A stretch of DNA of 64,000 nt from Thermoproteota archaeon. GTDB taxonomy: Archaea; Korarchaeota; JAOZGF01; JAOZFZ01. Where the stretch lies: the NCBI GenBank assembly GCA_027492035.1, contig JAOZFT010000015.1:1-64000 (forward strand), read 5' to 3'. The position numbers and the translations under genes are program-made. Numbering within the stretch: the first letter of the stretch is position 1; each line of letters begins with the position of its first letter. Below, one piece after another: positions 1-64,000 of this stretch. The notes beneath the pieces are model-generated. The model saw nothing but the letters and a program-made list of their open reading frames with translations. It made no database searches and was not told the DNA's origin.

Positions 1-202
1 TTCTCCCTCTTTCAGTGTAGGTTTGACCTAGAGCTACTGCCAAGGCAAGTAGAATAGAGCTTTTTCCGGAACCGTTGGGGCCGCAGATAATGTTCACTCC
101 TTTTCTTAAAGGGATTCTTGCGTATTCGTAAGACATAAAATTTTCTATAATTACCTCCTTCAAAAAAGAATTGGTAACTTCTAATGTTTCTGCTACTTTC
201 AT
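1..202 (-). CDS. SMC/Rad50-superfamily ATPase, N-terminal part (runs off the window)
   Basis: Manual translation from ATG 202: MKVAETLEVTNSFLKEVIIENFMSYEYARIPLRKGVNIICGPNGSGKSSILLALAVALGQTYTERG. Has the ENFMSY strand and Walker A GPNGSGKS typical of SMC head domains; absent from the ORF track because truncated. Confidence 0.85.
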   Translation of the reverse strand, partial: MKVAETLEVTNSFLKEVIIENFMSYEYARIPLRKGVNIICGPNGSGKSSILLALAVALGQTYTERGR

Positions 203-460
203 TTCATCAACTTCTTTATCCTTTAAAGGAAACCCTTTAAAGTAAAAATTAGTTTGCATAAGATTTACTTTTTACTTGTTCTAAAATATTTTTTGCAACC
301 TTTAAAAAAAGTTTATGATAGTCACGTAAATAACTATTTCAAAATAGTATTTGCTCTGCTTCTTCAGTTGGTGAAGTGAAATTTTATTGCTTAGGCAAAC
401 TCAACAACCTTTCCTACAGCTTCATTTATCAAATACCAGATATCACTTTGTCCTTAGCCT

Positions 461-735
461 TCTGTAGCAGAGGAATATGGAATAAAAGTAACCCAAGTAG
501 ATGAAAGCTACACTTCATCCAAGTGCCCAAGATGTGGTTCTACAAGAGTGGTTAAAAGAAAGAGGCTGTTCAAATGCTTAAGCTGTAGTCTGGAAAGCTC
601 ATAGAGACGCTGTTGGTTGTGTGAATATAGGAGTTGCTCAAGACAGTAGCCTTGGGGAACTCATTAATGGGGCAGTGGCCTGCCCTCTGCTCATAGAAGC
701 AGGAACCTCACACGCTTTAGCGTGTGAGGGTGTCA
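461..735 (+). mobile_element. tnpB: IS200/IS605-family remnant: 3' fragment of tnpB (frameshifted) plus right end
   Basis: Reads AEEYGIKVTQVDESYTSSKCPRCGS...LFKCLSCSLE, then after a frameshift AHRDAVGCVNIG (Zn ribbon + RuvC-III of TnpB); followed by a subterminal hairpin and GTGTCA end. Confidence 0.85.
706..729 (+). repeat. Subterminal hairpin of IS200/IS605 right end (omega-RNA 3' stem)
   Basis: CCTCACACGC-TTTA-GCGTGTGAGG: perfect 10-bp stem, followed by GTGTCA (730-735), directly downstream of the tnpB fragment. Confidence 0.8.
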
Positions 736-749
736 GGTTGTACTTTCTC

Positions 750-1460
750 TTAAATAGTAAGTAGTACAGCTAAAACCCCAGAAAGGAAGACGCCGTCAAA
801 GGTACCTGCCCCTCCTATACTGGCTACTGAGGCTCCTAATTCCGGTATTTTGTTTAAATTCAAAATATCTGCCCCTATTAAGGCTCCCAATGTTCCTGAG
901 ATATAAGCAACAACAGGAGCCTGGTTAGGCGCTATCAGCATGGATAGTAGAGCTGAGGAAATAGGTGGAATAAAACTTGGTACAGCTATTCCTAACCCCT
1001 GAACAGGTTTAGCTACGCTGTGGACAATCAAAGTTACAACAACTAATGTTGCTAGGACTTTAATCAGTAAAATTAAATCGGTTATTTTCAGAAGCAGCCA
1101 AATAGAGACCAGCGTCGGAATAATTGCTCCACCGACGTTTACAGCAACCACTGTCTCCCTGGTTCCTTCAACCAATACAGGTACTTGATACTCGACAAAA
1201 AAGAATTTAACAGTTTTAAAAGTTAATATGGGCTGTTTAGAAACTATTTTCTTGACAGGGATGTTGATTAAGCTTCCAAATAAGCTTAAGAAAAGAAAAC
1301 TAAGTGCCTGCCAAGGTGTAAAACCCAGTTTTATGAAAGCAAACTGGAAGAAACCTAGAAAATAAAAAAGAAAAAGAGAAAATAAAGTAATGAAAAGCAA
1401 CAAAAAGAAGAAACCCGAGAGAGGGAAATAAAAAAGTTTCCTTTGGTCAAACCAGTCCAT
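750..1460 (-). CDS. DUF1614-family integral membrane protein
   Basis: Hydrophobic; motifs GSLINIP, AVNVGGAIIP, GTLGALIGADILNL, SIGGAGTFDGVFLSG. Confidence 0.85.
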   Translation of the reverse strand: MDWFDQRKLFYFPLSGFFFLLLFITLFSLFLFYFLGFFQFAFIKLGFTPWQALSFLFLSLFGSLINIPVKKIVSKQPILTFKTVKFFFVEYQVPVLVEGTRETVVAVNVGGAIIPTLVSIWLLLKITDLILLIKVLATLVVVTLIVHSVAKPVQGLGIAVPSFIPPISSALLSMLIAPNQAPVVAYISGTLGALIGADILNLNKIPELGASVASIGGAGTFDGVFLSGVLAVLLTI

Positions 1461-1527
1461 TACTTACCACTTACACAGTTACACTTTTTCCAGAAAAACA
1501 CTGCCTTAAAATACTGTGGGTAAATGC

Positions 1528-1776
1528 TTAGGTAATTAATATAGAGGTTGAGGTTTCAGTTACTCCATCATACTCTCTCACCTTGGATAAAATACTTCTG
1601 ATGTCCTCTATTTGTTCCAGTCTTAACCCAATCACTACGTCGTAGGGGCCTGTGATTTCATATATGAAGGGTTTATTATCAACTTTAAAAGTGTATTTCT
1701 CTATTTCTCTTCTTAACTTGTCTATTATTTCAAACTCTCTTCCCGGTTTCACCTTCATCAAAATTAATGCAAGCAT
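1528..1776 (-). CDS. Stand-alone Lrp/AsnC ligand-binding (RAM) domain protein
   Basis: 82 aa; ILMKVKPG...YEITGPYDVVI...VREYDGVTETSTSI pattern; no HTH. Confidence 0.8.
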   Translation of the reverse strand: MLALILMKVKPGREFEIIDKLRREIEKYTFKVDNKPFIYEITGPYDVVIGLRLEQIEDIRSILSKVREYDGVTETSTSILIT

Positions 1777-1917
1777 TTTTCCTTCCTCTTTTTTAGAAAC
1801 CCTTTTTTTGGAAAAGTGATTTAAAATATAAAAATTGTTACTTTAAAATAAAACTTTTTAAGCTCTAGAAGGAAAAAAATGAAAATTTAAATTTTTAATT
1901 TTAACAAAGAAACAAAA

Positions 1918-4683
1918 TTAGTTTCTTCTCTGGAAGAAGAACACAGCTGAAACAACAGCAAACACTGTAAATAAAGCTAAGATTAATGTTGTAACCTTTT
2001 CCTCCGCTGTTTTATTGATTTTATTTGTTCGATTAGTTTCAGGGTTAAACACAGGAGTGGTTTCTTTTCCTGTTCCTTGCTTAAGTATTTCTTGCACTTC
2101 AAAAAACAATGTTTCATGCCCCTCCATTTCTACAATGAATTTGTTTCCTTTAAAATTTATTTCTTGGTTTTTCCAGATTTCTTGAATTCTAAGTTTATTG
2201 CTTAAATTCCTTGTTTCTAATTCCACCTCTACCTTTTCCTTATTATCTAAACTGTTGTGTAATGTAAGATAGAAATGCTTTCCTGCACCGAATTTTTCAA
2301 CATAAACTTTTCCGTTACTTACTTTTGCTTTAGTTAACGGCTGCCATCCTGCCTTATTTAACTTTAAAAATATTTCATGCCCCCTCTTTAAGGTGTCTCC
2401 TAATTTCTCTATAAAGTTTGGGTTGTCGTAGTATCTAGCATATCTCTGTTTAAAGGTGGGCATTATACCGTAAAATAAACACCCCTCAATGTACCTTTTC
2501 ATGTATTCAAGGTGGAGAGGGTTTTCAACGTTAAAGTCCAGTTCAGTATGTACTGAAATAACTGATTTATTCCCAGCAATGAATCTCCTGTACAAAAGCT
2601 CTTTATCTCCCCAATTAAAATTTTTCACATTATTGGATTCAAAAGGTAAAGCGTCAAGGTATATTGCCCCAAAACTTGCTGTTCCTTCACTTATGTAATT
2701 CCCTGTTAAACCTGAATCAGGCAAGTTCTTTTCCATCCATTCTTTTAACGTTTTCAAGTATTTTACAGCTGTGAAAGACAAGTGTATAGCAGGTTTAAAG
2801 GTGTTTGGATCATAGGTTAAAGATATGTCGGCATATTCTAAACATTTGTCACTTAATGATAAACAGTTGCTTCTCCCCATGAAATTATCTAATTCAACCC
2901 CGTTTATTCTTAAACCATACTTTTTTGTAGTGTTTAAAACTGTTTGCAGAGTTTCTACTGTGTAGTTCCAAACATTCGGCCCTGGAAATTCAGGGTCAGT
3001 GTTTAAAGGTATTTGTGGAACCCATTCGTCAGGTCTATAGCTTGGTCCTTTCTTATAATTTGCTATTACCCAGTCCCCGGAAAATGTGGAGGCATGGGTG
3101 TTTAAGGCAATTCCTGCTTTAGAATTTAACTGGTTTTCAGCTATTTCTTTCACTATCTTTATTGTTTCTGCATATGAGGGACATTCACTTTCCTTTTTTA
3201 TTCCTGTTACTGGTTCATACTCCCATGGTAAAATATATTGAGCCAAGTACACTTTATCTTTAAAGTATTCTGCTGCTTGTCTAATTACTGATTCATATTG
3301 GAAAGAACCTTGCAGAAATGAAAGGCCGTATTCACTGTATTTCCAGTTTGCAGTGTATGAAGTTAGGTTTAGTTTAGGGTTAAACCAGTTTTTGTGGTTT
3401 TTGTAGTAGTGTTGAGCTATGTTTCTTAAACCCCATTCAGAGTCTGCTTCACCGTAAACTGTTAACTCAAAAGTTGCTTCATTCTTTATTTTTTTCGAGA
3501 ACCCCAACAAGAAGACACAAGTAAACCCTGTCTCCCATCCATACATAAACTTGAAAATTTTAGGTTTATTTAAGTCTATAGTTAACCCTAGTACTGTTTC
3601 GTTGTTAGAGATAGCTGAGATAGGGTAAAGCGAAATAGGTAGAAAACCTTGTGAAACAAGTGAATTTACAGTGTTGAAGTACTCTTCTCCTTCCCTTATT
3701 TCTCTTTTCCTTCTGAGGTCATCCCACCAAATCCATCCATCTGCTTTTACCGGTAAACTAACCCCAATTTCAATAGCTCTATTTACAGGTTCCTTACTTT
3801 CCACAAGTCCTTTAACCTTTACTTTTTCTTTTTCATTTTCCACTTTAACTCTTATGTTTATGTTGTTTTTACTTCCTTCAAAGTAAATTGTGCCGTTTTC
3901 ACTGTGCATTTTCCCAGTTACAGGTTTCCATTCTGCTTCAGGTGGGAACTTGGCGAAGTAAATCTCCTTTAAGTAGAGGACATAGTTTTTTAGGTTGCAG
4001 CTTACCTTAGTTTCAGGATTCCAGTAAATAAAGAAGATTAATCTAGCTTTCTCTGCTTTTTCTGGGGCTCTTGAAAAATTAGTGAACCTGTTAAAATTAA
4101 AAATTACCCCAGATACTTCTACACTGGATCTACATATTTCTTTTCCTCCTTTTTCGAACCATTGTATAAATAAACCTGTTACAGGTGTTTTCGCTCTTTC
4201 TGAATATCCAAAATCAGACTTGACAAGGACGGAAAAAACATAGTTTATGCCTCCTTGAATCTGTATTAGGGGAGATACATAAATTATTTTTGTTTCTTTC
4301 CTTAAATCCTTTAATTCAAAAATTAATTTGTTTCTTTCATATACTACTTCAGCTTCCCCTTTCACTTGTTTTTTCCATCCGGCAGCTTCAAGTTTATGGC
4401 TCATGTCACCTGCAGGAGCTAAATTTTCTTGGTTTAAAAGGTTTGTGAATTCTCTTACATAAACAAAATTCCTTCTTTCCAGTAAGGGTAAGGAATACCC
4501 GCCAGTTTTTATTTCAGTTATTTCTCCTTGGGGTGAAAAAGAAAGTTGGATTCCTCCATTTGTGGACACGGTTAATCTTTTTGAACTAAACCCGTTCATT
4601 AAATTTAATGAAATAATAACGAAAACAAAAACAAAAGCTGGTTTCAACTTCATCGTTCCTCTCTCAAAAGAAGTAGCCTTCAT
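1918..4683 (-). CDS. Large secreted, C-terminally membrane-anchored protein; putative carbohydrate-active enzyme
   Basis: Signal-like N-terminus (MKLKPAFVFVFVIISL), CBM-like beta region (NLAPAGDMS..GW), aromatic-rich core with GVELDNF, C-terminal TM helix followed by RRN. Confidence 0.55.
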   Translation of the reverse strand: MKATSFERGTMKLKPAFVFVFVIISLNLMNGFSSKRLTVSTNGGIQLSFSPQGEITEIKTGGYSLPLLERRNFVYVREFTNLLNQENLAPAGDMSHKLEAAGWKKQVKGEAEVVYERNKLIFELKDLRKETKIIYVSPLIQIQGGINYVFSVLVKSDFGYSERAKTPVTGLFIQWFEKGGKEICRSSVEVSGVIFNFNRFTNFSRAPEKAEKARLIFFIYWNPETKVSCNLKNYVLYLKEIYFAKFPPEAEWKPVTGKMHSENGTIYFEGSKNNINIRVKVENEKEKVKVKGLVESKEPVNRAIEIGVSLPVKADGWIWWDDLRRKREIREGEEYFNTVNSLVSQGFLPISLYPISAISNNETVLGLTIDLNKPKIFKFMYGWETGFTCVFLLGFSKKIKNEATFELTVYGEADSEWGLRNIAQHYYKNHKNWFNPKLNLTSYTANWKYSEYGLSFLQGSFQYESVIRQAAEYFKDKVYLAQYILPWEYEPVTGIKKESECPSYAETIKIVKEIAENQLNSKAGIALNTHASTFSGDWVIANYKKGPSYRPDEWVPQIPLNTDPEFPGPNVWNYTVETLQTVLNTTKKYGLRINGVELDNFMGRSNCLSLSDKCLEYADISLTYDPNTFKPAIHLSFTAVKYLKTLKEWMEKNLPDSGLTGNYISEGTASFGAIYLDALPFESNNVKNFNWGDKELLYRRFIAGNKSVISVHTELDFNVENPLHLEYMKRYIEGCLFYGIMPTFKQRYARYYDNPNFIEKLGDTLKRGHEIFLKLNKAGWQPLTKAKVSNGKVYVEKFGAGKHFYLTLHNSLDNKEKVEVELETRNLSNKLRIQEIWKNQEINFKGNKFIVEMEGHETLFFEVQEILKQGTGKETTPVFNPETNRTNKINKTAEEKVTTLILALFTVFAVVSAVFFFQRRN

Positions 4684-4748
4684 TTTTTAGAAAAAATTTA
4701 TGAATGATTCATCCTTTCAAGTTTAGGGTTTAGAATGGTTTCGCATCG

Positions 4749-7700
4749 TTAAATTTTTTGTAAGGCTAAATGTAGCTTATACAGTAATAAAAGGTTCTCC
4801 TTTACATATTTTTCAGCTTTTTCACGCAGGTAATTAGTGTAATAAGGCCATTTCCCGCATCCTTTAATGCTTAAAAGACTCCTTGACTTTTCAAGTTCAT
4901 TTCTTACATTTTTTAACTCTATCTCCTTACTCCACCCCACAGCTTTAACCAATTCTTCAAAAGGGGCAACTTCAACTTTTAATTTTTCCTTAGCTAACTT
5001 TTCGATTTCAACTATTCTTCCTTCCTCTTCCATCCCCTTTAATGCATAAATCACGGTCTTCAAGTTTATTTCCCTTAACGAATTTATTAATGAATCAAAG
5101 TTGTAAACTACTAGAGTGAAGTTTGAATTCACTACTTCATTTAATGATTTGTTTACTTTCTCCCATCCTGTAACGTCCCAGAACTCCTTCATAACTAAGT
5201 TGCTAACTATCTCTTCCCCGTTAAACACTCCCATGTAAGCTTGTATAAATTCTTTGTTGTCGTCCAGAGGAAGAATTAAAGCTTCAAAAGAAGCTGTTTT
5301 TAAAGCTTTTGAGGGTTTAGGTACAATTATTTCTTTCCTTGAAATAACTAAACGAACTTTTTTCCCTGCTAAAATGTACTCAACAGCTTTTGAAGCCCAT
5401 TTCTTTGCTAACTCCCAATTTGCGCCGTTAACAATAAATTCGTAATGTGCTTGGTCATCCACTTGCTGAAGAAGTATTTCAGCTAAAGAACTCGGTTGAA
5501 AATCATTCACTGCCTTAATTACTTTGCCCCATTCAAGTTTATCCAGTAAACCAGCACTGCTTGGTTCATGTAAATTCATGATTTTTCTATTTCCTACATT
5601 GTGCAGTTCATACTTTAAAGTTTCAAATTTTACTCCGAATTTAAGCCTTAAAACAACCATGATCAAAGCTAGTCCTATTCTAAGCCATGAAATATTTTCT
5701 TCAGGCTCTAATTCAAACGTGAACCCGTAAGTGTAATCTCGATAGCTTCCTCCTGTCATGGCTAAAACAGGAAGTGACTTTGATTCTCTAACAAAAAATG
5801 TTTTGTTTTTTGATTTGAAAGGCCTTGAAACAAGGCTTAAGATTTTCCAGTAAACCCTGTTTGGTTGTTTAATGTAATTACCGAAACCTTTTGAAGGAGG
5901 GTCAACTACACAGATCACTTCTGAATGGAAACGTCCACTGAAATAATCCTTTATTATATTTGGTTCTTCTCCCCATCCATACTTGATTCTTTCATATTCT
6001 TCGTAGGGCATTGAAAAGGTGTCGGTACTAAAGAACACTTTGTAGCTTAAAGGCGTCACTTCCACCCCTGTCACTACTTTCCCTTTCCTCCTTAAATTAG
6101 TAACTATTCCATCTGTGGAGTAATCGAGACATCCAGTTTGGAATTTTTCAATTAAGTCACAGTAACCTATGTCAGGTAAATAACTTATTCCTTTATCTGT
6201 CACTAAAACCCTTTTTATTCCGTAGGGCGGGCTGAATTCGTAAAAGTTCAAATTTCTCCATGTTCTTTTTCCTTTACTGGTTAATTTTCCTTCTCTAACA
6301 AGTCCCAATTCTTTCAAGAAATTTATTTCTTTTTCCGTTATTTCTTTCCTTAAAAACGGGGCTTGAAACTTGTAAAGAGCTTCAAATAACAATGAATATT
6401 TGTTCTCCTTGTTAATTACTGCATGTTCAAGCTTCAGTTCAGTCCATTCCCTTAAGGCTGAAACCCCCCTTAGAAGAAGCTCTCTATCCCATGACGTGAA
6501 AGGGAAAATTATTGTTTCGGTGAAAGATAAGTCTTTCCTCCTCCCTTTCCTCCCCTCCCTTTGTTTAAATTCTCTTATTGTTTCTGGCAGGCCTAAATGG
6601 ACAATTCTTATAATTTTCCCTATGTCTATTCCTTGAGCCAATGTTCTTGGACTTATTAATACTTTAATTTCTCCTTTCCTGGCTTTCTTCTCAACTTCCT
6701 CTCTTTTACTTTTATCTACAAGGTGGTGGTGGACAGAAACTTTATCAGAGATTTGTGGGTTGCTACTCCTTATTTTCCGGTAAATTTCCTCTGCTGTTTT
6801 TATGCTTCGACTGAAAACCAAAGTTACTCCTTTATCTTCCACGTATTCAGTCAACAACTCTGAAGGATCTAAGTAAGGACTGGGTATTTTGTACCCTAAG
6901 TACTTAAGAGCTGTTGAAACCTTAAAGAATTCCTCCTTGAATTTTTCGAAGTCCTCCAAAGCCTCTAAAACATCTCTCCCCAATAAATCCTGTTTTTTAA
7001 CTAATTCTCCCTTCAATTTTTTAACTGAAAAGAAAATTTCTTTCATGTTTTTGCTAAGCACAACATAACTTCTATTCTCAACCTGGAAAGGTTTTCCCTC
7101 AATTATTGCAGTATCTTTGCCATTTATTTCTTTCAGGACTTCACCAAGTTCCTGGGGGTTTCCTAAAGTGGCTGTTAAAATCGCTACCTGGAAACTGTTG
7201 TTAAACAGTTGTTTCAGTAACTTGGTGATTGAAATTAGCAGAGAAAGTTCTCTGGGCCCGTAAAAATCAAATTCATCCAAGACAATTAACTTCATCTTTT
7301 CAATGAATCCATACAGTAGTTTTCTCCTTGTTGTTCCCCCCCACCTCTTCATGTCTGAAAGTAAAAAGGCTGGGTTAGTGATTAATATGTCCATGTTAGA
7401 AAGGTAACTTCTCAAATTTCTTCCATGTTCCTTTTTCAGTTCCGTGGTTTTAACAGCATCTACTGCTTCAACTTTGAAACTTAAAGCTGTGGAGTAATTT
7501 TTTAACCTTAAAACTTGGTCATTGGAAAGAGCTAAAGTAGGGTAAACAACTAATGTTTTAATTTTTTCTAAGAAACTGTAAGTGAACCAAGCCTCTGTTT
7601 TTCCGCTTCCAGCTCCAGAAATTAAAATGATGTTTTTAGAGTTTTTCAAAGCTTTTAATGCTTCATATTGGTGGAGGTAAAGTTTTTCTTCACTTAGAAA

Positions 7701-7850
7701 TTTTCCTTTTTCACTCCCCCCTATGGCAGGCATTAAATCTTTAAACTTGATGTTAACGGTTTCAGGTTCCACGGCCTCTTTTCTGAACGAGTAAAAATCA
7801 TATTTTAACTTTTTCAGAATCAATGAGGAATCTAAAGGCAAAGAAGACAC
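4749..7850 (-). CDS. SF2 DEAD/DEAH-box helicase (Hrq1/MrfA/SftH-like) with C-terminal extension
   Basis: Q motif LYLHQ, Walker A SGAGSGKT, YPTLALSNDQ, DEFD, TATLGNP, QGIDIG, QREGRKGRR. Confidence 0.85.
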   Translation of the reverse strand: MSSLPLDSSLILKKLKYDFYSFRKEAVEPETVNIKFKDLMPAIGGSEKGKFLSEEKLYLHQYEALKALKNSKNIILISGAGSGKTEAWFTYSFLEKIKTLVVYPTLALSNDQVLRLKNYSTALSFKVEAVDAVKTTELKKEHGRNLRSYLSNMDILITNPAFLLSDMKRWGGTTRRKLLYGFIEKMKLIVLDEFDFYGPRELSLLISITKLLKQLFNNSFQVAILTATLGNPQELGEVLKEINGKDTAIIEGKPFQVENRSYVVLSKNMKEIFFSVKKLKGELVKKQDLLGRDVLEALEDFEKFKEEFFKVSTALKYLGYKIPSPYLDPSELLTEYVEDKGVTLVFSRSIKTAEEIYRKIRSSNPQISDKVSVHHHLVDKSKREEVEKKARKGEIKVLISPRTLAQGIDIGKIIRIVHLGLPETIREFKQREGRKGRRKDLSFTETIIFPFTSWDRELLLRGVSALREWTELKLEHAVINKENKYSLLFEALYKFQAPFLRKEITEKEINFLKELGLVREGKLTSKGKRTWRNLNFYEFSPPYGIKRVLVTDKGISYLPDIGYCDLIEKFQTGCLDYSTDGIVTNLRRKGKVVTGVEVTPLSYKVFFSTDTFSMPYEEYERIKYGWGEEPNIIKDYFSGRFHSEVICVVDPPSKGFGNYIKQPNRVYWKILSLVSRPFKSKNKTFFVRESKSLPVLAMTGGSYRDYTYGFTFELEPEENISWLRIGLALIMVVLRLKFGVKFETLKYELHNVGNRKIMNLHEPSSAGLLDKLEWGKVIKAVNDFQPSSLAEILLQQVDDQAHYEFIVNGANWELAKKWASKAVEYILAGKKVRLVISRKEIIVPKPSKALKTASFEALILPLDDNKEFIQAYMGVFNGEEIVSNLVMKEFWDVTGWEKVNKSLNEVVNSNFTLVVYNFDSLINSLREINLKTVIYALKGMEEEGRIVEIEKLAKEKLKVEVAPFEELVKAVGWSKEIELKNVRNELEKSRSLLSIKGCGKWPYYTNYLREKAEKYVKENLLLLYKLHLALQKI

Positions 7851-8021
7851 CGAGAAAGGTTTGTCTATTCTTTGTAACCTCTTTACGTTAACTTAAAAAA
7901 CTTTAATAGCTTTTTAGAGTTTAAATACTTACCTTTTTGCGAGAAATTTCCAGGTTCTCAGGTTTTTACGTCAGAAATCTGTATGCCTGCTGCATCTTTT
8001 TTATTCTCCTTAACTTCTTTT

Positions 8022-9044
8022 TTAGATTTGTTTGAGAGGGGCTATGTTTAAATTATTTGTATAGAGTACTTTAGTGAAGAAATTTTGCAATGACTTTTTG
8101 TTAGGGATTACCTCAATTAATACTTCCTCCTTCTCTTTTGAAAGAGGGTATTTAGCCATTATCAATGTTTTCTCTTGCCTGAAAAAGAAAAGTTCTTTAC
8201 GGGAGGTTTCAGAAAAAGGCTTCATTATTTGTATATTGATTGCTTTATCAGGTGTAGAAAGTACCGTTATTATAGGAAAAAGATCTTTTGATACTTCCAT
8301 ATTCCCTGTATCTCCTATTGCAGTAACTAACTTTCTTATTTTCAAGGAATTCAGGGCATTAAGTGCTTCGTCTTCATTTAGTAGCTTTCCTCCACCTACT
8401 TTTGAAAAGAAGTGTCTAACAATTAAATTCAATGAATCCAAGCTTTCTCCTTTCTTCATTTCGTCAACAACTTCCCTTGATTTGAAACTGAAAGGTGATG
8501 TGGTTTTTAATTTTTGTATCTTAACTTTTCTACTGTAAATTTTGGTTATTAAGGATAAAACCGAAAACTCAGTTTTTTTAAACAAAAAAGTTATTTCCCT
8601 TTTCCTGTCCACCACCTTTTCTTGACTCGTAGTTAAATCTGCAATTAAACCTGCAGTTAAAAAATTTATTAAAAAAGCTTTATTTTGTAGCTTTCGAATC
8701 CAGAAACCTTTTTTCAACGATTTTTTCAATGAATAAACATTTTTTCCCCTAATTAAGAAGGATTCTGTCTCCATGCTTCCTGAAGCTAAAGAAATAACAT
8801 TGACCAATAAATCAGGTTCATTCAAGGTTTTAACTAAATCAATTAGTTTAGGAGGTGCTTCTACTTTGTTCCTTTCCACATTTAGGTATCCCTTTAAAAT
8901 TAAAGACCTTAAACCATCTGCAAACCCTTCATTATTTAACTTGCTGAGCTTTAAATGAAGAACGGAGGAGAAGTTCTCCAAATTTAAATTTACAAGTTTT
9001 CCAATGGTTAATATCTCTGTCTCAGTTAAATTAACGTTTAACAT
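8022..9044 (-). CDS. Hypothetical protein with internal two-fold repeat
   Basis: 340-aa ORF; the halves share SLxxxxxL...L..PD...NK..L.NF.T patterns. Confidence 0.65.
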   Translation of the reverse strand: MLNVNLTETEILTIGKLVNLNLENFSSVLHLKLSKLNNEGFADGLRSLILKGYLNVERNKVEAPPKLIDLVKTLNEPDLLVNVISLASGSMETESFLIRGKNVYSLKKSLKKGFWIRKLQNKAFLINFLTAGLIADLTTSQEKVVDRKREITFLFKKTEFSVLSLITKIYSRKVKIQKLKTTSPFSFKSREVVDEMKKGESLDSLNLIVRHFFSKVGGGKLLNEDEALNALNSLKIRKLVTAIGDTGNMEVSKDLFPIITVLSTPDKAINIQIMKPFSETSRKELFFFRQEKTLIMAKYPLSKEKEEVLIEVIPNKKSLQNFFTKVLYTNNLNIAPLKQI

Positions 9045-9207
9045 TACTCTATCCCCTTATTCCCTTAATAGTTTCTATCCGGTTTAAGTAAGGTGTCTTT
9101 CCTCCTCTTTTTTGTGGGAGACACAGATGGCTTTTTCACATTCTTTCCAGCTTATCTCCATTAAATTAGTTAATTTAAAACCGAGAAATTAAACGTTTAT
9201 TATTTTA

Positions 9208-9732
9208 TTACCTGTTTATGTAAATTATAATATTAAATTCTCCTTTTTCTTCTATTTTTAGGTTGGAAGGGTTGTAAAGAGCGTTTTTCATAAAATCTTT
9301 TAATTCCTTTCCCCCGTAATATTTCTCCATTACTCCCGTATTAGCTCCTTCTTTCCAGTCTATCACTACAATTTCCCCGTTTCTAGTTGACACCCTTTTT
9401 ATTTCCTTTAAAGCCTTTACTGGGTCATGGAACTCATGTAAACTCTTAACAGAATAGATAAAGTCGAAGAACCTTGACTTTAAGGGGATTTCTTCAGCTT
9501 TTGCTTCAATACATTTTATTCTTAAACCATAACCCCCCTTTTCAATATTTTCTTTGCAGTGATTTATGTGAGGGTCTATCCCCCACAATTTAGCCCTTTC
9601 ATTCCTTTTAGCTATTTTTATAAGAAGTTCTCCGTCACCGCATCCCACGTCTAAAATTCTCAAATGTTTCTTTCCTCTCTCCACTATATACCTTTTAATT
9701 ACTTCATGCTGGTTGGGCAAGTTTAGCCTCAT
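9208..9732 (-). CDS. Class I SAM-dependent methyltransferase
   Basis: ILDVGCGDG motif I, AEEIPL..FDFI, SLHEFHDP, VVIDW. Confidence 0.9.
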   Translation of the reverse strand: MRLNLPNQHEVIKRYIVERGKKHLRILDVGCGDGELLIKIAKRNERAKLWGIDPHINHCKENIEKGGYGLRIKCIEAKAEEIPLKSRFFDFIYSVKSLHEFHDPVKALKEIKRVSTRNGEIVVIDWKEGANTGVMEKYYGGKELKDFMKNALYNPSNLKIEEKGEFNIIIYINR

Positions 9733-9825
9733 TTTTGAACACCTTGCTTTCCTTTCTATGTTTTCTTTGTTTACGTTTCTAAGTTCTTTTAAAGAGAAAT
9801 TTGTGAAGAAATGTGAATTTTTGCT

Positions 9826-10518
9826 TCAGTCCAGCAACTGGAAACACTCCTGTATTTCCTTGATTATTTTCGATATTTTCTTTTCCCTTATATCCAGTTC
9901 TTCAGCTAACTCGCTAACTATATCTTCAAAGTTTCCTTTACTCCATGAACAAAAGGTTAAATAGGCAACTTTCCTTTTTAAACCGTCATGAATTTTTTCA
10001 TTTATAACTGTTCGCATTTTGTCCATAATTCTTCTTTTAAGTTCCAAATAAAAGGTTAAACTGTTCTCTAAGCGATTTATTTTCTCATCTATTTCGTTTA
10101 AGACTTCCCCTGCTGATTTTAGCAGTAAGGAGGGGTTTGTATCGTACAGTAACTTATTTACTTTGTTCATTAATTCATCCTTTGGGAAAAGCCTCTTTTT
10201 CAGTTCTGAGAATCTCCGTAAATTCATGTTGACAAGGCTCTGAGCCACACTTACTGTTAAGAAGAAAGATTTGTTTAATTTATAGTACTTTCTTGGTGGA
10301 GCCGCTAAGTCACTTTTTACGTAGTAAGAGGAAATAATGCCTTGCTCCATTAACTTGTCCAGGTGTTTTAAAATAGCTTGTTGACTTACCCCTATTTCTT
10401 TAGCTAATTGAGGCAGATACATTGGTTCTTCAGCTAGCAGTCTCAATATCTCTCTCCTAACTCTGTTCCCAAGTATTTTCAAGATGACGTCAAGTTCATC
10501 CTCAACATATTTAACCAT
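9826..10518 (-). CDS. ArsR-family heat-shock regulator (HSR1/Phr-like)
   Basis: ILGNRVRREILRLLAEEP..LAKEIGVSQQAILKHL wHTH, PPRKYY, coiled-coil C-terminus; divergent from cdc48-hsp20. Confidence 0.8.
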   Translation of the reverse strand: MVKYVEDELDVILKILGNRVRREILRLLAEEPMYLPQLAKEIGVSQQAILKHLDKLMEQGIISSYYVKSDLAAPPRKYYKLNKSFFLTVSVAQSLVNMNLRRFSELKKRLFPKDELMNKVNKLLYDTNPSLLLKSAGEVLNEIDEKINRLENSLTFYLELKRRIMDKMRTVINEKIHDGLKRKVAYLTFCSWSKGNFEDIVSELAEELDIREKKISKIIKEIQECFQLLD

Positions 10519-10588
10519 TTGTTTATTCCCCCTCCTTTTGCATCAATTTATTTAAGTGGAACCGTTAAATTTAAATATTATACTTTGG

Positions 10589-10609
10589 TTATTAACTATT
10601 AGTTAATAA
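10589..10609. promoter_or_regulatory. Palindromic HSR1/Phr-type operator downstream of a TATA box
   Basis: TTATTAACTA-T-TAGTTAATAA (10-bp arms); core TTAAC-N5-GTTAA resembles the Archaeoglobus HSR1 site CTAAC-N5-GTTAG; TTTAAATA at 10570-10577. Confidence 0.7.
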
Positions 10610-10628
10610 ATGAAGCTTATCCTTTTAA

Positions 10629-12869
<2,241 letters not shown>

Positions 12870-12913
12870 CCCTTTTTAAGGAAAATGTAATGAAGTGAAG
12901 AGGGTGTAGAGAA

Positions 12914-13354
12914 ATGACTTATTGGCCCTTTTTTGAGGAACTTGAAAGGTTAAGGAATGAAATGAATAAATTCTTTTCTGAACTAATGAAAAGACCCCTC
13001 TCAAAAACCGGAACAGAATTGGCTGAAGGATTTAGGCAACCTTTAATGGACTTGGTAGAGAAAAACGGTGAAGTAACAGTCATAACTGAAATGCCTGGGT
13101 TAAACAAAGAAGACATAGATGTGAAACTCACTGAAAACACTTTAGAAATAAAGGCAAAAAAGAAAATAGAAAAAGAGGAAGAGAAGGGCAACTATAGAGT
13201 AAGAGAAAGAAGACATGTTGGATTTTACAGGAAAATAACTTTACCCGAAAAAGTGGATCCTTCAACAGCGAAAGCAACTTATGAAAACGGAATCCTAAAA
13301 ATAACGTTAACAAAAAAGGAAATACCGAAGAAATTCAAAATAAAAATAGAGTAA
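12914..13354 (+). CDS. hsp20: Small heat-shock protein (Hsp20/alpha-crystallin)
   Basis: EMPGLNKEDIDV, RER...FYRKITLPEKVD...KATYENGILKITL, C-terminal IKIE. Confidence 0.95.
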   Translation: MTYWPFFEELERLRNEMNKFFSELMKRPLSKTGTELAEGFRQPLMDLVEKNGEVTVITEMPGLNKEDIDVKLTENTLEIKAKKKIEKEEEKGNYRVRERRHVGFYRKITLPEKVDPSTAKATYENGILKITLTKKEIPKKFKIKIE

Positions 13355-13498
13355 ACCTAAACTTTAAAAAAGTAAAACCAAAATTTTTTTAGAAAACTTA
13401 AAAGCTAACCTCCCTTTTTCCTTTTTCTTAAAAAGAGTGACGGGTTAGAATTTACTCTCCCCAAAAAAATTTATCCTTTCTGAGAAGTAGTAGAGGCT

Positions 13499-14110
13499 TT
13501 GAGAAAGATGGTAAACAAGGAAGAAACCCTTAAAAAACTTGCTGAAGAAATAAAAAACTGCAAAAAATGTGAATTATATAAAACAAGAACAAACCCTGTC
13601 CCTGGAGAGGGGAACCCAAATACATCTATCTTATTGATTGGAGAAGCCCCAGGGTACTGGGAAGACATAAGGGGCAAACCTTTCGTGGGGGCAGCAGGAA
13701 AATTCTTAAATGAGTTACTGGCAATTTCTGGATTAGAAAGAGAAGATGTTTACATTTGTAACGTTTTAAAATGCCGTCCAACCTTTGAAGGAAAGAATAG
13801 GCCGCCGAAACCTGAAGAAATAAAGGCTTGCACACCGTATTTAGATAAACAAATCAAGATAATAGGGCCCGAAATTATTTGCACCTTAGGGAATTTCGCA
13901 ACAAGTTATATCCTGCAAAAATTCGGGTTTAAGCCAGAGTCAGTTGGGGAAGTGCATGGAAAAGTTTTTGAGGTGAACAGTTTAATGGGAAAAATGAAAA
14001 TAATTCCCCTCTACCACCCAGCAGCTGGTTTACATAAGCCCCCAATGAAGGAAATCATAAGGAAGGATTGGGAGAGAGTCAGGGAGGAAATAGAAACCGG
14101 GAAGAATTAA
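13499..14110 (+). CDS. udg: Family-4 uracil-DNA glycosylase ([4Fe-4S])
   Basis: CKKCEL, GEAPG..ED..GKPFVG, CNVLKCRP, YHPAA. Confidence 0.93.
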   Translation: MRKMVNKEETLKKLAEEIKNCKKCELYKTRTNPVPGEGNPNTSILLIGEAPGYWEDIRGKPFVGAAGKFLNELLAISGLEREDVYICNVLKCRPTFEGKNRPPKPEEIKACTPYLDKQIKIIGPEIICTLGNFATSYILQKFGFKPESVGEVHGKVFEVNSLMGKMKIIPLYHPAAGLHKPPMKEIIRKDWERVREEIETGKN

Positions 14111-14133
14111 GTTTATTGAAGGAAGGTTTTTAA

Positions 14134-14325
14134 GTGTTGAAAGCAAAAAGGCTTTACAGAAAAATAAAAGGCGTTAGAGCCCAAATAAAAACAGCTACGA
14201 AAAAAATTGAGAAGGCTTACTCTAAAGGTGAAAATTTCCGGTTTTACGAAAACAAAGTGCAAAAACTAGTGAAAAATAAAAGTAAATGGAGGAAAAGATT
14301 CCATAAACTTAAACATGAAAGGTAA
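14134..14325 (+). CDS. Small basic hypothetical protein
   Basis: 63 aa, Lys/Arg-rich, co-oriented 23 bp after udg; no family recognised. Confidence 0.45.
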   Translation: MLKAKRLYRKIKGVRAQIKTATKKIEKAYSKGENFRFYENKVQKLVKNKSKWRKRFHKLKHER

Positions 14326-14432
14326 AAAATGTTTCCAGAAGTATCTTTAAGGTTTATTTCTTAAACTTATGATTAAGTTTATAGGGGTATATAGTATACG
14401 TATATGCCAAATAATGTTTACAAGTTACTGCA

Positions 14433-15932
14433 CTAAATCGCCACTTGGAATTTTTTCTTGTCTTTTCTGCATATAACTTGAGTTAAATTCCTCCCAGATA
14501 AAGCTACAGCTGGTAAACCTCCACCTGGTTCAACCCATTGCCCAACCATATAAAAATTTTTCAGCCTGGGTAAGGTCTTTTTCATCCTTCTCATAAACAT
14601 TTTTGGTGTTGGCAGCCACCCTTCAAAACTCCCTTTCCAGTTATTTGTATACCTTATGTAAGTGGCAGGTGTAGCAACATCATAAACCTCAACTTTCGAG
14701 GCTATATCTCCAAATCTTTTATCAAGAATCACTATAAGCTCCTTAGCAATTCTTTCTTTCTCTTTACGATACTTTCCCATATTTCTCTTCCTCAATTTTA
14801 CCCAGTATTCATAATTGGAGGGGACGTGTACAATGATAGAGGTTTTTCCTTCTGGTGCTAATGTAGGGTCAAAGTTGTAGATTCTCACCATTACCCTCTC
14901 AACTTTGTTTTTATCGTCAATAATGAAAGGCTTATCAAGAGGGAAACTTATTGAATGTGGAATGTTATTGAATCTTTTCGATATTCCCAGTGAAATTTGA
15001 GTAATTGCAGGAAACAGCTCTGAATTATTGTAATAATCCAAGATTTCCTTATTTATGTATTTACCGTCAAGCATTTCAAAAATGGTATAATGTCCATCAG
15101 CAGCTGAGATTACAATGTCAGCACTGTAAATTTCCCCATTTGCCAGTTTTATTCCAACAGCTTTATTATTTTCCACAATAACCTTTAACACTTTCGAGTT
15201 ATAACTCACTTTGCCGCCGAGATCAACATACCTCCTTTCGATAGACTTTGAAAACTCTAGAGATCCCCCAATTGGATAACCTGCAGATTTTAGGTGCATC
15301 CAGGAGAGGGTCATAATAAGTCCAGCCATTGCGAATCGGTCATCTACCCCAAGAATCAAAGGAAATATCTCTTTTAAAAATGGATTTTGAAATTTTTCTG
15401 CGTAATCCTTAATTGTGATTTTCTTCCATTTCTTTGCAGCTTTTAAAAAACGATACATCTTAAATAAAAATTTCATTCCATCGATAGGACCATATAGTTC
15501 AGGTGCCTTCTCTATCGGTATTTCAAACCCTGTAAATTCCCTTACTGCATCTGTAAACTTCTTTATTACCTGTTTATCTTCAGGTGCAAACCTTATCATC
15601 TCCCTCTCTAATTTATCCACATTTGTATAAACTGTGAAAACCCTTCCATTTTTCCCTTCTATCCTAATGAATTCTTCAAAGTTCACTATCTTCTTATTTT
15701 GAATCGCACCTAATTCTTGCCATATCTTGTATAAGTTAACAAATGGACTTGAACCAACAAGCCAATGAATGCAGCCATCGAAAATATACCCTTTCCTTCT
15801 CCATGAAGTGCATACACCACCTGGAGACTGGCTCATTTCGAATATTTGAGTTTCGTACCCATTCATTTGTAAATAACAACCTGTCGATAAACCAGCTACT
15901 CCAGCGCCTATTATTGCCACTTTCTTGCTCAT
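14433..15932 (-). CDS. Phytoene desaturase (CrtI)-like FAD-dependent oxidoreductase
   Basis: GAGVAGL Rossmann motif, PGGVCTSWRRKGYIFDG, ATPATYIRYT, NFYMVGQWVEPGGGLP. Confidence 0.85.
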   Translation of the reverse strand: MSKKVAIIGAGVAGLSTGCYLQMNGYETQIFEMSQSPGGVCTSWRRKGYIFDGCIHWLVGSSPFVNLYKIWQELGAIQNKKIVNFEEFIRIEGKNGRVFTVYTNVDKLEREMIRFAPEDKQVIKKFTDAVREFTGFEIPIEKAPELYGPIDGMKFLFKMYRFLKAAKKWKKITIKDYAEKFQNPFLKEIFPLILGVDDRFAMAGLIMTLSWMHLKSAGYPIGGSLEFSKSIERRYVDLGGKVSYNSKVLKVIVENNKAVGIKLANGEIYSADIVISAADGHYTIFEMLDGKYINKEILDYYNNSELFPAITQISLGISKRFNNIPHSISFPLDKPFIIDDKNKVERVMVRIYNFDPTLAPEGKTSIIVHVPSNYEYWVKLRKRNMGKYRKEKERIAKELIVILDKRFGDIASKVEVYDVATPATYIRYTNNWKGSFEGWLPTPKMFMRRMKKTLPRLKNFYMVGQWVEPGGGLPAVALSGRNLTQVICRKDKKKFQVAI

Positions 15933-16223
15933 TTCTTTTTCCTCTTATATCCTTCTATATTCAACTATACAGGGTTTAATTTAGGTAAATGTATATAAAG
16001 TTATGTTGGGATGATGTTTCAAAGGGATGCGCAAAGGGATGCGATAAGTAATTTCTCTTTATTAAATCCCTTCAAGGTTTTCAGTGCATCTGCAATGGTT
16101 TTTCATTCTTCACCGACAATAATTTCAACATGGTTGTAAACCGAAAAATTTATATATAAAAAAAATTACTTAGATTTCGAATTATTAATTTTCTAACTTA
16201 TTTCTTGAAAGAGTGAAGTAAAA

Positions 16224-16886
16224 ATGAACTGGTACAAAGGGTTTTCAAGTAGAATTGGAGGAGTTTTGCTTCACCCGAGGGAAACTTTTGAAATGATTGT
16301 GCATGAAAAAAGAGGGCTAACAGAACCTGTTCTACTCTTTCTAATAATAACTTTGGTTGAGGGATTGCTTGCAGGTTCAGTTATTTCCCGTGTTATACAA
16401 CGTATTCTAGAAATTGTGGAGGTTGGGAGCCATATTCCTTCTTGGATTGTCTCAGGTATTTTTTCCCAAGTTTTGCCTTTCAGTTTAGTGTTGGTTAGTG
16501 TAATAGGTGGCTTCGTTAACTTAATACTTTGGAGCCTGATTAATCACTTAGTTGCTAGACATTTATTTGACAGCATGGGAAGTTATGAAGCAACACTGGG
16601 TTTGTACATGTACACCTCAGTTATTGATTTCCTAATTATTCTTGGCTTAATTGTTTCATTATTCACTCCCGCTGCTGGTTTACTCCTAACTTCAACTTTA
16701 GCATTTGTTACTTTGATTTGGAAAGCTTGGTTGCTTGTTTTAATAACAGAGAATGTTTACGGTTTAGATTCAGGTAAAGCTTTAATTTCAGCCATCTTAA
16801 TTCCTTTAGTTATTTATCTTGTGGTTTTTCCAGGTTTATCTCTGATAAGGCTGCTTTACATGCCATGGAACCCTTGGAGGTTTTAA
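16224..16886 (+). CDS. Yip1-family membrane protein
   Basis: GVLLHPRETF start followed by ~5 hydrophobic helices. Confidence 0.7.
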   Translation: MNWYKGFSSRIGGVLLHPRETFEMIVHEKRGLTEPVLLFLIITLVEGLLAGSVISRVIQRILEIVEVGSHIPSWIVSGIFSQVLPFSLVLVSVIGGFVNLILWSLINHLVARHLFDSMGSYEATLGLYMYTSVIDFLIILGLIVSLFTPAAGLLLTSTLAFVTLIWKAWLLVLITENVYGLDSGKALISAILIPLVIYLVVFPGLSLIRLLYMPWNPWRF

Positions 16887-16912
16887 TTTTTTTAGTTTTT
16901 GGAAGGTAAGGT

Positions 16913-17809
16913 GTGGAAGGAATGGTTTCATTAAATTTGTCAAAGGAACAGTTAACCGGTTTAGGTATAATAATAATTATCGCAGCTGGTTTAATTCTTG
17001 CAGTTAGTGCTCCCCTTTTTCTAAAAGGTAAACCTGTCGAAGAAAGGGAGAAAATAAATTTAATTAACATTTTTGAAAAAATAACAAGGGAATGGGGAGA
17101 AAAAGAGAAATTATATTTCAATAGCACCGACGTGGATGTAAAGGAAGTAGTTGTGAATTTAAACGCTTCACTGGGTTCATTCAAAGTTTCTTTTGAAGAC
17201 ACGGGACTTCCTTTTCAAGCTGAAATTGAGCAGCAGAAGTCATCTCCAAAACCTGTTTTTGAAAAAGAGAAAAGAAACCAGGTTCTTTATTGCAGCCTTA
17301 AAGTTGAAGAGGGGAAAGTACATGTTTTCTTGGATCCCTCCTGGAAGTATAGTGTCTCAGTAAAAACAGGGACAGGAGCTGTGACTTTCACGTCCATAAC
17401 CGGTGTTAGAGTGGACAATTTGTTTTTGTCAACGATTGTGGGTGCTGTAAACCTAAATTTGCAAGGTTTAATCAGGAATGTGTCAGTTAAAACCGAAACA
17501 GGCGCCATAAACCTTTCATATATTATAAGTGAACCATTAAACAGTTCAGTGGATTGTAAAACAGGAATTGGGGCGATTAAGTTCAGTGTTGCTGTACCTG
17601 AAGAAGCGGGTCTCAGCATTCACGCAGAAACAGGTGTAGGATCAGTTAAAATAAAGGGTGACGGATTAAAAGTTGTAAGTTCTTCAGAGAATGAAATTCA
17701 CTATAAATCAAATAATTTCGATGCTGCCAAGTCTAGGTTAGACATAAACCTATTTACTGGTACAGGATCGATTAAAGGGGACGTTGAAACTATGTCCTCA
17801 ACTGTTTAA
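16913..17809 (+). CDS. Membrane-anchored beta-solenoid protein (DUF4097/toast-rack-like)
   Basis: N-terminal TM; repeated xTGxGxI/V units (KTGTGAV, KTETGAI, KTGIGAI, ETGVGSV, FTGTGSI). Confidence 0.7.
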   Translation: MEGMVSLNLSKEQLTGLGIIIIIAAGLILAVSAPLFLKGKPVEEREKINLINIFEKITREWGEKEKLYFNSTDVDVKEVVVNLNASLGSFKVSFEDTGLPFQAEIEQQKSSPKPVFEKEKRNQVLYCSLKVEEGKVHVFLDPSWKYSVSVKTGTGAVTFTSITGVRVDNLFLSTIVGAVNLNLQGLIRNVSVKTETGAINLSYIISEPLNSSVDCKTGIGAIKFSVAVPEEAGLSIHAETGVGSVKIKGDGLKVVSSSENEIHYKSNNFDAAKSRLDINLFTGTGSIKGDVETMSSTV

Positions 17810-17896
17810 AAACTGCACTTTTTTGTTTCCTTCCACTCTTTTAAAAACTTTGAAGACAGGTGAATCGGGACGGTTTATATTCCTAGAAATAAACCC

Positions 17897-18553
17897 TTGC
17901 AGGGAAAAAATGTTTTGAATGTTTTAGCCAATGAAAACAGGCTTTTAATCATAAAGTTCATTACTGAAAGCAAGGAGGGAGTCAGTGCCTCAGAAATAGC
18001 TGAAAAATTAAATTTGAAAATTTCAACCGTTATGAGTCACTTAGAACAAATGGAGTCTGTGGGATTGATCAGGTTTGACTGGAAAAGGATAGGTAGGGGT
18101 AGGCCTCTCAAAAAATATAAACTTGTAGATAACTATGTAACAATAGACCTGGACTTAGCTGCTTTAGCCAGGATCCCAAACAAGGAGGAACTTGAAGAAA
18201 AAATTTTCACCTACATCTCCTTAAAAAGGAAAAGAGACACTTTGCCCGTAAGCTTAACAGTTGAAGACATAATTAAAACCTTAAATGTAGACGCTAAAAC
18301 CGCACTTGTATTGCTTGATTACTTAACTGAAAAGAAAAACGAAGTAGCTAAAATGTTAGCTTCAGAAGTGCTCGAAAAATTCAAAAACAAAAAAGTTGTG
18401 GAAATAGAAAAAATAGCTAGGGAATTGAAAGTACATGAATACTGGGCAGCGAAAACAGCTTCGTACCTGGAATCAAAAGGCCTTTACAAAGTTAGAGAAG
18501 GTAAAATTTGTAGGATTGAATACGAAAAAGGCAAGGAAAAAACAGGGAAGTGA
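17897..18553 (+). CDS. ArsR-family wHTH transcriptional regulator
   Basis: LANENRLLII..SASEIAEKLNLKISTVMSHLEQME..GRGRPLKKY. Confidence 0.85.
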   Translation: MQGKNVLNVLANENRLLIIKFITESKEGVSASEIAEKLNLKISTVMSHLEQMESVGLIRFDWKRIGRGRPLKKYKLVDNYVTIDLDLAALARIPNKEELEEKIFTYISLKRKRDTLPVSLTVEDIIKTLNVDAKTALVLLDYLTEKKNEVAKMLASEVLEKFKNKKVVEIEKIARELKVHEYWAAKTASYLESKGLYKVREGKICRIEYEKGKEKTGK

Positions 18554-18561
18554 GGTTTCCT

Positions 18562-18915
18562 TTATTGAATAGGTGGTGAAAGGGCATAAATTATGGTGGC
18601 GCTTTCCTTCCCTTCATTTATTAACCCATGTTTCTCACCAGCTGGGAGATAAATTGCATCTCCCTCTTTTACCTTAATTTTTTTGTTGTTACAGTAAATT
18701 GTCACTTCCCCCTTTAATATGAAGTAAACTTCGTCTTCAACCTCATACTTCCACTTCAATGGTTTATTACCTGGTTCAACAAATACTACACCAAACATTA
18801 TTTTGTCAGATCCTTCCCTTCCCTTAGTTATTAACCTTCTTACACGAATACTGTCAGATAAAGTTACAGATTCAATATCTCTTACATTAACAACCTTTGC
18901 TGACTTTTTACTCAT
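18562..18915 (-). CDS. Cupin-domain protein
   Basis: EDEVYFILKGEV..GDAIYLPAGEKHGLIN; the first-motif histidines are missing. Confidence 0.85.
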   Translation of the reverse strand: MSKKSAKVVNVRDIESVTLSDSIRVRRLITKGREGSDKIMFGVVFVEPGNKPLKWKYEVEDEVYFILKGEVTIYCNNKKIKVKEGDAIYLPAGEKHGLINEGKESATIIYALSPPIQ

Positions 18916-18973
18916 TGCTTTCCCCCCATTTTCTTGAAAAGGAAAAACTGTGAAGTTCTCAGCTTCTCATCCC

Positions 18974-20026
18974 TCACCCTTTAAAGTGAGGCATTATCTT
19001 TTCATTAATCTCTTTTAATGTCTCCTCAACTGTTGGTCCCCCTGAAATGGTCATTATTCTGAACCCTAGGTTTTTTGCACCGGCTTTAACGTACTCATTT
19101 ATATGTTCTAAACATTCTTCAGGACTGCCTATTACAATAGTTTTTCTAACTAATTCCTCAGGCACGTCTTTAGATGCTTCAAGTAAAGCTTTTCCATTTG
19201 GGAAAGGTTTATGTGCCAATATATGGGTGTAAGCCGGGGCTGAAACCTCATAACCATGTTCCTTCAAAATACTTCTTTCAACGTAGAGGTAAGCCTTACC
19301 TACCTCCACAGCTTTCTTCTGCACTTCAGGATCGTCACACATACAAACATAAAGCCATGTAACAATGTCTATTTCATCGAAATTCCTACCAGCTCTTTTT
19401 GCGGATTCTTCTATTGTTTTGATTAAACCTGGAAGTTTCTTTGGCAACACAATCCACGAGAACCAACCTTCAGCTTTTTCCCCTATTATTTTCAGGAGGC
19501 TTTTTGATTTTATTGCCCCCACATAAATTGGTGGATGAGGTTTCTGAACAAACTTCTGATCTATAAATGCTTCTTTTAAAGTGTAAAACTCTCCATTGTA
19601 GAAAGCCATTCTTTCTCTGTTAGAGGTCCATAAAAGCTTGGTTACGTCAATGTACTCACTTAACCTTTTAATCCTCTTTTTTGCACTTTCGAATTCTATT
19701 CCGAAAGGTATAAGGTTCATTGCTTCACCTGCACCTAAGGCTGTCACTGCTCTGCCTGCTGTTAACTCATCAAGTGTAGCCACCATTTGAGCCATTTTTG
19801 AGGGGTGAATGTGGTAAATGTCAGCTACACCTGGGCTTAATTTAATTTTTTTAGTTTGGGCACCTATTGCACCCATAACAGTCCAACAGTCGATGCGTGC
19901 CCCATCAATGTCTACGATATGGTCAGGTATAAAAACATAGTCGAAACCGTATTTTTCAGCTAAAACTCCACATTTCACAACCCTATCTGCTGGGTACATA
20001 TCTCCAAGCACTGCACTAAACTTCAT
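18974..20026 (-). CDS. LLM-class (luciferase-like, probably F420-dependent) oxidoreductase
   Basis: AEKYGFDYVFIPDH, ATLDELTAGRAVTALGAG, PHPPIYVGA, IGSPEEC; likely start MKFSAV at 20026. Confidence 0.88.
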   Translation of the reverse strand: MKFSAVLGDMYPADRVVKCGVLAEKYGFDYVFIPDHIVDIDGARIDCWTVMGAIGAQTKKIKLSPGVADIYHIHPSKMAQMVATLDELTAGRAVTALGAGEAMNLIPFGIEFESAKKRIKRLSEYIDVTKLLWTSNRERMAFYNGEFYTLKEAFIDQKFVQKPHPPIYVGAIKSKSLLKIIGEKAEGWFSWIVLPKKLPGLIKTIEESAKRAGRNFDEIDIVTWLYVCMCDDPEVQKKAVEVGKAYLYVERSILKEHGYEVSAPAYTHILAHKPFPNGKALLEASKDVPEELVRKTIVIGSPEECLEHINEYVKAGAKNLGFRIMTISGGPTVEETLKEINEKIMPHFKG

Positions 20027-20058
20027 TTTTTCCCCACCTCCTCCCAAAAAGTAAAAAA

Positions 20059-20781
20059 TTACTTTGTTGCAAATAATGCTTCTCCGTAACCTTTCACTTC
20101 TTTTAACGGTGCGTTACATTTTTTTAATGCATTCCATAGTGTTGCTGAGTTGCTGCAAACAACAGGTTTGTTAAGTTTCTTCTCTAACTCATTTATGAGC
20201 CCCATTAGTTTAAGCCCTGTACAGCTTATGAATAAACCTTTAGATCTTTCGGAGTCAGCTTTTTCAGCTGCTTCACTTAATTCGCTATGTTCCAAGGCAC
20301 ACATTTCTTCAGTATTAGTTATGGAAAGGCCGACATCCTTCACAACTTTTATGTTGAAATTTGCCAAGTAATTTATCTCCATTTTGTTAAGGTCTTTAGT
20401 GTAAGGTGTCATTAAAGATATAGTGGATAATTTTAATTGCTTCAATGCCTCAACCACTGACTGCATAGTACTTATTGCTTTTACCCCTGTCTCATTTTCT
20501 ATTTTATTAAGCAGTTTCTTTTCCCATTCCAAACCTAGAACAAAGGTTCCGCTTGTGCAATGGTAAATTATTAAGTCTATTTTTGGGGGTAACCTTTCAA
20601 TAGCGATTTCTACTTCATCCGACATCTTGAGCAAGTTTTCTCTTGTAACTGATTCCAGTTTAATTCGTGTCGCGTAAAAAGCCACACCCTCAGGTGCTGC
20701 TTTATTGAATTCATATTCTGTCGTGTAGTCCTCGTGCGGTAAAATCAACCCTATTCTAGCTTTTTCACCGTAAAGAACCAT
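20059..20781 (-). CDS. Maleate isomerase / arylmalonate decarboxylase / Asp-Glu racemase family (EutA-like)
   Basis: RIGLILP, YHCTSG and FISCTGL (two catalytic Cys), TPY, KPVVCSN. Confidence 0.85.
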   Translation of the reverse strand: MVLYGEKARIGLILPHEDYTTEYEFNKAAPEGVAFYATRIKLESVTRENLLKMSDEVEIAIERLPPKIDLIIYHCTSGTFVLGLEWEKKLLNKIENETGVKAISTMQSVVEALKQLKLSTISLMTPYTKDLNKMEINYLANFNIKVVKDVGLSITNTEEMCALEHSELSEAAEKADSERSKGLFISCTGLKLMGLINELEKKLNKPVVCSNSATLWNALKKCNAPLKEVKGYGEALFATK

Positions 20782-20808
20782 TTTTAAACACCTTTAATAA
20801 ATGCCCAA

Positions 20809-22116
20809 TTATTCTTTGTGTTCCTTAATAAACTTGTCAACAAGTGCTAAAAACGTATCTATTTCCTCTTCAGTGTGTGCAGTTGAGAGTATGAAGTGGG
20901 CAGTTGACGGGGAGAGATAAATAACCCCATGCTCCAGCATAAACCTGTGGAGGGCTGTTGTTAATTTTAAATTTTTAGTTCTGTAAACTGTTAATCCATC
21001 CTTGGGTCTTTCACGGGTGAAATGGATACCGAAAACAGAACCTATTCCCGTAACGTAAGCTTGAAAACCGTATTTTTCAAAAATATCAATTAACCCCTCC
21101 CTAGCCCTTTTCCCTAGTTTATCTAGGTAAGGATAAATTTCATCTTTTCTCCTTTCCAGTTCTTTCATGACAATGTACCCTGCCTTGGCTACTAAAGCGT
21201 TTCCTGTGTATGTACCCCCGTGAAAAGACCTTTCCCAAAAATTAGGATGCTTCAAATGATCTATTTTCTCCATAACGTCAGCCCTGCCACAAATAGCTCC
21301 TGCACCCGCAAAATATTGGCCACCAACTGTTTTTCCTAAAGTGGTTAGGTCAGGTTTTACGCCATAAAACTTTTGTGCACCTCCCACAAACCTGAACCCT
21401 GTAACCACCTCATCAAATATCAACAAAATATCCTTTTCGTCGCAAAGTTCTCTAAGGCCTTTCAAGAAATCATTTTCCGGAGGTATAAAACCACCAGCCC
21501 CCATAACAGGTTCAAGAATCATACAAGCTAAATCTTCACCCTTTATTCTTTCTCTAACTCCATCTAAATCATTGAATGGAAGTAGGATAGTGTTTTTTAT
21601 TTGGTTCTCAGTTAATCCTAAGGAGGCAGGTTTGTCGAAAGGGTAACTGACAGCTTTATGTAATGCATCATAACCCCCATGCCAATGACCTTCAAACTTA
21701 CCGATTTTCTTCCTGCCTGTGTAGGCCCTTGCCAATCTGATGTTATACATATTTCCCTCTGTTCCACTATTGGTTGGCCTCACCATTTCTGCACTAGGGA
21801 ACCATTTACAAACCTGTTCAGCCCATTTAACAGCTTCCTCATTTAAGTAACCAAAGAAAGGCCCATTATTTAATTGTTCTTTTACAGCTTCAATGACAGG
21901 CTCATAATTATGCCCAAGAATGGCAGCTGAATGATCCATCCAATAATCCACATATTCATTGCCATCAATATCCCAGACTTTACTTCCTTTAGCTTTAACT
22001 ATACATAGGGGATAAGGCTCAAAGTATCGAGAGCCGTAACAAACTCCTCCAGGCAAATATTTTTTAGCTTTTTCAAAAATAACCTTAGACTTCTTAGTTC
22101 TCTCCTCAAAACCCAT
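20809..22116 (-). CDS. Class III PLP aminotransferase (GSA-aminomutase-like)
   Basis: WDIDGNEYVDY, NSGTEG, FEGHWHG, FDEVVTGFR, PLP-Lys in LGKTVGG, GTYTGN. Confidence 0.9.
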   Translation of the reverse strand: MGFEERTKKSKVIFEKAKKYLPGGVCYGSRYFEPYPLCIVKAKGSKVWDIDGNEYVDYWMDHSAAILGHNYEPVIEAVKEQLNNGPFFGYLNEEAVKWAEQVCKWFPSAEMVRPTNSGTEGNMYNIRLARAYTGRKKIGKFEGHWHGGYDALHKAVSYPFDKPASLGLTENQIKNTILLPFNDLDGVRERIKGEDLACMILEPVMGAGGFIPPENDFLKGLRELCDEKDILLIFDEVVTGFRFVGGAQKFYGVKPDLTTLGKTVGGQYFAGAGAICGRADVMEKIDHLKHPNFWERSFHGGTYTGNALVAKAGYIVMKELERRKDEIYPYLDKLGKRAREGLIDIFEKYGFQAYVTGIGSVFGIHFTRERPKDGLTVYRTKNLKLTTALHRFMLEHGVIYLSPSTAHFILSTAHTEEEIDTFLALVDKFIKEHKE

Positions 22117-22215
22117 TTCTCCCCACCTTTGGTTAAGAATCTACAAAAAAGGAAAAAGTTAAAAGCTGTTTTAAAGGAAAGAATGAAAAAATAAAAAAAG
22201 GAAAGGAGGGTTCGT

Positions 22216-23616
22216 TTAGCCTTTTAAGATAGGTGGTATTTCAAGTTTAGCTTCAGCAACATCTGCAGGCCATATTGGTTTTGATTGTCCACCTTTCCAT
22301 TGAAGCAATGGGAAGTGGAAGTGCTGTGCATCAGCAACTGTTTCTTGGAAGTGGCCTATTAATCTGCCGCTGGCATCGGTACAGTTTATTTTGTCGCATA
22401 TCTTTATGTTCATAAAGAGTCCTTTGTAGTCCATACTTAACAACGCAGCTCTTATTTTGTCAGGATCCATGCTTCCAGCTTTGTTTAAAGCATCTATTAA
22501 CATCGAGAATTGGTCATGTGCCCAGTAACCACACACTACGGCTGAGGGTGTATAACCTAGCTGTGCTTTGTATTTGTTTACCCACGCCTTCTGTTCATCT
22601 GTTAAAACTGCAGTGGCATCCATGCTTAATACGTAATCTGAAGCCTCTCCTACTGCAGGGTACCACTCATCTACTGAGAACCATCCTATACCGAACGATG
22701 CAACAAATGCTTTCAGTTTCATTTCATGAACCTGTTTAAGGAACGCTGTCAAGCTTGGGAGGCCAGTAGAAACTTGGTAAACCAAACTGATGTCAGCTGA
22801 CTTATATTTGCTGATTAATGGCGTAAAGTCTGTTTCTGGCGGTGACAAGGTGAAGACGTCATAGTAGACTACTTGCCACCCGGCTTTTTCGAAAGCAGCT
22901 TTTAATGCATCCCCCATTCCTCTACCGTAATCTGTGTCTTCAACAAGTAAAGCAACTTTTTTGTTTCTTGGCGTGTACCCTGCATCCTTTAATACTTCTT
23001 GGAAAGCAGGTACGAATAAGCTGGCATAAATTGGTGGACATGGCCAAAGTTTGAACCAGTACTTGCTCTCGTCAGGATTCTTTATTCTTTTATAGCATAG
23101 GAATTGAGTTTCCCCTACTGAACCCCAATGAATCTTATGATACCTTGTAGAAATCTTGTATAGTGCCATTGCTACTGAACTGTGCCAGTTTCCTCCTAAT
23201 ATGTCAGCTCCAAGCCTTACAATCGCGTCTTCGTAGGCTTTAACAGCTTCTTCTGGGTCTGATTTCGAATCAACCCAAATAAACTGTATGTCCCTCAGTT
23301 TTCCATCCACATACACTGGAATTTTTCCTTGCGCTTTTAATTCATTATAAGTGAAAAGAATAGCATCTTTGTATTGTTCTCCTGTTCGTGCAGCAGGTCC
23401 TGTTAAAGGGGCCACAAGTGCTATTTTGATAGGTGGCCCTGTCGGAGTTGGTGAAGCTGTTGGTGTAGCTGTAGGAGATGCTGTAGCTGTTGGTGTAGGT
23501 GTTGGAGTGGGTGAAGGAGGCTGCCCCACGCATCCAGATAGTACCAGAATAGCAATGAGGAAGAAAGGAAGTACGTACTTACCTGAACCTATATATTTTG
23601 CCTTCATGATAGGCAC
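22216..23616 (-). CDS. livK: LivK-type ABC substrate-binding lipoprotein
   Basis: Lipobox LSGC, Pro/Thr linker (PSPTPTPTPTATASPTATPT), IKIALVAPLTGPAA, EDTDYGRG. Confidence 0.85.
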   Translation of the reverse strand: MPIMKAKYIGSGKYVLPFFLIAILVLSGCVGQPPSPTPTPTPTATASPTATPTASPTPTGPPIKIALVAPLTGPAARTGEQYKDAILFTYNELKAQGKIPVYVDGKLRDIQFIWVDSKSDPEEAVKAYEDAIVRLGADILGGNWHSSVAMALYKISTRYHKIHWGSVGETQFLCYKRIKNPDESKYWFKLWPCPPIYASLFVPAFQEVLKDAGYTPRNKKVALLVEDTDYGRGMGDALKAAFEKAGWQVVYYDVFTLSPPETDFTPLISKYKSADISLVYQVSTGLPSLTAFLKQVHEMKLKAFVASFGIGWFSVDEWYPAVGEASDYVLSMDATAVLTDEQKAWVNKYKAQLGYTPSAVVCGYWAHDQFSMLIDALNKAGSMDPDKIRAALLSMDYKGLFMNIKICDKINCTDASGRLIGHFQETVADAQHFHFPLLQWKGGQSKPIWPADVAEAKLEIPPILKG

Positions 23617-24139
23617 CTAGAAGTTGGAAAACTTCCATTACTCTCTTGAATCTTTCACTCTCATGATTATTTTTTAAGACTAAACTTTAAGTAAAATTTA
23701 TAAATCTTACCCTTTTTCCCCCTGACGTTCATCTTAATAATCCATATTTAAATTCTTTTACAACTCTGCAATTAAGTTTCCTGACAAATTTAGTAAGATA
23801 CACGTATAAAACAGCTGTTTTTCAAGCGTAAATTAGGTAAAGTGTTGTATACTCTTTAAGTTCATGGTTTAAAATCGTTAAAATAATAATGATACCCTGA
23901 TAGAAATACTATAAAGGCTCTTTTCTAGTATTATTGTTTATGGAAAAATTGGAAGATGGGTTACGTATATTCAAAAATTGTTCTATGAAAATGCAAGAAA
24001 TAAAAATAAAAGATAAAATTTTTAAAGGAAAAATTAAGTATAAGATGCTTCAATTAATTCCTTACAAAAACCTTTTCTCACTTAATTAGATAAGAGAAAG
24101 GGAGTCTTTTTCCTTCAGGAGGATACGGGGGGAATTGAT

Positions 24140-25030
24140 TTGATTTCGCCGGTTGAATTGTTGATAGTAAGCTTGTTAAGGGGATCTTTATACGTTTTAA
24201 TTTCAGCAAGCCTTGCTATGCTCTTCGGTATAATCTCTGTAGCTAGTTTTTGCCATGGCGACTTTGCTATGCTAGGAGGATATCTTTCGTACTTTCTACT
24301 GGTTTCATTGGGACTTAACCCTATCCTGGCACTGGTGTTAACTGCTGCTGTAATGTTCCTTTTCGGATGCTTAATCGAGAAATCACTACTTTTCCCACTC
24401 CGCAAAACTAGTGGAAAACTTTGGATGTTCTATACATTTGTTTTAACGCTTGGTATATCCCAAGTTTTGGAGAATGGTGCATTAGCTGCTTTTGGAGCGG
24501 CCTTTCTGGGCATTAAAAGCTTATGGCCTGGAAACATTAATTTACTGGGTACAGCAACTTCTTTAGATAGGTTTGCTATACTTGGAATAAGTGTAGGCAT
24601 AGTTGTGGTTTTCTGGTTTTTCTTAAAATACACCAAAATTGGTCGAGCTATTAGGGCTGTAGGTATAAATGAGGAAGCTGCTTCGATTTTTGGGGTAAAC
24701 GTAAACTTCATTTATACATTAACCTTTGGTTTGTCTGCATTATTAGCAGGGATAGGTGGCCTTTTTTACATGGTGCTTTTCACAACGTATCCCTTAATGG
24801 GAGTTACTGCGAACTTAAAAGCTTGGATAGTTGTGGTAACAGCGGGTCTCGGTAACATAAAGGGAGCTATTTACTGTAGTTTTCTATTATCCTTTGCAGA
24901 GACACTAGCTTACACTTTCCTTTCTGCTGGGTGGCAAAACGTTATTTCCATAATCATTGTAGCTTTAATTCTCCTGTTCAAACCCACAGGTCTTTTCGGT
25001 ACGGAGGTTAAAGGGATATGGGAGAGATAA
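24140..25030 (+). CDS. livH: LivH-type ABC permease
   Basis: FCHGDFAMLGGY, TKIGRAIRAV..NEEAASIFGVN, GLGNIKGA. Confidence 0.9.
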   Translation: MISPVELLIVSLLRGSLYVLISASLAMLFGIISVASFCHGDFAMLGGYLSYFLLVSLGLNPILALVLTAAVMFLFGCLIEKSLLFPLRKTSGKLWMFYTFVLTLGISQVLENGALAAFGAAFLGIKSLWPGNINLLGTATSLDRFAILGISVGIVVVFWFFLKYTKIGRAIRAVGINEEAASIFGVNVNFIYTLTFGLSALLAGIGGLFYMVLFTTYPLMGVTANLKAWIVVVTAGLGNIKGAIYCSFLLSFAETLAYTFLSAGWQNVISIIIVALILLFKPTGLFGTEVKGIWER

Positions 25031-25974
25031 ACCTTCCGAAGCTAAAAACATTCAAAATACTCCCATACTTACTATTTGTGGTTGCACTTGTACCACCTTT
25101 GTTTAAAAACGAATACCTTAACAGCGTACTTATTTCAATTTTCCTGTGGGCAGCCATAGGGGCCTCCTTTGACCTCACTGCTGGCTTTATAAGAGTGACA
25201 AACTTTGGATATGCAGGCTTTTTTGCTATAGGAGCTTACACTTCAGGGTTATTAGCTTTATATTTCAATATATCTCCATGGATAGGAGTATTTCCTGCTG
25301 TGGCATTTGCTGCTGCTCTCGGTGCTCTTGTAGGTTTGTTGACTCTGAGGCTGCATGGAATCTATGCTGCAGTTTTCAGTTGGTTCCTTGCAGAAACAAT
25401 TAAGTACATACTTGCAGCAGCTTCAGATATAACAAGGGGATATCAGGGTTTAATGAATCCGCCTCTCTTCCCAGGAATTAGTAGGTTTCCATATTATTAC
25501 TTCATACTTGGCATCTTAGCCTTTGAAATAATAATCCTTACAAAAATAGCTAGGGGTAAAATGGGTTTTGCCTTTAGGGTAATAGGAGAAGATGAAACAG
25601 CAGCAAAGTCCATAGGGGTCAATGTGCTCTATTACAAAGTTTCCGCCTTTACAATTTCGACCGCGTTTGCAGGTTTACTAGGAGTTTTTTATGCACATTA
25701 CATTGGAGTCATAACACCTGACGTAAGCAGTTTAGTAATAACTGTGCCTGCACTAGCAATTTGTTACGTAGGCGGAGTAGGTTCAATATGGGGATCAATA
25801 CCTTCTTCTTTTGTAATCATCACAATATTTGAGGCATTTAGAGAAATAGGAGCTTACAGATTCATAATCTACGGTGTGCTTTTAATAGTAGTCATGATAT
25901 GGGCAAGGACTGGACTTGTGGGTTTAATAAGAAAAGCAGCAGAAAAAATGAAAGTTACAGAAAAAGAAAAGTGA
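25018..25974 (+). CDS. livM: LivM-type ABC permease
   Basis: NFGYAGFFAIGAY, LRLHGIY, GEDETAAKSIGVN, GGVGSIWG. Confidence 0.9.
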   Translation: MGEINLPKLKTFKILPYLLFVVALVPPLFKNEYLNSVLISIFLWAAIGASFDLTAGFIRVTNFGYAGFFAIGAYTSGLLALYFNISPWIGVFPAVAFAAALGALVGLLTLRLHGIYAAVFSWFLAETIKYILAAASDITRGYQGLMNPPLFPGISRFPYYYFILGILAFEIIILTKIARGKMGFAFRVIGEDETAAKSIGVNVLYYKVSAFTISTAFAGLLGVFYAHYIGVITPDVSSLVITVPALAICYVGGVGSIWGSIPSSFVIITIFEAFREIGAYRFIIYGVLLIVVMIWARTGLVGLIRKAAEKMKVTEKEK

Positions 25975-26082
25975 CTAGCTTTCCCCTCTTTCATTTTTTG
26001 CTTTTTCTAGCAATGTTTCCTGGCCTTTAAAAGGTATTATTTAAGGTATCTGGGAAAAAATAGAGGAAGGGTTTGTAGGGGA

Positions 26083-26784
26083 TTAAAGTCCTAAGTATGC
26101 CTTTTTCACATGCTCAGACTCTAATAGTTCATTACCTGCTCCCTCCATGACTACCCTACCCTGCTCCATGAGATAACCCCTATTTGCCATCTTAAGTGCA
26201 CTTTCTACGTGTTGTTCAACCATTAATACAGTTATTCCCTCATCCCTCACCTTCTCAACCACTTTAAAAAGCTCTGCAACTAAGGTAGGCATTAAACCTA
26301 GGGACATTTCATCTATCATTAGAAATGAGGGTTTAAGCATTAATGCTCTTGCAACAGCAAGCATTTGTTGCTCTCCACCACTGAGGGTTCCAGCTAGTTG
26401 TCTCTTTCTTTCCTTTAACCTGGGGAACAGTTGATAAACAAACTCTAATGAATCCTTTATTTCTTCTTCATTTTTTAGGTATGCTCCCATGAGAAGATTT
26501 TCGAAAACAGTCATTTTTTCGAAAAGCTGCCGTCCCTCAGGCACCATCGCAACTCCAAGCTTAGCAATCCTGTGGGATGGAAGTTTACTTATCTCTGTTC
26601 CGTTAAAGAAAATTTTTCCCCTAGCCGGTTTAAGTAAACCTGCTACTGTTCTTAAAGTCGTTGTCTTCCCTGCTCCGTTAGGACCTATCAACGCAACAAT
26701 TTCTCCTTTTTCAACATGGAGCGAAAGCCCCCATAAGGCCTGAAACTTCCCGTAAAAAACATCTATTGTTTCAATCTTTAACAT
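26083..26784 (-). CDS. livF: LivF-type ABC ATP-binding protein
   Basis: GPNGAGKTT, VPEGRQLF, LSGGEQQMLA, VEQH, AYLG; likely start MLKIET at 26784. Confidence 0.93.
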   Translation of the reverse strand: MLKIETIDVFYGKFQALWGLSLHVEKGEIVALIGPNGAGKTTTLRTVAGLLKPARGKIFFNGTEISKLPSHRIAKLGVAMVPEGRQLFEKMTVFENLLMGAYLKNEEEIKDSLEFVYQLFPRLKERKRQLAGTLSGGEQQMLAVARALMLKPSFLMIDEMSLGLMPTLVAELFKVVEKVRDEGITVLMVEQHVESALKMANRGYLMEQGRVVMEGAGNELLESEHVKKAYLGL

Positions 26785-26797
26785 TCCTATATTCACC

Positions 26798-27538
26798 TTA
26801 GAAAATGTATTTCTTTCCAAGATAAGCTTTAATTACTGCTTCATTACTAGCTATTTCTTTGGGGGTTCCTTCAGCGATTTTTTCACCATAGTGGAGTACA
26901 ACTAACCTTTGTGCCACATTCATTATGAATCTCATGTTGTGATCTACAACTAAGGTTGTAACTCCTTTCTCATGAAGTTTATTTATTAAGTTAATCATTA
27001 TTGGTAATTCTGAAGGTGTTAAACCTGTTGCTGGTTCATCTAGTAGTATAAGGCTTGGGTCGGTTAATAACGCCCTAGCTAATTCTATCCTTTTCATTTC
27101 TACAACATTTAAACTTCCAGCTACTACATCCCTCTTCTCCACTGGAAACTCTACAAACTGCATAGTTTCTAAAGCAGATTTCTTTGCTTCTTTGAAATCT
27201 GACAATTCCTTTCTACCAAACATTATTCCACTCATAACATTTTCAAGTGCTGTCATGTTCACAAAAAGACGTGTAATTTGGAAAGTTCTAGCCACTCCTT
27301 TCTTGCAAATGTATTCAGGTTTCTTACCTGTGATATCTTCGTCTTCAAAGTACACTTTACCTTCCTCAGGTTTATAAATTCCATTTATTACATTTAGAAG
27401 TGTTGTCTTCCCTGCTCCGTTAGGACCAACTAAACCCAAAATCTCGCCTTTAAAAACATTCAAATTTACTTTGTTTACGGCTACAAGGCCGCGGAATCTT
27501 TTAACCACATTATCGGTCCTTAAAATTGTTTCTTCCAT
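26798..27538 (-). CDS. livG: LivG-type ABC ATP-binding protein
   Basis: FRGLVAV, GPNGAGKTT, ARTFQ, LDEPATGL, VIKAYLG; likely start MEETIL at 27538. Confidence 0.93.
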   Translation of the reverse strand: MEETILRTDNVVKRFRGLVAVNKVNLNVFKGEILGLVGPNGAGKTTLLNVINGIYKPEEGKVYFEDEDITGKKPEYICKKGVARTFQITRLFVNMTALENVMSGIMFGRKELSDFKEAKKSALETMQFVEFPVEKRDVVAGSLNVVEMKRIELARALLTDPSLILLDEPATGLTPSELPIMINLINKLHEKGVTTLVVDHNMRFIMNVAQRLVVLHYGEKIAEGTPKEIASNEAVIKAYLGKKYIF

Positions 27539-27643
27539 AAAAACACTCCTCACACCTGTCATTGCATATTTTTGGGGGATGAATTTAAAAAAAATGGGCA
27601 TCTGAATTTTATTTATTTTTTTCTCTCCATATTTGGTTGATGT

Positions 27644-27661
27644 TATATAAATATTTATATA
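27644..27661. promoter_or_regulatory. Back-to-back TATA palindrome in the divergent livG/mttB intergenic region
   Basis: TATATAAATATTTATATA is a perfect 18-bp palindrome; AT-only, so weak evidence. Confidence 0.35.
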
Positions 27662-27742
27662 TTATGCACTAGGTTTTAATTAAAGCTGAATATTCCCTTT
27701 CTTTATTGAATTTTTAAAGGGTTTAAAAAAATAACTTATGGA

Positions 27743-29209
27743 GTGGTTTCGGAATTGCGAGAAGGAGTTAAAGGGGGGCAATTAAGGATTTTAAGTAACG
27801 AAGATTTGCGGCAAATTTATGTAGCAACCCTTCATCTACTTGAAAAGCAAGGTGTAAAGGTGGAAAATGAAAAAGCCTTAAACATACTGGCTAAATCTGG
27901 CGCCATGGTGGATAAAAGGAGGAAAATTGCTAAAATTCCAGGCTACATGGTTGAGGAAGCAATTAAAAAGGCACCGAAAAGTATAAGGCTTTGCGGCAGA
28001 AACAGAAACCAAGATTTTATTCTTGAAGGAAAAAGAGCTTACTTTGGAAGTGGGGTGGGGACCACCCATATTTACGACCTTTATACTGGGGAATACAGAA
28101 AAACAAGGAAGAGAGACGTGGAGGACGCATTCAAGCTTTCAGATGCTCTTCCAAATATTGATCATGCCTGGGGGTTGTTCAGTTGTACAGACGTACCTTC
28201 CAGCGTTGTTGGGCTCCATGAGCTTGAAGCAGGTTTAACAAACACCACTAAACACATTTGCATCTACACTTGGCATGGCAAACCCCAAATAAATAAACAA
28301 ATTGAAATGGCTAAGTTAGTAGCTGGAGGTGAAGAAGAACTCAGGAAAAGGCCTCTTGTCACCCTCTACAATGAGCCCCATTCACCTCTAACCTACGGAA
28401 AAGATTATTTAGATTCCTTAATGGAGTGGGCTAAAGCTGGGTTGCCTCAAATTTGGTACCCAGCCCCTATGTCAGGGGCTACTTCACCTGTAACAATGGC
28501 TGGGACACTGGTTCAAGGCTGGGCTGAGTCATTAGGAGGATTGGTGATAGCTGAACTCATTAACCCAGGAACCCCTTTCATTGTAGGTACAGGTACTTTC
28601 CTCATGGATATGAAGACTTCCTCTATAGTTTATGCTTCAGCTGAATGTATGCTTTTAGCCGTTGCAATAGCCCAGATTGCCCATTATCTAGATATCCCTC
28701 TATTTGGATTGGCAGGAGCCTCAGATTCGCAAGTATTGGACGGGCAGGCATTAGCAGAATCAGCTATGTATCTTGCTATTTCAGCTTTAGCAGGTCAAAA
28801 CCTTATTCACGACTTAGGGTACCTAGCTTCAGGTTTAACGGGGAGTTTAGAACTTTTAACAATTTGTGATGAAATAGTGGCGATGGTTAAAAGGATAGCT
28901 AAAGGAATAAAAGTTAATGATGAAACATTAGCTTTGGGCGTAATAGAGAAAGTAGGTTTTGGAGGGAATTACTTAAAGGAGAAACATACAAGGAAACATT
29001 TCTGGACTGAACACTTAGTTCCAGATTTAATGAATAGAGACTTTCACTCTGGATGGGTGAAAAAGGGAGGCAAAACTTTGGAGGAGAGGGCTAGAGAAAA
29101 AACAAAGAAATTACTTAAAGAACATGAGGTTGAGCCTTTAGATAAAGAAGTAAAAAAGAAAATTGAAGAAATAATTAAGGAAACGACGAAAGAAACAACG
29201 AAAATATGA
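27743..29209 (+). CDS. mttB: MttB-superfamily quaternary-amine:corrinoid methyltransferase, pyrrolysine-free (copy 1)
   Basis: SPL, GATSPVTMAGTLVQ..AE, PGTPFI, MDMKT, SDSQVLDGQA, NLIHDLGYL; Ala (GCC 28718-28720) at the Pyl-equivalent site. Confidence 0.92.
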   Translation: MVSELREGVKGGQLRILSNEDLRQIYVATLHLLEKQGVKVENEKALNILAKSGAMVDKRRKIAKIPGYMVEEAIKKAPKSIRLCGRNRNQDFILEGKRAYFGSGVGTTHIYDLYTGEYRKTRKRDVEDAFKLSDALPNIDHAWGLFSCTDVPSSVVGLHELEAGLTNTTKHICIYTWHGKPQINKQIEMAKLVAGGEEELRKRPLVTLYNEPHSPLTYGKDYLDSLMEWAKAGLPQIWYPAPMSGATSPVTMAGTLVQGWAESLGGLVIAELINPGTPFIVGTGTFLMDMKTSSIVYASAECMLLAVAIAQIAHYLDIPLFGLAGASDSQVLDGQALAESAMYLAISALAGQNLIHDLGYLASGLTGSLELLTICDEIVAMVKRIAKGIKVNDETLALGVIEKVGFGGNYLKEKHTRKHFWTEHLVPDLMNRDFHSGWVKKGGKTLEERAREKTKKLLKEHEVEPLDKEVKKKIEEIIKETTKETTKI

Positions 29210-29226
29210 GTTTTGGAGGTGTTTAA

Positions 29227-30231
29227 ATGAAGTTTTCTCATTTTATCACATGTGTAGATTCCCACACAGCAGGTGAACCAACAAGAATAGTTACTTCAGG
29301 CGTACCTAAATTAAGAGGTAAAACTGTAGCTGAAAAAAGGGATTATTTCAAGGAAAATCTCGACTATTTACGAACCTTTCTCATGCATGAACCACGAGGC
29401 CATAACGACATGTTCGGGGCTGTAGTTGTTGAACCTTCTGACGAAAAGGCAGATTTAGGAATAATTTTTATTGACTGCGGGGGATACCTTGACGGCTGCG
29501 GCCACGGCACAATAGGTGTAGCTACGGTAGCTGTTAAAACAGGATTAATTGAAGCAAGAGAACCTGAAACAAAAATAACCATAGAAACCCCTTCAGGCCT
29601 TGTTGAAACAATATGTGAAATTAAGGATGGCCACGTTGAGGAAGTCAAGTTAAGGAATGTACCCTCATTCCTTTATGATACTAAGGAAGTGGATGTGCCT
29701 GGTTTCGGTAAAGTAGAGATTGACATAGCTTTTGGAGGAAACTTTTTCGCTATAGTTGACGTGAAACAAGTTAAACTTAAAATAAACCCCAAAAACTCCT
29801 TGAAACTGATAGATGCAGGGCTAAAAATAAGAGATGCAATTAATAAACAAGTGGAAGTTATACACCCAATGAAGAAATACATAAACAAAGTAAATTTGGT
29901 GGAGTTTTATGACGACCCGGATATCCCTGAAGCCCACTGCAAAAACGTCGTTGTTTTCGGTAATGGTCAAATAGATAGGTCCCCTTGCGGCACAGGCACA
30001 AGTGCAAAAATTGCAACCCTGTATGCGAAGGGGAAATTAAAACTTGGAGAAGAGTTCATCCATGAAAGCATATTGAAAACTGTTTTCCGTGGAAAAGCTT
30101 TGAAAGAAACAAAAATAGGGAAATTTAAGGGGATCATCCCGGAAATAAAGGGTAAAGCATACATCACTGGCTTCAATCAATTAGTGATGGACCCAAAAGA
30201 CCCTTTGAAACATGGGTTCCAATTAAAATGA
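29227..30231 (+). CDS. prdF: Proline racemase / hydroxyproline 2-epimerase
   Basis: DSHTAGEPTR, EPRGH, GCGHGT and DRSPCGTGT (both catalytic Cys present). Confidence 0.9.
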   Translation: MKFSHFITCVDSHTAGEPTRIVTSGVPKLRGKTVAEKRDYFKENLDYLRTFLMHEPRGHNDMFGAVVVEPSDEKADLGIIFIDCGGYLDGCGHGTIGVATVAVKTGLIEAREPETKITIETPSGLVETICEIKDGHVEEVKLRNVPSFLYDTKEVDVPGFGKVEIDIAFGGNFFAIVDVKQVKLKINPKNSLKLIDAGLKIRDAINKQVEVIHPMKKYINKVNLVEFYDDPDIPEAHCKNVVVFGNGQIDRSPCGTGTSAKIATLYAKGKLKLGEEFIHESILKTVFRGKALKETKIGKFKGIIPEIKGKAYITGFNQLVMDPKDPLKHGFQLK

Positions 30232-30365
30232 AAAAGGGTATCACCAGGGAAAAATTTTTGAAAAAAGTTTAAAAAAATGCTGCTTCATTCCTTCCTAAAA
30301 ATATCCTATAATTTTCTCACTCCCTATCTTTTAAGAAGGACCCTTTAAAGAGCGAGGCTTTTAAA

Positions 30366-31652
30366 GTGCCGAGATATGATGTAGTAGTGGTTGGGGCTGG
30401 AATTCTAGGTTTAACTTCAGCATATTACATAAAGAAGTGGAACCCGGACAAATCCGTCTTAGTTATTGATAAGTTCGCTTCAGCTGGCCAAGGGAACACT
30501 GCAAAAAGTGAAGCTTCATTCAGAAACGTTTTCTCCTCCAAGACAAATTTCTTTTTGGCTGACAGCTCTGTTGATTTTTATTTCCACCTCCAAAATGATC
30601 TAGGTTACAATCTTGGCTTGCATAAGATAGGATACTTATTTCTTTTAGGTGAAACAAGTTACAGAAAAGAAATAAATGTATTCAGAGAAGTTGAGAAGAA
30701 AGGGGTGGAAGTCGAGTACTTTGAAAAAGATGACTTGGAAAAAATGATTCCAGGCGTTGTTTTAGAATTCAGTAGCGAAGATGAGGAAGCTAAAAGACTT
30801 AACTTAGAAAACGTTGTGATGGGTGTTTTAGGTAAGAAATGCGGTTATTTAGACGCTGATTCGCTGGTGAAGTTTTACGAAGAAAGTTTTAAAAAAGAAG
30901 GAGGCCTTATTCAGTATAAAACATTGGTTACTGAATTAATTCTTGAACCCTTAGAAAAATACTGCATACCTGGTGAACCTTTTACGTGGCAAGAAGCAAA
31001 AATAATGGGAGTAAAAACAAATAGGGGGGAAATAAGGGCTGACACTGTGGTAGTGGCAGCAGGTGCTTGGTCAAACATCCTCCTTGACCCTGTAGGAATA
31101 GATGCAAGGGTGAAACCTAAGAAAAGACAAATTTTTGTGTTGAAAGGGGAAAGCCTTGAGCCATTATTTAACATTAAAGGGTTCAACAAGGAGAGGGTTC
31201 TTCCATTTGTGGCTATGCCTACAGCAGAGATTTACCTCAGGCCATGTATAGAGGAGAAAACTTTCTGGGTTGGTTGCACAGATGAGTTGGGGAGGAAATT
31301 TGAGCTCGAAGAAGACCCTCAACCAGAAAAATACTTTTACATTTACGGGATCAGGCTTGTACTGGAAAAGTACTTTCCCCATTTCAGGAACCTTAAACCG
31401 CTTAATGCATGGGCTGGTCAATACACACAAAACTCTTTAGATGCAAACCCTTACATTTTTGAGGAGGCTGGTGTAATAACTGTTACAGGAGCAAGTGGAA
31501 GCGGAATACTTAAAGGAGATGCAATCGGCAGAGTAGCAGCTGCTTTATATATGGGTGAAGACTACGCCGAACTTTATGGCGGAAGGAAATTTAAAGTAAG
31601 TGACCTTGGAGTGGATGAAAGAAAGGCTGAAAAGGAAGAGTTAGTGCTCTAA
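30366..31652 (+). CDS. Dye-linked L-proline dehydrogenase homologue (FAD; Aeropyrum/Pyrobaculum type)
   Basis: GAGILG, GEPFTWQEA, AAGAWSN, PKKR, LEEDPQPE, WAGQY..DANP, SGSGILKGDAIGRVAA and C-terminal LVL match my recollection of A. pernix L-ProDH. Confidence 0.8.
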   Translation: MPRYDVVVVGAGILGLTSAYYIKKWNPDKSVLVIDKFASAGQGNTAKSEASFRNVFSSKTNFFLADSSVDFYFHLQNDLGYNLGLHKIGYLFLLGETSYRKEINVFREVEKKGVEVEYFEKDDLEKMIPGVVLEFSSEDEEAKRLNLENVVMGVLGKKCGYLDADSLVKFYEESFKKEGGLIQYKTLVTELILEPLEKYCIPGEPFTWQEAKIMGVKTNRGEIRADTVVVAAGAWSNILLDPVGIDARVKPKKRQIFVLKGESLEPLFNIKGFNKERVLPFVAMPTAEIYLRPCIEEKTFWVGCTDELGRKFELEEDPQPEKYFYIYGIRLVLEKYFPHFRNLKPLNAWAGQYTQNSLDANPYIFEEAGVITVTGASGSGILKGDAIGRVAAALYMGEDYAELYGGRKFKVSDLGVDERKAEKEELVL

Positions 31653-31744
31653 TAAAAAAATTATTTATTTTCAAAAAGTTTGTTTACGAAGTTTTTTTGT
31701 AACCTACTCCTTTAAATTTTAACTTTTTAAGGAGTTAATTAGTT

Positions 31745-33034
31745 ATGAAAAAGACACTGATTAAAAATTTAGAGGGTGTACCCCAAACCAAACTTCTTTA
31801 TTTTAAAGACCCTTACAAATTCAAGTTTAAGGCAGAAATTTTGAAAAAATGGGAAGTAAATGGGAAAATGTATATAGTACTGGACAAAACCTATTTCTAT
31901 CCAGAAGGTGGAGGCCAGCCATCAGACAAAGGTTATGTCTCAGTTGAGGATAAAAAGTACTCGGTTGTGGATGTGCAGAAAATTAAGGGCGTCATTGTTC
32001 ATGAGTGTGTCCCTTCAACTACTAAATCCTTAGAGGGAAAAGAGGCTTTAGGTGAGATTGATTCTAAAAGAAGAGTTTCTAATATGCGTTGCCACACAGC
32101 CTCACACATAGTGATGTCTGCTATCGAAAAAGTTAAGGGAAAGGCACAGTACGCAGGTTTTGGAATAGAGGAAGGTAAAGTTAGGTTAGATGTTCAAACT
32201 GAGAAAATAACACCCGAAGACTTAGAGGAAATAGAAAGGCGTTCAAACAAAGTTATTTACCAAGCCATACCTGTAAAAACATACTTTGTTTCAAGGAGTG
32301 AACTGGAAAAGATTCTGACCGGTCTCCACTGGGCAAAGGAAATACCCCTAGAGGAAAAAGTGAGGATAGTAGAGATTGAGGGTTTCGACAAAAGTATCTG
32401 CAGCGGAACACATTGTTTAAACACTATTGAAATAGGGATGATCAAAGTAATTAACAAGTTTAGGCTACAGAAGGGGGTTGAAAGGATAGAGTTCTTAGTT
32501 GGGGAGGAAGCAGTTAATGAAACCCTGGACTACATGAACAAATTAAGTTCTTTAGCTAGGAAACTGAATATTTCAGCAGAAGAAATACCTAATGTCCTTA
32601 TGAAGTTAAGGAATGAGAAAAAGAGAATGGAAAAAGAAATTGAAGAAATGAAGCAAGAGTTAACTGAATCAAAATTCAGAAACTTGATAAGTAAAAAAGA
32701 GCTGATAGGAACTGTGGAGGTAGTAACTGGGCTCTTAAGGGAAGCAAACGCCAAAACCCTGGGGAGACTGGTGAAAAAGGAGATAGAGGAAAACGAAAAT
32801 TTATTCATTGCTGTGGGGGGATTAAGTGGAAAACCAGCATTAGTTGCTGGAGGTGGGTCTCAACTTATTAAGAAAGGATTAAACGTAAGTCAGGTAGTCA
32901 GTGAAGTATGTCAAACATTGGGTGGGAGAGGTGGAGGGTCGAAAAACATAGGTTTTGGTGGAGGTTTAACAAGTGAAAACATTGCGAAAGCCGTTGAAAA
33001 AGTGAAAGAAAGAATTGTGTCATTCATTAAATGA
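31745..33034 (+). CDS. alaX: AlaX-type tRNA editing protein with C-Ala/DHHA1 domain
   Basis: FYPEGGGQPSD, HTASH and CSGTH Zn ligands, coiled coil, GGRGGG..GFGGG; no aminoacylation domain. Confidence 0.85.
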   Translation: MKKTLIKNLEGVPQTKLLYFKDPYKFKFKAEILKKWEVNGKMYIVLDKTYFYPEGGGQPSDKGYVSVEDKKYSVVDVQKIKGVIVHECVPSTTKSLEGKEALGEIDSKRRVSNMRCHTASHIVMSAIEKVKGKAQYAGFGIEEGKVRLDVQTEKITPEDLEEIERRSNKVIYQAIPVKTYFVSRSELEKILTGLHWAKEIPLEEKVRIVEIEGFDKSICSGTHCLNTIEIGMIKVINKFRLQKGVERIEFLVGEEAVNETLDYMNKLSSLARKLNISAEEIPNVLMKLRNEKKRMEKEIEEMKQELTESKFRNLISKKELIGTVEVVTGLLREANAKTLGRLVKKEIEENENLFIAVGGLSGKPALVAGGGSQLIKKGLNVSQVVSEVCQTLGGRGGGSKNIGFGGGLTSENIAKAVEKVKERIVSFIK

Positions 33035-33068
33035 ACGAGATTTGTTTCCTTACCCCAAAGTTCTCATT

Positions 33069-34061
33069 TTAAAGGGGGAAGTGTTTGCCTACCCCCTCTT
33101 GCAGAGACTTGGTGTAAGCATGTTTTGCTGTAACGGCATCTTGAACAGCTAACCCTACAGATTTCCAAAGGGTCACTTCATCCCTTGAAACTCTACCCTT
33201 TTTTAAACCAGTAACTACCTCCCCTAGTTCTGCGTAGACATGGCCTTCAGTTATTGCCCCCTCTTTTATGGGAATTATTATGTCTCCAGATTCCGCTAAC
33301 ACTGCCTCTTTTGAATCAACAAAAACTTTTGATTTCTTAACAGTTTCCGTATCCAACTCTCTTGCGTCTTTCCCCATCCAACCAATTGAGTTAACATGTG
33401 TTCCAGGTTTAATCCATTCCCCCTTTAAAACAGGTTTAACCGAGGTTGTGGCCACTATTAAAACATCACTTGGTTCAACTGCTTTTTCTGCAGTTTCCAC
33501 GCTTCTGCCTTCAATCCTAAACCTTTCATTAATTTTTTCAGCTAACTCTTCAGCTTTGTCTTTCACAACATCATAAACTAAAACTGTTTCTATTTCCCTT
33601 ACTTCTTTCACAGCCCACACTTGGGTAAATGCTTGTTTTCCAGCCCCTATTACCCCCAAAACCTTAGAGTCTTTGCGAGATAAATACTTAGTTGCTAAAC
33701 CAGTTGCAGCACCTGTTCTTAAAGCAGTTATGTAACTTCCATCCATAAAAGCTAAAGGTTCACCTGTTTCCGGGTTGTTAAGCTGGATAGTTGCATATAT
33801 TGTAGGTAACTTATGTTTAACAATGTTATCGGGGTATACTGAAACAATTTTGACAGCTAAAGAGTTAAGGGGTTCAACGTAAGCCGGCATGTAAAGCATT
33901 GTGCCTCTATATTTTTTAATATTTATTATCGGCCTTAATGGAACTTCCGTTTCTCCCTTAACAAATGCTGAAAAGGCCTTCTCCATTAAATCAATAACTT
34001 CTTTCATATCCAGAACTTTCTTTAAGTCTTTTTCAGTTAAAAGTAAAACCAAATATTTCAC
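33069..34061 (-). CDS. Ornithine cyclodeaminase / mu-crystallin family (imine reductase or AlaDH)
   Basis: MPAY, VKIVSVYPDN, ITALRTGAA, IGAGKQA, WKSVGLAVQD. Confidence 0.9.
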   Translation of the reverse strand: MKYLVLLLTEKDLKKVLDMKEVIDLMEKAFSAFVKGETEVPLRPIINIKKYRGTMLYMPAYVEPLNSLAVKIVSVYPDNIVKHKLPTIYATIQLNNPETGEPLAFMDGSYITALRTGAATGLATKYLSRKDSKVLGVIGAGKQAFTQVWAVKEVREIETVLVYDVVKDKAEELAEKINERFRIEGRSVETAEKAVEPSDVLIVATTSVKPVLKGEWIKPGTHVNSIGWMGKDARELDTETVKKSKVFVDSKEAVLAESGDIIIPIKEGAITEGHVYAELGEVVTGLKKGRVSRDEVTLWKSVGLAVQDAVTAKHAYTKSLQEGVGKHFPL

Positions 34062-34263
34062 ACCTCACCTAACTAAGGGTATTCTCACTAAAATTTTTTG
34101 TTAACTCAGTTTCAAATACCTTCTTGTTTAGGATTTTTTTACCAAGAATTACTGCCTTTTTTTTAAGGTGTTGTAAAAAGTTAATGTTGCAAAAAAGAAT
34201 TATTGGAAAAAAACTTAAACTTTTAAAAAAATTTTGAAAGGGAAGTATTATAACCTGTAGCTT

Positions 34264-36111
34264 TTGGTGATGAAGTTGCATGGTTGGAATGGTAAAATCT
34301 TAAGGGTGAATCTATCTAGCTCGAAAGTATCTGTTCAAAAGTATGGGGCAGATTTTGCTTTGAAATTCATTGGAGGCAGGGGATTCGCAGTTAAGATTTT
34401 ATGGGATGAACTTAAATCTGGGGTGGATGCTCTCTCTCCATTGAATAAACTTGTTATAGCTGCTGGTCCGTTAACAGGTCTACCTGGGCCAAGTACAGGT
34501 AAACTTGTGCTTGCAGCTAAAAGCCCTTTAACGAATGGGTATGGAGACGGGAACATAGGTGGGTTAGCAGCTGTGCATTTAAGAAAAGCAGGTTATGATG
34601 CTTTAGTAATTGAAGGAAAAGCTGAAAAACCTTCCTACTTATATGTAGAAAACGAAAATGTAAGTTTGTTAAGTGCTGACGGTATATGGGGGGAGACAAC
34701 ATTTAAGGCTGAAAATAAATTGAGAGAGGTTCATGGGAGGAATATAGGGGTTTTAGTAATTGGACCAGCAGGAGAGAACCTGGTTAAATACGCAACTGTA
34801 ATTTCTCAAGAGGGAAGGGCTGGTGGAAGGCCGGGTATAGGTGCAGTTATGGGTTCAAAGAATCTAAAAGCCATTGTGCTTAAAGGAACAAAGGAAATTT
34901 CTTTAGCAGACCCAAAAAAACATAAAGAAACAGTGAAGGAATGTTACAAATCTATACAGGAAAACGAGAATTATTCTTTCTGGGTGAGACAGGGAACCAT
35001 GGGTGTAGTGGAGTGGTGTCAAGAAAACAGTACACTGCCCACTTTTAATTTCAGAGAAGGAGTTTTTGAGTTTTCAAGGATGATTGACGGTTACACTATG
35101 GAAGCCATGAAAATAAGTAGAAGGGGGTGCCCTAACTGTAACATGATGTGTGGAAATGTGGTTGTTGATTTGGAGAGAAAAGATTCTGAGTTAGATTACG
35201 AAAACGTAGCAATGCTTGGTTCAAACATTGGTTTAGGTCACCTGGGAAAAGTTTCGGTTTTAAATAGGTTAGCTGACGAATACGGAATAGATACGATTTC
35301 ATTGGGTTCAAACTTAGCTTTTGCAATGGAGGCTACAGAGAAAGGTTTATGGAAGGATGGAATTGAGTGGGGAGACTTCGAAGCTGCAAAAGCACTCGTT
35401 GAAGACATTACATATCGCAAAGGTCAAGGTAACCTGTTAGCTGAAGGAGTAAAAAGGGCTTCTGAAGAACTGGGTGGTGGATCTGAACAATGGGCTATTC
35501 ACGTTAAAGGACTTGAAGTTTCTGCTTATGACTGTCATACAGCCCCTGGAATGGCTCTAGCTTACGGCACTTCACCAATAGGTGCCCACCATAAAGATGC
35601 ATGGGTTATTTCATGGGAAGTAAGCACAAACAGGTTAGGATATGGAAAAGAAAAAGTTGATAAAGTAATAGAATTCCAAAGGATCCGTGGAGGAATGTTT
35701 GAAACGTTAGTCGCCTGCAGACTCCCATGGATAGAGCTTAATTTCAGTCTTGAGTGGTACGTGAAGTTGTTTAAAACAGTTACGGGTATAAGTTTAACAT
35801 TGAATGAACTGGCTGGAACCGTTGCAGACAGGATTTATTGTTTAATGAGAGCTTTCTGGGTTAGAGAGTATGGTGAAAAGTGGAACAAAGAAATGGACTA
35901 TCCACCATCCAGATGGTTCAATGAACCATTAACTAAAGGGCCTTTTAAAGGAGGAAAGCTGGACATGAAAAAGTATGAAGAAACACTTTTGCTGTACTAC
36001 CGAGAGAGGGGGTGGGATGAACGAGGCATCCCCAAAAAAAGTACCTTTGATAAATTGGGTCTCCAAAAGGAAGCAGTTGAACTTGGTAAACATGTCTCTT
36101 TAATCCCCTGA
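34264..36111 (+). CDS. aor: Tungsten aldehyde:ferredoxin oxidoreductase
   Basis: [65 protein letters not shown]. Confidence 0.93.
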
Positions 36112-36244
36112 GAAAAACAGAGTTTGAGGTATCAATTACTTATAATGCTCCACACATAAAAAGATAAGCCCCCTCCCCTTTTTTCAGAGTCCTTCTGAAA
36201 CAGGCGTCCTTTGACCTTTACTTTGCTTCTTTAAAACAACTCTT

Positions 36245-36769
36245 TTACTCCTTTTTAATCTTGAAAATCGCTATTTCGTCGGTGGTTTGGATTTGTTCTA
36301 AACTCACACCCAAAGCTTCTTCTAAATACCCTTGTAGCAGTTCCTTTGGAAAGAAGGGGTATTGAACAATAATTTTTCCATTTTCAAGTTTAAAATGTCC
36401 CCATCCTATTTGCGACAGAATTTTAAAAGCTATTCCCCAGTTCTCTTTCTTTCTTGGGTCAACACCAAAATTGGCGAGACATGAATCAACCATTGTTTTA
36501 CCCATTTCTCTTCCCCCTTTAACCAATTGTTTTTTGGAAAGATTACTCAAGAGATTGTTTATGCTTCTTTGGTTTACAATTGCTCTTCTAAACCCCCTTA
36601 TGAAAATTAAAGGTTCTTTCCATTCAAAAATTGAAAGCTCAAACGCTTTCTTAAGGGCTTTAATAACTATTTCTCTCTTGCTTTTAGCAGTTCCTTTCTT
36701 GATTAACTCCTCCATGGTGCTGTAAATGTCTTCAGGCAAATTAATAGTTAAGACAGGCATGGAAGACAC
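36245..36769 (-). CDS. Ribbon-helix-helix regulator with C-terminal V4R-like domain
   Basis: VLTINLPEDIYSTMEELIKKG..SKREIVIKAL (RHH); GREMGK..IGWGHF..LLQGYLEEALG. Confidence 0.65.
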   Translation of the reverse strand: MSSMPVLTINLPEDIYSTMEELIKKGTAKSKREIVIKALKKAFELSIFEWKEPLIFIRGFRRAIVNQRSINNLLSNLSKKQLVKGGREMGKTMVDSCLANFGVDPRKKENWGIAFKILSQIGWGHFKLENGKIIVQYPFFPKELLQGYLEEALGVSLEQIQTTDEIAIFKIKKE

Positions 36770-36853
36770 CTTTTTCGTTGAATAAGAATAATTCCTTGTT
36801 TAAAGTATAACGTTTACATTCGTTTTCAAAGTATTTATTTTTAAGTTGTTTTT

Positions 36854-37726
36854 TCAGAATGCGAGAGCTACTAAACCCACTAAAACAACTGTTACTCCTA
36901 TTTTTTGATGTGTTAGAACCCTTTCTCCCAAAAACAAATGCGCAAGTACAAGTGTTAATGCCGGGTAACTTGTAGCTATCGGGGACATCAAAGAAACCAT
37001 CACTCCACTTCCAAGCCCAAACATAAAGGTTAAGTTTCCAGCCATACTTGAAACTCCACTCGCAAGCGAAAAAGAAAAATGTTTCTGCGACTTCACTTCT
37101 CTCAATTTCAGTTTAGCCATGATTGAGAAGAGGAGTAAATAAAAAGTTGTTAATGATCTTACACCTAAGAAGGCTAAAAGTTCAGTTGCTTCTTTAACAA
37201 GGGGTTTATAAAGGCACCAGGTGAAACCGAAACATAAAACCGATACTAAAGCGAAATTTAAACCTATAATTAGTTTTAAACTTTTTTTCACTCCCTTTAT
37301 TTCTTCAAAATCAATTGAAGCAAGGGACACACCTAAAAAAACTATCAAAATACCTATTGTTTCTATTAAACTTAGCCTTTCGTTCAAGAAAAAGTACGAT
37401 AAAACAATTGCAAATGCTGCTCCTCCGGAGTTGGCTATGGGAGCCATCAAGGAAATTTTACCGTATTTCAAAGATTTAATGTACATGTAGTAGCCAAGAG
37501 TGTAAAATAAACTTGTTGAAATGAAAAGGAGGAAAATTTCTTTAGTAGGGGCGGGGAAACTTGACTGGAATGGAAGGAAGAGTAAGCCGGCAATTAAACC
37601 CGTTAATTGGATGTAAAAAGTTGTTTTTAACTCATTTATTCTTTCAAGTGCTAATTTGGCAAGGAAATCCCCTGTGCCGAAGAAAAGGAGGGTGAGAATG
37701 CCGTAAACAGGCCCAGGGATTAGCAT
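36854..37726 (-). CDS. EamA/DMT-family transporter
   Basis: ~10 TM helices in two repeats (SLMAPI..FLNERL; SLMSPI..FLGERV). Confidence 0.9.
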   Translation of the reverse strand: MLIPGPVYGILTLLFFGTGDFLAKLALERINELKTTFYIQLTGLIAGLLFLPFQSSFPAPTKEIFLLFISTSLFYTLGYYMYIKSLKYGKISLMAPIANSGGAAFAIVLSYFFLNERLSLIETIGILIVFLGVSLASIDFEEIKGVKKSLKLIIGLNFALVSVLCFGFTWCLYKPLVKEATELLAFLGVRSLTTFYLLLFSIMAKLKLREVKSQKHFSFSLASGVSSMAGNLTFMFGLGSGVMVSLMSPIATSYPALTLVLAHLFLGERVLTHQKIGVTVVLVGLVALAF

Positions 37727-37743
37727 TCAACCATCTGCCTTTT

Positions 37744-39027
37744 TTAAAGTGTAGGGATAGTTATTGAACCATAGGGAACAACTAACACTTCAGCGTCTCT
37801 ACCTTGTAGTTGAAAAGCCTTGTTTAACGCCTCCTCTACTGTATCTTCTCTTTTGAAACCGAATACTGAAAGATCCTCATTTGAAAGGTTACCGGAAACA
37901 ACAGACACGTTAACTTTCTCTCTTAAAAATGAAAGTTCATAAACCATGCATCCTAACACACTTGAAAGCCTCCCCTCCTCAACTAAATTCAGGATATCTT
38001 CAGGTTTCAGGGAGAAAATCTCCTTTTCATGTTTAATAATGTGCTCGGAAACTCCTTCATAGCATGGTGAAACATAAATTAAGGAACCGTTATCCTTAAT
38101 GATTGGTTCAACTGATGCAAGAGCTCTTGTACCTCCCTGTAGAAAACTTACGTCATGTTCTTTGAATCCGCTGCTGCACACAACAATATCTGCTTTTCCT
38201 GGAGATTTTATCCTTGCAAATTCATCAAGTTTCTTTACTCCTTCCCGATGAGCCTTTACTATGTCTCCAGAAACAACTTCCACTATTTTTTTCTTATGGT
38301 TCAGGACAGTGTTCACAACCATGTCCACGTTTGTTTTTGAACCTGCTTCTTCTATATCTTCCCTGACTAAGTTCCCTTTCAATACCCCAAATAAACTTGA
38401 CCTTTTAATTTTGGCTAAAACCTTTGTAAATAATGAATGATTTTTCTCTATTGTTTCTCGGCTTGAAACACCTGGCAGAACAGTTTTAGCTCCCCCTGAA
38501 TAACCTGCAAGCATACATGGAGTTATATTACCTGTAATTATCTTTATTTCCGCTTCAGCAAAGTCCTTATTAACTTTTAAAGGAGTCAAGTTAGCTGTAA
38601 CCCCTAAATAAACATTTGTTTCGCTATCCGGGTCATGATTAAACACCTTTACCTTCCCAATAACTTCCTCTCCCACATTTCTCTTTATTAGCTCCATCGA
38701 ATCAGGTCGATGGAGACCTGTAGCAATAATCACTTTCAGATTTTCATACTTAACTCCCCTACCGTGAAGTTCTTTTAGGAGCACCGATAAAATTTCTTTA
38801 TTAGGTGTGGGCCTTGTACTATCTGTTACAGCTATGGCTACATCCTTCCCCTTTAAATTTTGTGAAAAAAGTGAATTTTTGCCTACTGGGTTATTTAACG
38901 CCTTCTTCACTAATTCCTTCACTTTTACATCTTTAACTGTGTCCTTAGGTGTTAGAACCCCCTTAACATTTCCCCTATCTACAGTAAACTTTAAGAACGT
39001 TTCTCCATAGGGCACCTCCACTTCCAT
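37744..39027 (-). CDS. larA: LarA-family nickel-pincer racemase/epimerase
   Basis: DSTRPTP, ATGLHR, AGYSGGAK..PG, NH, VVPYG; the second catalytic His appears as Cys. Confidence 0.85.
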   Translation of the reverse strand: MEVEVPYGETFLKFTVDRGNVKGVLTPKDTVKDVKVKELVKKALNNPVGKNSLFSQNLKGKDVAIAVTDSTRPTPNKEILSVLLKELHGRGVKYENLKVIIATGLHRPDSMELIKRNVGEEVIGKVKVFNHDPDSETNVYLGVTANLTPLKVNKDFAEAEIKIITGNITPCMLAGYSGGAKTVLPGVSSRETIEKNHSLFTKVLAKIKRSSLFGVLKGNLVREDIEEAGSKTNVDMVVNTVLNHKKKIVEVVSGDIVKAHREGVKKLDEFARIKSPGKADIVVCSSGFKEHDVSFLQGGTRALASVEPIIKDNGSLIYVSPCYEGVSEHIIKHEKEIFSLKPEDILNLVEEGRLSSVLGCMVYELSFLREKVNVSVVSGNLSNEDLSVFGFKREDTVEEALNKAFQLQGRDAEVLVVPYGSITIPTL

Positions 39028-39212
39028 CCATTACACCTATACTTCCTGGTACTTATTTTCGATTCATATTTAATTTTCCCAAGCATTCTTCGGCCAATGT
39101 ATTAATATGGATTTAAAAAGATGGATATATTTAAAAATCTGTTGAATTTTATTTCGTTAAGGGCAGATTGGAAAACATTTTCCTCCTTATATGAAAGGCT
39201 AAGGGCGGAAAG

Positions 39213-40265
39213 GTGAGTAAAGTGAGTAATAGAGTAAAAATAATAATGTATGGGCTTGGCTACATGGGAAAAGAAATTGCTAAACTGTTACTGAAAAAGA
39301 AAGGGGTTGAAATAGTTGGTGCCATAGATATCTCTAAAGACATTGTTGGAAAGGATTTAGGAGAAGTTTTAGGGGTAAAAAAAGATTTAGGTGTAACTGT
39401 GACTGACGACTCCAAATCTCTTCTTTCAAAAGTTGAGTCAGACATAGTTGCGCATGCAACAACTTCCTATTTAACTCAAACATTTTCGCAAATATCTGAA
39501 TGCGTAATGGAGGGTTTTAATGTCATATCTACATGTGAAGAACTCTCTTACCCTTTCAAAAAACATCCTGAACTTGCAAATAAGCTTGACAGGTTAGCTA
39601 AAGAAAACGGTGTAACAGTTTTAGGTACAGGGATAAACCCCGGTTTCTTAATGGACACTTTACCAATAGTGTTAACTGGGCTTTGTCAAGACGTTAAAAA
39701 GGTGAAAGTGACCAGGATGATGTATTCAGGTAACCGTAGAATACCTTTCCAGAAAAAGATAGGTACAGGGCTTTCCCCTAACGAATTTAAGCAAAAAATT
39801 GAGAAGAAAGAAATAACTGGACATGTTGGTTTAAACGAATCAATTGCACACATTGCCGCTGCTCTAGGATGGGAACTGGAAAAAATAGTGGAAGAACCTC
39901 CTGAACCTATAATTGCAGAAAAAGAACTTAAAACAAGCTATACTACAGTAAAAAGGGGCCAAGTTGCAGGGTTAAAAAGTGTAGGTAGAGGATTAATTCA
40001 AGGGAGGGAAGTCATAACTTTGGAGTTTATTTCCCATGCAAGCGTCGAGGAACCATATGATGAGGTAATAATTGAAGGTACTCCTTCAATACATGAAAAG
40101 ATAATTGGTGGAGTTCATGGAGACCTAGGTACAGTGGCAATGGTGGTTAATATGATACCTAAAGTGATTAACGCAAGGCCTGGATTGTTAACAATGAGAG
40201 ATATGCCTCTACCCTCAGCTGTGCTAGAAGATATGAGAATTTACTTAGAATGGGAAACTCCTTAA
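39213..40265 (+). CDS. 2,4-diaminopentanoate dehydrogenase (Ord)/amine-dehydrogenase family
   Basis: YGLGYMG, ISTCEELSYP, GTGINPGFLMD, GHVG, GDLGT..VNMIPKV. Confidence 0.8.
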   Translation: MSKVSNRVKIIMYGLGYMGKEIAKLLLKKKGVEIVGAIDISKDIVGKDLGEVLGVKKDLGVTVTDDSKSLLSKVESDIVAHATTSYLTQTFSQISECVMEGFNVISTCEELSYPFKKHPELANKLDRLAKENGVTVLGTGINPGFLMDTLPIVLTGLCQDVKKVKVTRMMYSGNRRIPFQKKIGTGLSPNEFKQKIEKKEITGHVGLNESIAHIAAALGWELEKIVEEPPEPIIAEKELKTSYTTVKRGQVAGLKSVGRGLIQGREVITLEFISHASVEEPYDEVIIEGTPSIHEKIIGGVHGDLGTVAMVVNMIPKVINARPGLLTMRDMPLPSAVLEDMRIYLEWETP

Positions 40266-40294
40266 CTTTTAAACTAAACAGGGGCTTGTAGGAG

Positions 40295-42199
40295 TTGAGG
40301 AAAGCTGAAATAATAGCTAAAAATAATCCAGGGGAAAAAGTTTTATTGCTCGGTAACGAAGCAGTTGCTAGGGGCGCTATTGAAGCAGGGATTCAAGTCG
40401 CTACATCTTACCCAGGAACACCTGCATCCGAGATCCTTTCAACCATAGCATCTGTAGCTAATAAATTTAATATTCACGCAGAGTGGTCAACAAACGAAAT
40501 GGTTGCTTTTGAAACAGCTGCAGGGGCTGCAATGGCTGGGTTAAGATCAATGGTTTCACTGAAACATGTAGGGTTAAACTGGTGCGCTGACCCCTTAATG
40601 GCTATTAATCAATCAGGTATAAGTGGCGGTTTTGTAATAGCTGTAGCTGATGACCCTGGAGCCTATAGTTCACAAAATGAGCAAGACAGCAGGTATTACT
40701 CTAAAATGTCTGAATTATTGATGTTGGAACCTTGTGACGCAGCTGAAGCTAAAGAAGCTGTCAAGGAGGCATTTAATCTTTCAGAGAAACTTGAGTTACC
40801 TGTTTTCGTCAGACTTGTGAATCGGATATGTCACTCAAGGGCAGACATTACTTTAGGTCCCATAAAAACGGAGAAAAGGAAGGCTTCATTCAAAAGAGGG
40901 AGACGCTGGGTAATGATCGCTGGTAGCTCACCTGAAAGACACAAATGGCTCCATCAGAAACAAAGGGAAATAGAGGAAGTGGTTGGAAACCTCTGGCTTA
41001 ATAAACTTGAACTCAAAAAAGGTGAGTTAGGTATAGTTTCAGCAGGCGTCACTTACACATACGTTAAGGATGCACTTAACAAGTTAGGGTTAGATGGAGA
41101 AGTTAGTGTGTTAAAAATTGGGACATATCCTTCGCCGAGAAAACTTATAGAGCAATTACTAAAAAATGTCAAAAAAGTACTTGTTTTCGAGGAAGTGGAG
41201 CCTTTGGTTGAGAAGGAAATCAAAGAAATATGTTTCGATTTAGGTGTAAAACCGGTAGTTAGGGGGAAACTAACAAATGATGTGCAGAGAGAAAAGGACT
41301 TAAATGTGGATTCCGTATCTAAATCAATAGTTGAGGTTTTAAATATCAAACACAAGCATCTAAACCCTGTCAGAGATTCAGCTCTTAAAAAAGCTCAAGA
41401 AATCACTCCTCCAAGAAGACTTCTCATGTGCCCAGGATGTCCCCACACAGCAACTTTCTACATCATTAGGAAAGCAGGTTTTAAAGCCGCTAAGGGAAAA
41501 ATAATTTACTCCGGAGACATAGGTTGTTACTCTTTGGGATTTTATGCTTTTGAACCACCAAGACAGGACACTCAATTCTGCATGGGAGCAAGTATAGGTG
41601 TAGGTTGCGGATTAGCGCAAAGTGGTATAGAGGATGTGGTGGTGGCCACGATAGGTGACTCCACCATTATCCACGCTGGAATACCTGGCTTGATCAACGC
41701 CTCCTACAACAAAGCTAAACTTCTAATAGTGGTCTTTGACAACGGTGCAACTGCAATGACGGGCTTCCAGCCTCATCCAGGTACAGGTGTAACTGCTACA
41801 GGTGAAAAAACAAAGAAGGTGAATATAGAAGACATTGCAAAGGCTTGCGGAGTAGAATATGTAAAAGTAATAGACCCTTACAGCGTTGATGAATCAGTTA
41901 AAGTTGTAACTGAAGCCATGAAACAACCAGGTGTATCTGTTATTATTTCACGTAGACTTTGCATGCTTGAATGGCTTAGGAAAGCCAGAAGGGAAGGAAT
42001 GAAGAAAAAGCTCTACGAAGTTGATGTTGAGAAATGTACAGGCTGTAAAATTTGCGTAAATGAATTAGGGTGTCCAGCAATAGTTTTCGATCAGAGAAAC
42101 AATGTAGCAGCTATAGATGAAGTATTGTGCAACGGTTGTGGCGTATGCGCACAGGTCTGCCCTGTGGATGCAATTCACAAAATTAAAGAGGTGACTTAA
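40295..42199 (+). CDS. iorA: Indolepyruvate:ferredoxin oxidoreductase alpha subunit
   Basis: LLGNEAVARGA, YPGTPASE, KHVGLN, SQNEQDSR, CPGCPH, GDIGC, GDST TPP motif, two C-terminal ferredoxin motifs. Confidence 0.95.
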   Translation: MRKAEIIAKNNPGEKVLLLGNEAVARGAIEAGIQVATSYPGTPASEILSTIASVANKFNIHAEWSTNEMVAFETAAGAAMAGLRSMVSLKHVGLNWCADPLMAINQSGISGGFVIAVADDPGAYSSQNEQDSRYYSKMSELLMLEPCDAAEAKEAVKEAFNLSEKLELPVFVRLVNRICHSRADITLGPIKTEKRKASFKRGRRWVMIAGSSPERHKWLHQKQREIEEVVGNLWLNKLELKKGELGIVSAGVTYTYVKDALNKLGLDGEVSVLKIGTYPSPRKLIEQLLKNVKKVLVFEEVEPLVEKEIKEICFDLGVKPVVRGKLTNDVQREKDLNVDSVSKSIVEVLNIKHKHLNPVRDSALKKAQEITPPRRLLMCPGCPHTATFYIIRKAGFKAAKGKIIYSGDIGCYSLGFYAFEPPRQDTQFCMGASIGVGCGLAQSGIEDVVVATIGDSTIIHAGIPGLINASYNKAKLLIVVFDNGATAMTGFQPHPGTGVTATGEKTKKVNIEDIAKACGVEYVKVIDPYSVDESVKVVTEAMKQPGVSVIISRRLCMLEWLRKARREGMKKKLYEVDVEKCTGCKICVNELGCPAIVFDQRNNVAAIDEVLCNGCGVCAQVCPVDAIHKIKEVT

Positions 42200-42200
42200 T

Positions 42201-42821
42201 ATGGTTAAAAGAGAAATTGAAGAGTTCAATATTCTAATTGCAGGTGTAGGGGGGCAGGGTAACCTTTTATCTTCAGAAATAATAGCCACAGCTGCTGTGA
42301 AATCAGGTTTCAAAGTAAGAGTTGCTGATGTTTTCGGCGCTGCCCAGAGGGGAGGAAGTGTATTGAGCCATATCAGAATAGGTGAAAAAATCTTTAGCCC
42401 CGTTATTCCTGAACAAAACGCTAATGTACTTCTCGGTTTTGAACCTGTAGAATGCTTGAGGGCCGCAAAGTTTCTTTCACCCACTTGCGTAGCCATCGTT
42501 AACTTAAGGCCTATATATCCAAGGGATGTAGCCTTAGGGAAATTTAAGTACCCGAGTATCGAGGAAATAATTAATTTATTGAGGGAATTAGCCAATAAAG
42601 TTTTATCTAAAGACTTTATCTCCGTAGCAGAGAAGGCAGGGGACCCCATGACATTAAATGTCACAATGGTTGGGGCTTTAGCCAGTTTAAAAACTTTACC
42701 GATTGAGAAAGAAACTTTGCTGGAAGCTGTTAAAGAAGTTGTTCCTCCAAAAACCAAAGAAATGAACATTAGGGCCTTCAAAATGGGTTATGATGAAACA
42801 CTTAAAATCTTAAAGCCTTAA
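42201..42821 (+). CDS. iorB: Indolepyruvate:ferredoxin oxidoreductase beta subunit
   Basis: GVGGQG, GAAQRGGSVLSHIRIG, FEPVE, NIRAF..G. Confidence 0.95.
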   Translation: MVKREIEEFNILIAGVGGQGNLLSSEIIATAAVKSGFKVRVADVFGAAQRGGSVLSHIRIGEKIFSPVIPEQNANVLLGFEPVECLRAAKFLSPTCVAIVNLRPIYPRDVALGKFKYPSIEEIINLLRELANKVLSKDFISVAEKAGDPMTLNVTMVGALASLKTLPIEKETLLEAVKEVVPPKTKEMNIRAFKMGYDETLKILKP

Positions 42822-42852
42822 GCCCTTTTTCGATTTTTTGGAGGCGCCTGAA

Positions 42853-44373
42853 TTGCTCATGAATGGAAGAGAATATATAGAAAGTTTAAAGAAACTAAAA
42901 CCCAAAATTTACTGTTTCGGTAAAAGGGTAGAAAGCGTAGTTAACCATCCAATGTTTAAACCTCACATAACCGCAGCTGCAATGACTTACGAGTTGGCAC
43001 ATGACCCAGAGTACAAAGAAATAATGACAGCTAAATCTCCTTTCATAAAAGACGTGGTTAATCGTTTCACTCACATACATCAATCAACTGATGATTTAGT
43101 TAAGAAAGTTAAAATGATGCGTCTCCTCGGCCAAAGAACAGGGACATGTTTCCAGAGATGCGTAGGGTTAGATGCATTAAATGCTCTTTATGTAGTAACT
43201 TATGAAATTGATAAGAAGCATGGAACAAACTACCATAAAAGATTTATTGAATATCTTAAACATGTACAAAGGAAAGATTTAATGCCTGCCGGTGCAATGA
43301 CGGACCCTAGAGGAGTAAGAAGCTTAACTCCGCATGAACAACCTGATCCAGACTTATATGTTCATGTTGTTGAAAAAAATAAAGACGGAATAATAGTAAG
43401 AGGAGCGAAATGCCAAATAACAGGTACCGTGAACTCGCATGAAATAATTGCTTTACCAACTAGAACTATGAGAAAAGAAGATTCAGACTATTCAGTTGCA
43501 TTCGCTGTTCCAGTGGATGAAAAAGGAATTACTTTAGTGTTTGCGAGGCAAACAAACGATACAAGGAGATTAGAAACTGAAATCGATGTAGGAAATGCTA
43601 AATATGGTGTAGTAGGAGGGGAAACCCTAATAATTTTCGATGATGTTTTTGTTCCATGGGAAAGGGTTTTTATGTGCGGCGAGCACGAACACAGCTTAGA
43701 ACTTGTTGAGGCCTTCAGCAGCCACCACAGATCAAACTACGGAGGCTGCAAAGTTGGAGTGGCTGACGTAGCTATAGGAGCCTGTAAATGGTTGGCTGAT
43801 GCATACGGGTTAAGTAAAGTGTACCATATAAGAGACAAGTTAAGTGAAATGGTTCATTTAGCTGAAACATGTTGGAGCTGTTCTCTTGCATGTGCCTATG
43901 AGGGATATAAAACCAACTCCGGAGCCTACATGGTTAACACCTTGCTGGCGAACGTTGTCAAATTAAACATTACAAGAATGGTTTATGAATGGATGAGACT
44001 TGCTCAAGATATTACAGGTGGAACGGTGATAACTCTACCTTCTGAATTAGACTATAACCATCCTGAAATAGGGAAGTATATAGATAAGTTTTATCAAGTT
44101 AAAGAAGGGATTCCCACTGAGTACAGGCTTAGAATGACAAGGCTTGTTGAAAACATAGCTGTGGGTGCTGGTTTACCTGAGTCACTTCACGGCGCAGGAT
44201 CTCCCGGGGCGCAAAAAGTCATGATTGAAAGAAGAACAAATTTAGAAGAAAAAAAATCCTTTGCAGAAGTGATTGCAGGCATAAAGGGTGATAAGTACTT
44301 CAGAAAGATATGGGGAGTTTCTGAAGATGAATTTTTCGCTAAATTCCGTAAGAAAAGGAAGGAAAAGACGTAA
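42853..44373 (+). CDS. abfD: 4-hydroxybutyryl-CoA dehydratase ([4Fe-4S]/FAD)
   Basis: HQSTDDL.KKVKM.RLLGQ, CFQRCVG and HRSNYGGCKVG (three Cys + His cluster ligands), ESLHGAGSP; likely start TTG 42853 after GGAGG. Confidence 0.93.
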   Translation: MLMNGREYIESLKKLKPKIYCFGKRVESVVNHPMFKPHITAAAMTYELAHDPEYKEIMTAKSPFIKDVVNRFTHIHQSTDDLVKKVKMMRLLGQRTGTCFQRCVGLDALNALYVVTYEIDKKHGTNYHKRFIEYLKHVQRKDLMPAGAMTDPRGVRSLTPHEQPDPDLYVHVVEKNKDGIIVRGAKCQITGTVNSHEIIALPTRTMRKEDSDYSVAFAVPVDEKGITLVFARQTNDTRRLETEIDVGNAKYGVVGGETLIIFDDVFVPWERVFMCGEHEHSLELVEAFSSHHRSNYGGCKVGVADVAIGACKWLADAYGLSKVYHIRDKLSEMVHLAETCWSCSLACAYEGYKTNSGAYMVNTLLANVVKLNITRMVYEWMRLAQDITGGTVITLPSELDYNHPEIGKYIDKFYQVKEGIPTEYRLRMTRLVENIAVGAGLPESLHGAGSPGAQKVMIERRTNLEEKKSFAEVIAGIKGDKYFRKIWGVSEDEFFAKFRKKRKEKT

Positions 44374-44400
44374 CTTTCTCCTAAAAAATGTGATCGTAAA

Positions 44401-45786
44401 GTGACGCATTACAACCAGTTACTGCAGCAAGAAATAAGGAAATATAGGGAGAAAACAAGGAAATCAAGGAATCTTAATAACTTAGCACGGAGTCTCCTCC
44501 CGGGAGGAGACACAAGAACCGTAACTTACTTTAAACCTTATCCTCTTTATGTGAGAGAGGGATCAGGATACTTGGTTTGTGATGTTGACGGTAACAAATA
44601 CATTGATTTCCTTAACAACTACACTTCACTGGTGCACGGCCACCGTCACCCTAAAATTGTTGAGGCAATCAATAACCAACTTACCCATTTACAAGCAGTT
44701 CATGCCCCCACAGAAAAACAAATCGAGCTTGCTAAATTGATTTGTGAAAGATTTCCTTCAGTTGAAATGGTTAGGTTTATGAATTCAGGTACTGAAGCTA
44801 CAATGAACGCTATAAGACTTGCAAGAGCTTATACAGGGAAAAAGAAAATAATGAAAGCTGAGGGGGGTTACCATGGAACCCATGACTTTGCAATGATAAG
44901 TGTGCATCCTCCTTCGGAGAAGTATGGCTCTCTAAACAACCCTGAATCTGTTCCAGAGGATAAAGGGATACCTAAAGCTGTACTCAAAAACGTTATAGTC
45001 TTCCCCTTCAACAATTTCGAAGTCACTGAGAAATTAATAAAGAGAAACAAGGAAGAGTTGGCAGCTTTAATAGTTGAACCTATAATGGGAACAGCAGGCA
45101 TAATACCACCTGTAAAAGATTATTTAAAATTTCTCAGAGAAATAACAATTGACAATGACGTTTTATTGGTTTTCGATGAAGTAATTACTGCCAGACTAAG
45201 TAAGGGAGGTGCTCAGGAATATTTTAAGGTAGAACCTGACTTAACAGCCTCAGGGAAAATGTTCGGTGGCGGAACCCCTATTGGCTTAGTTGGAGGAAAG
45301 GAAGAAATTATGCAACTTTACTCCCCTGAGAGGAAAGAATTCTTATCTCAATCAGGAACTTTTAACGCAAACCCTGTAACCATGGCCGCAGGTGTTGCAA
45401 CACTTAAACTGTTAACAACCCAAGCTATAAAGAAAATAAACTCTTTAGGAGGATTCTTAAAGAAAAGAATTTCCAACTTATTTAGTGAATTTAGTGTTCA
45501 AATTAAGGTTACAGGTGTAGGCTCCCTCTTAAATATTCATTTCACAAATAAAGAAGTTTTAGATTACAGGAGTTCCTTAACAGCTGACAAGGATCTCCAC
45601 TTCCTACTTTACTTATCTTTACTCAACAGGGGAATCTGGATAGCCCCAAGATTAATGGCTAACATTTCCACTCCCATGTCTAACAGGGAAACTGAAAAAT
45701 TCCTTAAAACTTTAGGGGAAGTCTTAGTTTCTATTAAACCTGCAATTGAAGAGAAAGCTCCCCACTTAATAAACAAAGAAATGTAG
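44401..45786 (+). CDS. Class III PLP aminotransferase (GSA-aminomutase-like)
   Basis: DVDGNKYIDF, NSGTEA, GGYHG, FDEVIT, SGKMFGGG, SGTFNANP. Confidence 0.9.
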   Translation: MTHYNQLLQQEIRKYREKTRKSRNLNNLARSLLPGGDTRTVTYFKPYPLYVREGSGYLVCDVDGNKYIDFLNNYTSLVHGHRHPKIVEAINNQLTHLQAVHAPTEKQIELAKLICERFPSVEMVRFMNSGTEATMNAIRLARAYTGKKKIMKAEGGYHGTHDFAMISVHPPSEKYGSLNNPESVPEDKGIPKAVLKNVIVFPFNNFEVTEKLIKRNKEELAALIVEPIMGTAGIIPPVKDYLKFLREITIDNDVLLVFDEVITARLSKGGAQEYFKVEPDLTASGKMFGGGTPIGLVGGKEEIMQLYSPERKEFLSQSGTFNANPVTMAAGVATLKLLTTQAIKKINSLGGFLKKRISNLFSEFSVQIKVTGVGSLLNIHFTNKEVLDYRSSLTADKDLHFLLYLSLLNRGIWIAPRLMANISTPMSNRETEKFLKTLGEVLVSIKPAIEEKAPHLINKEM

Positions 45787-45859
45787 AACGGAATTTTTAA
45801 CTAATTTATTTTCTTTTCTCAACGTCTTACTTGCTTTTTAATTCCTTCCCTTCCTATTT

Positions 45860-46762
45860 TTAGGATATTCTGTATCTGGGATGGCTTTTTGGAAGTTTAA
45901 TCTTTTCCTCTATTAACAATTGGCCGAAGGAAGCATCTACCAAACTTATTGCTGGGAACATGTATTCTGCGTCTCTTAATGGGCCGTACAATATGAAATC
46001 AGCTCCTAAAGCTGTGGGAAGTATACATGAAGAAGCTGTAGAAGCTATTACTCCTTCTTGGCTTATTTTCTTCTTCAACCCTTTCCACTGACTTACTGCA
46101 TTATGGGCTCCGCAGCCGGCTGGAACACCGAATTTATCCTTTATTTCAAATAAAGCCTTTGTAGCCATTCCAAGAGTTGGTATGTCCAGTACTGTTGTGT
46201 CTACCAGAATGTTTTCTAATCCAAGTTCCTCAGCCTTCTTTATTAATTCCCCAGCTACTTCAACTCTTCCTTTTGAGGAAATTATTGCTTTCATTCCGTA
46301 AGTTAGTAACACTGCACTTTTTAAACCAACCTCTTTCACTTTGTTTAAAACAACTTCTTTTGTTTCTGGAGTTATTGAGTTCAGAATTATTCTAGACAAC
46401 AAACCTGTTTCGTTTGAATACTCTAACCCTTCAACCATTGTTTCATTACTTAATCCATCTAAAAGCAAAGGAACATCTGAATTGTTAGCTGTGAAATCTA
46501 AAAATTTTTTCATAGCCTCAGGAGTTGTCCCTACAACATCCAGCATTAAAGGTAAACCTGTTAAATCAGACATTTCCAAGGCTTTACTTAACTCTTCCCC
46601 GGCTTCTTCTTCATTAAACACTCCCTTGTCAGGGTCATTAACTACCCTATGTCCTCTGTAAAAGATACTTCCTATTAACACTGTCGGATTCTCCCCAGGA
46701 TTTCCCCCCAACTTGATGCCTCCTATTTCAACAATTTTTTGTTTAGCTTTAAATTTCCACAT
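45860..46762 (-). CDS. mtrH: Stand-alone MtrH/MtgA-type methylcorrinoid:H4MPT(or THF) methyltransferase
   Basis: GGNPGENPTVLIGSIFY.GH, GVF, GCGAHNA, GADFILYGP; no other mtr subunits nearby. Confidence 0.9.
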   Translation of the reverse strand: MWKFKAKQKIVEIGGIKLGGNPGENPTVLIGSIFYRGHRVVNDPDKGVFNEEEAGEELSKALEMSDLTGLPLMLDVVGTTPEAMKKFLDFTANNSDVPLLLDGLSNETMVEGLEYSNETGLLSRIILNSITPETKEVVLNKVKEVGLKSAVLLTYGMKAIISSKGRVEVAGELIKKAEELGLENILVDTTVLDIPTLGMATKALFEIKDKFGVPAGCGAHNAVSQWKGLKKKISQEGVIASTASSCILPTALGADFILYGPLRDAEYMFPAISLVDASFGQLLIEEKIKLPKSHPRYRIS

Positions 46763-46902
46763 CCAAAAACCCCTCTTCTACTCTTTCACTAAGTGAAGGA
46801 GAAAGTAAAGATTGAACCTAAAAAAACAAATACAGTTCTTTTTTTAGAAAAACTTTAGGAAGGTGCTGTTGCGAAAAAAGGTAAAAAAGCTAAAGAATTA
46901 AT

Positions 46903-48360
46903 TTAGTGAACAACTTCTTTAGCTGCACTTTTGATCACTTTGTCTATTTCATCTACTACATCCTTGGGTAAAGGTGTAACTTCGTGTTCCTTCAATATTT
47001 TTCTGGCTTTCTCTCTAGCCTTCTTCGTCAAGTCTTTGCCTCCTTCACTTATCCACTTCCTCCAAGAGGATTTGCTTAATAGATCAGTTAGGTAATGTTC
47101 CTGTTTAAAAAGTTTCCTTGTGTGTTTAAGGCTTAAATAACTTCCTGCATGACCTGCTTCCTTTATAGCTTCAACTGCTAAAGTTTCTTCATTTACTTCA
47201 ACTCCCTGCAACAATCTTTTAATCATCCCTATTAATTCATCACAAATCACAATGAAATCAGCGCTGCACAGCAAACCTGAGTCCATGTAGCCTATATCAT
47301 GGATAAGGTTTTGGCCACTTAAAGCAGCTGCTGCTATATAAAGCGCCGCTTCAGCAGCTGCTTGTGCATCAGTTAATTTAGAATCTGTACACCCTGTAGT
47401 TCCCCAAAGGGGAATATCGTAGTAGTGAGACATCTGGGCGAGCATGACAGCCATCAATAAAGTTGACGCTGTTGTATAAGAAGTTACAGCGTATTTCATA
47501 TCTAGAACCAAAGGCACCCCACCGTAAATGAAGGGGGTACCTGGGTTTAACAATTGAATTATAACGTTTCCTCCCAAGGATTCGGCGCTTGTTTGAACCA
47601 CTGAACCTGCAAGAGTGACAGGGGCAGTTGCCCCGCTTTGTGTGCAAGGGGCCCAAACAATTGGCAATCCCTTCTTAACCCATTCAAATAATGCCTCAAT
47701 GTAATCCCTGCCGAAAATTAATGGGGATTGTGGTTCATCGTATAAGGTAACTATTGGTTTCCTTCTCAGTTCTTCTTCACCCCCGGCTACGAGTTCAGCT
47801 ATTTTTATTTGCAGTTTCGTTAACTCTGCACCATGGTAACTGTACATTACAAAATGTTTTTCGGTATTAAGCAGTACAGCTTTTTCTTCATATAACCCCA
47901 TTAAGCCAGAAGGAGCGTCGCTAGCTGTACCTGAACCCATTGCAAAGTCAATATTTTCTAATGCATCCCCTAACCTAGTTAGTTCCTCCATGTCCTTGAA
48001 TGTGCACCTTCTCCTTTCACCTGTTTCAAGGTCTAAAACATAGGTTTGACCGCTTCCTGTACCAAAATATGTCCTTAACCCTTCAAGAACAAAGTCGTAT
48101 TTTGGGTTCCTACCGTATAACCTAATTGTTTTGGGGGCCTTTTTAATTGATTCTTCAACTAAGTACTGAGGTATCTTAGCGATTTTAGTTTTAAAATCAA
48201 CGTCAGCTCCTGCATCCTTAAGGAGTTTTAAAGCCCCTTCATGTTCAATTTTTATTCCGTGCTGTTCCAGAACTTTCAACACTGCCAAATGTATATCGTA
48301 TATTTGGTCATTAGTTAAAATTTTGAGCTGCCCCCCCTTTAATCCACCCCTCATTCTCAT
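46903..48360 (-). CDS. mttB: MttB-superfamily methyltransferase, pyrrolysine-free (copy 2)
   Basis: GATAPVTLAGS, PGTPFIYG, TDSKLTDAQA, NLIHDIGY; Cys (47389-47391) at the Pyl-equivalent site. Confidence 0.92.
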   Translation of the reverse strand: MRMRGGLKGGQLKILTNDQIYDIHLAVLKVLEQHGIKIEHEGALKLLKDAGADVDFKTKIAKIPQYLVEESIKKAPKTIRLYGRNPKYDFVLEGLRTYFGTGSGQTYVLDLETGERRRCTFKDMEELTRLGDALENIDFAMGSGTASDAPSGLMGLYEEKAVLLNTEKHFVMYSYHGAELTKLQIKIAELVAGGEEELRRKPIVTLYDEPQSPLIFGRDYIEALFEWVKKGLPIVWAPCTQSGATAPVTLAGSVVQTSAESLGGNVIIQLLNPGTPFIYGGVPLVLDMKYAVTSYTTASTLLMAVMLAQMSHYYDIPLWGTTGCTDSKLTDAQAAAEAALYIAAAALSGQNLIHDIGYMDSGLLCSADFIVICDELIGMIKRLLQGVEVNEETLAVEAIKEAGHAGSYLSLKHTRKLFKQEHYLTDLLSKSSWRKWISEGGKDLTKKAREKARKILKEHEVTPLPKDVVDEIDKVIKSAAKEVVH

Positions 48361-49013
48361 CCCTTCCCAATTAACCTTTTAGCTACTTCAACTGCTTCTG
48401 TAGCATCTGCTCCATGTCCATCAGCCCCTATTTCCTCAGCCCATTCAGGACTTGTAGGGGCTCCTCCAACTATAACTTTGTACTTATCCCTTAACCCCCT
48501 CTTTTTAAGTTCCTCGATGAGTTTCTTCTGGACAGGCATTGTAGTGGTTAATAATGCAGAGGCACCTATTATGTCAGCACCGTTTTCTTCAGCTGCTTTA
48601 ATGAAGTTTTCAGGAGGTTGGTCGTTGCCTATCTGAATCACCCTGAAACCTGCTGCCTGAAGCATTGAAGCAACTATCCTCTGCCCTATATCATGTATAT
48701 CCCCCTCAACTGTACCTATCACAATTGTTCCTACGTATTCAGCTTTCTCCTTTGATTTCTCCAATGCAGGCCTCAAAACAGTCATAACACTGTTCATAAC
48801 CTCAGCTGACCCAACTAAATCCATCAAAAATATTTCTCCCCTCCCAAACTTATCCCCTATCTCTTTCAATTTTTTTGATAATGCATTCACAAGTTCAACA
48901 GGGCTCATGCCACGTTTTTCAAGTAATTCCTTAGCTAACTCGTCAGCACCCTCCGGTTCAGCTTCATCAAGTCTCTTCAACAACTCGTTAAGCACATCTT
49001 CTTTAGTGGACAC
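48357..49013 (-). CDS. Corrinoid (B12-binding) methyltransferase cognate protein
   Basis: GTVEGDIHDIG (DxHxxG), SALLTTT, VGGAP..IGADG; overlaps mttB by 4 bp. Confidence 0.93.
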   Translation of the reverse strand: MSTKEDVLNELLKRLDEAEPEGADELAKELLEKRGMSPVELVNALSKKLKEIGDKFGRGEIFLMDLVGSAEVMNSVMTVLRPALEKSKEKAEYVGTIVIGTVEGDIHDIGQRIVASMLQAAGFRVIQIGNDQPPENFIKAAEENGADIIGASALLTTTMPVQKKLIEELKKRGLRDKYKVIVGGAPTSPEWAEEIGADGHGADATEAVEVAKRLIGKG

Positions 49014-49209
49014 AAGTTTACACCTCCCAGTATTTTTAAAACAAAAGGAAGCTTTTTCTATTATAAATTTTTCTATTTTATTGATTTATTTAGAAAAATT
49101 GTAAGGAAAAATAAGGAATATTTTGAAAAATGAAACACAAATAACCCTAATCTAACCTTGCTTTCCATATGATAAAACTTTTAAACTTGAAAAATTTGGG
49201 TTAGATTAT

Positions 49210-49965
49210 TCATAAATAAATTCTTGTCGGGTCCAGTTCCCTTAAAACCCTAATTTCAGCTTTTTTTGGTTCAGGAGTTGTCTTAAGCTCCTCTGAAACT
49301 TTTAGCTTCCACCCTGTATTTTCTTGCACTTCTTCAAGTGTCACTTTCGGATGAAGTTTTTCTACAACCAATTCCCCGTATCTATTGTGAAGAGATAACA
49401 CGCATAAATCAGTTATTACTTTTATTTCTCTCACTTCTTTATTTGTCTCTAAACTTTCCTCTTCTTTTTTCAGCTGTTTCCCTGGACTCGTTAAGAAATC
49501 AAGCTTGTTAACAAATCTCCTTTTTTGATGAGGCGTAATTATTAATATTTTCTTCACCAAATGAGCTATGTCGCAGGCTCCTCCACTTCCAGGCAATCTA
49601 ACTTTTGGTTTCCTGTAATCCCCTATCACAGTTGTGTTTATGTTTCCAAACTTATCAATTTGTGCCCCTCCTAAAAAACCAACATCCACACGTCCAGGTT
49701 GAAGGTAGTAACCGAAGACTTCAAACATGGAACAGACACTTTCTGAATTGGTCACTATGCAAGGGTCTCCTATTGAAAGAGGAAGTCTTGAAGGCTTAGC
49801 CCCTACTACTCCTGATTCATAGATCATTACCAACTTAGGGGCGTGAAGCCTTTTAGCTAAGTTACATGCAAGGTTGGGTAAACCCACCCCCACCAAAACT
49901 GTTTCTCCGTTTCTAAGTTCTCTTGCGGCTGTAACAACCATTAATTCGTTTCTGCCGTAATCCAT
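49210..49965 (-). CDS. CoA-transferase subunit B (GctB/CatJ type)
   Basis: VGVGLP, IYESG (catalytic Glu), GGAQIDKFGNINTT, RLPGSGGA. Confidence 0.9.
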   Translation of the reverse strand: MDYGRNELMVVTAARELRNGETVLVGVGLPNLACNLAKRLHAPKLVMIYESGVVGAKPSRLPLSIGDPCIVTNSESVCSMFEVFGYYLQPGRVDVGFLGGAQIDKFGNINTTVIGDYRKPKVRLPGSGGACDIAHLVKKILIITPHQKRRFVNKLDFLTSPGKQLKKEEESLETNKEVREIKVITDLCVLSLHNRYGELVVEKLHPKVTLEEVQENTGWKLKVSEELKTTPEPKKAEIRVLRELDPTRIYL

Positions 49966-49978
49966 TTTTCCTTCACCT

Positions 49979-50893
49979 TTAGAGATAGAGCCCGTAATCG
50001 ACCGGTAAACTATAGAATCTCTTAGGTTGAAGTTTCATTATTTTTTCAACACCTAACTTTTTCACGTATTCCCTCCTATCATTCACACTGTAAACCCATT
50101 CCTCCAGATATTTTTCCACTAATTCAGGTTCTCTTGAAATCTTATCCCATTCTAGATAGAAGTCATTGTCTCTGTCGTAGTACCCTTGGACATAGGATGG
50201 ATGAGCTGCCCATGGTTCCTCCACAACCGCATCAACCACTAAATTGTGTATTAGTGTCCTGTTAGGGTCTCTCCTAATAACAGCTTCATCAACTATTTCT
50301 TCAACACTTAAAATTACCTTTTTCGCTGCGTATGCTGCTTCTTTTTGGTCACCTATTATGCCCCAAATTTGAGCATTCCCCTCCTTATCTGATCTCTGGG
50401 CATGAACGATTGCAACATCCGGTTTTAAAGCAGGTACGACACTTACTTTTTCATGCGTAAACGGACACTTAATAAACTTAATGTTTGGGTTGACTTTCGG
50501 TAAATCTGAGTAAATGTTTGACCTTAAAGGGATGAAAGGTAAATTCAGAGCTCCAGCATGGATTCTTGCCACCATACCAAAGTGGGTGTACTCCTCAATT
50601 TCTATTTTGTTAGGTACACCCTGCTCAACTGCTCTTCTGAAACATCTTAAAGAACCTACTCCAGGGTTTCCAGCCCAGCTGAAAACAACCTTTTGTGCAC
50701 AGCCGGCTGCGATCATTTGGTCAAGGATCAAGTCTGGAGTCGGTCTGCAAAGTGTTAATCTCTTCTTTTTTTGCCTAATTATTTCATGGCCTGCTGAAAA
50801 GTTTATGAGGTGGGTAAAACCTGCAATGTAGACAACGTCTCCGTCTTTAACAAACTTCTTTATTGCTTCCTTCATGTCCATGACTTTATCCAT
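49979..50893 (-). CDS. CoA-transferase subunit A (GctA/CatI type)
   Basis: GFTHLI..AGHEIIRQ, TPDL, SWAGNPGVGSL, HAQRSD..GN, HPSY. Confidence 0.9.
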   Translation of the reverse strand: MDKVMDMKEAIKKFVKDGDVVYIAGFTHLINFSAGHEIIRQKKKRLTLCRPTPDLILDQMIAAGCAQKVVFSWAGNPGVGSLRCFRRAVEQGVPNKIEIEEYTHFGMVARIHAGALNLPFIPLRSNIYSDLPKVNPNIKFIKCPFTHEKVSVVPALKPDVAIVHAQRSDKEGNAQIWGIIGDQKEAAYAAKKVILSVEEIVDEAVIRRDPNRTLIHNLVVDAVVEEPWAAHPSYVQGYYDRDNDFYLEWDKISREPELVEKYLEEWVYSVNDRREYVKKLGVEKIMKLQPKRFYSLPVDYGLYL

Positions 50894-51326
50894 TCAAATC
50901 TTCCTCTTGAGGCTTAAACTTGAAACCGTATCTAATGACCCCTTCGTCTTCATAGATTCTTCTAAGTACTGCCTTAACCCTCATTCCTATTTTTACTTCT
51001 CCAGGCTTACAATCCGTTAATTGAGCAACTATCCTAGGTCCTTCATCTAAGTCAACCAATGCAACAACGTATGTGCCCCCATATTTTTCTTGTTTAGAGA
51101 ATTCAGGGGGGGCAGCTGCAGCTGATATTACAGTGTAAGAGTATATTGTTCCTTTCCCACTTAACTTAACTTTTTCAAAATCAAGGGATTCCTTACAGTT
51201 CTTACATACTCCTTTAGGGGGAAAATTTATCCATCCACACTTTTTACATCTTAATCCTACTAGCCCATACCTTTGAGGAATTGTTCTTTTATAGAGCGGA
51301 ACCGAAACATAGGCCAAAAAAGACAC
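50886..51326 (-). CDS. DUF35 Zn-ribbon/OB-fold protein (thiolase partner)
   Basis: CKKCG..FPPK..CKNC, GTIYSYT, VALVDLDEG, YGFKF. Confidence 0.92.
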   Translation of the reverse strand: MSFLAYVSVPLYKRTIPQRYGLVGLRCKKCGWINFPPKGVCKNCKESLDFEKVKLSGKGTIYSYTVISAAAAPPEFSKQEKYGGTYVVALVDLDEGPRIVAQLTDCKPGEVKIGMRVKAVLRRIYEDEGVIRYGFKFKPQEEDLNG

Positions 51327-51348
51327 CTCCCTAAATTTCTTGAATACC

Positions 51349-52359
51349 CTAAACTATTGCTTCCTTAAGTTTCAAATACGTCAAGTAATCTATATACTCC
51401 TTATTGTTTAAAGCAGAAGAGACTTTTCCCTTATTCACCGGTTCTTGGGTCACTTTGAAACTTAAAGCGTCACTTCCTGCACCGGACCCATACGAAACTA
51501 TAAGTATCTTTTCTTCAGGTTTAGCCTCCTCCAAAACTTTTGAAAAACTTATTAAAGTGGAACAAGTCCCTACATCCCCAAGTAATGGAGCAAGTAAACC
51601 TGCTGTTAACTGGTCTTTTGCGAAACCTAGTTTCAATGCAGCCCTTAACGGATCCCTGCCATTAAACTGTTGAACAATGAAATGGTTGTAATCTGAAGGC
51701 ATCCTACCTAATTTATCAAGTAAAACTTTCAAGCTTCCATTTACGTTTTCCATGAATGAAGTGAAGCAGTATCCCTTCAACCCTAAATCTTCAACTTTTG
51801 ACGAATTTTTTGGTTTAAACCTTTCACCTGGAACCTCAGAAACATAGGTCGAAGCCCCTTCAAATTCTGCAATTACATTTTGGAAACCTAACAGTAGAGA
51901 AGTTGCGGAAGAACCGAATCCATGCTCCAAGTCATTTTGCATATTTGTTGAAGGAGAATCGGAAGCAACCACTAAACCTAAACCTTCACCCATTGACTTT
52001 AAGTAACTTAAACATGAAATTAAAGCTTCAGTACCTGAACGTGTTGAGGATAAATGTTCAGAAACAAAAATGTTTTTGTTCAAGCCAAGTCCCTCAATTA
52101 AAAAACTTGATAGCAGTTTTTCAGTGTATGGGGGGGTGGTGGAGGCGAAACTTAACACTTTTATGTCCCTTAAATCAACTCCTTCAATTGCTTGCTCAGC
52201 TGACCCTAAACCCATGGACATCACATCTTCATCTAAGTCTGCAACTGCTTTCTCCTTAACCCCTCTTGCTGAAAACCTCCCCCAAACCTTGATGTATTCT
52301 TCTGCCTTTATCCTATACTTAGGGACATAAACTCCATAGTTAACTACACCTAAAACCAT
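51349..52359 (-). CDS. HMG-CoA-synthase-like protein lacking catalytic residues
   Basis: YGVYVPKYRI, EKAVADLDED, SYGSGAGSDA fold motifs present; the catalytic A-C-K motif reads S-T-R and the H of HQPN reads Q. Confidence 0.8.
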   Translation of the reverse strand: MVLGVVNYGVYVPKYRIKAEEYIKVWGRFSARGVKEKAVADLDEDVMSMGLGSAEQAIEGVDLRDIKVLSFASTTPPYTEKLLSSFLIEGLGLNKNIFVSEHLSSTRSGTEALISCLSYLKSMGEGLGLVVASDSPSTNMQNDLEHGFGSSATSLLLGFQNVIAEFEGASTYVSEVPGERFKPKNSSKVEDLGLKGYCFTSFMENVNGSLKVLLDKLGRMPSDYNHFIVQQFNGRDPLRAALKLGFAKDQLTAGLLAPLLGDVGTCSTLISFSKVLEEAKPEEKILIVSYGSGAGSDALSFKVTQEPVNKGKVSSALNNKEYIDYLTYLKLKEAIV

Positions 52360-52374
52360 CCCTTTCCACCTTTC

Positions 52375-53544
52375 TCAAACCTTGAAAACAGTAACTGCTG
52401 CTGTTCCACCTGACCCCCCCACGTTATGAGTTAAGCCTATTTCAGCGTCTTTAACCTGTCTAGCTGGCTTCTGAACAGTTTTTCGGAGTTGGTTAAATAT
52501 TTCATAAACTTGGCCTGTTCCAGTTGCCCCAATAGGATGTCCTTTAGCCTTCAATCCTCCACTTAGATTGACAGGTATTTCTCCTTCCATTGAAGATAAG
52601 CCCTCTTCAATAAATTTTCCTCCTTCCCCCCTTTCACAGAACCCAAGATCTTCATATGCAATTATTTCAGCTATTGTAAAACAGTCATGGACTTCAGCTA
52701 CATCTACATCTTTGGGTTTGATTCCTGCTTTTTTGTATGCCTCTCTAGCAGCCAGTACTGCCGCTTTTAAAGAAGTTATTGTCTCTCTATCATGTAGGGC
52801 GAGGTAATCTGTACCTGTACCGAACCCAGCCACGTAAACAGGTGAATCAGTGAATTTTTTGGCTATTTCGGCTTTACACAGCAGGACTGCTGATGCTCCA
52901 TCGGTAGTGGGGCAACAGTCGAAAAGATTTAATGGATAAGCTACCATTGGAGAATTCATTGCTTTTTCTAGGGTTATTTTATTCTGGAACTGAGCTTTTG
53001 GGTTAAGAAATGCATTTTTATGGTTTTTCACAGCCACCATAGACAGTTGCTCTCTGGTTGTGCCGTAGTCATGCATGTGACGGTTAGCCATTATTGCATA
53101 AAGCCCTGCAAAAGTCATACCTGCAAGTCTTTCGTACTCTGTATCCCCAGAAACTCCAAGCCAATACTTAGCCTTAAGAGATGAAACATCCCGCATCTTC
53201 TCAACCCCTCCTGCAATTACAACGTCATACATACCGGACATTATTGCTAAACATGCTTCTATGAAGGCAAAACCAGACGAGGAACATGCGTTCTCAATTC
53301 TTACTGCATGAACCCCTGGTAAACCTACATATTCAGCCATTAAAGCGGAAAGGTTGCCAAGCTGGAAACCTCCACTACCTAAACTACCAATGTAAACAGC
53401 ATTTATTTCTCTAGGTTCTAACCCGTTATCTACACTGTTTATTAATTCTATATAAGCATCTAAAAAAAGCTCTTTCACACTTTTATCGACTGATTCACCA
53501 TATTTGCTTTGACCAGCTCCAACAACAGCTACTTTACTCTCCAT
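52375..53544 (-). CDS. Archaeal/SCP2-type thiolase
   Basis: ENACSS, GVEKM, EVHDCFT, KGHPIGATG, HNVGG. Confidence 0.93.
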   Translation of the reverse strand: MESKVAVVGAGQSKYGESVDKSVKELFLDAYIELINSVDNGLEPREINAVYIGSLGSGGFQLGNLSALMAEYVGLPGVHAVRIENACSSSGFAFIEACLAIMSGMYDVVIAGGVEKMRDVSSLKAKYWLGVSGDTEYERLAGMTFAGLYAIMANRHMHDYGTTREQLSMVAVKNHKNAFLNPKAQFQNKITLEKAMNSPMVAYPLNLFDCCPTTDGASAVLLCKAEIAKKFTDSPVYVAGFGTGTDYLALHDRETITSLKAAVLAAREAYKKAGIKPKDVDVAEVHDCFTIAEIIAYEDLGFCERGEGGKFIEEGLSSMEGEIPVNLSGGLKAKGHPIGATGTGQVYEIFNQLRKTVQKPARQVKDAEIGLTHNVGGSGGTAAVTVFKV

Positions 53545-53663
53545 ACTGCTCCCTTACCCTTACTCCTTCTGTTTCTTAATTAAAAAATTAAAGATAATCA
53601 TTTATATATTGAAATAATTATTTAAAATTTTTTGACAGCCTGAACTTTCCGGATGTGTAAAAT

Positions 53664-54932
53664 ATGAATTACGACGCCGTAGTGGTTGGGGCAGGTGTCC
53701 TCGGTTTATCTACAGCTTACCACATCAAATTAGAAAATCCAGCTGAAAAAGTTTTGTTAATTGATAAGAACCCTGGGCCTGGACAAGGAAATTCAGGTAA
53801 ATCAGCTGAATGTTTCCGAAACATTTTCTACTCTGAAATTAATACTTTGTTAGCAGATACATCTATTGATTTCTTTTTCCATGTTCAGTATGAAAAGGGG
53901 TTTGACTTGGGTATACGCAAGGTGGGTTATCTTTTCCTGACAGCTGAAGAGGAACTGAAGCTTTTCAAAAAGGAGCACATAAAGAAAGGCCAGGTTAAGG
54001 TTTATGAAAGAGAAGACCTCAAGAAACTTCTTAAATTAAACCTAAACGTTGAAAAAGATAAAGAAGCCCAAATGCTTAATCTTAAAAACATCCAGAAAGG
54101 GTTTCAAATAATCAAAGCAGGTTACTTAAGTGTAAGCAAATTAATTGAGTTCTATGAATCAGAATTCAAGAGACTTGGAGGTGAAACACTTTACCGTACA
54201 AAAGTTAAAAAGTTGCTTATGAAACCTAAAGAAGAACTCAATATCATAGGTGAACCCCACATTTGGCAGGATGCAGAAGTAGTTGGTGTTGAAACTGAAA
54301 AAGGGAAAATTTACGCAAAAAAGACAATAGTAGCTACTGGTGCTTGGAGCAACACTTTACTTCACCCAGTAGGTCTAGAAACATATATGAACCCTAAGAA
54401 AAGGCAACTTTTTGTTTTGAAAGCTAAAACAAAAGAATTAAAAGATTTACTTTACTCGAAAGGGTTCAATAAAGAAGGAATACTTCCTTTCACCATTTTA
54501 CCAAAACCTCTAATTTGGATGAGGGCAACAATGGAGGAGAACACCTTCTGGATAGGGTGTGCAGATGAAATAGGTAGAAGTTTCAAACTTGAAGACGACC
54601 CTAAACCGGAAAAATACTTCTATATTTACGGAATAAGGCCTGTGCTTGAAAAATACTTTCCCCAATTCACAAACCAGGAACCTTTAAACATGTGGGCTGG
54701 TCAGTACGCAGTGAATTCCTATGACGGATGCCCAATAGTGTATGAAGAGAGTGGTGTTATTTATTTAACAAGTGCAACTGATAGGGGGATACAGATTTCT
54801 CCTTCCCTGGGAAAAATTGCTTCAGCTGTTTACTTCGGTGAAGAGTATGCTGAACTGTTTGGGGGCAGGAAATTTAAAGTAAGTGATGTAGGTATCAGAA
54901 AAAGGAAAATTGAGTATGAGCTAGTGCTTTGA
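53664..54932 (+). CDS. Second dye-linked proline-dehydrogenase-like FAD oxidoreductase
   Basis: Paralogue of 30366 (GEPHIWQDA, PKKRQ, EKYFYIYGIR, WAGQY, ELVL) with altered SATDRGIQ motif. Confidence 0.8.
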   Translation: MNYDAVVVGAGVLGLSTAYHIKLENPAEKVLLIDKNPGPGQGNSGKSAECFRNIFYSEINTLLADTSIDFFFHVQYEKGFDLGIRKVGYLFLTAEEELKLFKKEHIKKGQVKVYEREDLKKLLKLNLNVEKDKEAQMLNLKNIQKGFQIIKAGYLSVSKLIEFYESEFKRLGGETLYRTKVKKLLMKPKEELNIIGEPHIWQDAEVVGVETEKGKIYAKKTIVATGAWSNTLLHPVGLETYMNPKKRQLFVLKAKTKELKDLLYSKGFNKEGILPFTILPKPLIWMRATMEENTFWIGCADEIGRSFKLEDDPKPEKYFYIYGIRPVLEKYFPQFTNQEPLNMWAGQYAVNSYDGCPIVYEESGVIYLTSATDRGIQISPSLGKIASAVYFGEEYAELFGGRKFKVSDVGIRKRKIEYELVL

Positions 54933-54960
54933 AACCCTTTCCTCATGAATCAGTAAAGTT

Positions 54961-56427
54961 TTAGTTTTTGGATGTAACTTTGGCTATTTCTCTGGCCTGC
55001 TTTAGTATTTCTTCAACTCTTTCCCTTGTTTCAGCCGGTAAAGGTTCTATTTCATGTTCCTTCAATATTTTTAAGGCTTTCTCCCTTGTTCTTTTAACTA
55101 TATCTTTAGCTCCAAGTTTCATCCACATACTGTATGAAAAACTTCTATCCAACAATTCATTAATGAAATGTTCCTCCTTAAAGTATTTCCTTGTATGTTT
55201 AAGCTTTAAGAAGTTTCCAGCATGTCCAGCTTCCATTATTTCGTTTACAGCAAGTCTTTCCTCATCCACCTTTATTCCTTTCATGAAAAGCTTAGTTTCA
55301 CCTATTACCTCATCCGCAAAAACCAGTATCTCATGGGAAGTTGTAATTGCTGAGTCAATATAGCCTATGTCATGAATGAGGTTTTGGCCTCCGAGAGCCG
55401 CAACCATTAAGTTCCTTGTTGCCTCAGCAAAAGCTTGTCCGTCAAGCACCCGTGAATCTGAACATCCACCAGTACCCCACATCGGGATTCTTAAATAATG
55501 ACAAAGCTGAGCTTGTGCTGTTCCAAGCATCAAATCCTCAATTGCTCCATAAGAGGTAACTGTCGTCCTCATATCCATAACCATAGGTACAAAACCGAAA
55601 ATGAAAGGGGTGCCAGGGTTTATAAGTTGAGCTAAAACGTTTCCACCTATGGATTCCGCCATTCCTTGAACAATTGAACCAGCTAAAGTTACAGGGGCTG
55701 TTGCACCAGTGATTGGGCAAGGGGCGAAAACAACAGGTAACCCCCTCTTAACCCATTCAATCAAAGCTTCTACATAGATTTCGCCGTAAACTAACGGGGA
55801 TTGCGGTTCATCATACATGGAAACTATGGCTCTCCTTTTTAACTCCTCTTCACCACCCGCCACTTCTTCAGCTATTTTAATCATTAGTTTAGTCAATTCT
55901 GCACCATGGTAAGCGAAAACAATTGAGTGCTTCACTGTATTGGACATTATTGCATATTGTTCATAGAGGCCTTGAACCTCTGTCGGAACATCAAAAGGAG
56001 TAGCTAAACCCATTGCGTAATCAATGTTCGGTAACGCATCTGATAATTTAGCTGTGTTCGCTACGTCTTGAAGGTTGGTTTTTCTTCTTTCACCTGTTTC
56101 AAGGTCTATTATATGGGTTGTTCCACTGCTTGTGCCAAAAAAAACTTTCCTGCCTTCAATAATAAAATCTTGCTCTTTACTTCTTCCACAAAGCCTAACT
56201 CTCCTCGGTGCCTTCCTTAATGACTCCTTAACCAAATACTCTGGGAATTTAACTACTTTACTTTTATAATCAACTATTGCACCTGCATCTTCAAGTAGTT
56301 TAAGAGCTTTGTCATGCTCTATTTTAACTCCATGCATTTCTAAAACGTTAAGGATAGCGTAATAAATGTCTTCTATTTGTTCCTTGGATAAAATTTTCAA
56401 CTGTCCCCCCTTTAATCCTTTCCTCAT
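54961..56427 (-). CDS. mttB: MttB-superfamily methyltransferase, pyrrolysine-free (copy 3)
   Basis: GATAPVTLAGS, PGTPFI, SDSRVLDGQA, NLIHDIGY; Cys (55462-55464) at the Pyl-equivalent site. Confidence 0.92.
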   Translation of the reverse strand: MRKGLKGGQLKILSKEQIEDIYYAILNVLEMHGVKIEHDKALKLLEDAGAIVDYKSKVVKFPEYLVKESLRKAPRRVRLCGRSKEQDFIIEGRKVFFGTSSGTTHIIDLETGERRKTNLQDVANTAKLSDALPNIDYAMGLATPFDVPTEVQGLYEQYAIMSNTVKHSIVFAYHGAELTKLMIKIAEEVAGGEEELKRRAIVSMYDEPQSPLVYGEIYVEALIEWVKRGLPVVFAPCPITGATAPVTLAGSIVQGMAESIGGNVLAQLINPGTPFIFGFVPMVMDMRTTVTSYGAIEDLMLGTAQAQLCHYLRIPMWGTGGCSDSRVLDGQAFAEATRNLMVAALGGQNLIHDIGYIDSAITTSHEILVFADEVIGETKLFMKGIKVDEERLAVNEIMEAGHAGNFLKLKHTRKYFKEEHFINELLDRSFSYSMWMKLGAKDIVKRTREKALKILKEHEIEPLPAETRERVEEILKQAREIAKVTSKN

Positions 56428-56600
56428 TTAACTCATCACCTTACGTTTTACACGTATTGAAACCTGTTTCAAGTTTTTAAATTTTTTATTGATAATGTTT
56501 TACTTTTACCCTGTTTTAAAATAAATATTTTTGAAGAATGATTTCTTAGTTTTGGGTTCCTTAGTTATGTAGGGCTGAAAGTGAAACTCTTTTCGAAAAA

Positions 56601-57221
56601 TTAACAGAGCAAAACTAACCCAACTCTGACGATTTTGTCCTTAGTTGGAAAACTAATAGGTGCCCCTGCTCTTTTGCATGTTTCTACGACATCTATTCCT
56701 AGAGCCTCCATTGAGGGCCTAGCCATGAAAGGTTTTGAACAGAAGGGGGTCCCTTTCTTGAGGTTGCATTCCTTACATAATCTACACTGCCCTGAAGTTA
56801 ATCCTGCAGCAAATCTGTAACCCATTTGGAAAGCTAAAGCCTCAACTTTAGAAACTACTTCATAAAGCTTCATTGCACTTGGTGCAACTACTGCTTCATA
56901 ACCCTTTTCAGAATACGCTTCTGCCAGGTTGCTTTTACCTTCTATAACTTTGTTTTTCGGGATCTTATCAGTAAGTTTTATAAGAATAGCAACTCGATAT
57001 TTTTTCAAAACCTTTTTGAACTCTGGTAAAGAGGGTACATAGGGTGGACACATTAAATTGGTGTTGTAGTTTGGGCAAAGTGGAACTATACACTTAAATT
57101 TTACCCTTTCATCTAACACTATATCCTTTGTTGGTATTATTTTACAGAAGGAAGCACCTGACTCTTTAGCTTTTTCGCATAACCTGTTAAAAGCTGCATC
57201 CTCAGCTTTCTTTTCAATCAT
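56601..57221 (-). CDS. DUF2284 Cys-rich predicted metal-binding protein
   Basis: KC..PLCPNY....CPP, GQCRLCKEC, RPSMEALGIDV. Confidence 0.85.
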   Translation of the reverse strand: MIEKKAEDAAFNRLCEKAKESGASFCKIIPTKDIVLDERVKFKCIVPLCPNYNTNLMCPPYVPSLPEFKKVLKKYRVAILIKLTDKIPKNKVIEGKSNLAEAYSEKGYEAVVAPSAMKLYEVVSKVEALAFQMGYRFAAGLTSGQCRLCKECNLKKGTPFCSKPFMARPSMEALGIDVVETCKRAGAPISFPTKDKIVRVGLVLLC

Positions 57222-57232
57222 AGAAACACTTT

Positions 57233-59125
57233 CTAAATTATTTCGGCTACTTTATATGGTAACTCATTGAAATTGTCAAGGAAAGTGTAGTTTCCATTTG
57301 TGGCCTTTGACAAGTCTTTACAAAGATCTACACTTTCTTTTCTTCCACCTCCAATTCCTACCTGTACAACATTTAGTTTATCAAATTTTTTAGCCACATG
57401 TCTTGGATCTTCCCCTCTCGTAACCCAACCATCCGTTATGAGGATTCCTAATTTTTCACTTATATCTGCTCTTATGTTGGCTTCATCTAACTCATCTAAA
57501 CCCTTCTTTAAAGCCGTTTCTATGTTTGTCAACCCGCCTGTTTTTAAATTCAAAATTTTCCTTATCACTTCAGTTAGTTCTTCCTGTTCAAACACAGATT
57601 TTACCACTTCAGGTTTATCCTTAAAAGATATAACTGAGCAGTAATCATCTTTAAATTTAATAAGTAACGTAGCTGCTGCAATAGCTGTCAAAACTATTTT
57701 TTCCCTTTGCATGGAATTGCTTGTATCCAGCATCACAGCCACTCCAACTTTCCTCGGAATTTTCTGCATACACACTATGTCTTGGTAATCAATCACTTTT
57801 TTACCTATTAAGTTTTCAAAGGTTAAATCTTCATCTATTTCTTCCAATCCAGGAACAAATTCACTTCTTTCTTTACGTACTCTTCTAATCCTTTTTCCAG
57901 CTATTCTATGAGCAATCTCTAAAACCATTTTTATAATTAAATCCTCGATTTTCCTTTTTGTTACCGCATCTAAAGCTCTTTCACTAAGTAAAGAATAAAT
58001 TTTTATAACTGGCCATTCATAACCTTCTTTTTCAGCTTTCAAAACCAAATTTAAAACTTCATCATCACTTAATTTCTCAATAAAACCCGGTTTTTCAATT
58101 GCTTCCTTAACAGCTTCAATTATTTTTGTGTTCCGTTCCCGGAAAGAAACCCCTTGTTTTTTCCTATTTTCCACAATGTTTTGTCCTTGTTTAAGTTTAT
58201 TGCTATTGACTCCCCAGTTTTCATTTTTAGGTGTGAAGGGGTTACTACCCCAGTTAAGTTCTTTAAGAACAGAATAGACTATTTCTTTTATTATCTCGCT
58301 CAATTTCTTTTCCGTCTTACCTATTAAAGCAACTTTTGTGTACATTGCTGAAACAGCTAAGTTTACGATTAGTTCAGGGTTTAAGTCAGGGTTTCTTCTA
58401 TTTTTCACTAGTTCGACAAAATCTACAGCTCCCCTAATTGAGGCTCCATGTCTAAATTCAGGATGGACCCTTGTTTTTCTCATAATCTTGACAGCAAGTG
58501 TAAGTACTTTTCGGTCTTCGAACCCTGTTTCCTTCCTGACAATATCTATTTCCTCTTCTTCGCTTTGGTAACTTAACCCTATCCACACGAATCGGTCTCT
58601 AAGTGCTTCACTTAACCTGCTTGTGCCAACGTACTCTTGGGGATTTTGTGTAGCTATAACCAGAAAACCTTCCTTAGCCTTTATTACACCTATTTTTGGA
58701 ATGATAATTTGTTTTTCATCCATTGCAGGAAGCAAAACATTCTGTGTTCCCTCAGGCATTCTGTTAAGTTCATTTATGAAAAGAACACCACCCTCTATCA
58801 TTGCTTGAGTCAAGGGGCCTGGTATGAAGGACTTCCAGCTGTACCCTTTAGATAAGACAATTGGAGGATCAAACCAACCTGTTAATTTGTGTTCAGTGTA
58901 CCTTTCATCGCCATCCACCCGGTAAATTTTTCTCCCTAAGAAATTGGCTACAGCTGCAGCTAAAGTTGTTTTCCCTATACCTACAGGGCCTTCAAGTAAA
59001 ACATGTTTATTTGAAAGTGCAGCATTTAAGATGTTTTTCAGTTCCTCTTCTCTACCAATAATCCTATATTTCCTCTTTATCTTCTTTATGGCTTCCTCTA
59101 AATTGAACATTAGACTTCCCTGCAA
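57233..59125 (-). CDS. MoxR-type AAA+ ATPase fused to a VWA domain
   Basis: IIGRE, LEGPVGIGKT, FINELNR, ATQNP, ALRDRF; C-terminal MIDAS DTSNS..T..ITDG. Confidence 0.88.
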   Translation of the reverse strand: MQGSLMFNLEEAIKKIKRKYRIIGREEELKNILNAALSNKHVLLEGPVGIGKTTLAAAVANFLGRKIYRVDGDERYTEHKLTGWFDPPIVLSKGYSWKSFIPGPLTQAMIEGGVLFINELNRMPEGTQNVLLPAMDEKQIIIPKIGVIKAKEGFLVIATQNPQEYVGTSRLSEALRDRFVWIGLSYQSEEEEIDIVRKETGFEDRKVLTLAVKIMRKTRVHPEFRHGASIRGAVDFVELVKNRRNPDLNPELIVNLAVSAMYTKVALIGKTEKKLSEIIKEIVYSVLKELNWGSNPFTPKNENWGVNSNKLKQGQNIVENRKKQGVSFRERNTKIIEAVKEAIEKPGFIEKLSDDEVLNLVLKAEKEGYEWPVIKIYSLLSERALDAVTKRKIEDLIIKMVLEIAHRIAGKRIRRVRKERSEFVPGLEEIDEDLTFENLIGKKVIDYQDIVCMQKIPRKVGVAVMLDTSNSMQREKIVLTAIAAATLLIKFKDDYCSVISFKDKPEVVKSVFEQEELTEVIRKILNLKTGGLTNIETALKKGLDELDEANIRADISEKLGILITDGWVTRGEDPRHVAKKFDKLNVVQVGIGGGRKESVDLCKDLSKATNGNYTFLDNFNELPYKVAEII

Positions 59126-59180
59126 AAATGATTAGTAAGTACTAAGTTGCTAATGCTTCTTTAAAAAAAGAGGAAGGTAT

Positions 59181-60566
59181 TTATTTGTACCACTCTATTC
59201 CGATATCACTTAACTCCCTTTTAACTGATTCATATATTTTAATGTAACTTTTTGCGGGTTTCACCCTCTTTATGTCATAGCATTCTTGGAATTTTTTACC
59301 TAAGGGGGCGTTCTTGATTTTGTCACTATATTTCTTCAAAATCTCTTTCACGATAACGTTTGCATCTGTTCTTTTCATTCCCAATACTGAATACGCTATT
59401 TCAGCCGCAAATTTAGGTTCTAAAGGTGTGAAATAATCTTCATGCTTGTTTTTAGCCACCCCTACTGCCTCTATGTGGCCGCCGGAAACAATTGGTGAAA
59501 TTACTGACGCAGCGGTTTCGTAGAGAACCATGTCAGTATGAGGCCCTGCAGCCACATACACCAAAGGAATGGTTAAAAAGTTTGTGTTAAGGCTTACAGC
59601 TTGGGTGTAGACCGAATTTACCCAGATCAAGTCAGGGGTTGTGTTACAGACGTGCCATATGTGTAGAGGGAAGGGGCTGAAATAAACAGCTTTAAAAACA
59701 AGGCTTCCTAAAAAGTGATGTGCAACTGTTGAAACAGCTGACCCTTCAGGTCCTCCAGCGTATCCACCAACCATTGGGGAGAAGTCGATGTCAATGGGTG
59801 CACCAAAGGACATTATGGTACATGCTTTGTTTAATCTGTCAAAATCAACTTTCATAGGATCAAGAACCCCTATCATGAACCCATCTGACTGCCTTAGTCC
59901 ATATTTTGGATGTAAAGCAGCTGCGAGAGAAACAGCTGATTCAGCTGTCGAAAGGGTGTTCATGATAGGTATACCAGGTCTTCCAACTCTTCTCATTCCT
60001 TCTCTAGCTAAAACAGCATTTCTTATAGCTCCCAAAACCTCTAAAGGTGACCTGGGTCTAATTCTCATTCCATTCACATTAGTTAAAGCAGGGGTGGTGA
60101 TAGAGTTTGTTTCAGGTATAGAGGCATACCCTTCCATCAATGCTAGAAATATAGCTTCAGAAGATACTGGCCCACCTGCTGCACCTAAGAAGCACCATGG
60201 AGACTGTTTATCTTCAGGTTTTCTAGGCATCAATGCTTTTCTATCGTTTCCTTCTCCGAAATAAACCTTTTTTGGGGCTTTTCTCAATTCTTCCTTAACT
60301 TCCTCCTCACTAAACTTTATTACTCTACCAGTGTCAACACAATAGGCACCTGTTTCAACAAAGAATTCAAAAGCTGCATTAAAAACGTCTTTAGCCAAGC
60401 CGTTATCAGCTGGAACCAGTTCTTCACCGTCATACTTTATGTCATACTCCTTTACCTTCTCTCTTAAGTTTTTTGAATAAATTCTTAGTTCATAATCTCT
60501 TGGAAGTACAGGTTTACCTGTTAAAGCTTTCTCCATCACATCTAAAAACGTAACCAATTCTATCAC
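59181..60566 (-). CDS. mtmB: MtmB-family methyltransferase, pyrrolysine-free
   Basis: GRPG, GGYAGG, HI, AGP.T.M.L.E, APLGKKFQECYD match MtmB; Met (59961-59963) at the Pyl-equivalent site. Confidence 0.9.
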   Translation of the reverse strand: MIELVTFLDVMEKALTGKPVLPRDYELRIYSKNLREKVKEYDIKYDGEELVPADNGLAKDVFNAAFEFFVETGAYCVDTGRVIKFSEEEVKEELRKAPKKVYFGEGNDRKALMPRKPEDKQSPWCFLGAAGGPVSSEAIFLALMEGYASIPETNSITTPALTNVNGMRIRPRSPLEVLGAIRNAVLAREGMRRVGRPGIPIMNTLSTAESAVSLAAALHPKYGLRQSDGFMIGVLDPMKVDFDRLNKACTIMSFGAPIDIDFSPMVGGYAGGPEGSAVSTVAHHFLGSLVFKAVYFSPFPLHIWHVCNTTPDLIWVNSVYTQAVSLNTNFLTIPLVYVAAGPHTDMVLYETAASVISPIVSGGHIEAVGVAKNKHEDYFTPLEPKFAAEIAYSVLGMKRTDANVIVKEILKKYSDKIKNAPLGKKFQECYDIKRVKPAKSYIKIYESVKRELSDIGIEWYK

Positions 60567-60570
60567 TTCC

Positions 60571-61236
60571 TCACTTCTTCTTTTTTTCTAAAAGAGTAGC
60601 CGCCACTTTAACTGCATCCGTTGCAGTTTCTCCATACCCATCCGCGCCTATTTGTTCAGCCCATTCTGGAGTTGTTGGTCCTCCTCCAACTAAGACTATA
60701 TATTTCTCTCTTACTCCTTGGGCCTTTAAGTATTCAATAACATCTTTTTGTCCGCCAATGGTTGAGGACATTAAAGCTGAAACAGCTATTATATTTGCCC
60801 CGAATTTCTCTGCTTCTGTGTAAAATTTAGCTGCTGGAACATCCACCCCTAAATCCAAAACATCGAAACCGTTAACTTTCAGCATTGTTGCCACTACATT
60901 TTTTCCTAATTCATGAATATCTCCCATCACTGTACCAATTACGACTTTACCCTTCTTCTCCTCAAGTTTTGCAGTTTTAGGTATATGGGGAAGCAATATT
61001 TTCAAGGCCTTATCCATAGCTTCACCAGCCATCATCAAATCTGTTAAGAATATTTCCATTTTTTCAAATTTTTCCCCTACAATTTTCATTCCTTCAGCCA
61101 GTCCCTTCTCTATTGCTTCTAAAGGATTAATGTTTGCTTTAATTATTTCCTTGGATAAATTAACTACCTCATCTTCATCTATTTCAATAATAGCCTTCTT
61201 TAACTTGTCAATTAGCTCAGCGCCCTTATTACTCAT
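60571..61236 (-). CDS. Corrinoid (B12-binding) methyltransferase cognate protein
   Basis: GTVMGDIHELGKN, DLGVDV, SALMSST, VGGGP..IGADG; 4 bp upstream of mtmB. Confidence 0.93.
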   Translation of the reverse strand: MSNKGAELIDKLKKAIIEIDEDEVVNLSKEIIKANINPLEAIEKGLAEGMKIVGEKFEKMEIFLTDLMMAGEAMDKALKILLPHIPKTAKLEEKKGKVVIGTVMGDIHELGKNVVATMLKVNGFDVLDLGVDVPAAKFYTEAEKFGANIIAVSALMSSTIGGQKDVIEYLKAQGVREKYIVLVGGGPTTPEWAEQIGADGYGETATDAVKVAATLLEKKKK

Positions 61237-61480
61237 TTACTCTTTCACCTCTCGGGTTCCCCCCTCCTGTAAAAATTTTAAATAATTGATGTTATTTTAG
61301 GAATAAGTGCCAAAAAATATTTTTAAATTTAACTTTTTTCTCTCTCCTAAGGATCAGTTAAGAAGATTTCTGGAAGAATCTTAATTGGAGGGTAGCCGTG
61401 AAAATTAAAGAATAGAAATTGAAGGGAAAAACTTAATTAAGACAACTTCTGCATTTCCCCCAATTTTTTGCTTTTTGTTT

Positions 61481-62310
61481 TTAAACTATGTTTTCCATGC
61501 CTTTAAGGTCATAGAGAATTAAGTTCAGGTTTTCAATTTTTATTTTTTCTTTTCCTTGGATTTCTCTTGTTATTAAGCAATAGGTTTTCTCTTTTATTTC
61601 AATTTCTTCAGCTTTGGCTTTAAGTTTTTTCAGGATTCTTATTGTTTCTAACGGTTTCAGGACCCCTCATTTTACCTCTGCCAATATTGCTTTATCTTTG
61701 GATTTGTTAATGGCTAACAAATTTATTTCAGCAGGATTTCCTCTTTTTGTTTTCCACCATTACCCCCAATCTTGGTTATTGTGAAAGATAGATTCCTGTT
61801 CTCTAAAAGAAACTTTTTTAGCTACTTCCTTGAAAATCTGTCTCATATAATGCGAGTATCCCCTCTTAATATTCTTTAAAAGGCCCCCTCCCCTATTAAG
61901 TCCTTATTTGGATAATGTAACGGAACCAGAAATTGAAGTAATTATCTTTGAGTTTGTAGAGCCTTTTCTTAGCGACTGGTTTTTCTAGAACAGGGGTTTC
62001 ATAAGAAACTATCTCTAAGGTTCGGAGTGTTTCTAGATAACGTGTAACAGCAGCTCTGTCCAGGCCTGTTGTTTCAGCTATTTCATTCACTTTTCTTCAG
62101 CCTTCAGCCACAGCCTTAAATATCAACTTGTAATTCCTTGTTTCCCTTAACTCTTGTCTGAGAAGATTTTCAGCTTCTTCATACGGCTCCCCTCAAGAGA
62201 AGCCTATCTACATTCTCCCAAAATGTGAGATTTGGTTTTAACTTAACTAAATATGCAGATATTCCCCCCATGGAACCGTATACACGCAAAAACATCTGAG
62301 TAACTATATC
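61481..62310 (-). pseudogene. Degraded archaeal ATPase with DUF234/PD-(D/E)XK-like C-terminus
   Basis: Fragments YGSMGGISAYL, YEEAENLLRQELRE.RNY, YKLKDNYFNFWFRYI, EINLLA..ILAEVK* are interrupted by stops and frameshifts; N-terminal Walker A not found. Boundaries approximate. Confidence 0.75.
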
Positions 62311-62582
62311 CAAGCACAAATTCCCTTGTAGCTTACGTTGTTCTTGTCTTGATTTTCTTCTTCATCCACCAATTTACGTAACATGTGTCACGATAATTAT
62401 TTTAAACTATTTTACTAAATTATTAACAGTATTAGCGAGAAAAGGTAAGTAAAAGAAATGAAAAGGTTTGATAGAGGATGGGTCGTAATTATTTAAAGGA
62501 TTTTTTTAAAATAAATTTTTTAAATCTAAATGGAGGATTGCGTCCTTAATTTTTCAGAAAAAGTGTTGTAGAGGTTTTTAAA

Positions 62583-63113
62583 TTGAAAAAGTTGAAAGGG
62601 AGAAGGATGGTTTTTCTCGTTGCAGACCTAACCTATGATGATGAATTATTTTTTCCTTATTACTGGCTGAAATGGGAAGGAGCGGAAACTGAAATTTCTG
62701 GACTTTCAGAAACCCACATCTCAAGGTTTGGCCGTGAAATAAAAACAGATTTGTTAGTTAACCAGTTAAAACCTGAAAATTATGATGCAGTAATCATTCC
62801 AGGTGGTTTCGGCCCTGATAAACTAAGAACAAACAAATTTGTGCTTCGATTCGTTAAGTCAATGTTTGAAATGAGGAAGCTGGTGGCTGCAATTTGCCAC
62901 GGTCCACAAGTTCTTATTTCTGCAGGAATAATTAAAAACAAAACCTTGACTTGCCTAGATAGAATTGCAGTGGATGTGGTGAATGCAGGAGGAAAATACG
63001 TTAATAAAGAAGTTGTTAGAGACGGAAATTTAATTACTTCAAGAAATCCTTACGACTTACCAGCTTTCACAACGGCTATAATTGAGTTTTTTATAAGGGA
63101 AAAGGAACCTTAA
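62583..63113 (+). CDS. pfpI: PfpI/DJ-1 family protease/deglycase
   Basis: DDE, IIPGGFGPDKLR, AAICHGP nucleophile elbow, DGNLITSR. Confidence 0.9.
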   Translation: MKKLKGRRMVFLVADLTYDDELFFPYYWLKWEGAETEISGLSETHISRFGREIKTDLLVNQLKPENYDAVIIPGGFGPDKLRTNKFVLRFVKSMFEMRKLVAAICHGPQVLISAGIIKNKTLTCLDRIAVDVVNAGGKYVNKEVVRDGNLITSRNPYDLPAFTTAIIEFFIREKEP

Positions 63114-63136
63114 AAGTTTAATTTTGGGGACTTTCC

Positions 63137-64000
63137 TTGTTTATTGAATTTAAAAAAATCAAAATCTACTCTGACTCAGTTAAAACACTCTACTTTACAG
63201 TGGAGAGCTTAACTAGGTTAATGAGGAAAGTGCCTGAACTGAAAAAACTTGAAAACCTGATCCTGTACGTTGGAAACCCAAGAAACATGCTTCATGATTT
63301 AAGGAAAGAATTGTCGAGTAAGGGTTTAAATCTGCTGCAGCAAGAGCTGGAAATTAGAGGGCTAAGTTTAAGTTTTAGAGATAAGGAAAATGAAATTGTG
63401 TTGGTAAACCTTGAAGATGCAACATTAACTGGTGCAGAAGGTTCAAAAGAATCATGGATGAAATCCTTCACCGGAGTTTTAGCCCATGAAATAATTCATT
63501 CAATCCAAAGAGAACTGGGTTTTGAAGAACTTATGAACAAGGCTTTAGAGGAGACGTATTACATTCTTGAAGAAATAATGGAAAGTGAAAAATTGAAAAC
63601 TCCTGAGTTTAAAAAATCTTTTCTAGAGTTCGTTAAAACAGCTTTGCTTTCACTTAAAGATTTAGCAGTAAACACTTACATGATTGACTGCAGTTTAAAG
63701 GATGAATGCTTAGCTTATCAATTTGAAGATTTCAAAAAGGGGAAAGGTGAACTAAAACCACAATTTTACGACTTTAAACCTGGAAAGAAACCTAAAAAGG
63801 AGGAAATACTGAAAATCCTGGAGGCTCTTGAATTCGAAATAATGCTTTTACCCTCTTGGCTTCCCTTCTCTATAGAAGCATCATCCTACGCTGAAAAACT
63901 ACTTCAAACCCTAAATCTATACTACAGATCATCAACAAAAAACATAGCTTTACAGATGGGTTTCATAGAGCCATTTTACCTCTATAGTTTCTCTTATAGT
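63137..64000 (+). CDS. Hypothetical HExxH (zincin-like) protein, truncated by window end
   Basis: Frame open from TTG 63137 (ATG 63221) to the window end; GVLAHEIIHSIQ at ~63473-63508. Confidence 0.65.
   Translation, partial: MFIEFKKIKIYSDSVKTLYFTVESLTRLMRKVPELKKLENLILYVGNPRNMLHDLRKELSSKGLNLLQQELEIRGLSLSFRDKENEIVLVNLEDATLTGAEGSKESWMKSFTGVLAHEIIHSIQRELGFEELMNKALEETYYILEEIMESEKLKTPEFKKSFLEFVKTALLSLKDLAVNTYMIDCSLKDECLAYQFEDFKKGKGELKPQFYDFKPGKKPKKEEILKILEALEFEIMLLPSWLPFSIEASSYAEKLLQTLNLYYRSSTKNIALQMGFIEPFYLYSFSYS

What the first reader, a model, noticed from the sequence alone, without database searches (positions are those of the whole stretch)
18562..61236. ~43-kb pyrrolysine-free betaine/N-methyl-amino-acid catabolic island in an archaeon with no mcr in view
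Seen: 3 MttB, 1 MtmB, 2 corrinoid proteins and 1 stand-alone MtrH, none with an in-frame amber codon, interleaved with a Liv importer and about 15 amino-acid/acyl-CoA catabolic genes. Known: bacterial non-Pyl MttB enzymes (MtgB, MtpB, MtcB, MtyB) demethylate glycine betaine, proline betaine, carnitine and gamma-butyrobetaine, and the MtrH-like MtgA passes the methyl group to THF. Inference: this island both strips methyl groups and ferments the remaining carbon skeleton (proline/C4-C5 amino acid to acyl-CoA). Such complete anaerobic betaine use has, to my knowledge, not been biochemically described in archaea.
Basis: partly seen in the sequence, partly recalled or inferred. Interest (0 to 1): 0.85.

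Follow-up and report, generated by a model that had tools for sequence, protein, structure and literature searches.

The report
Pyrrolysine-free methylamine methyltransferase cluster in an archaeon
An archaeon related to Bathyarchaeia carries several vitamin-B12-dependent enzymes that probably strip methyl groups from nitrogen compounds, next to amino-acid fermentation genes; the gene set is real, but the kind is already predicted in several archaeal groups and the substrate is probably not a classical betaine.

Summary
Between 27,743 and 61,236 lie three full-length MttB homologues, one MtmB homologue, two corrinoid proteins and one stand-alone MtrH, none with an in-frame stop. A Liv-type importer and about 19 amino-acid or acyl-CoA enzymes sit among them.

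The pyrrolysine site holds Ala, Cys and Cys in the MttBs and Met202 in the MtmB homologue.

The host is archaeal. 31 of 35 organism-named CDC48 hits are Bathyarchaeia or Bathyarchaeota, at 72-75% identity.

- Only 1 of the 4 glycine-betaine-binding residues of MtgB is kept.
- The Arg conserved in all characterised acidic quaternary-amine enzymes is replaced by Phe or Trp.
- MtrH matches the H4MPT-type family, not MtgA.
- The stretch contains housekeeping-like genes and no mobility genes, so it is not an island.

One link to amino-acid catabolism is solid. MttB#1 appears operonic with a bacterial-type proline racemase and a flavoenzyme whose best solved-structure matches I recall to be an archaeal L-proline dehydrogenase.

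Non-methanogenic archaeal methylotrophy using non-Pyl MttB, a corrinoid protein and MtrH is already proposed in print. I rate this a new member of a known kind, of moderate interest.

The parts
27743..29209 (+). MttB#1, a non-Pyl MttB-superfamily methyltransferase (MT1). Ala326 sits at the Pyl site and Phe321 at the MtgB-R312 site.
   Evidence: Pfam MTTB 323 bits. TIGR02369 480<525. Alignments to 7xcl and 9yce.
29227..30231 (+). Proline racemase of bacterial type with a Cys/Cys catalytic pair, 18 bp downstream of MttB#1.
   Evidence: Pfam Pro_racemase 426 bits. 418 bits to 7pb3 with both Cys motifs kept. All 31 organism-named homologues are bacterial.
30366..31652 (+). FAD oxidoreductase DAO#1, L-proline-dehydrogenase-like, distantly related to sarcosine oxidase beta subunits.
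   Evidence: Pfam DAO. 289 bits to 3axb and 3vqr. 51% identical to DAO#2.
33069..34061 (-). Ornithine cyclodeaminase / mu-crystallin family protein; candidate pyrroline-2-carboxylate reductase or cyclodeaminase.
   Evidence: Pfam OCD_Mu_crystall 281 bits. All NCBIfam hits are below cut-off.
22216..27601 (.). Liv-type ABC importer: SBP (-), LivH and LivM (+), LivF and LivG (-). It is divergent from MttB#1.
   Evidence: Pfam Peripla_BP_6, BPD_transp_2 x2 and ABC_tran x2. The SBP matches amino-acid-binding proteins 3ip5 and 3ipc only weakly (60 bits).
18562..22116 (-). Cupin, Mer-like F420/LLM oxidoreductase, Asp/Glu-racemase-like protein (Amdase/EutA) and class-III aminotransferase, co-directional with the SBP gene.
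   Evidence: The LLM protein's best solved relatives are Mer, at only 106 bits.
34264..36111 (+). Aldehyde:ferredoxin oxidoreductase.
   Evidence: Pfam AFOR_N and AFOR_C, 251 and 382 bits.
39213..45786 (+). Co-directional run: Ord-like dehydrogenase, IorA, IorB, 4-hydroxybutyryl-CoA dehydratase, class-III aminotransferase.
   Evidence: IorA 724>651, IorB 216>206, Ord 347<400. The dehydratase scores 566 bits to 1u8v.
45860..46762 (-). Stand-alone MtrH-type MT2 (methyl-corrinoid:pterin methyltransferase).
   Evidence: Pfam MtrH 255 bits. NF002142 314>287; MtgA 242<550. PDB 8z9u_B 248 bits, DhMtgA 206 bits.
46903..48360 (-). MttB#2, with Cys at the Pyl site and Trp at the R312 site. It overlaps corrinoid#1 by 4 bp.
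48357..49013 (-). Corrinoid protein #1, with B12-binding_2 and B12-binding domains and a DxHxxG motif.
   Evidence: TIGR02370 193<215.
49210..53544 (-). Tight run: thiolase, HMG-CoA synthase, DUF35 and two CoA-transferase subunits. Possibly the housekeeping mevalonate trio plus a 3-oxoacid CoA-transferase.
   Evidence: Gaps or overlaps between genes are 22 bp or less (coordinates).
53664..54932 (+). DAO#2, a paralogue of DAO#1, convergent with MttB#3.
54961..56427 (-). MttB#3, with Cys at the Pyl site and Trp at the R312 site.
56601..57221 (-). DUF2284 Cys-rich protein (CxxCxxC plus further Cys); probable Fe-S protein.
   Evidence: Pfam DUF2284 147 bits. Sequence. The atlas shows DUF2284 clusters only.
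57233..59125 (-). MoxR/NorQ-type AAA_5 ATPase fused to a VWA domain.
   Evidence: Pfam AAA_5 and VWA. PDB matches are midasin AAA, NorQ and CbbQ.
59181..60566 (-). Non-Pyl MtmB-family methyltransferase with Met202 at the Pyl202 site.
   Evidence: Pfam MtmB 327 bits. 216 bits to 1l2q with X aligned to Met. No NCBIfam hit at E<=1e-10.
60571..61236 (-). Corrinoid protein #2, 4 bp upstream of the MtmB homologue.
   Evidence: TIGR02370 220>215. DxHxxG motif.

Best explanation
This is an ordinary chromosomal neighbourhood of a Bathyarchaeia-related archaeon, not a mobile island. It encodes corrinoid-dependent N-demethylation modules.

Proposed mechanism. Four pyrrolysine-free MT1 enzymes (three old MttB paralogues and one MtmB homologue) methylate two MtbC/MttC-type corrinoid proteins. 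A stand-alone MtrH-type MT2 passes the methyl group on, most likely to H4MPT, for acetyl-CoA synthesis or oxidation.

Proposed substrates. They are N-methylated compounds that are not bound the way MtgB binds glycine betaine. For MttB#1 the best guess is an N-methylated proline derivative. Its gene is followed within 18 bp by a proline racemase, and after a further 134-bp gap by a flavoenzyme that I recall to be L-proline-dehydrogenase-like. It is preceded by a divergent amino-acid-type ABC importer.

Surroundings. The neighbouring genes (IOR, AOR, 4-hydroxybutyryl-CoA dehydratase, aminotransferases, CoA-transferase, thiolase) ferment proline-, ornithine- or GABA-type amino acids. They supply reduced ferredoxin and acyl-CoA.

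Shown: gene identities, absence of Pyl codons, active-site differences, archaeal affinity, operon-like spacing.

Inferred: direction of methyl flow, H4MPT as acceptor, substrate identity, any coupling to fermentation.
For: - Family assignments and full-length matches.
- The Pyl site holds Ala/Cys/Cys and Met.
- No in-frame stops in 7 of 7 genes.
- Both corrinoid proteins keep DxHxxG.
- MtrH is above the MtrH-family cut-off and far below the MtgA cut-off.
- 31 of 35 organism-named CDC48 hits are Bathyarchaeia/-ota, and 6 of 6 organism-named MttB hits are archaeal, 3 of them Bathyarchaeota.
- MttB#1, ProR and DAO#1 are co-directional, with gaps of 18 and 134 bp.
- 2 of 3 MttBs have a DAO paralogue nearby: DAO#2 lies directly beside MttB#3, and DAO#1 lies one gene away from MttB#1.
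- ProR keeps both catalytic Cys.
- In a relative at 90% identity or more, an MttB#1 cluster member and the ProR representative are both listed with an 8,222-bp contig.
- The one distant locus fetched (L001, Desulfobacteraceae MAG, MttB 38% identical, Trp/Ala at the same two sites) also carries a DAO enzyme, a class-III aminotransferase and an ABC importer beside its MttB.
- Published proposals for Bathy-6 describe a CoP-MtrH couple handing methyl groups to H4MPT, together with amino-acid oxidation (passages read).
Against: - Substrates are unknown and no residue-level model supports proline derivatives.
- The proline betaine enzyme MtpB is said to keep the Arg that these proteins lack.
- The ProR-MttB pairing was not seen beyond near-identical relatives. 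0 contig lengths are shared between the 120 listed ProR hits and the 120 listed MttB hits apart from that relative (compared by eye; a weak test).
- The DAO and aminotransferase of L001 are only about 29% identical to the window's over partial lengths, so they are not orthologues.
- MtrH could run in the opposite, anabolic direction.
- The H4MPT pathway, CODH/ACS, mcr and pyl genes could not be looked for outside the window.
- The thiolase/HMGCS/DUF35 trio and AlaX look housekeeping, so some adjacency is incidental.
Confidence: 0.5

Rival explanations
1. The MT1s are classical betaine demethylases (glycine betaine, proline betaine, carnitine, gamma-butyrobetaine), and the same locus ferments the demethylated skeleton completely.
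For: - All characterised non-Pyl MttB members act on quaternary amines.
- ProR, a proline-dehydrogenase-like flavoenzyme and an OCD-family protein lie next to MttB#1.
- A 4-hydroxybutyryl-CoA dehydratase, an aminotransferase and a CoA-transferase lie near MttB#2. These would suit a GABA-type end product of butyrobetaine.
Against: - Only 1 of 4 MtgB glycine-betaine residues is kept, and the carboxylate-binding Arg is Phe/Trp/Trp.
- In 118 aligned relatives only 15 have Arg there, and they form one separate clade that holds none of the window's three proteins.
- The importer is Liv-type; no OpuA/ProU or BCCT family was hit.
- 4-hydroxybutyrate dehydrogenase, crotonase and 3-hydroxybutyryl-CoA dehydrogenase were not found in the window.
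Confidence: 0.15
2. The methyltransferase modules act on non-acidic methylamines (choline-, tetramethylammonium- or trimethylamine-like) and feed methylotrophic acetogenesis. This serves as an electron sink for amino-acid fermentation. The co-location reflects shared redox economy or regulation, not processing of one substrate.
For: - The sites aligned to the substrate-binding residues resemble Pyl-MttB (Val/Tyr/Gly at the Y97, R312 and F356 sites) more than MtgB.
- Cys at the Pyl site in 70 of 118 relatives and an aromatic residue at the Arg site in 99 of 118.
- The only characterised non-Pyl MtmB (MtqB) uses tetramethylammonium and choline. Its modelled pocket is described as rich in sulfur-containing and aromatic residues.
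- Bathy-6 papers propose amino-acid oxidation plus methylotrophic acetogenesis.
Against: - It does not explain why MttB#1 is followed directly by ProR, or why 2 of 3 MttBs have a DAO paralogue nearby.
- The analogy between the MtqB and MttB pockets crosses two unrelated families.
- No choline or amine transporter is in view.
Confidence: 0.2
3. The CoP-MtrH couple works anabolically or in reverse. It would move methyl groups from methyl-H4MPT to small-molecule acceptors, for example to make N-methylated solutes.
For: Loh et al. 2021 raise an anabolic role for the Bathyarchaeia CoP-MtrH couple (passage read).
Against: - Four MT1 paralogues beside an importer and catabolic oxidoreductases fit uptake and breakdown better.
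- No metE-like gene is nearby.
Confidence: 0.07
4. The organism is a methyl-reducing methanogen whose mcr lies elsewhere, and these modules feed methanogenesis.
For: - Some Bathyarchaeia MAGs (BA1, BA2) with an isolated mtrH and a CoP gene were proposed to be methanogens.
- Only 64 kb was examined.
Against: - No MtaA/MtbA-type CoM methyltransferase, mcr or methanogenesis marker was hit in the window.
- None of the 57 Bathyarchaeia MAGs of one floodplain study carried mcr.
Confidence: 0.05

Closest known systems
Non-Pyl MttB + MtbC-like corrinoid protein + MtrH clusters of non-methanogenic archaea (Freyarchaeia, Atabeyarchaeia; also cited for Sif-, Brock- and Culexarchaeia), PMC11291895
   Same: The same three families are co-located, without Pyl. 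They are proposed to pass methyl groups from quaternary amines into the H4MPT or THF branch of the Wood-Ljungdahl pathway. All of this is genomic prediction only.
   Different: - The host here is Bathyarchaeia-like.
- There are three MttB paralogues plus a non-Pyl MtmB.
- One MttB is operonic with proline racemase.
- No MtrA-like or MtrAH fusion and no gcvH is in view.
[quoted passage not shown] 2021, PMC7886697)
   Same: A stand-alone MtrH lies next to a methylamine-type corrinoid protein in Bathyarchaeia. An amino-acid-oxidising lifestyle and methylotrophic acetogenesis are proposed.
   Different: In Bathy-6 the substrate-specific MT1 was unidentified and not co-located. Here MttB#2 lies between the corrinoid protein and MtrH.
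MtgBCA glycine betaine system of Desulfitobacterium hafniense (structures 9yce, 2qne, 6sj8; PMC13080624)
   Same: Same superfamilies for MT1, the corrinoid protein and MT2, and the same three-component logic.
   Different: - Only H348 of Y97/R312/H348/F356 is kept.
- MT1 scores 241 bits to MtgB, the same as to Pyl-MttB (243 bits).
- MT2 fails the MtgA equivalog.
- The acceptor is probably H4MPT.
MtqB/MtqC of Methanococcoides methylutens Q3c, the first characterised non-Pyl MtmB (tetramethylammonium and choline), PMC13044021
   Same: A non-Pyl MtmB-family MT1 is encoded directly beside a corrinoid protein whose NCBIfam scores resemble a dimethylamine/MtbC type.
   Different: - The host is not known to be a methanogen.
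- Membership of the MtqB clade is untested.
- The best of 1.84 billion representatives is only 46% identical.
- An AAA-VWA ATPase and a DUF2284 protein follow the gene.
Thermococcus litoralis ProR / L-proline dehydrogenase / Pyr2C reductase (OCD homologue) cluster, PMC4364671
   Same: A Cys-Cys ProR lies beside a flavin proline dehydrogenase, an OCD-family gene and transporter genes in an archaeon.
   Different: - The ProR here is of clostridial type (55-61% identical to bacterial enzymes).
- The flavoenzyme resembles the PDB 3axb type rather than the heteromeric type.
- An MttB methyltransferase heads the operon.
4-hydroxybutyryl-CoA dehydratase of Clostridium aminobutyricum (1u8v), from GABA fermentation
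   Same: 566-bit match over the full length. An aminotransferase and a CoA-transferase are nearby.
   Different: - The CoA-transferase is of the 3-oxoacid (PF01144) type.
- No 4-hydroxybutyrate dehydrogenase is in the window.
- The same enzyme also serves autotrophic cycles in archaea (6vjr scores 500 bits).

Membership tests
MttB superfamily (PF06253 / COG5598) | Full-length match to the family model | tested here: met
   304-328 bits covering model positions 30 to 493-498 of 500 for all three proteins.
Trimethylamine methyltransferase MttB sensu stricto (TIGR02369) | In-frame UAG (pyrrolysine) at the M. barkeri Pyl site, and a score above the equivalog cut-off | tested here: not met
   Ala326, Cys and Cys align to the X of 7xcl. 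Scores 480, 447 and 431 are below 525. No in-frame stops.
MtgB glycine betaine methyltransferase | Binding residues Y97, F356 (cation-pi) and R312, H348 (carboxylate) | tested here: not met
   MttB#1 has Val105, Gly364, Phe321 and His356. MttB#2 and #3 have Ser, Gly/Ala, Trp and His. So 1 of 4 is kept (chain index of 9yce = native minus 2, which fits all four residues).
Characterised acidic quaternary-amine MttB members (MtpB, MtcB, MtyB, MthB) | The Arg equivalent to MtgB R312, reported to be conserved in all members of known function | tested here: not met
   Phe/Trp/Trp at that column. Conservation is stated in PMC13080624 (discussion read). The sequences of MtpB, MtcB, MtyB and MthB were not on hand, so the test runs through MtgB only.
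MtmB family (PF05369) | Full-length match, and Pyl202 for true monomethylamine methyltransferases | tested here: inconclusive
   The family match is met (327 bits, positions 2-450 of 450). Pyl is not present: Met202 aligns to the X of 1l2q. It is therefore a non-Pyl MtmB homologue.
MtqB clade (tetramethylammonium/choline) | Clustering with Methanococcoides MtqB, and its conserved Met/Cys/aromatic pocket | not testable with these tools
The pocket positions in the paper are logo positions, not residue numbers.
Methylamine-type corrinoid proteins (TIGR02370) | B12-binding_2 and B12-binding domains, DxHxxG motif, score above cut-off | tested here: met
   Both domains and the motif are present in both proteins. 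CoP#2 scores 220>215; CoP#1 scores 193<215.
MtrH family MT2 (NF002142) versus MtgA (NF047990) | Score above the family cut-off | tested here: met
   NF002142 314>287, met. MtgA 242<550, not met. TIGR01114 mtrH 215<271, not met. The pterin actually used was not testable.
Genomic island (horizontally acquired block) | Integrase or transposase, tRNA or repeat boundaries, compositional break | tested here: not met
   0 tRNAs. No mobility family. GC is 0.35-0.41 inside against 0.32-0.37 upstream. Boundary repeats were not searched. The ProR gene alone shows bacterial affinity.
Reductive activase of corrinoid proteins (RamA / RACo type) | ASKHA ATPase with Fe-S domain encoded with the MT genes | tested here: not met
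   No such family was hit in the window. A DUF2284 Cys-rich protein and an AAA-VWA ATPase occupy the cluster instead.

The most novel reading that the evidence does not exclude
Two linked ideas remain open.

1. The window's MttBs belong to a large, mostly uncultured clade with Cys or Ala at the pyrrolysine site and Phe or Trp where all characterised members have Arg. This clade may be a new substrate class of corrinoid N-demethylases, acting on N-methylproline-type or non-acidic quaternary amines. In this archaeon it is wired directly to proline racemase and proline dehydrogenase.

2. The DUF2284 Fe-S-like protein and the AAA-VWA ATPase between MttB#3 and the MtmB homologue may be the missing ATP-dependent corrinoid activase or maturase of Bathyarchaeia.
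Probability: 0.15. Interest if true: 0.75.

Novelty: new member of a known kind. Interest (0 to 1): 0.42.

Why it matters
[quoted passage not shown] If this locus is a working route from N-methylated amino compounds to methyl-H4MPT, it would divert precursors of methanogenic methylamines into acetate. That idea has already been raised for Asgard lineages.

The locus also offers concrete candidates for assay:
- four MT1s with an unusual pocket;
- a proline-linked operon;
- a possible new activase.

As a concept it is not new. As a set of testable enzymes it is useful.

Tried and rejected
- **Genome-contig scan with MttB#2.** 47 stretches matched a pattern and 1 was confirmed (38% identity, a Desulfobacteraceae MAG).
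- **Exact look-up of 10 window proteins.** 8 of 10 were found, in clusters of 1-3 members, and none carried a name.
- **The 'MtgB' of Ca. Baizosediminiarchaeum as a rival.** I considered whether this enzyme (an O-demethylase for methoxylated aromatics) could explain the MttBs. It is rejected: that protein is about 300 aa and unrelated to MttB.
- **Complex prediction of corrinoid protein #2 with DUF2284.** No verdict (scores 0.00 and 0.00, controls not run). This is neither for nor against binding.
- **Rfam over the whole window.** 0 matches.
- **Paper searches.** '8Z9U' found 0 papers and '3AXB' plus 'proline dehydrogenase' found 0. PMC3370190 is not held.
- **Cross-matching contig lengths between the MttB and ProR hit tables, by eye.** No shared value apart from the near-identical relative. 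This is a weak test.
- **Atlas search of DUF2284.** It returned only DUF2284 clusters.
- **Not examined.** Supplementary figures of the cited papers (MttB and MtbC trees) were not seen and may already place this clade.

Full report
**What is there**

The window has 65 ORFs of 100 aa or more.

| Gene | Coordinates (strand) | Length |
|---|---|---|
| MttB#1 | 27743-29209 (+) | 488 aa |
| MttB#2 | 46903-48360 (-) | 485 aa |
| MttB#3 | 54961-56427 (-) | 488 aa |
| MtmB homologue | 59181-60566 (-) | 461 aa |
| Corrinoid protein #1 | 48357-49013 (-) | 218 aa |
| Corrinoid protein #2 | 60571-61236 (-) | 221 aa |
| MtrH | 45860-46762 (-) | 300 aa |

- The three MttB homologues cover almost the whole Pfam model, and the MtmB homologue covers model positions 2-450 of 450.
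- Both corrinoid proteins have the B12-binding_2 and B12-binding domains and a DxHxxG motif. They are 44% identical to each other.
- A script found no in-frame TAG, TAA or TGA in any of the 7 genes. Among 51 genes, stop-codon use is TAA 33, TGA 14 and TAG 4.
- No tRNA and no Rfam family was found.
- The Liv-type importer (22216-27601) is present. All its NCBIfam equivalog scores are below cut-off.

**Pyrrolysine sites and pocket**

In the alignment to M. barkeri MtmB (1l2q, 216 bits), the X that marks pyrrolysine aligns to Met202 of the window protein. In the alignment of MttB#1 to M. barkeri MttB (7xcl, 243 bits), the X aligns to Ala326. MttB#2 and #3 have Cys in that column.

The 2026 JBC paper on MtgB (abstract and sections 7 and 9 read) defines the glycine-betaine site as Y97, F356, R312 and H348. 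It states that R312 is conserved in all MttB-superfamily members of known function, whose substrates are all acidic quaternary amines.

I mapped these residues through the gap-free stretches of the 9yce alignment. Chain index plus 2 equals native numbering, which fits all four residues. The result:

| MtgB residue | MttB#1 | MttB#2 / #3 |
|---|---|---|
| Y97 | Val105 | Ser / Ser |
| R312 | Phe321 | Trp / Trp |
| H348 | His356 | His / His |
| F356 | Gly364 | Gly / Ala |

- One of four residues is kept and the Arg is missing.
- At the Y97, R312 and F356 sites the window proteins resemble Pyl-MttB (Val, Tyr, Gly) more than MtgB.
- MttB#1 scores the same against MtgB (241 bits) as against Pyl-MttB (243 bits), so it is not a member of the MtgB clade.
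- All three fail the TIGR02369 equivalog cut-off (480, 447 and 431 against 525).

**The MttB clade**

A profile search with the three paralogues found 549 proteins at E<=1e-30 among 8000 scored candidates. I aligned 118 of the 120 listed, dropping the two shorter than 440 aa.

- Arg-equivalent column: Phe 48, Trp 44, Arg 15, Tyr 7, other 4.
- Pyl-equivalent column: Cys 70, Val 13, Gly 10, Ala 7, Ile 6, other 12.

In a FastTree of these 118 (midpoint-rooted), the 15 Arg-bearing sequences form one clade that contains none of the window's proteins. The three window proteins sit in three different subclades:
- MttB#1 with P0155, P0156 and P0162 (66-70% identical, all Phe/Ala);
- MttB#3 with P0154;
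- MttB#2 on its own branch.

They are about 52% identical to each other. They are therefore old paralogues, not recent duplicates.

**The MtmB homologue**

An exhaustive search of 1.84 billion representatives gave 1031 hits at E<=1e-3 and 246 at E<=1e-30. The best is only 46% identical. 128 of the 150 listed are 430-490 aa long, that is, uninterrupted. Across the 129 aligned sequences the Pyl202 column is variable: Leu 20, Ile 14, Val 14, Gly 12 ... Met 6.

[quoted passage not shown] This is MtqB of Methanococcoides methylutens, which is active on tetramethylammonium and for which choline use was inferred from proteomics and docking. Its tree holds 1,061 MtmB sequences, most of unknown function. 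I could not test whether the window protein belongs to the MtqB clade.

**Whose genome**

The CDC48 ATPase (10635-12869) has 120 listed homologues at 66-75% identity. 35 carry an organism name, and 31 of those are Candidatus Bathyarchaeia or Bathyarchaeota. The other four are labelled Thaumarchaeota, Nitrososphaerota, Nitrososphaerales and Nezhaarchaeales.

The six organism-named MttB hits are all archaeal: Bathyarchaeota 3, Nitrososphaeria 1, Promethearchaeota 1 and Halodesulfurarchaeum 1.

No close relative was therefore found among the species representatives by that method. 'Archaeon' is right, and 'Bathyarchaeia-related' is the best available placement.

**Gene order**

Coordinates suggest these units:

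1. **MttB#1 unit.** LivG and LivF run divergently from MttB#1. Then come MttB#1, ProR (18-bp gap), DAO#1 (134 bp) and AlaX, with a convergent OCD-family gene.
2. **Plus-strand run, 39213-45786.** Ord-like dehydrogenase, IorA, IorB, 4-hydroxybutyryl-CoA dehydratase and a class-III aminotransferase.
3. **First minus-strand run.** Thiolase, HMGCS, DUF35 and CoA-transferase A and B (gaps of 22 bp or less, one 8-bp overlap). After 196 bp come corrinoid#1 and MttB#2 (4-bp overlap). After a further 140 bp comes MtrH.
4. **Second minus-strand run.** Corrinoid#2, the MtmB homologue (4-bp gap), the AAA-VWA ATPase, DUF2284 and MttB#3, which is convergent with DAO#2.

**Neighbouring enzymes**

- **ProR.** It scores 418 bits to the Acetoanaerobium sticklandii enzyme (7pb3) and keeps both catalytic Cys motifs. 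After two close relatives (99% and 79%), its homologues are 55-61% identical. All 31 organism-named ones are bacterial. From my knowledge of the names, 30 are Bacillota and one is a Treponema. This points to horizontal acquisition.
- **DAO#1 and DAO#2.** They are 51% identical. DAO#1's best solved relatives are 3axb and 3vqr (289 and 287 bits). I recall these as the Aeropyrum pernix dye-linked L-proline dehydrogenase. PDB names them only 'putative oxidoreductase', and I could not confirm the identity.
- **Known comparator.** An archaeal ProR / L-ProDH / OCD-type Pyr2C reductase cluster is known from Thermococcus litoralis (passages read).
- **HpaB-family protein.** It is a 4-hydroxybutyryl-CoA dehydratase (566 bits to 1u8v).
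- **Likely housekeeping.** The thiolase/HMGCS/DUF35 trio matches what I know as the archaeal mevalonate-pathway complex. AlaX is a tRNA-editing protein. Both are probably housekeeping, which argues against a single-purpose 'island'.
- **No island signatures.** No integrase, transposase or tRNA marks the borders. GC is 0.35-0.41 inside and 0.32-0.37 upstream.

**Evidence on coupling**

For coupling:
- MttB#1 is followed directly by ProR.
- 2 of 3 MttBs have a DAO paralogue nearby (DAO#2 directly beside MttB#3, DAO#1 one gene from MttB#1).
- A relative at 90% identity or more has an MttB#1 cluster member and the ProR representative both listed with an 8,222-bp contig. MtrH and IorA relatives are both listed with a 45,825-bp contig.
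- The Desulfobacteraceae locus L001 carries, beside an MttB with Trp/Ala at the same two sites, a DAO enzyme, a class-III aminotransferase and a peptide-type ABC importer.

Against coupling:
- The L001 DAO and aminotransferase are only about 29% identical over partial lengths.
- No contig length is shared between the ProR and MttB hit lists beyond the near-identical relative (compared by eye).
- Synteny in other archaea could not be examined.

**Methyl acceptor**

MtrH passes the NF002142 MtrH-family cut-off (314>287). It fails the MtgA equivalog (242<550) and the canonical mtrH equivalog (215<271). Its best solved relative is a protein named MtrH (8z9u_B, 248 bits), ahead of D. hafniense MtgA (206 bits) and Mtr-complex MtrH (170 bits).

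Bathyarchaeia are described as using the H4MPT Wood-Ljungdahl pathway, and Loh et al. proposed that the Bathy-6 CoP-MtrH couple passes methyl groups to H4MPT. H4MPT is therefore the likelier acceptor. This is inferred, not shown. A Mer-like F420/LLM protein at 18974-20047 is only distantly related to Mer (106 bits; 136<276).

**Activation module**

No RamA- or RACo-type activase family was hit. A paper on Ca. Baizosediminiarchaeum notes that the activating enzyme of Bathyarchaeia is unidentified.

Between the MtmB homologue and MttB#3 lie two candidates:
- an AAA_5-VWA ATPase, whose solved relatives are midasin AAA, NorQ and CbbQ;
- a DUF2284 protein with CxxCxxC and further Cys residues.

They are candidates for corrinoid activation or maturation. 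This is a hypothesis only.

**What is already in print**

- Non-Pyl MttB plus MtbC-like corrinoid protein plus MtrH, read as quaternary-amine methylotrophy without methanogenesis, is proposed for Atabeyarchaeia and Freyarchaeia. It is cited there for Sif-, Brock- and Culexarchaeia (passages read).
- The same is proposed for lineages basal to Methanomassiliicoccales.
- Methylamine methyltransferases in mcr-free Bathyarchaeia are reported in a floodplain study.
- Archaeal MtgB (Methanolobus vulcani; search listing and abstract start only) and MtqB have been assayed in methanogens.
- A search for 'MttB' together with 'proline racemase' found one unrelated paper. In the searched library, the MttB-ProR operon does not appear to be described.

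**Verdict**

The locus is a new member of a known kind with some unusual details: a pocket without Arg, the link to ProR, and the possible activase. Interest is moderate.

Noticed in passing
window 61237-62582: A 1.35-kb stretch has no ORF of 100 aa or more. It holds a 64-aa ORF (61896-62090, minus strand) with a partial winged-helix match (HTH_IclR 24 bits). Its tail looks to me like the C-terminal part of an archaeal ATPase/DUF234-type protein, so it may be a gene remnant.
   Followed up: partly
window 29227-30231: The proline racemase is 55-61% identical to enzymes of Stickland-fermenting bacteria. It has only two closer relatives (99% and 79%), which suggests inter-domain transfer into this archaeal lineage. 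No D-proline reductase gene is in the window.
   Followed up: partly
window 56601-59125: A DUF2284 Cys-rich protein and an AAA_5-VWA fusion ATPase sit inside the methyltransferase run, where a corrinoid activase would be expected. No RamA/RACo family is in the window.
   Followed up: partly
window 1918-4683, 8022-9044, 36245-36769, 63137-64000: Four ORFs (921, 340, 174 and 288 aa; the last runs off the window) have no Pfam family at E<=0.01, apart from a 17-bit SpoVIF hit that is probably chance.
   Followed up: partly
window 18974-20047: An F420/LLM-class oxidoreductase has Mer as its best relative, but far below the equivalog cut-offs. It lies in the same run as a cupin, an Asp/Glu-racemase-like protein, an aminotransferase and the importer's binding protein.
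   Followed up: partly
L001 55-11443: A Desulfobacteraceae MAG locus places a non-Pyl MttB (Trp/Ala at the two key sites) after a peptide-type ABC importer, a DAO enzyme, a DUF6206 protein and a class-III aminotransferase. This is an analogous bacterial arrangement.
   Followed up: partly
window 37744-39027 and 39213-40265: A LarA-family (nickel-pincer) 2-hydroxyacid racemase homologue and a 2,4-diaminopentanoate-dehydrogenase-like protein are transcribed divergently. Both score below the equivalog cut-offs, and their substrates are unknown.
   Followed up: no

Follow-up and report, generated by a model that had tools for sequence, protein, structure and literature searches.

An amine dehydrogenase, an indolepyruvate-type 2-oxoacid:ferredoxin oxidoreductase (IorAB), a 4-hydroxybutyryl-CoA dehydratase homologue (AbfD) and a class III omega-transaminase are encoded side by side in the window (the whole 64,000-nucleotide stretch of DNA that was analysed), and our preferred reading, held tentatively, is that of a lineage-specific, probably co-transcribed catabolic cassette assembled from two known kinds of module rather than one linear pathway. 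Five plus-strand ORFs fill positions 39213-45786 exactly (Table 1), closely spaced and co-oriented as the first-pass annotation had described, with gaps of 29, 1, 16 and 27 bp in gene order when the longest-ORF starts are taken, IorB beginning 1 bp past the IorA stop, and profile matches bear out the family-level identities proposed for them. The order IorA-IorB-AbfD-transaminase recurs in a related genome (G001; protein identities of 80, 76, 81 and 72%), so this arrangement is not a one-off of the assembly. The source of the cassette is an uncultured hot-vent archaeon.

Table 1. Positions of the cassette genes and of the neighbouring features discussed in the text.
Feature	Position	Strand	Evidence or remark
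Second half of a module found with the amine dehydrogenase in other archaea	18974..27601		four parts, listed below
Luciferase-like oxidoreductase, probably F420-type	18974-20047		
Amdase/Asp-Glu-racemase-like protein	20059-20781		
Class III transaminase AT2	20809-22116		
LIV-type ABC transporter	22216-27601		
Tungsten-type aldehyde:ferredoxin oxidoreductase (AOR)	34264..36111	+	AFOR_C 382, AFOR_N 251 bits
EamA exporter/transporter	36854-37726	-	
LarA-family (nickel-pincer) 2-hydroxyacid racemase homologue	37744..39027	-	Lar_N 185 bits; divergent from amine dehydrogenase
NAD(P)-dependent amine dehydrogenase, DapB_N/DAP_DH_C fold ('Ord-like')	39213..40265	+	DapB_N + DAP_DH_C matches
IorA, TPP- and [4Fe-4S]-binding alpha subunit	40295..42199	+	TIGR03336
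IorB, beta subunit	42201..42821	+	PF01558, TIGR03334
IorB-AbfD spacer	42822..42852	+	T5 42826-42830, T6 42834-42839, GGAGG 42840-42844
AbfD, 4-hydroxybutyryl-CoA dehydratase / vinylacetyl-CoA isomerase homologue	42838..44373	+	HpaB_N + HpaB
Class III HemL/GSAM-like omega-transaminase	44401..45786	+	Aminotran_3
Methyltransfer genes convergent on the cassette	45860..49013	-	three genes, listed below
MtrH-like methyltransferase	45860-46762	-	
MttB-family methyltransferase	46903-48360	-	
Corrinoid protein	48357-49013	-	
Convergent neighbour unit	49210..53544	-	thiolase to CoA-transferase
Family I CoA-transferase, subunit B	49210-49965	-	
Family I CoA-transferase, subunit A	49979-50893	-	
DUF35/ChsH2-OB protein	50886-51326	-	
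Condensing-enzyme-like protein	51349-52359	-	336 aa
Thiolase	52375-53544	-	

The first module would comprise the amine dehydrogenase and the extra IorAB, and would start from an imported amino acid. Its oxidative deamination with NAD(P)+ would give a 2-oxoacid, which IorAB would convert, with CoA and ferredoxin, into an acyl-CoA one carbon shorter, as is usual in archaeal peptide fermentation. The second module, transaminase plus AbfD, would lead from a C4 amine to crotonyl-CoA, the substrates and the direction of flux being predicted in both cases. The transaminase would produce succinate semialdehyde from 4-aminobutyrate or from a betaine demethylated by the adjacent corrinoid/MttB systems, and enzymes outside the cassette (candidates are the luciferase-like oxidoreductase and an Fe-ADH on contig C21) would carry it to 4-hydroxybutyrate. 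Activation of this acid by the family I CoA-transferase (49210-50893) or an AMP-ligase would supply AbfD with 4-hydroxybutyryl-CoA for conversion to crotonyl-CoA, which would be processed further by a crotonase, a 3-hydroxybutyryl-CoA dehydrogenase and a thiolase, or by the products of Bcd/Etf genes elsewhere. Genes lying 1-37 bp apart usually share one pathway, which counts against splitting the cassette in two.

The unsplit alternative, which we regard as unlikely, is a direct route in which a C5 2-oxoacid derived from proline or ornithine (Δ1-pyrroline-2-carboxylate/5-amino-2-oxopentanoate, or 5-hydroxy-2-oxopentanoate) would be converted by IorAB into 4-aminobutyryl- or 4-hydroxybutyryl-CoA and then by AbfD into crotonyl-CoA, the HemL-like transaminase working on either the CoA ester or the oxoacid's omega-amine. 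If true, it would be a new way to crotonyl-CoA, joining ATP-free CoA activation to ferredoxin reduction. One point in favour of such a route is the paralogue status of IorAB. IorA exceeds the TIGR03336 cut-off (724.2 against 650.9 bits), as does IorB that of TIGR03334 (215.6 against 205.8 bits; PF01558, 127.9 bits), and the genome holds two more IorA genes (C9, 745 bits; C30, 675.5 bits), giving a total of three compared with four in G001 and one in most genomes of the phylum. The only match above 47% to the cassette IorA among 43 genomes of the phylum is that of G001 (G001:C95, 80%), and the cassette protein belongs to a distinct subfamily with members of 52-75% identity in metagenomes. Judged by sequence, this IorAB is thus an extra, lineage-specific paralogue confined to the AbfD-bearing family, a restriction that favours the direct route and for which the two-module reading offers no reason. 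On the other hand, true AbfD is absent beside the subfamily members of 58% and 52% identity, which speaks against the direct route, and the 58% member, from a Bathyarchaeia genome, has a class I/II aminotransferase gene after it, with DAO genes and an ABC transporter on the flanks, an amino-acid-to-acyl-CoA setting that counts for a composite of two modules.

Conservation of the Ior-AbfD linkage, which the first-pass annotation had proposed to search for, turned out to be limited. Direct adjacency is kept in G001, the sole genome of the same family, and is therefore not absent in all relatives; none of the 80 metagenomic or 14 Bathyarchaeia AbfD loci shows it, which weighs against the direct route. 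The short IorB-AbfD distance (16-37 bp here, 55 bp in G001, with the same gene order) argues for it. So do a proline racemase, a DAO-type dehydrogenase and an OCD/Pyr2C-reductase homologue encoded 5-10 kb upstream of the cassette, and OCD genes divergent from AbfD in an unrelated set of metagenome contigs (L111, L133, L134 and L172), in one of which (L134) IorAB lies 2.6 kb downstream of AbfD on the same strand. That IorA is, however, only 38% identical and outside the cassette subfamily, and between it and AbfD lie an IclR and an FrhB-like gene. Moreover, 4-aminobutyryl-CoA should readily cyclise to 2-pyrrolidone, the C5 oxoacid is mainly a cyclic imine, and the route calls for a carbonyl reductase, for which the cassette offers at most the amine dehydrogenase; all three points weigh against it. 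Also against it, excerpts of the literature searched by the names of these acids describe no Ior reaction on C5 oxoacids. In its favour, a passage on T. litoralis states that D-proline may give rise to Pyr2C (PMC4141209), and the excerpted description of Kat offers a precedent for aminoacyl-CoA as the substrate of a HemL-like enzyme (PMC3149608).

The two enzymes of the second module fit their predicted roles to different degrees. AbfD, single-copy in the genome, matches HpaB_N (344 bits), HpaB (203 bits), PDB 1u8v, which is the C. aminobutyricum AbfD (566 bits, E 5e-169), and 6vjr (500 bits). By hand count in the alignment, the cluster ligands C99, C103, H292 and C299 and the catalytic T190, E257, Y296 and E455, eight functional residues taken from a published passage, are all identical to those of C. 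aminobutyricum AbfD, so that the four [4Fe-4S] ligands were rightly called intact at first sight and the four catalytic residues can be added to them. The closest PDB structure to the transaminase is 6k8h (369 bits), an S. thermophilus omega-TA acting on beta- and gamma-amino acids, followed by beta-transaminases and GSAMs; this match, together with the complete set of AbfD residues, argues for the two-module reading. GabT models count against it, with about 145-149 bits on the transaminase for cut-offs of 506-724. The transaminase was also considered as the genome's own HemL, and rejected: it falls below the cut-offs of hemL TIGR00713 (401.4 against 527.3 bits) and NF000818 (381.8 against 398), and a stronger candidate exists on C20 (455 bits; NF000818 447.8, over 398). 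The earlier description as GSA-aminomutase-like holds in that it is a HemL/GSAM-like class III enzyme, a type that includes Kat according to the excerpted text of PMC3149608.

Conventional helper genes beside the cassette (family I CoA-transferase, thiolase and DUF35), on C21 (the Fe-ADH adjoining an AOR, plus a CaiB-type CoA-transferase) and on C9 (crotonase, HBD, acyl-CoA DH and Etf), together with two AMP-ligases in the genome, also favour the two modules, as does the conventional company of AbfD in the 80 metagenomic loci, where AMP-ligase, Fe-ADH, AOR, SDR/TetR and acyl-CoA dehydrogenase recur, with AOR homologues in the fetched flanks of nine. Conventional means of supplying 4-hydroxybutyryl-CoA are encoded in the genome, in part close to the cassette (CoA-transferase, AOR, alcohol dehydrogenases, ligases), a point against the direct route. 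The AOR of the window may convert succinate semialdehyde or another aldehyde into the corresponding acid and back, and the convergent thiolase to CoA-transferase unit is a candidate for both the CoA donor step and a crotonyl-CoA/acetoacetyl-CoA sink; thiolase and DUF35 genes also adjoin AbfD in L011 (G020) and in two Bathyarchaeia loci (L237, L238). In 1 of the 14 Bathyarchaeia loci (L242) the divergent neighbour of AbfD is a class III transaminase gene, which speaks for the two modules. The corrinoid, MttB and MtrH genes are a possible source of demethylated amine. MtrH comes after the transaminase in G001 too, 3 of the 80 metagenomic loci (L139, L146, L151) have MttB and corrinoid genes close to AbfD, and GABA from a demethylated C4 betaine, initially given as an alternative, fits the surroundings at least equally well. 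Against the two modules, no specific model assigns a succinate-semialdehyde reductase in the genome (the C21 Fe-ADH reaches 188.6 bits with NF058672, cut-off 500), and an AbfT-type 4-hydroxybutyrate CoA-transferase (PF13336) was not found in this 93%-complete genome, the latter result favouring the direct route.

The neighbouring unit also bears on a Kat-like role, in which the transaminase would turn 3-aminobutyryl-CoA into acetoacetyl-CoA in a variant lysine fermentation, with the adjacent AtoDA-like CoA-transferase and thiolase as partners and AbfD and IorAB as unrelated neighbours. The convergence of the two gene sets would suit it, and excerpts of PMC3149608 describe Kat as a class III enzyme of HemL-like type whose gene in 'Ca. 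Cloacamonas' co-localises with that of acetoacetyl-CoA thiolase, a supplementary figure legend naming an AtoA/AtoD complex. With neither a BKACE/Kce family gene found in the 93%-complete genome nor an OraE/lysine-aminomutase-type large subunit (only B12-domain matches to corrinoid proteins), this role seems very improbable.

The first gene matches PF19328 (166.6 bits) and, among PDB structures, best 7xdu (283 bits) and AmDH4 (6g1h/6g1m, 250 bits), whose E102, R161 and F168 correspond in the alignment to its E109, R168 and R175; E109, E110, R168, R175 and R176 are invariant across 26 sequences of its clade. Native amine dehydrogenases of group G1 are set apart by Arg at P12, a position that Phe occupies in G2 (true Ord), and a G1 enzyme is the most likely assignment. 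The ornithine-pathway Ord was ruled out because no OraE was found in the genome, by Arg in place of Phe and by a score below the cut-off of NF040740 'ornith_Ord' (346.9 against 400 bits). G1 enzymes, in which a negatively charged group at P12 has been inferred, gave no activity on the substrates that the authors hypothesised (PMC11164908).

This charge, with R168, R175 and R176 invariant, would suit an internally redox-balanced network from glutamate or proline to crotonyl-CoA, which seems to us rather improbable. The dehydrogenase, its two invariant Arg binding a dicarboxylate, would act like a glutamate dehydrogenase and IorAB would convert 2-oxoglutarate into succinyl-CoA, whose CoA the family I CoA-transferase would move to 4-hydroxybutyrate; the AOR would draw on the ferredoxin reduced by IorAB to turn succinate into succinate semialdehyde, an alcohol dehydrogenase would make 4-hydroxybutyrate with the NAD(P)H of the dehydrogenase, AbfD would dehydrate the CoA ester, and the transaminase would join 4-aminobutyrate to succinate semialdehyde, its 2-oxoglutarate being recycled by the dehydrogenase. 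All the required enzyme classes lie inside 20 kb, PF01144 is the succinyl-CoA:3-oxoacid transferase family, and the dehydrogenase gene adjoins an Asp/Glu-racemase-like gene in L192-L195 and a D-glutamate-cyclase-like gene in G007. However, IorA exceeds the IOR equivalog cut-off, IORs are not known to use 2-oxoglutarate, five other OFOR alpha subunits in the genome can cover this substrate, and the inactivity of the G1 enzymes on the hypothesised substrates may also count against the network.

In other archaea the dehydrogenase belongs to a separate module, in support of the two-module reading. Neither Ior nor AbfD ever adjoins its homologues of 55-66% identity (7 Korarchaeota and 30 Bathyarchaeia loci), and the gene stands beside Ior/AbfD in none of 31 Bathyarchaeia loci (1.5 kb flanks) and none of the 11 Korarchaeota loci that come from other genomes than the present one. 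Its company consists of an ABC transporter, an Amdase-like gene, a class III transaminase and LarA: the order ABC transporter - Amdase-like - Ord-like is found in four Korarchaeota genomes (L192-L195), in three of which (L193, L194, L195) a LarA-like gene lies 2 kb away, and of the 31 Bathyarchaeia loci, 5 have an adjacent Amdase-like gene and about 8 an AT2-like transaminase. The LarA-EamA/Ord-like arrangement is retained in G001 (72, 74 and 81% identity), and the LarA homologue scores below the cut-off of the malate-racemase model NF052593 (335 against 500 bits).

Finally, the TTG at 42838 that is listed as the AbfD start overlaps with a T-run, and the position of GGAGG suggests that the true start is probably TTG 42853 or ATG 42859, which would widen the IorB-AbfD gap to 31-37 bp. 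Oligo-T is a termination signal in archaea, and the spacer possibly combines a terminator or attenuator of this kind with a ribosome-binding site. The matching 55-bp spacer of G001 likewise has a T6 run, and the T-runs of both genomes, which would allow two transcription units, speak for the two-module reading.

The five co-oriented, closely spaced genes that the first-pass annotation had described, encoding an amine dehydrogenase, IorA, IorB, AbfD and a class III transaminase, are all present in the ORF list with matching Pfam and NCBIfam assignments (see table), and they sit inside a 35-kb catabolic island (Pfam/NCBIfam annotation) on contig 8 of a 1.87 Mb assembly. By the listed starts, the intergenic gaps across this cassette are 29, 1, 16 and 27 bp, in agreement with the gaps of about 30 bp or less proposed before. 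The listed TTG start of AbfD falls, however, on a T6 run, with a GGAGG motif at 42840-42844, so that 42853 or 42859 is the more likely start, in which case the IorB-AbfD spacer would be 31-37 bp long, carrying T5 and T6 runs. Each component belongs to a known family or is closely related to one, and the unusual features are the OFOR-AbfD junction and, secondly, the probable G1 amine dehydrogenase that heads the cassette. Neither a description of an OFOR-AbfD junction nor a report of an Ior reaction on C5 oxoacids was found in a literature search judged mostly by titles and abstract openings.

Coordinates of the cassette genes, of the surrounding genes and of features in compared loci (L numbers)
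Feature	Coordinates	Strand or orientation	Assignment or position
DapB_N/DAP_DH_C dehydrogenase	39213-40265	+	Pfam and NCBIfam; NF040740 'Ord' 346.9 bits, cut-off 400
IorA	40295-42199	+	TIGR03336 724.2 bits, cut-off 650.9
IorB	42201-42821	+	TIGR03334 215.6 bits, cut-off 205.8
HpaB-fold protein, AbfD	42838-44373	+	HpaB_N 344 bits, HpaB 203 bits
Class III aminotransferase	44401-45786	+	hemL model 401.4 bits, cut-off 527.3
Luciferase-like oxidoreductase, Amdase/Asp-Glu-racemase-like, class III transaminase AT2, LIV-type ABC transporter	18974-27601		upstream of cassette
Luciferase-like oxidoreductase	18974-20047	-	probably F420-dependent
Luciferase-like oxidoreductases in compared loci	L123:7900-8991; L147:3314-4369; L238; L245; L251:13381-14526
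MttB homologue, proline-racemase family, DAO-type dehydrogenase, OCD/mu-crystallin homologue, AOR	27743-36111		upstream of cassette
AlaX-like protein	31745-33034	+	tRNA-synt_2c fragment, tRNA_SAD and DHHA1 domains
EamA transporter and LarA-family racemase		divergent from first gene	upstream, last before cassette
MtrH-like, MttB, corrinoid genes, then CoA-transferase A/B, DUF35, condensing-enzyme-like, thiolase	45860-53544	convergent	downstream of cassette
Thiolase, condensing-enzyme-like, DUF35, family I CoA-transferase A/B unit	49210-53544	-	gaps -8 to 22 bp
Small ORF after AbfD	L105:11607-12089; L134:11564-11899; L148:11535-11879; others	same strand as AbfD
HpaB/AbfD-family protein	L251:14547-16022	-	anaerobic Bathyarchaeia genome
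Transaminase homologue and following genes	L014:3237-8140		Bathyarchaeia contig
Repeat of ~70 bp	L190:9845-9918		G001 contig 2

The HpaB-fold protein matches the AbfD of C. aminobutyricum (1u8v) with 566 bits over residues 6-483. The [4Fe-4S] ligands C99, C103, H292 and C299 (C. aminobutyricum numbering), previously noted as intact, are indeed all four identical in the alignment to 1u8v (hand count), as are the CFQRC and H-x6-C motifs and all four of T190, E257, Y296 and E455, residues that sections of the AbfD literature report as important for dehydratase activity. By its domains, full-length match and ligands, this protein is a predicted 4-hydroxybutyryl-CoA dehydratase. AbfD is a radical enzyme of GABA and succinate fermentation and of two archaeal CO2-fixation cycles. 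The dehydratase of the 4-hydroxybutyrate cycle of Nitrosopumilus maritimus (6VJR) belongs to the same family (500 bits), but the window AbfD is closer to the clostridial enzyme and, unlike in those cycles, its setting is catabolic (transporters, transaminases, methyltransferases), with no carboxylase or CO2-fixation cycle genes found near it. Among 41 related genomes, AbfD occurs in four, which are the window genome, the only other genome of its family (G001) and two further relatives (G020 and G023), and in none of the 34 genomes of the largest family.

The GABA fermentation of C. aminobutyricum proceeds through a GABA transaminase, glutamate dehydrogenase, the 4-hydroxybutyrate dehydrogenase AbfH, the CoA-transferase AbfT and the dehydratase AbfD. 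The window resembles this system in its AbfD with identical ligands and catalytic residues, in the class III transaminase and the NAD(P)-dependent deaminating dehydrogenase of the same putative operon, and in the downstream crotonyl-CoA enzymes found in the genome. On the other hand, the clostridial route lacks IorAB, which in the cassette lies between the dehydrogenase and the AbfD/transaminase pair; the window dehydrogenase probably belongs to the G1 native amine dehydrogenases and is not a GDH; the transaminase is HemL-like and not GabT-like; and neither an AbfT-type transferase nor a model-assigned 4-hydroxybutyrate dehydrogenase was detected in the window genome, which is 93% complete.

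A HemL function of the cassette transaminase was rejected, since it scores below the cut-offs of both TIGR00713 and NF000818 (381.8 against 398 bits) and since a paralogue on contig C20 of the same genome, which passes the second of these (447.8 bits), is a better HemL candidate. A GabT-type 4-aminobutyrate transaminase was also rejected, with all curated GabT cut-offs (506-724 bits) missed at 143.8-149.1 bits. The best solved match is the omega-transaminase of Sphaerobacter thermophilus (6K8H, 369 bits), which, as well as Kat (likened here by description only), is a HemL/GSAM-like class III enzyme, as is the cassette transaminase. The relevant part of PMC3149608 indicates that this HemL-like type can accept an aminoacyl-CoA, Kat being a 3-aminobutyryl-CoA:2-oxoglutarate transaminase. 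A Kat-like role in a variant lysine fermentation is unlikely, since profile searches of the window genome gave no match to Kce/BKACE (PF05853), and no aminomutase large subunit of the lysine aminomutase type was found in them either. In 79 other genomes, homologues of the cassette transaminase (40-52% identity) are surrounded by unrelated genes, and a search of 80 such loci, from Dehalococcoidia, Methylomirabilota/Rokubacteria and one Bathyarchaeia, found no Ior or AbfD by the transaminase except on the G001 contig. The closest homologue outside the family (L014, 52%) shows a different pairing, the next genes encoding succinyl-CoA-synthetase-like beta and alpha subunits and an HpcH/HpaI (malyl-CoA-lyase-like) protein.

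In the fermentations and CO2-fixation cycles named above, a CoA-transferase or a ligase makes the substrate of AbfD. The window genome encodes several candidate CoA activators, namely a family I CoA-transferase (3.4 kb away from the cassette), a CaiB-type transferase (contig C21) and two AMP-ligases. The candidate semialdehyde reductases are an Fe-ADH beside an AOR on C21 and the luciferase-like oxidoreductase of the window, neither of which is given a specific assignment by any model. The latter could be the missing semialdehyde reductase; a luciferase-like oxidoreductase lies near AbfD in 2 of 14 Bathyarchaeia loci, and the one linked to IorAB in L251 is 50% identical to that of the window. 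As sinks for crotonyl-CoA, the genome contains a crotonase, a 3-hydroxybutyryl-CoA dehydrogenase, an acyl-CoA dehydrogenase with Etf and thiolases. Tentatively, and at somewhat less than even chances, we regard the locus as a composite cassette of two catabolic modules. The dehydrogenase and IorAB would make an acyl-CoA from an imported amino acid, and the omega-transaminase and AbfD would take a C4-amine through succinate semialdehyde, 4-hydroxybutyrate and 4-hydroxybutyryl-CoA to crotonyl-CoA. This second branch would be completed by genes outside the cassette, and the corrinoid methyltransferase systems next to it would be a plausible source of its substrate. If so, the locus would be an ordinary mosaic of known catabolic modules.

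As in the IorAB of archaeal peptide fermenters, both cassette subunits score above the NCBIfam IOR equivalog cut-offs, and TPP-binding and two-cluster ferredoxin domains are present in the alpha subunit (no IOR structure was found among the PDB entries searched). In contrast to them, the cassette IorA is one of three in its genome and belongs to a separate subfamily. It is 41-43% identical to its own paralogues, on contigs C9 (745 bits, with IorB beside it and otherwise unrelated genes around) and C30 (675.5 bits). With three paralogues in the genome and the C9 copy in such a setting, a role as the only or housekeeping IOR was discarded; the cassette IorAB is, by sequence, an extra paralogue. 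IorA occurs in 41 of the 43 genomes of the phylum, mostly as a single match of 39-47% identity, and only the one on contig C95 of G001 reaches 80%. In the protein database, the cassette IorA heads a distinct subfamily with a metagenomic tier at 64-75% (P0124-P0137) and another at 52-59% (P0138-P0162, including an Acidoferrales bacterium, Bathyarchaeia and Promethearchaeota), beyond which the bulk of archaeal IorA matches at 50% or less. A redox-balanced scheme, running via glutamate, 2-oxoglutarate and succinyl-CoA, would use every nearby gene of the window, but would need IorAB to take 2-oxoglutarate even though five further OFOR alpha subunits are encoded in the genome, and we hold it to be quite improbable.

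Two loci of this IorA subfamily offer other neighbourhoods. In L251 (IorA 58%), a class I/II aminotransferase and a luciferase-like oxidoreductase come after IorA and IorB, and on the flanks lie two DAO genes, an ABC transporter and a gene for an HpaB-family protein. The latter is 31% identical to the window AbfD but lacks three of the four Fe-S cluster ligands, and is therefore not an AbfD. L252 (IorA 52%) has genes for a Zn-ADH, a luciferase-like protein and an AOR in the vicinity.

With regard to the conservation of the arrangement, the order IorA-IorB-AbfD-transaminase is kept in G001, followed by a convergent MtrH gene on an 8.2-kb contig (identities of 80, 76, 81 and 72%). On another contig of G001, DAO, EamA and LarA genes precede a divergent dehydrogenase (81%) that lies 280 bp from the contig end. 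Positions 1-46 of C95 match positions 9930-9975 of G001 contig 2 at 96%, with a repeat just upstream, so the two pieces are probably adjacent; dehydrogenase and IorA would then be neighbours in G001 too, separated by at least ~450 bp as compared with 29 bp in the window. The repeat, of ~70 bp, lies just downstream of the G001 dehydrogenase, where the assembly breaks before IorA; further copies, 78-83% identical, are present on contigs 34, 146, 155 and 223, and it could be a MITE-like element.

Outside the window's family, immediate Ior-AbfD adjacency was not found in any of the 80 transaminase, 80 metagenomic AbfD and 14 Bathyarchaeia AbfD loci examined, nor in G020. The metagenomic loci (AbfD 60-67% identity) show no dehydrogenase or operon-type transaminase by AbfD; the Bathyarchaeia loci (52-60% identity, ±9 kb) contain neither IorA nor the dehydrogenase; and no Ior or dehydrogenase lies beside the three AbfD genes of G020. 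IorAB was found within the flanks of three of the 80 metagenomic loci: in L127 and L130 it is 8 kb from AbfD on the opposite strand, and in L134 it is 2.6 kb downstream on the same strand, separated from AbfD by IclR and FrhB-like genes (its IorA is 38% identical). The idea of an IorA clade common to AbfD-linked loci found no support, since the IorA of these three loci are 37-38% identical to that of the cassette, less than its own paralogues.

This distribution bears on the route proposed by the first-pass annotation, in which IorAB would oxidatively decarboxylate a proline- or ornithine-derived C5 2-oxoacid directly to 4-hydroxy- or 4-aminobutyryl-CoA for AbfD. In an extended form of this route, the extra paralogue would have been recruited for that step, the transaminase would act on the omega-amine or the CoA ester, and the G1 dehydrogenase would deliver the oxoacid or trim it. 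In favour of the direct route are the close spacing of IorB and AbfD in two genomes, an extra Ior paralogue confined to the lineage, the lack of a detected AbfT and the proline/Pyr2C genes upstream, and L134 adds the sole independent support, a weak one. The route would, however, need a reductase outside those assigned and, from general chemistry, would pass through unstable intermediates. We consider it unlikely, if less so than the scheme through 2-oxoglutarate. If true, it would provide an ATP-free, ferredoxin-reducing entry to the step from 4-hydroxybutyryl-CoA to crotonyl-CoA, and would for the first time place a G1 native amine dehydrogenase in a physiological setting; an OFOR making the substrate of AbfD would be a new energy-saving way from C5 amino acids into C4 acyl-CoA metabolism.

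The first gene had been described as Ord-like; its assignment as a canonical Ord of ornithine fermentation does not hold. In Ord (G2), a Phe at pocket position P12 forms the methyl pocket of 2,4-DAP. The gene product has the same fold as the G2 and G1 enzymes and, aligned with AmDH4 (6g1m), keeps the catalytic Glu (E102, here E109) and R161 (here R168), with Met in place of N163 and Arg-Arg (R175, R176) in place of Phe-Gly at 168-169; E109, R168, R175 and R176 are invariant among 26 aligned clade sequences. In addition to Arg175 at AmDH4 Phe168 and a score below the NF040740 cut-off, no OraE was found: in the window genome, NF040743 for the D-ornithine aminomutase large subunit (OraSE) gave only B12-domain matches that do not exceed 52.7 bits (cut-off 800), all to corrinoid-type proteins. 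As described in sections of PMC11164908, native amine dehydrogenases split into groups, of which G2 is the true 2,4-DAP dehydrogenase and G1 (1,427 models) has Arg at P12 instead of the Phe of G2 and keeps Arg at P9 and His at P15. We infer that AmDH4 Phe168 is P12, the text of that paper giving no residue number. Compared with the G1 description, an indel of four residues displaces the His in the first gene, and the clade has either H or Y there.

The same sections state that the substrates of this large group 'are still not known' to its discoverers, genomic-context analysis having given no clear evidence. Homologues of the first gene at 60-70% identity come from Bathyarchaeia, Korarchaeum and Njordarchaeota, and its clade is found in 159 of 301 Bathyarchaeia genomes (E ≤ 1e-60) and in 17 of the 43 genomes of the window's phylum (E ≤ 1e-40). 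Four Korarchaeota loci (L192-L195) show the order ABC-transporter genes, Amdase-like gene, dehydrogenase, with a LarA-like gene 2 kb from the dehydrogenase in three of them (L193-L195); at the G007 locus, a solute-binding protein heads the transporter, and D-glutamate-cyclase-like (PF14336) and DUF2848 genes lie between dehydrogenase and LarA. Among 31 Bathyarchaeia loci (1.5-kb flanks), the genes adjoining the dehydrogenase include an Amdase-like gene five times, an AT2-like class III transaminase about eight times, an ABC ATPase twice and a LarA-like gene once, and never IorA or AbfD. These consistent neighbours indicate that the dehydrogenase belongs to a widespread module, which in the window is split between 18974-27601 and 37744-40265. 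Since PMC11164908 reports no clear context signal, the recurrent set may help to find the G1 substrate; the LIV-type ABC transporter, Asp/Glu-racemase-like, AT2-like and, sometimes, LarA genes, and here IorAB, provide assay candidates for these orphan enzymes, and this is the most valuable by-product of the analysis.

Other associations were observed around AbfD. Its neighbours among 84 loci include AMP-ligase (12), SDR/TetR (20), acyl-CoA dehydrogenase (10) and luciferase-like oxidoreductase genes (8), counts that are lower bounds because many loci are incomplete. Directly 3' of AbfD, 58 of the 84 have a small ORF on the same strand (~105-160 aa, no Pfam match at 1e-6), whose position is occupied by the transaminase in the window and G001, and which may encode an undescribed AbfD partner or maturation factor. 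In the 80 metagenomic loci, an OCD gene is divergent from AbfD in L111, L133, L134 and L172, and AOR (9/80), MttB with corrinoid (3/80) and LarA-like genes (2/80) are found near it. Thiolase and DUF35 genes lie near AbfD in L011, L237 and L238, and an AT2-like transaminase in L242.

Within the window itself, the proline-type gene set includes the AlaX-like gene, which has the DAO-type dehydrogenase on one side and the OCD homologue on the other. The thiolase, the 336-aa condensing-enzyme-like protein (a weak ACP_syn_III_C match only), DUF35 and the family I CoA-transferase A/B are encoded in a single compact unit, which shares its strand with the corrinoid/MttB/MtrH genes and lies upstream of them. 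A thiolase/HMG-CoA synthase/DUF35 complex exists in archaea, which the first three of these genes appear to resemble, but here joined to a CoA-transferase.
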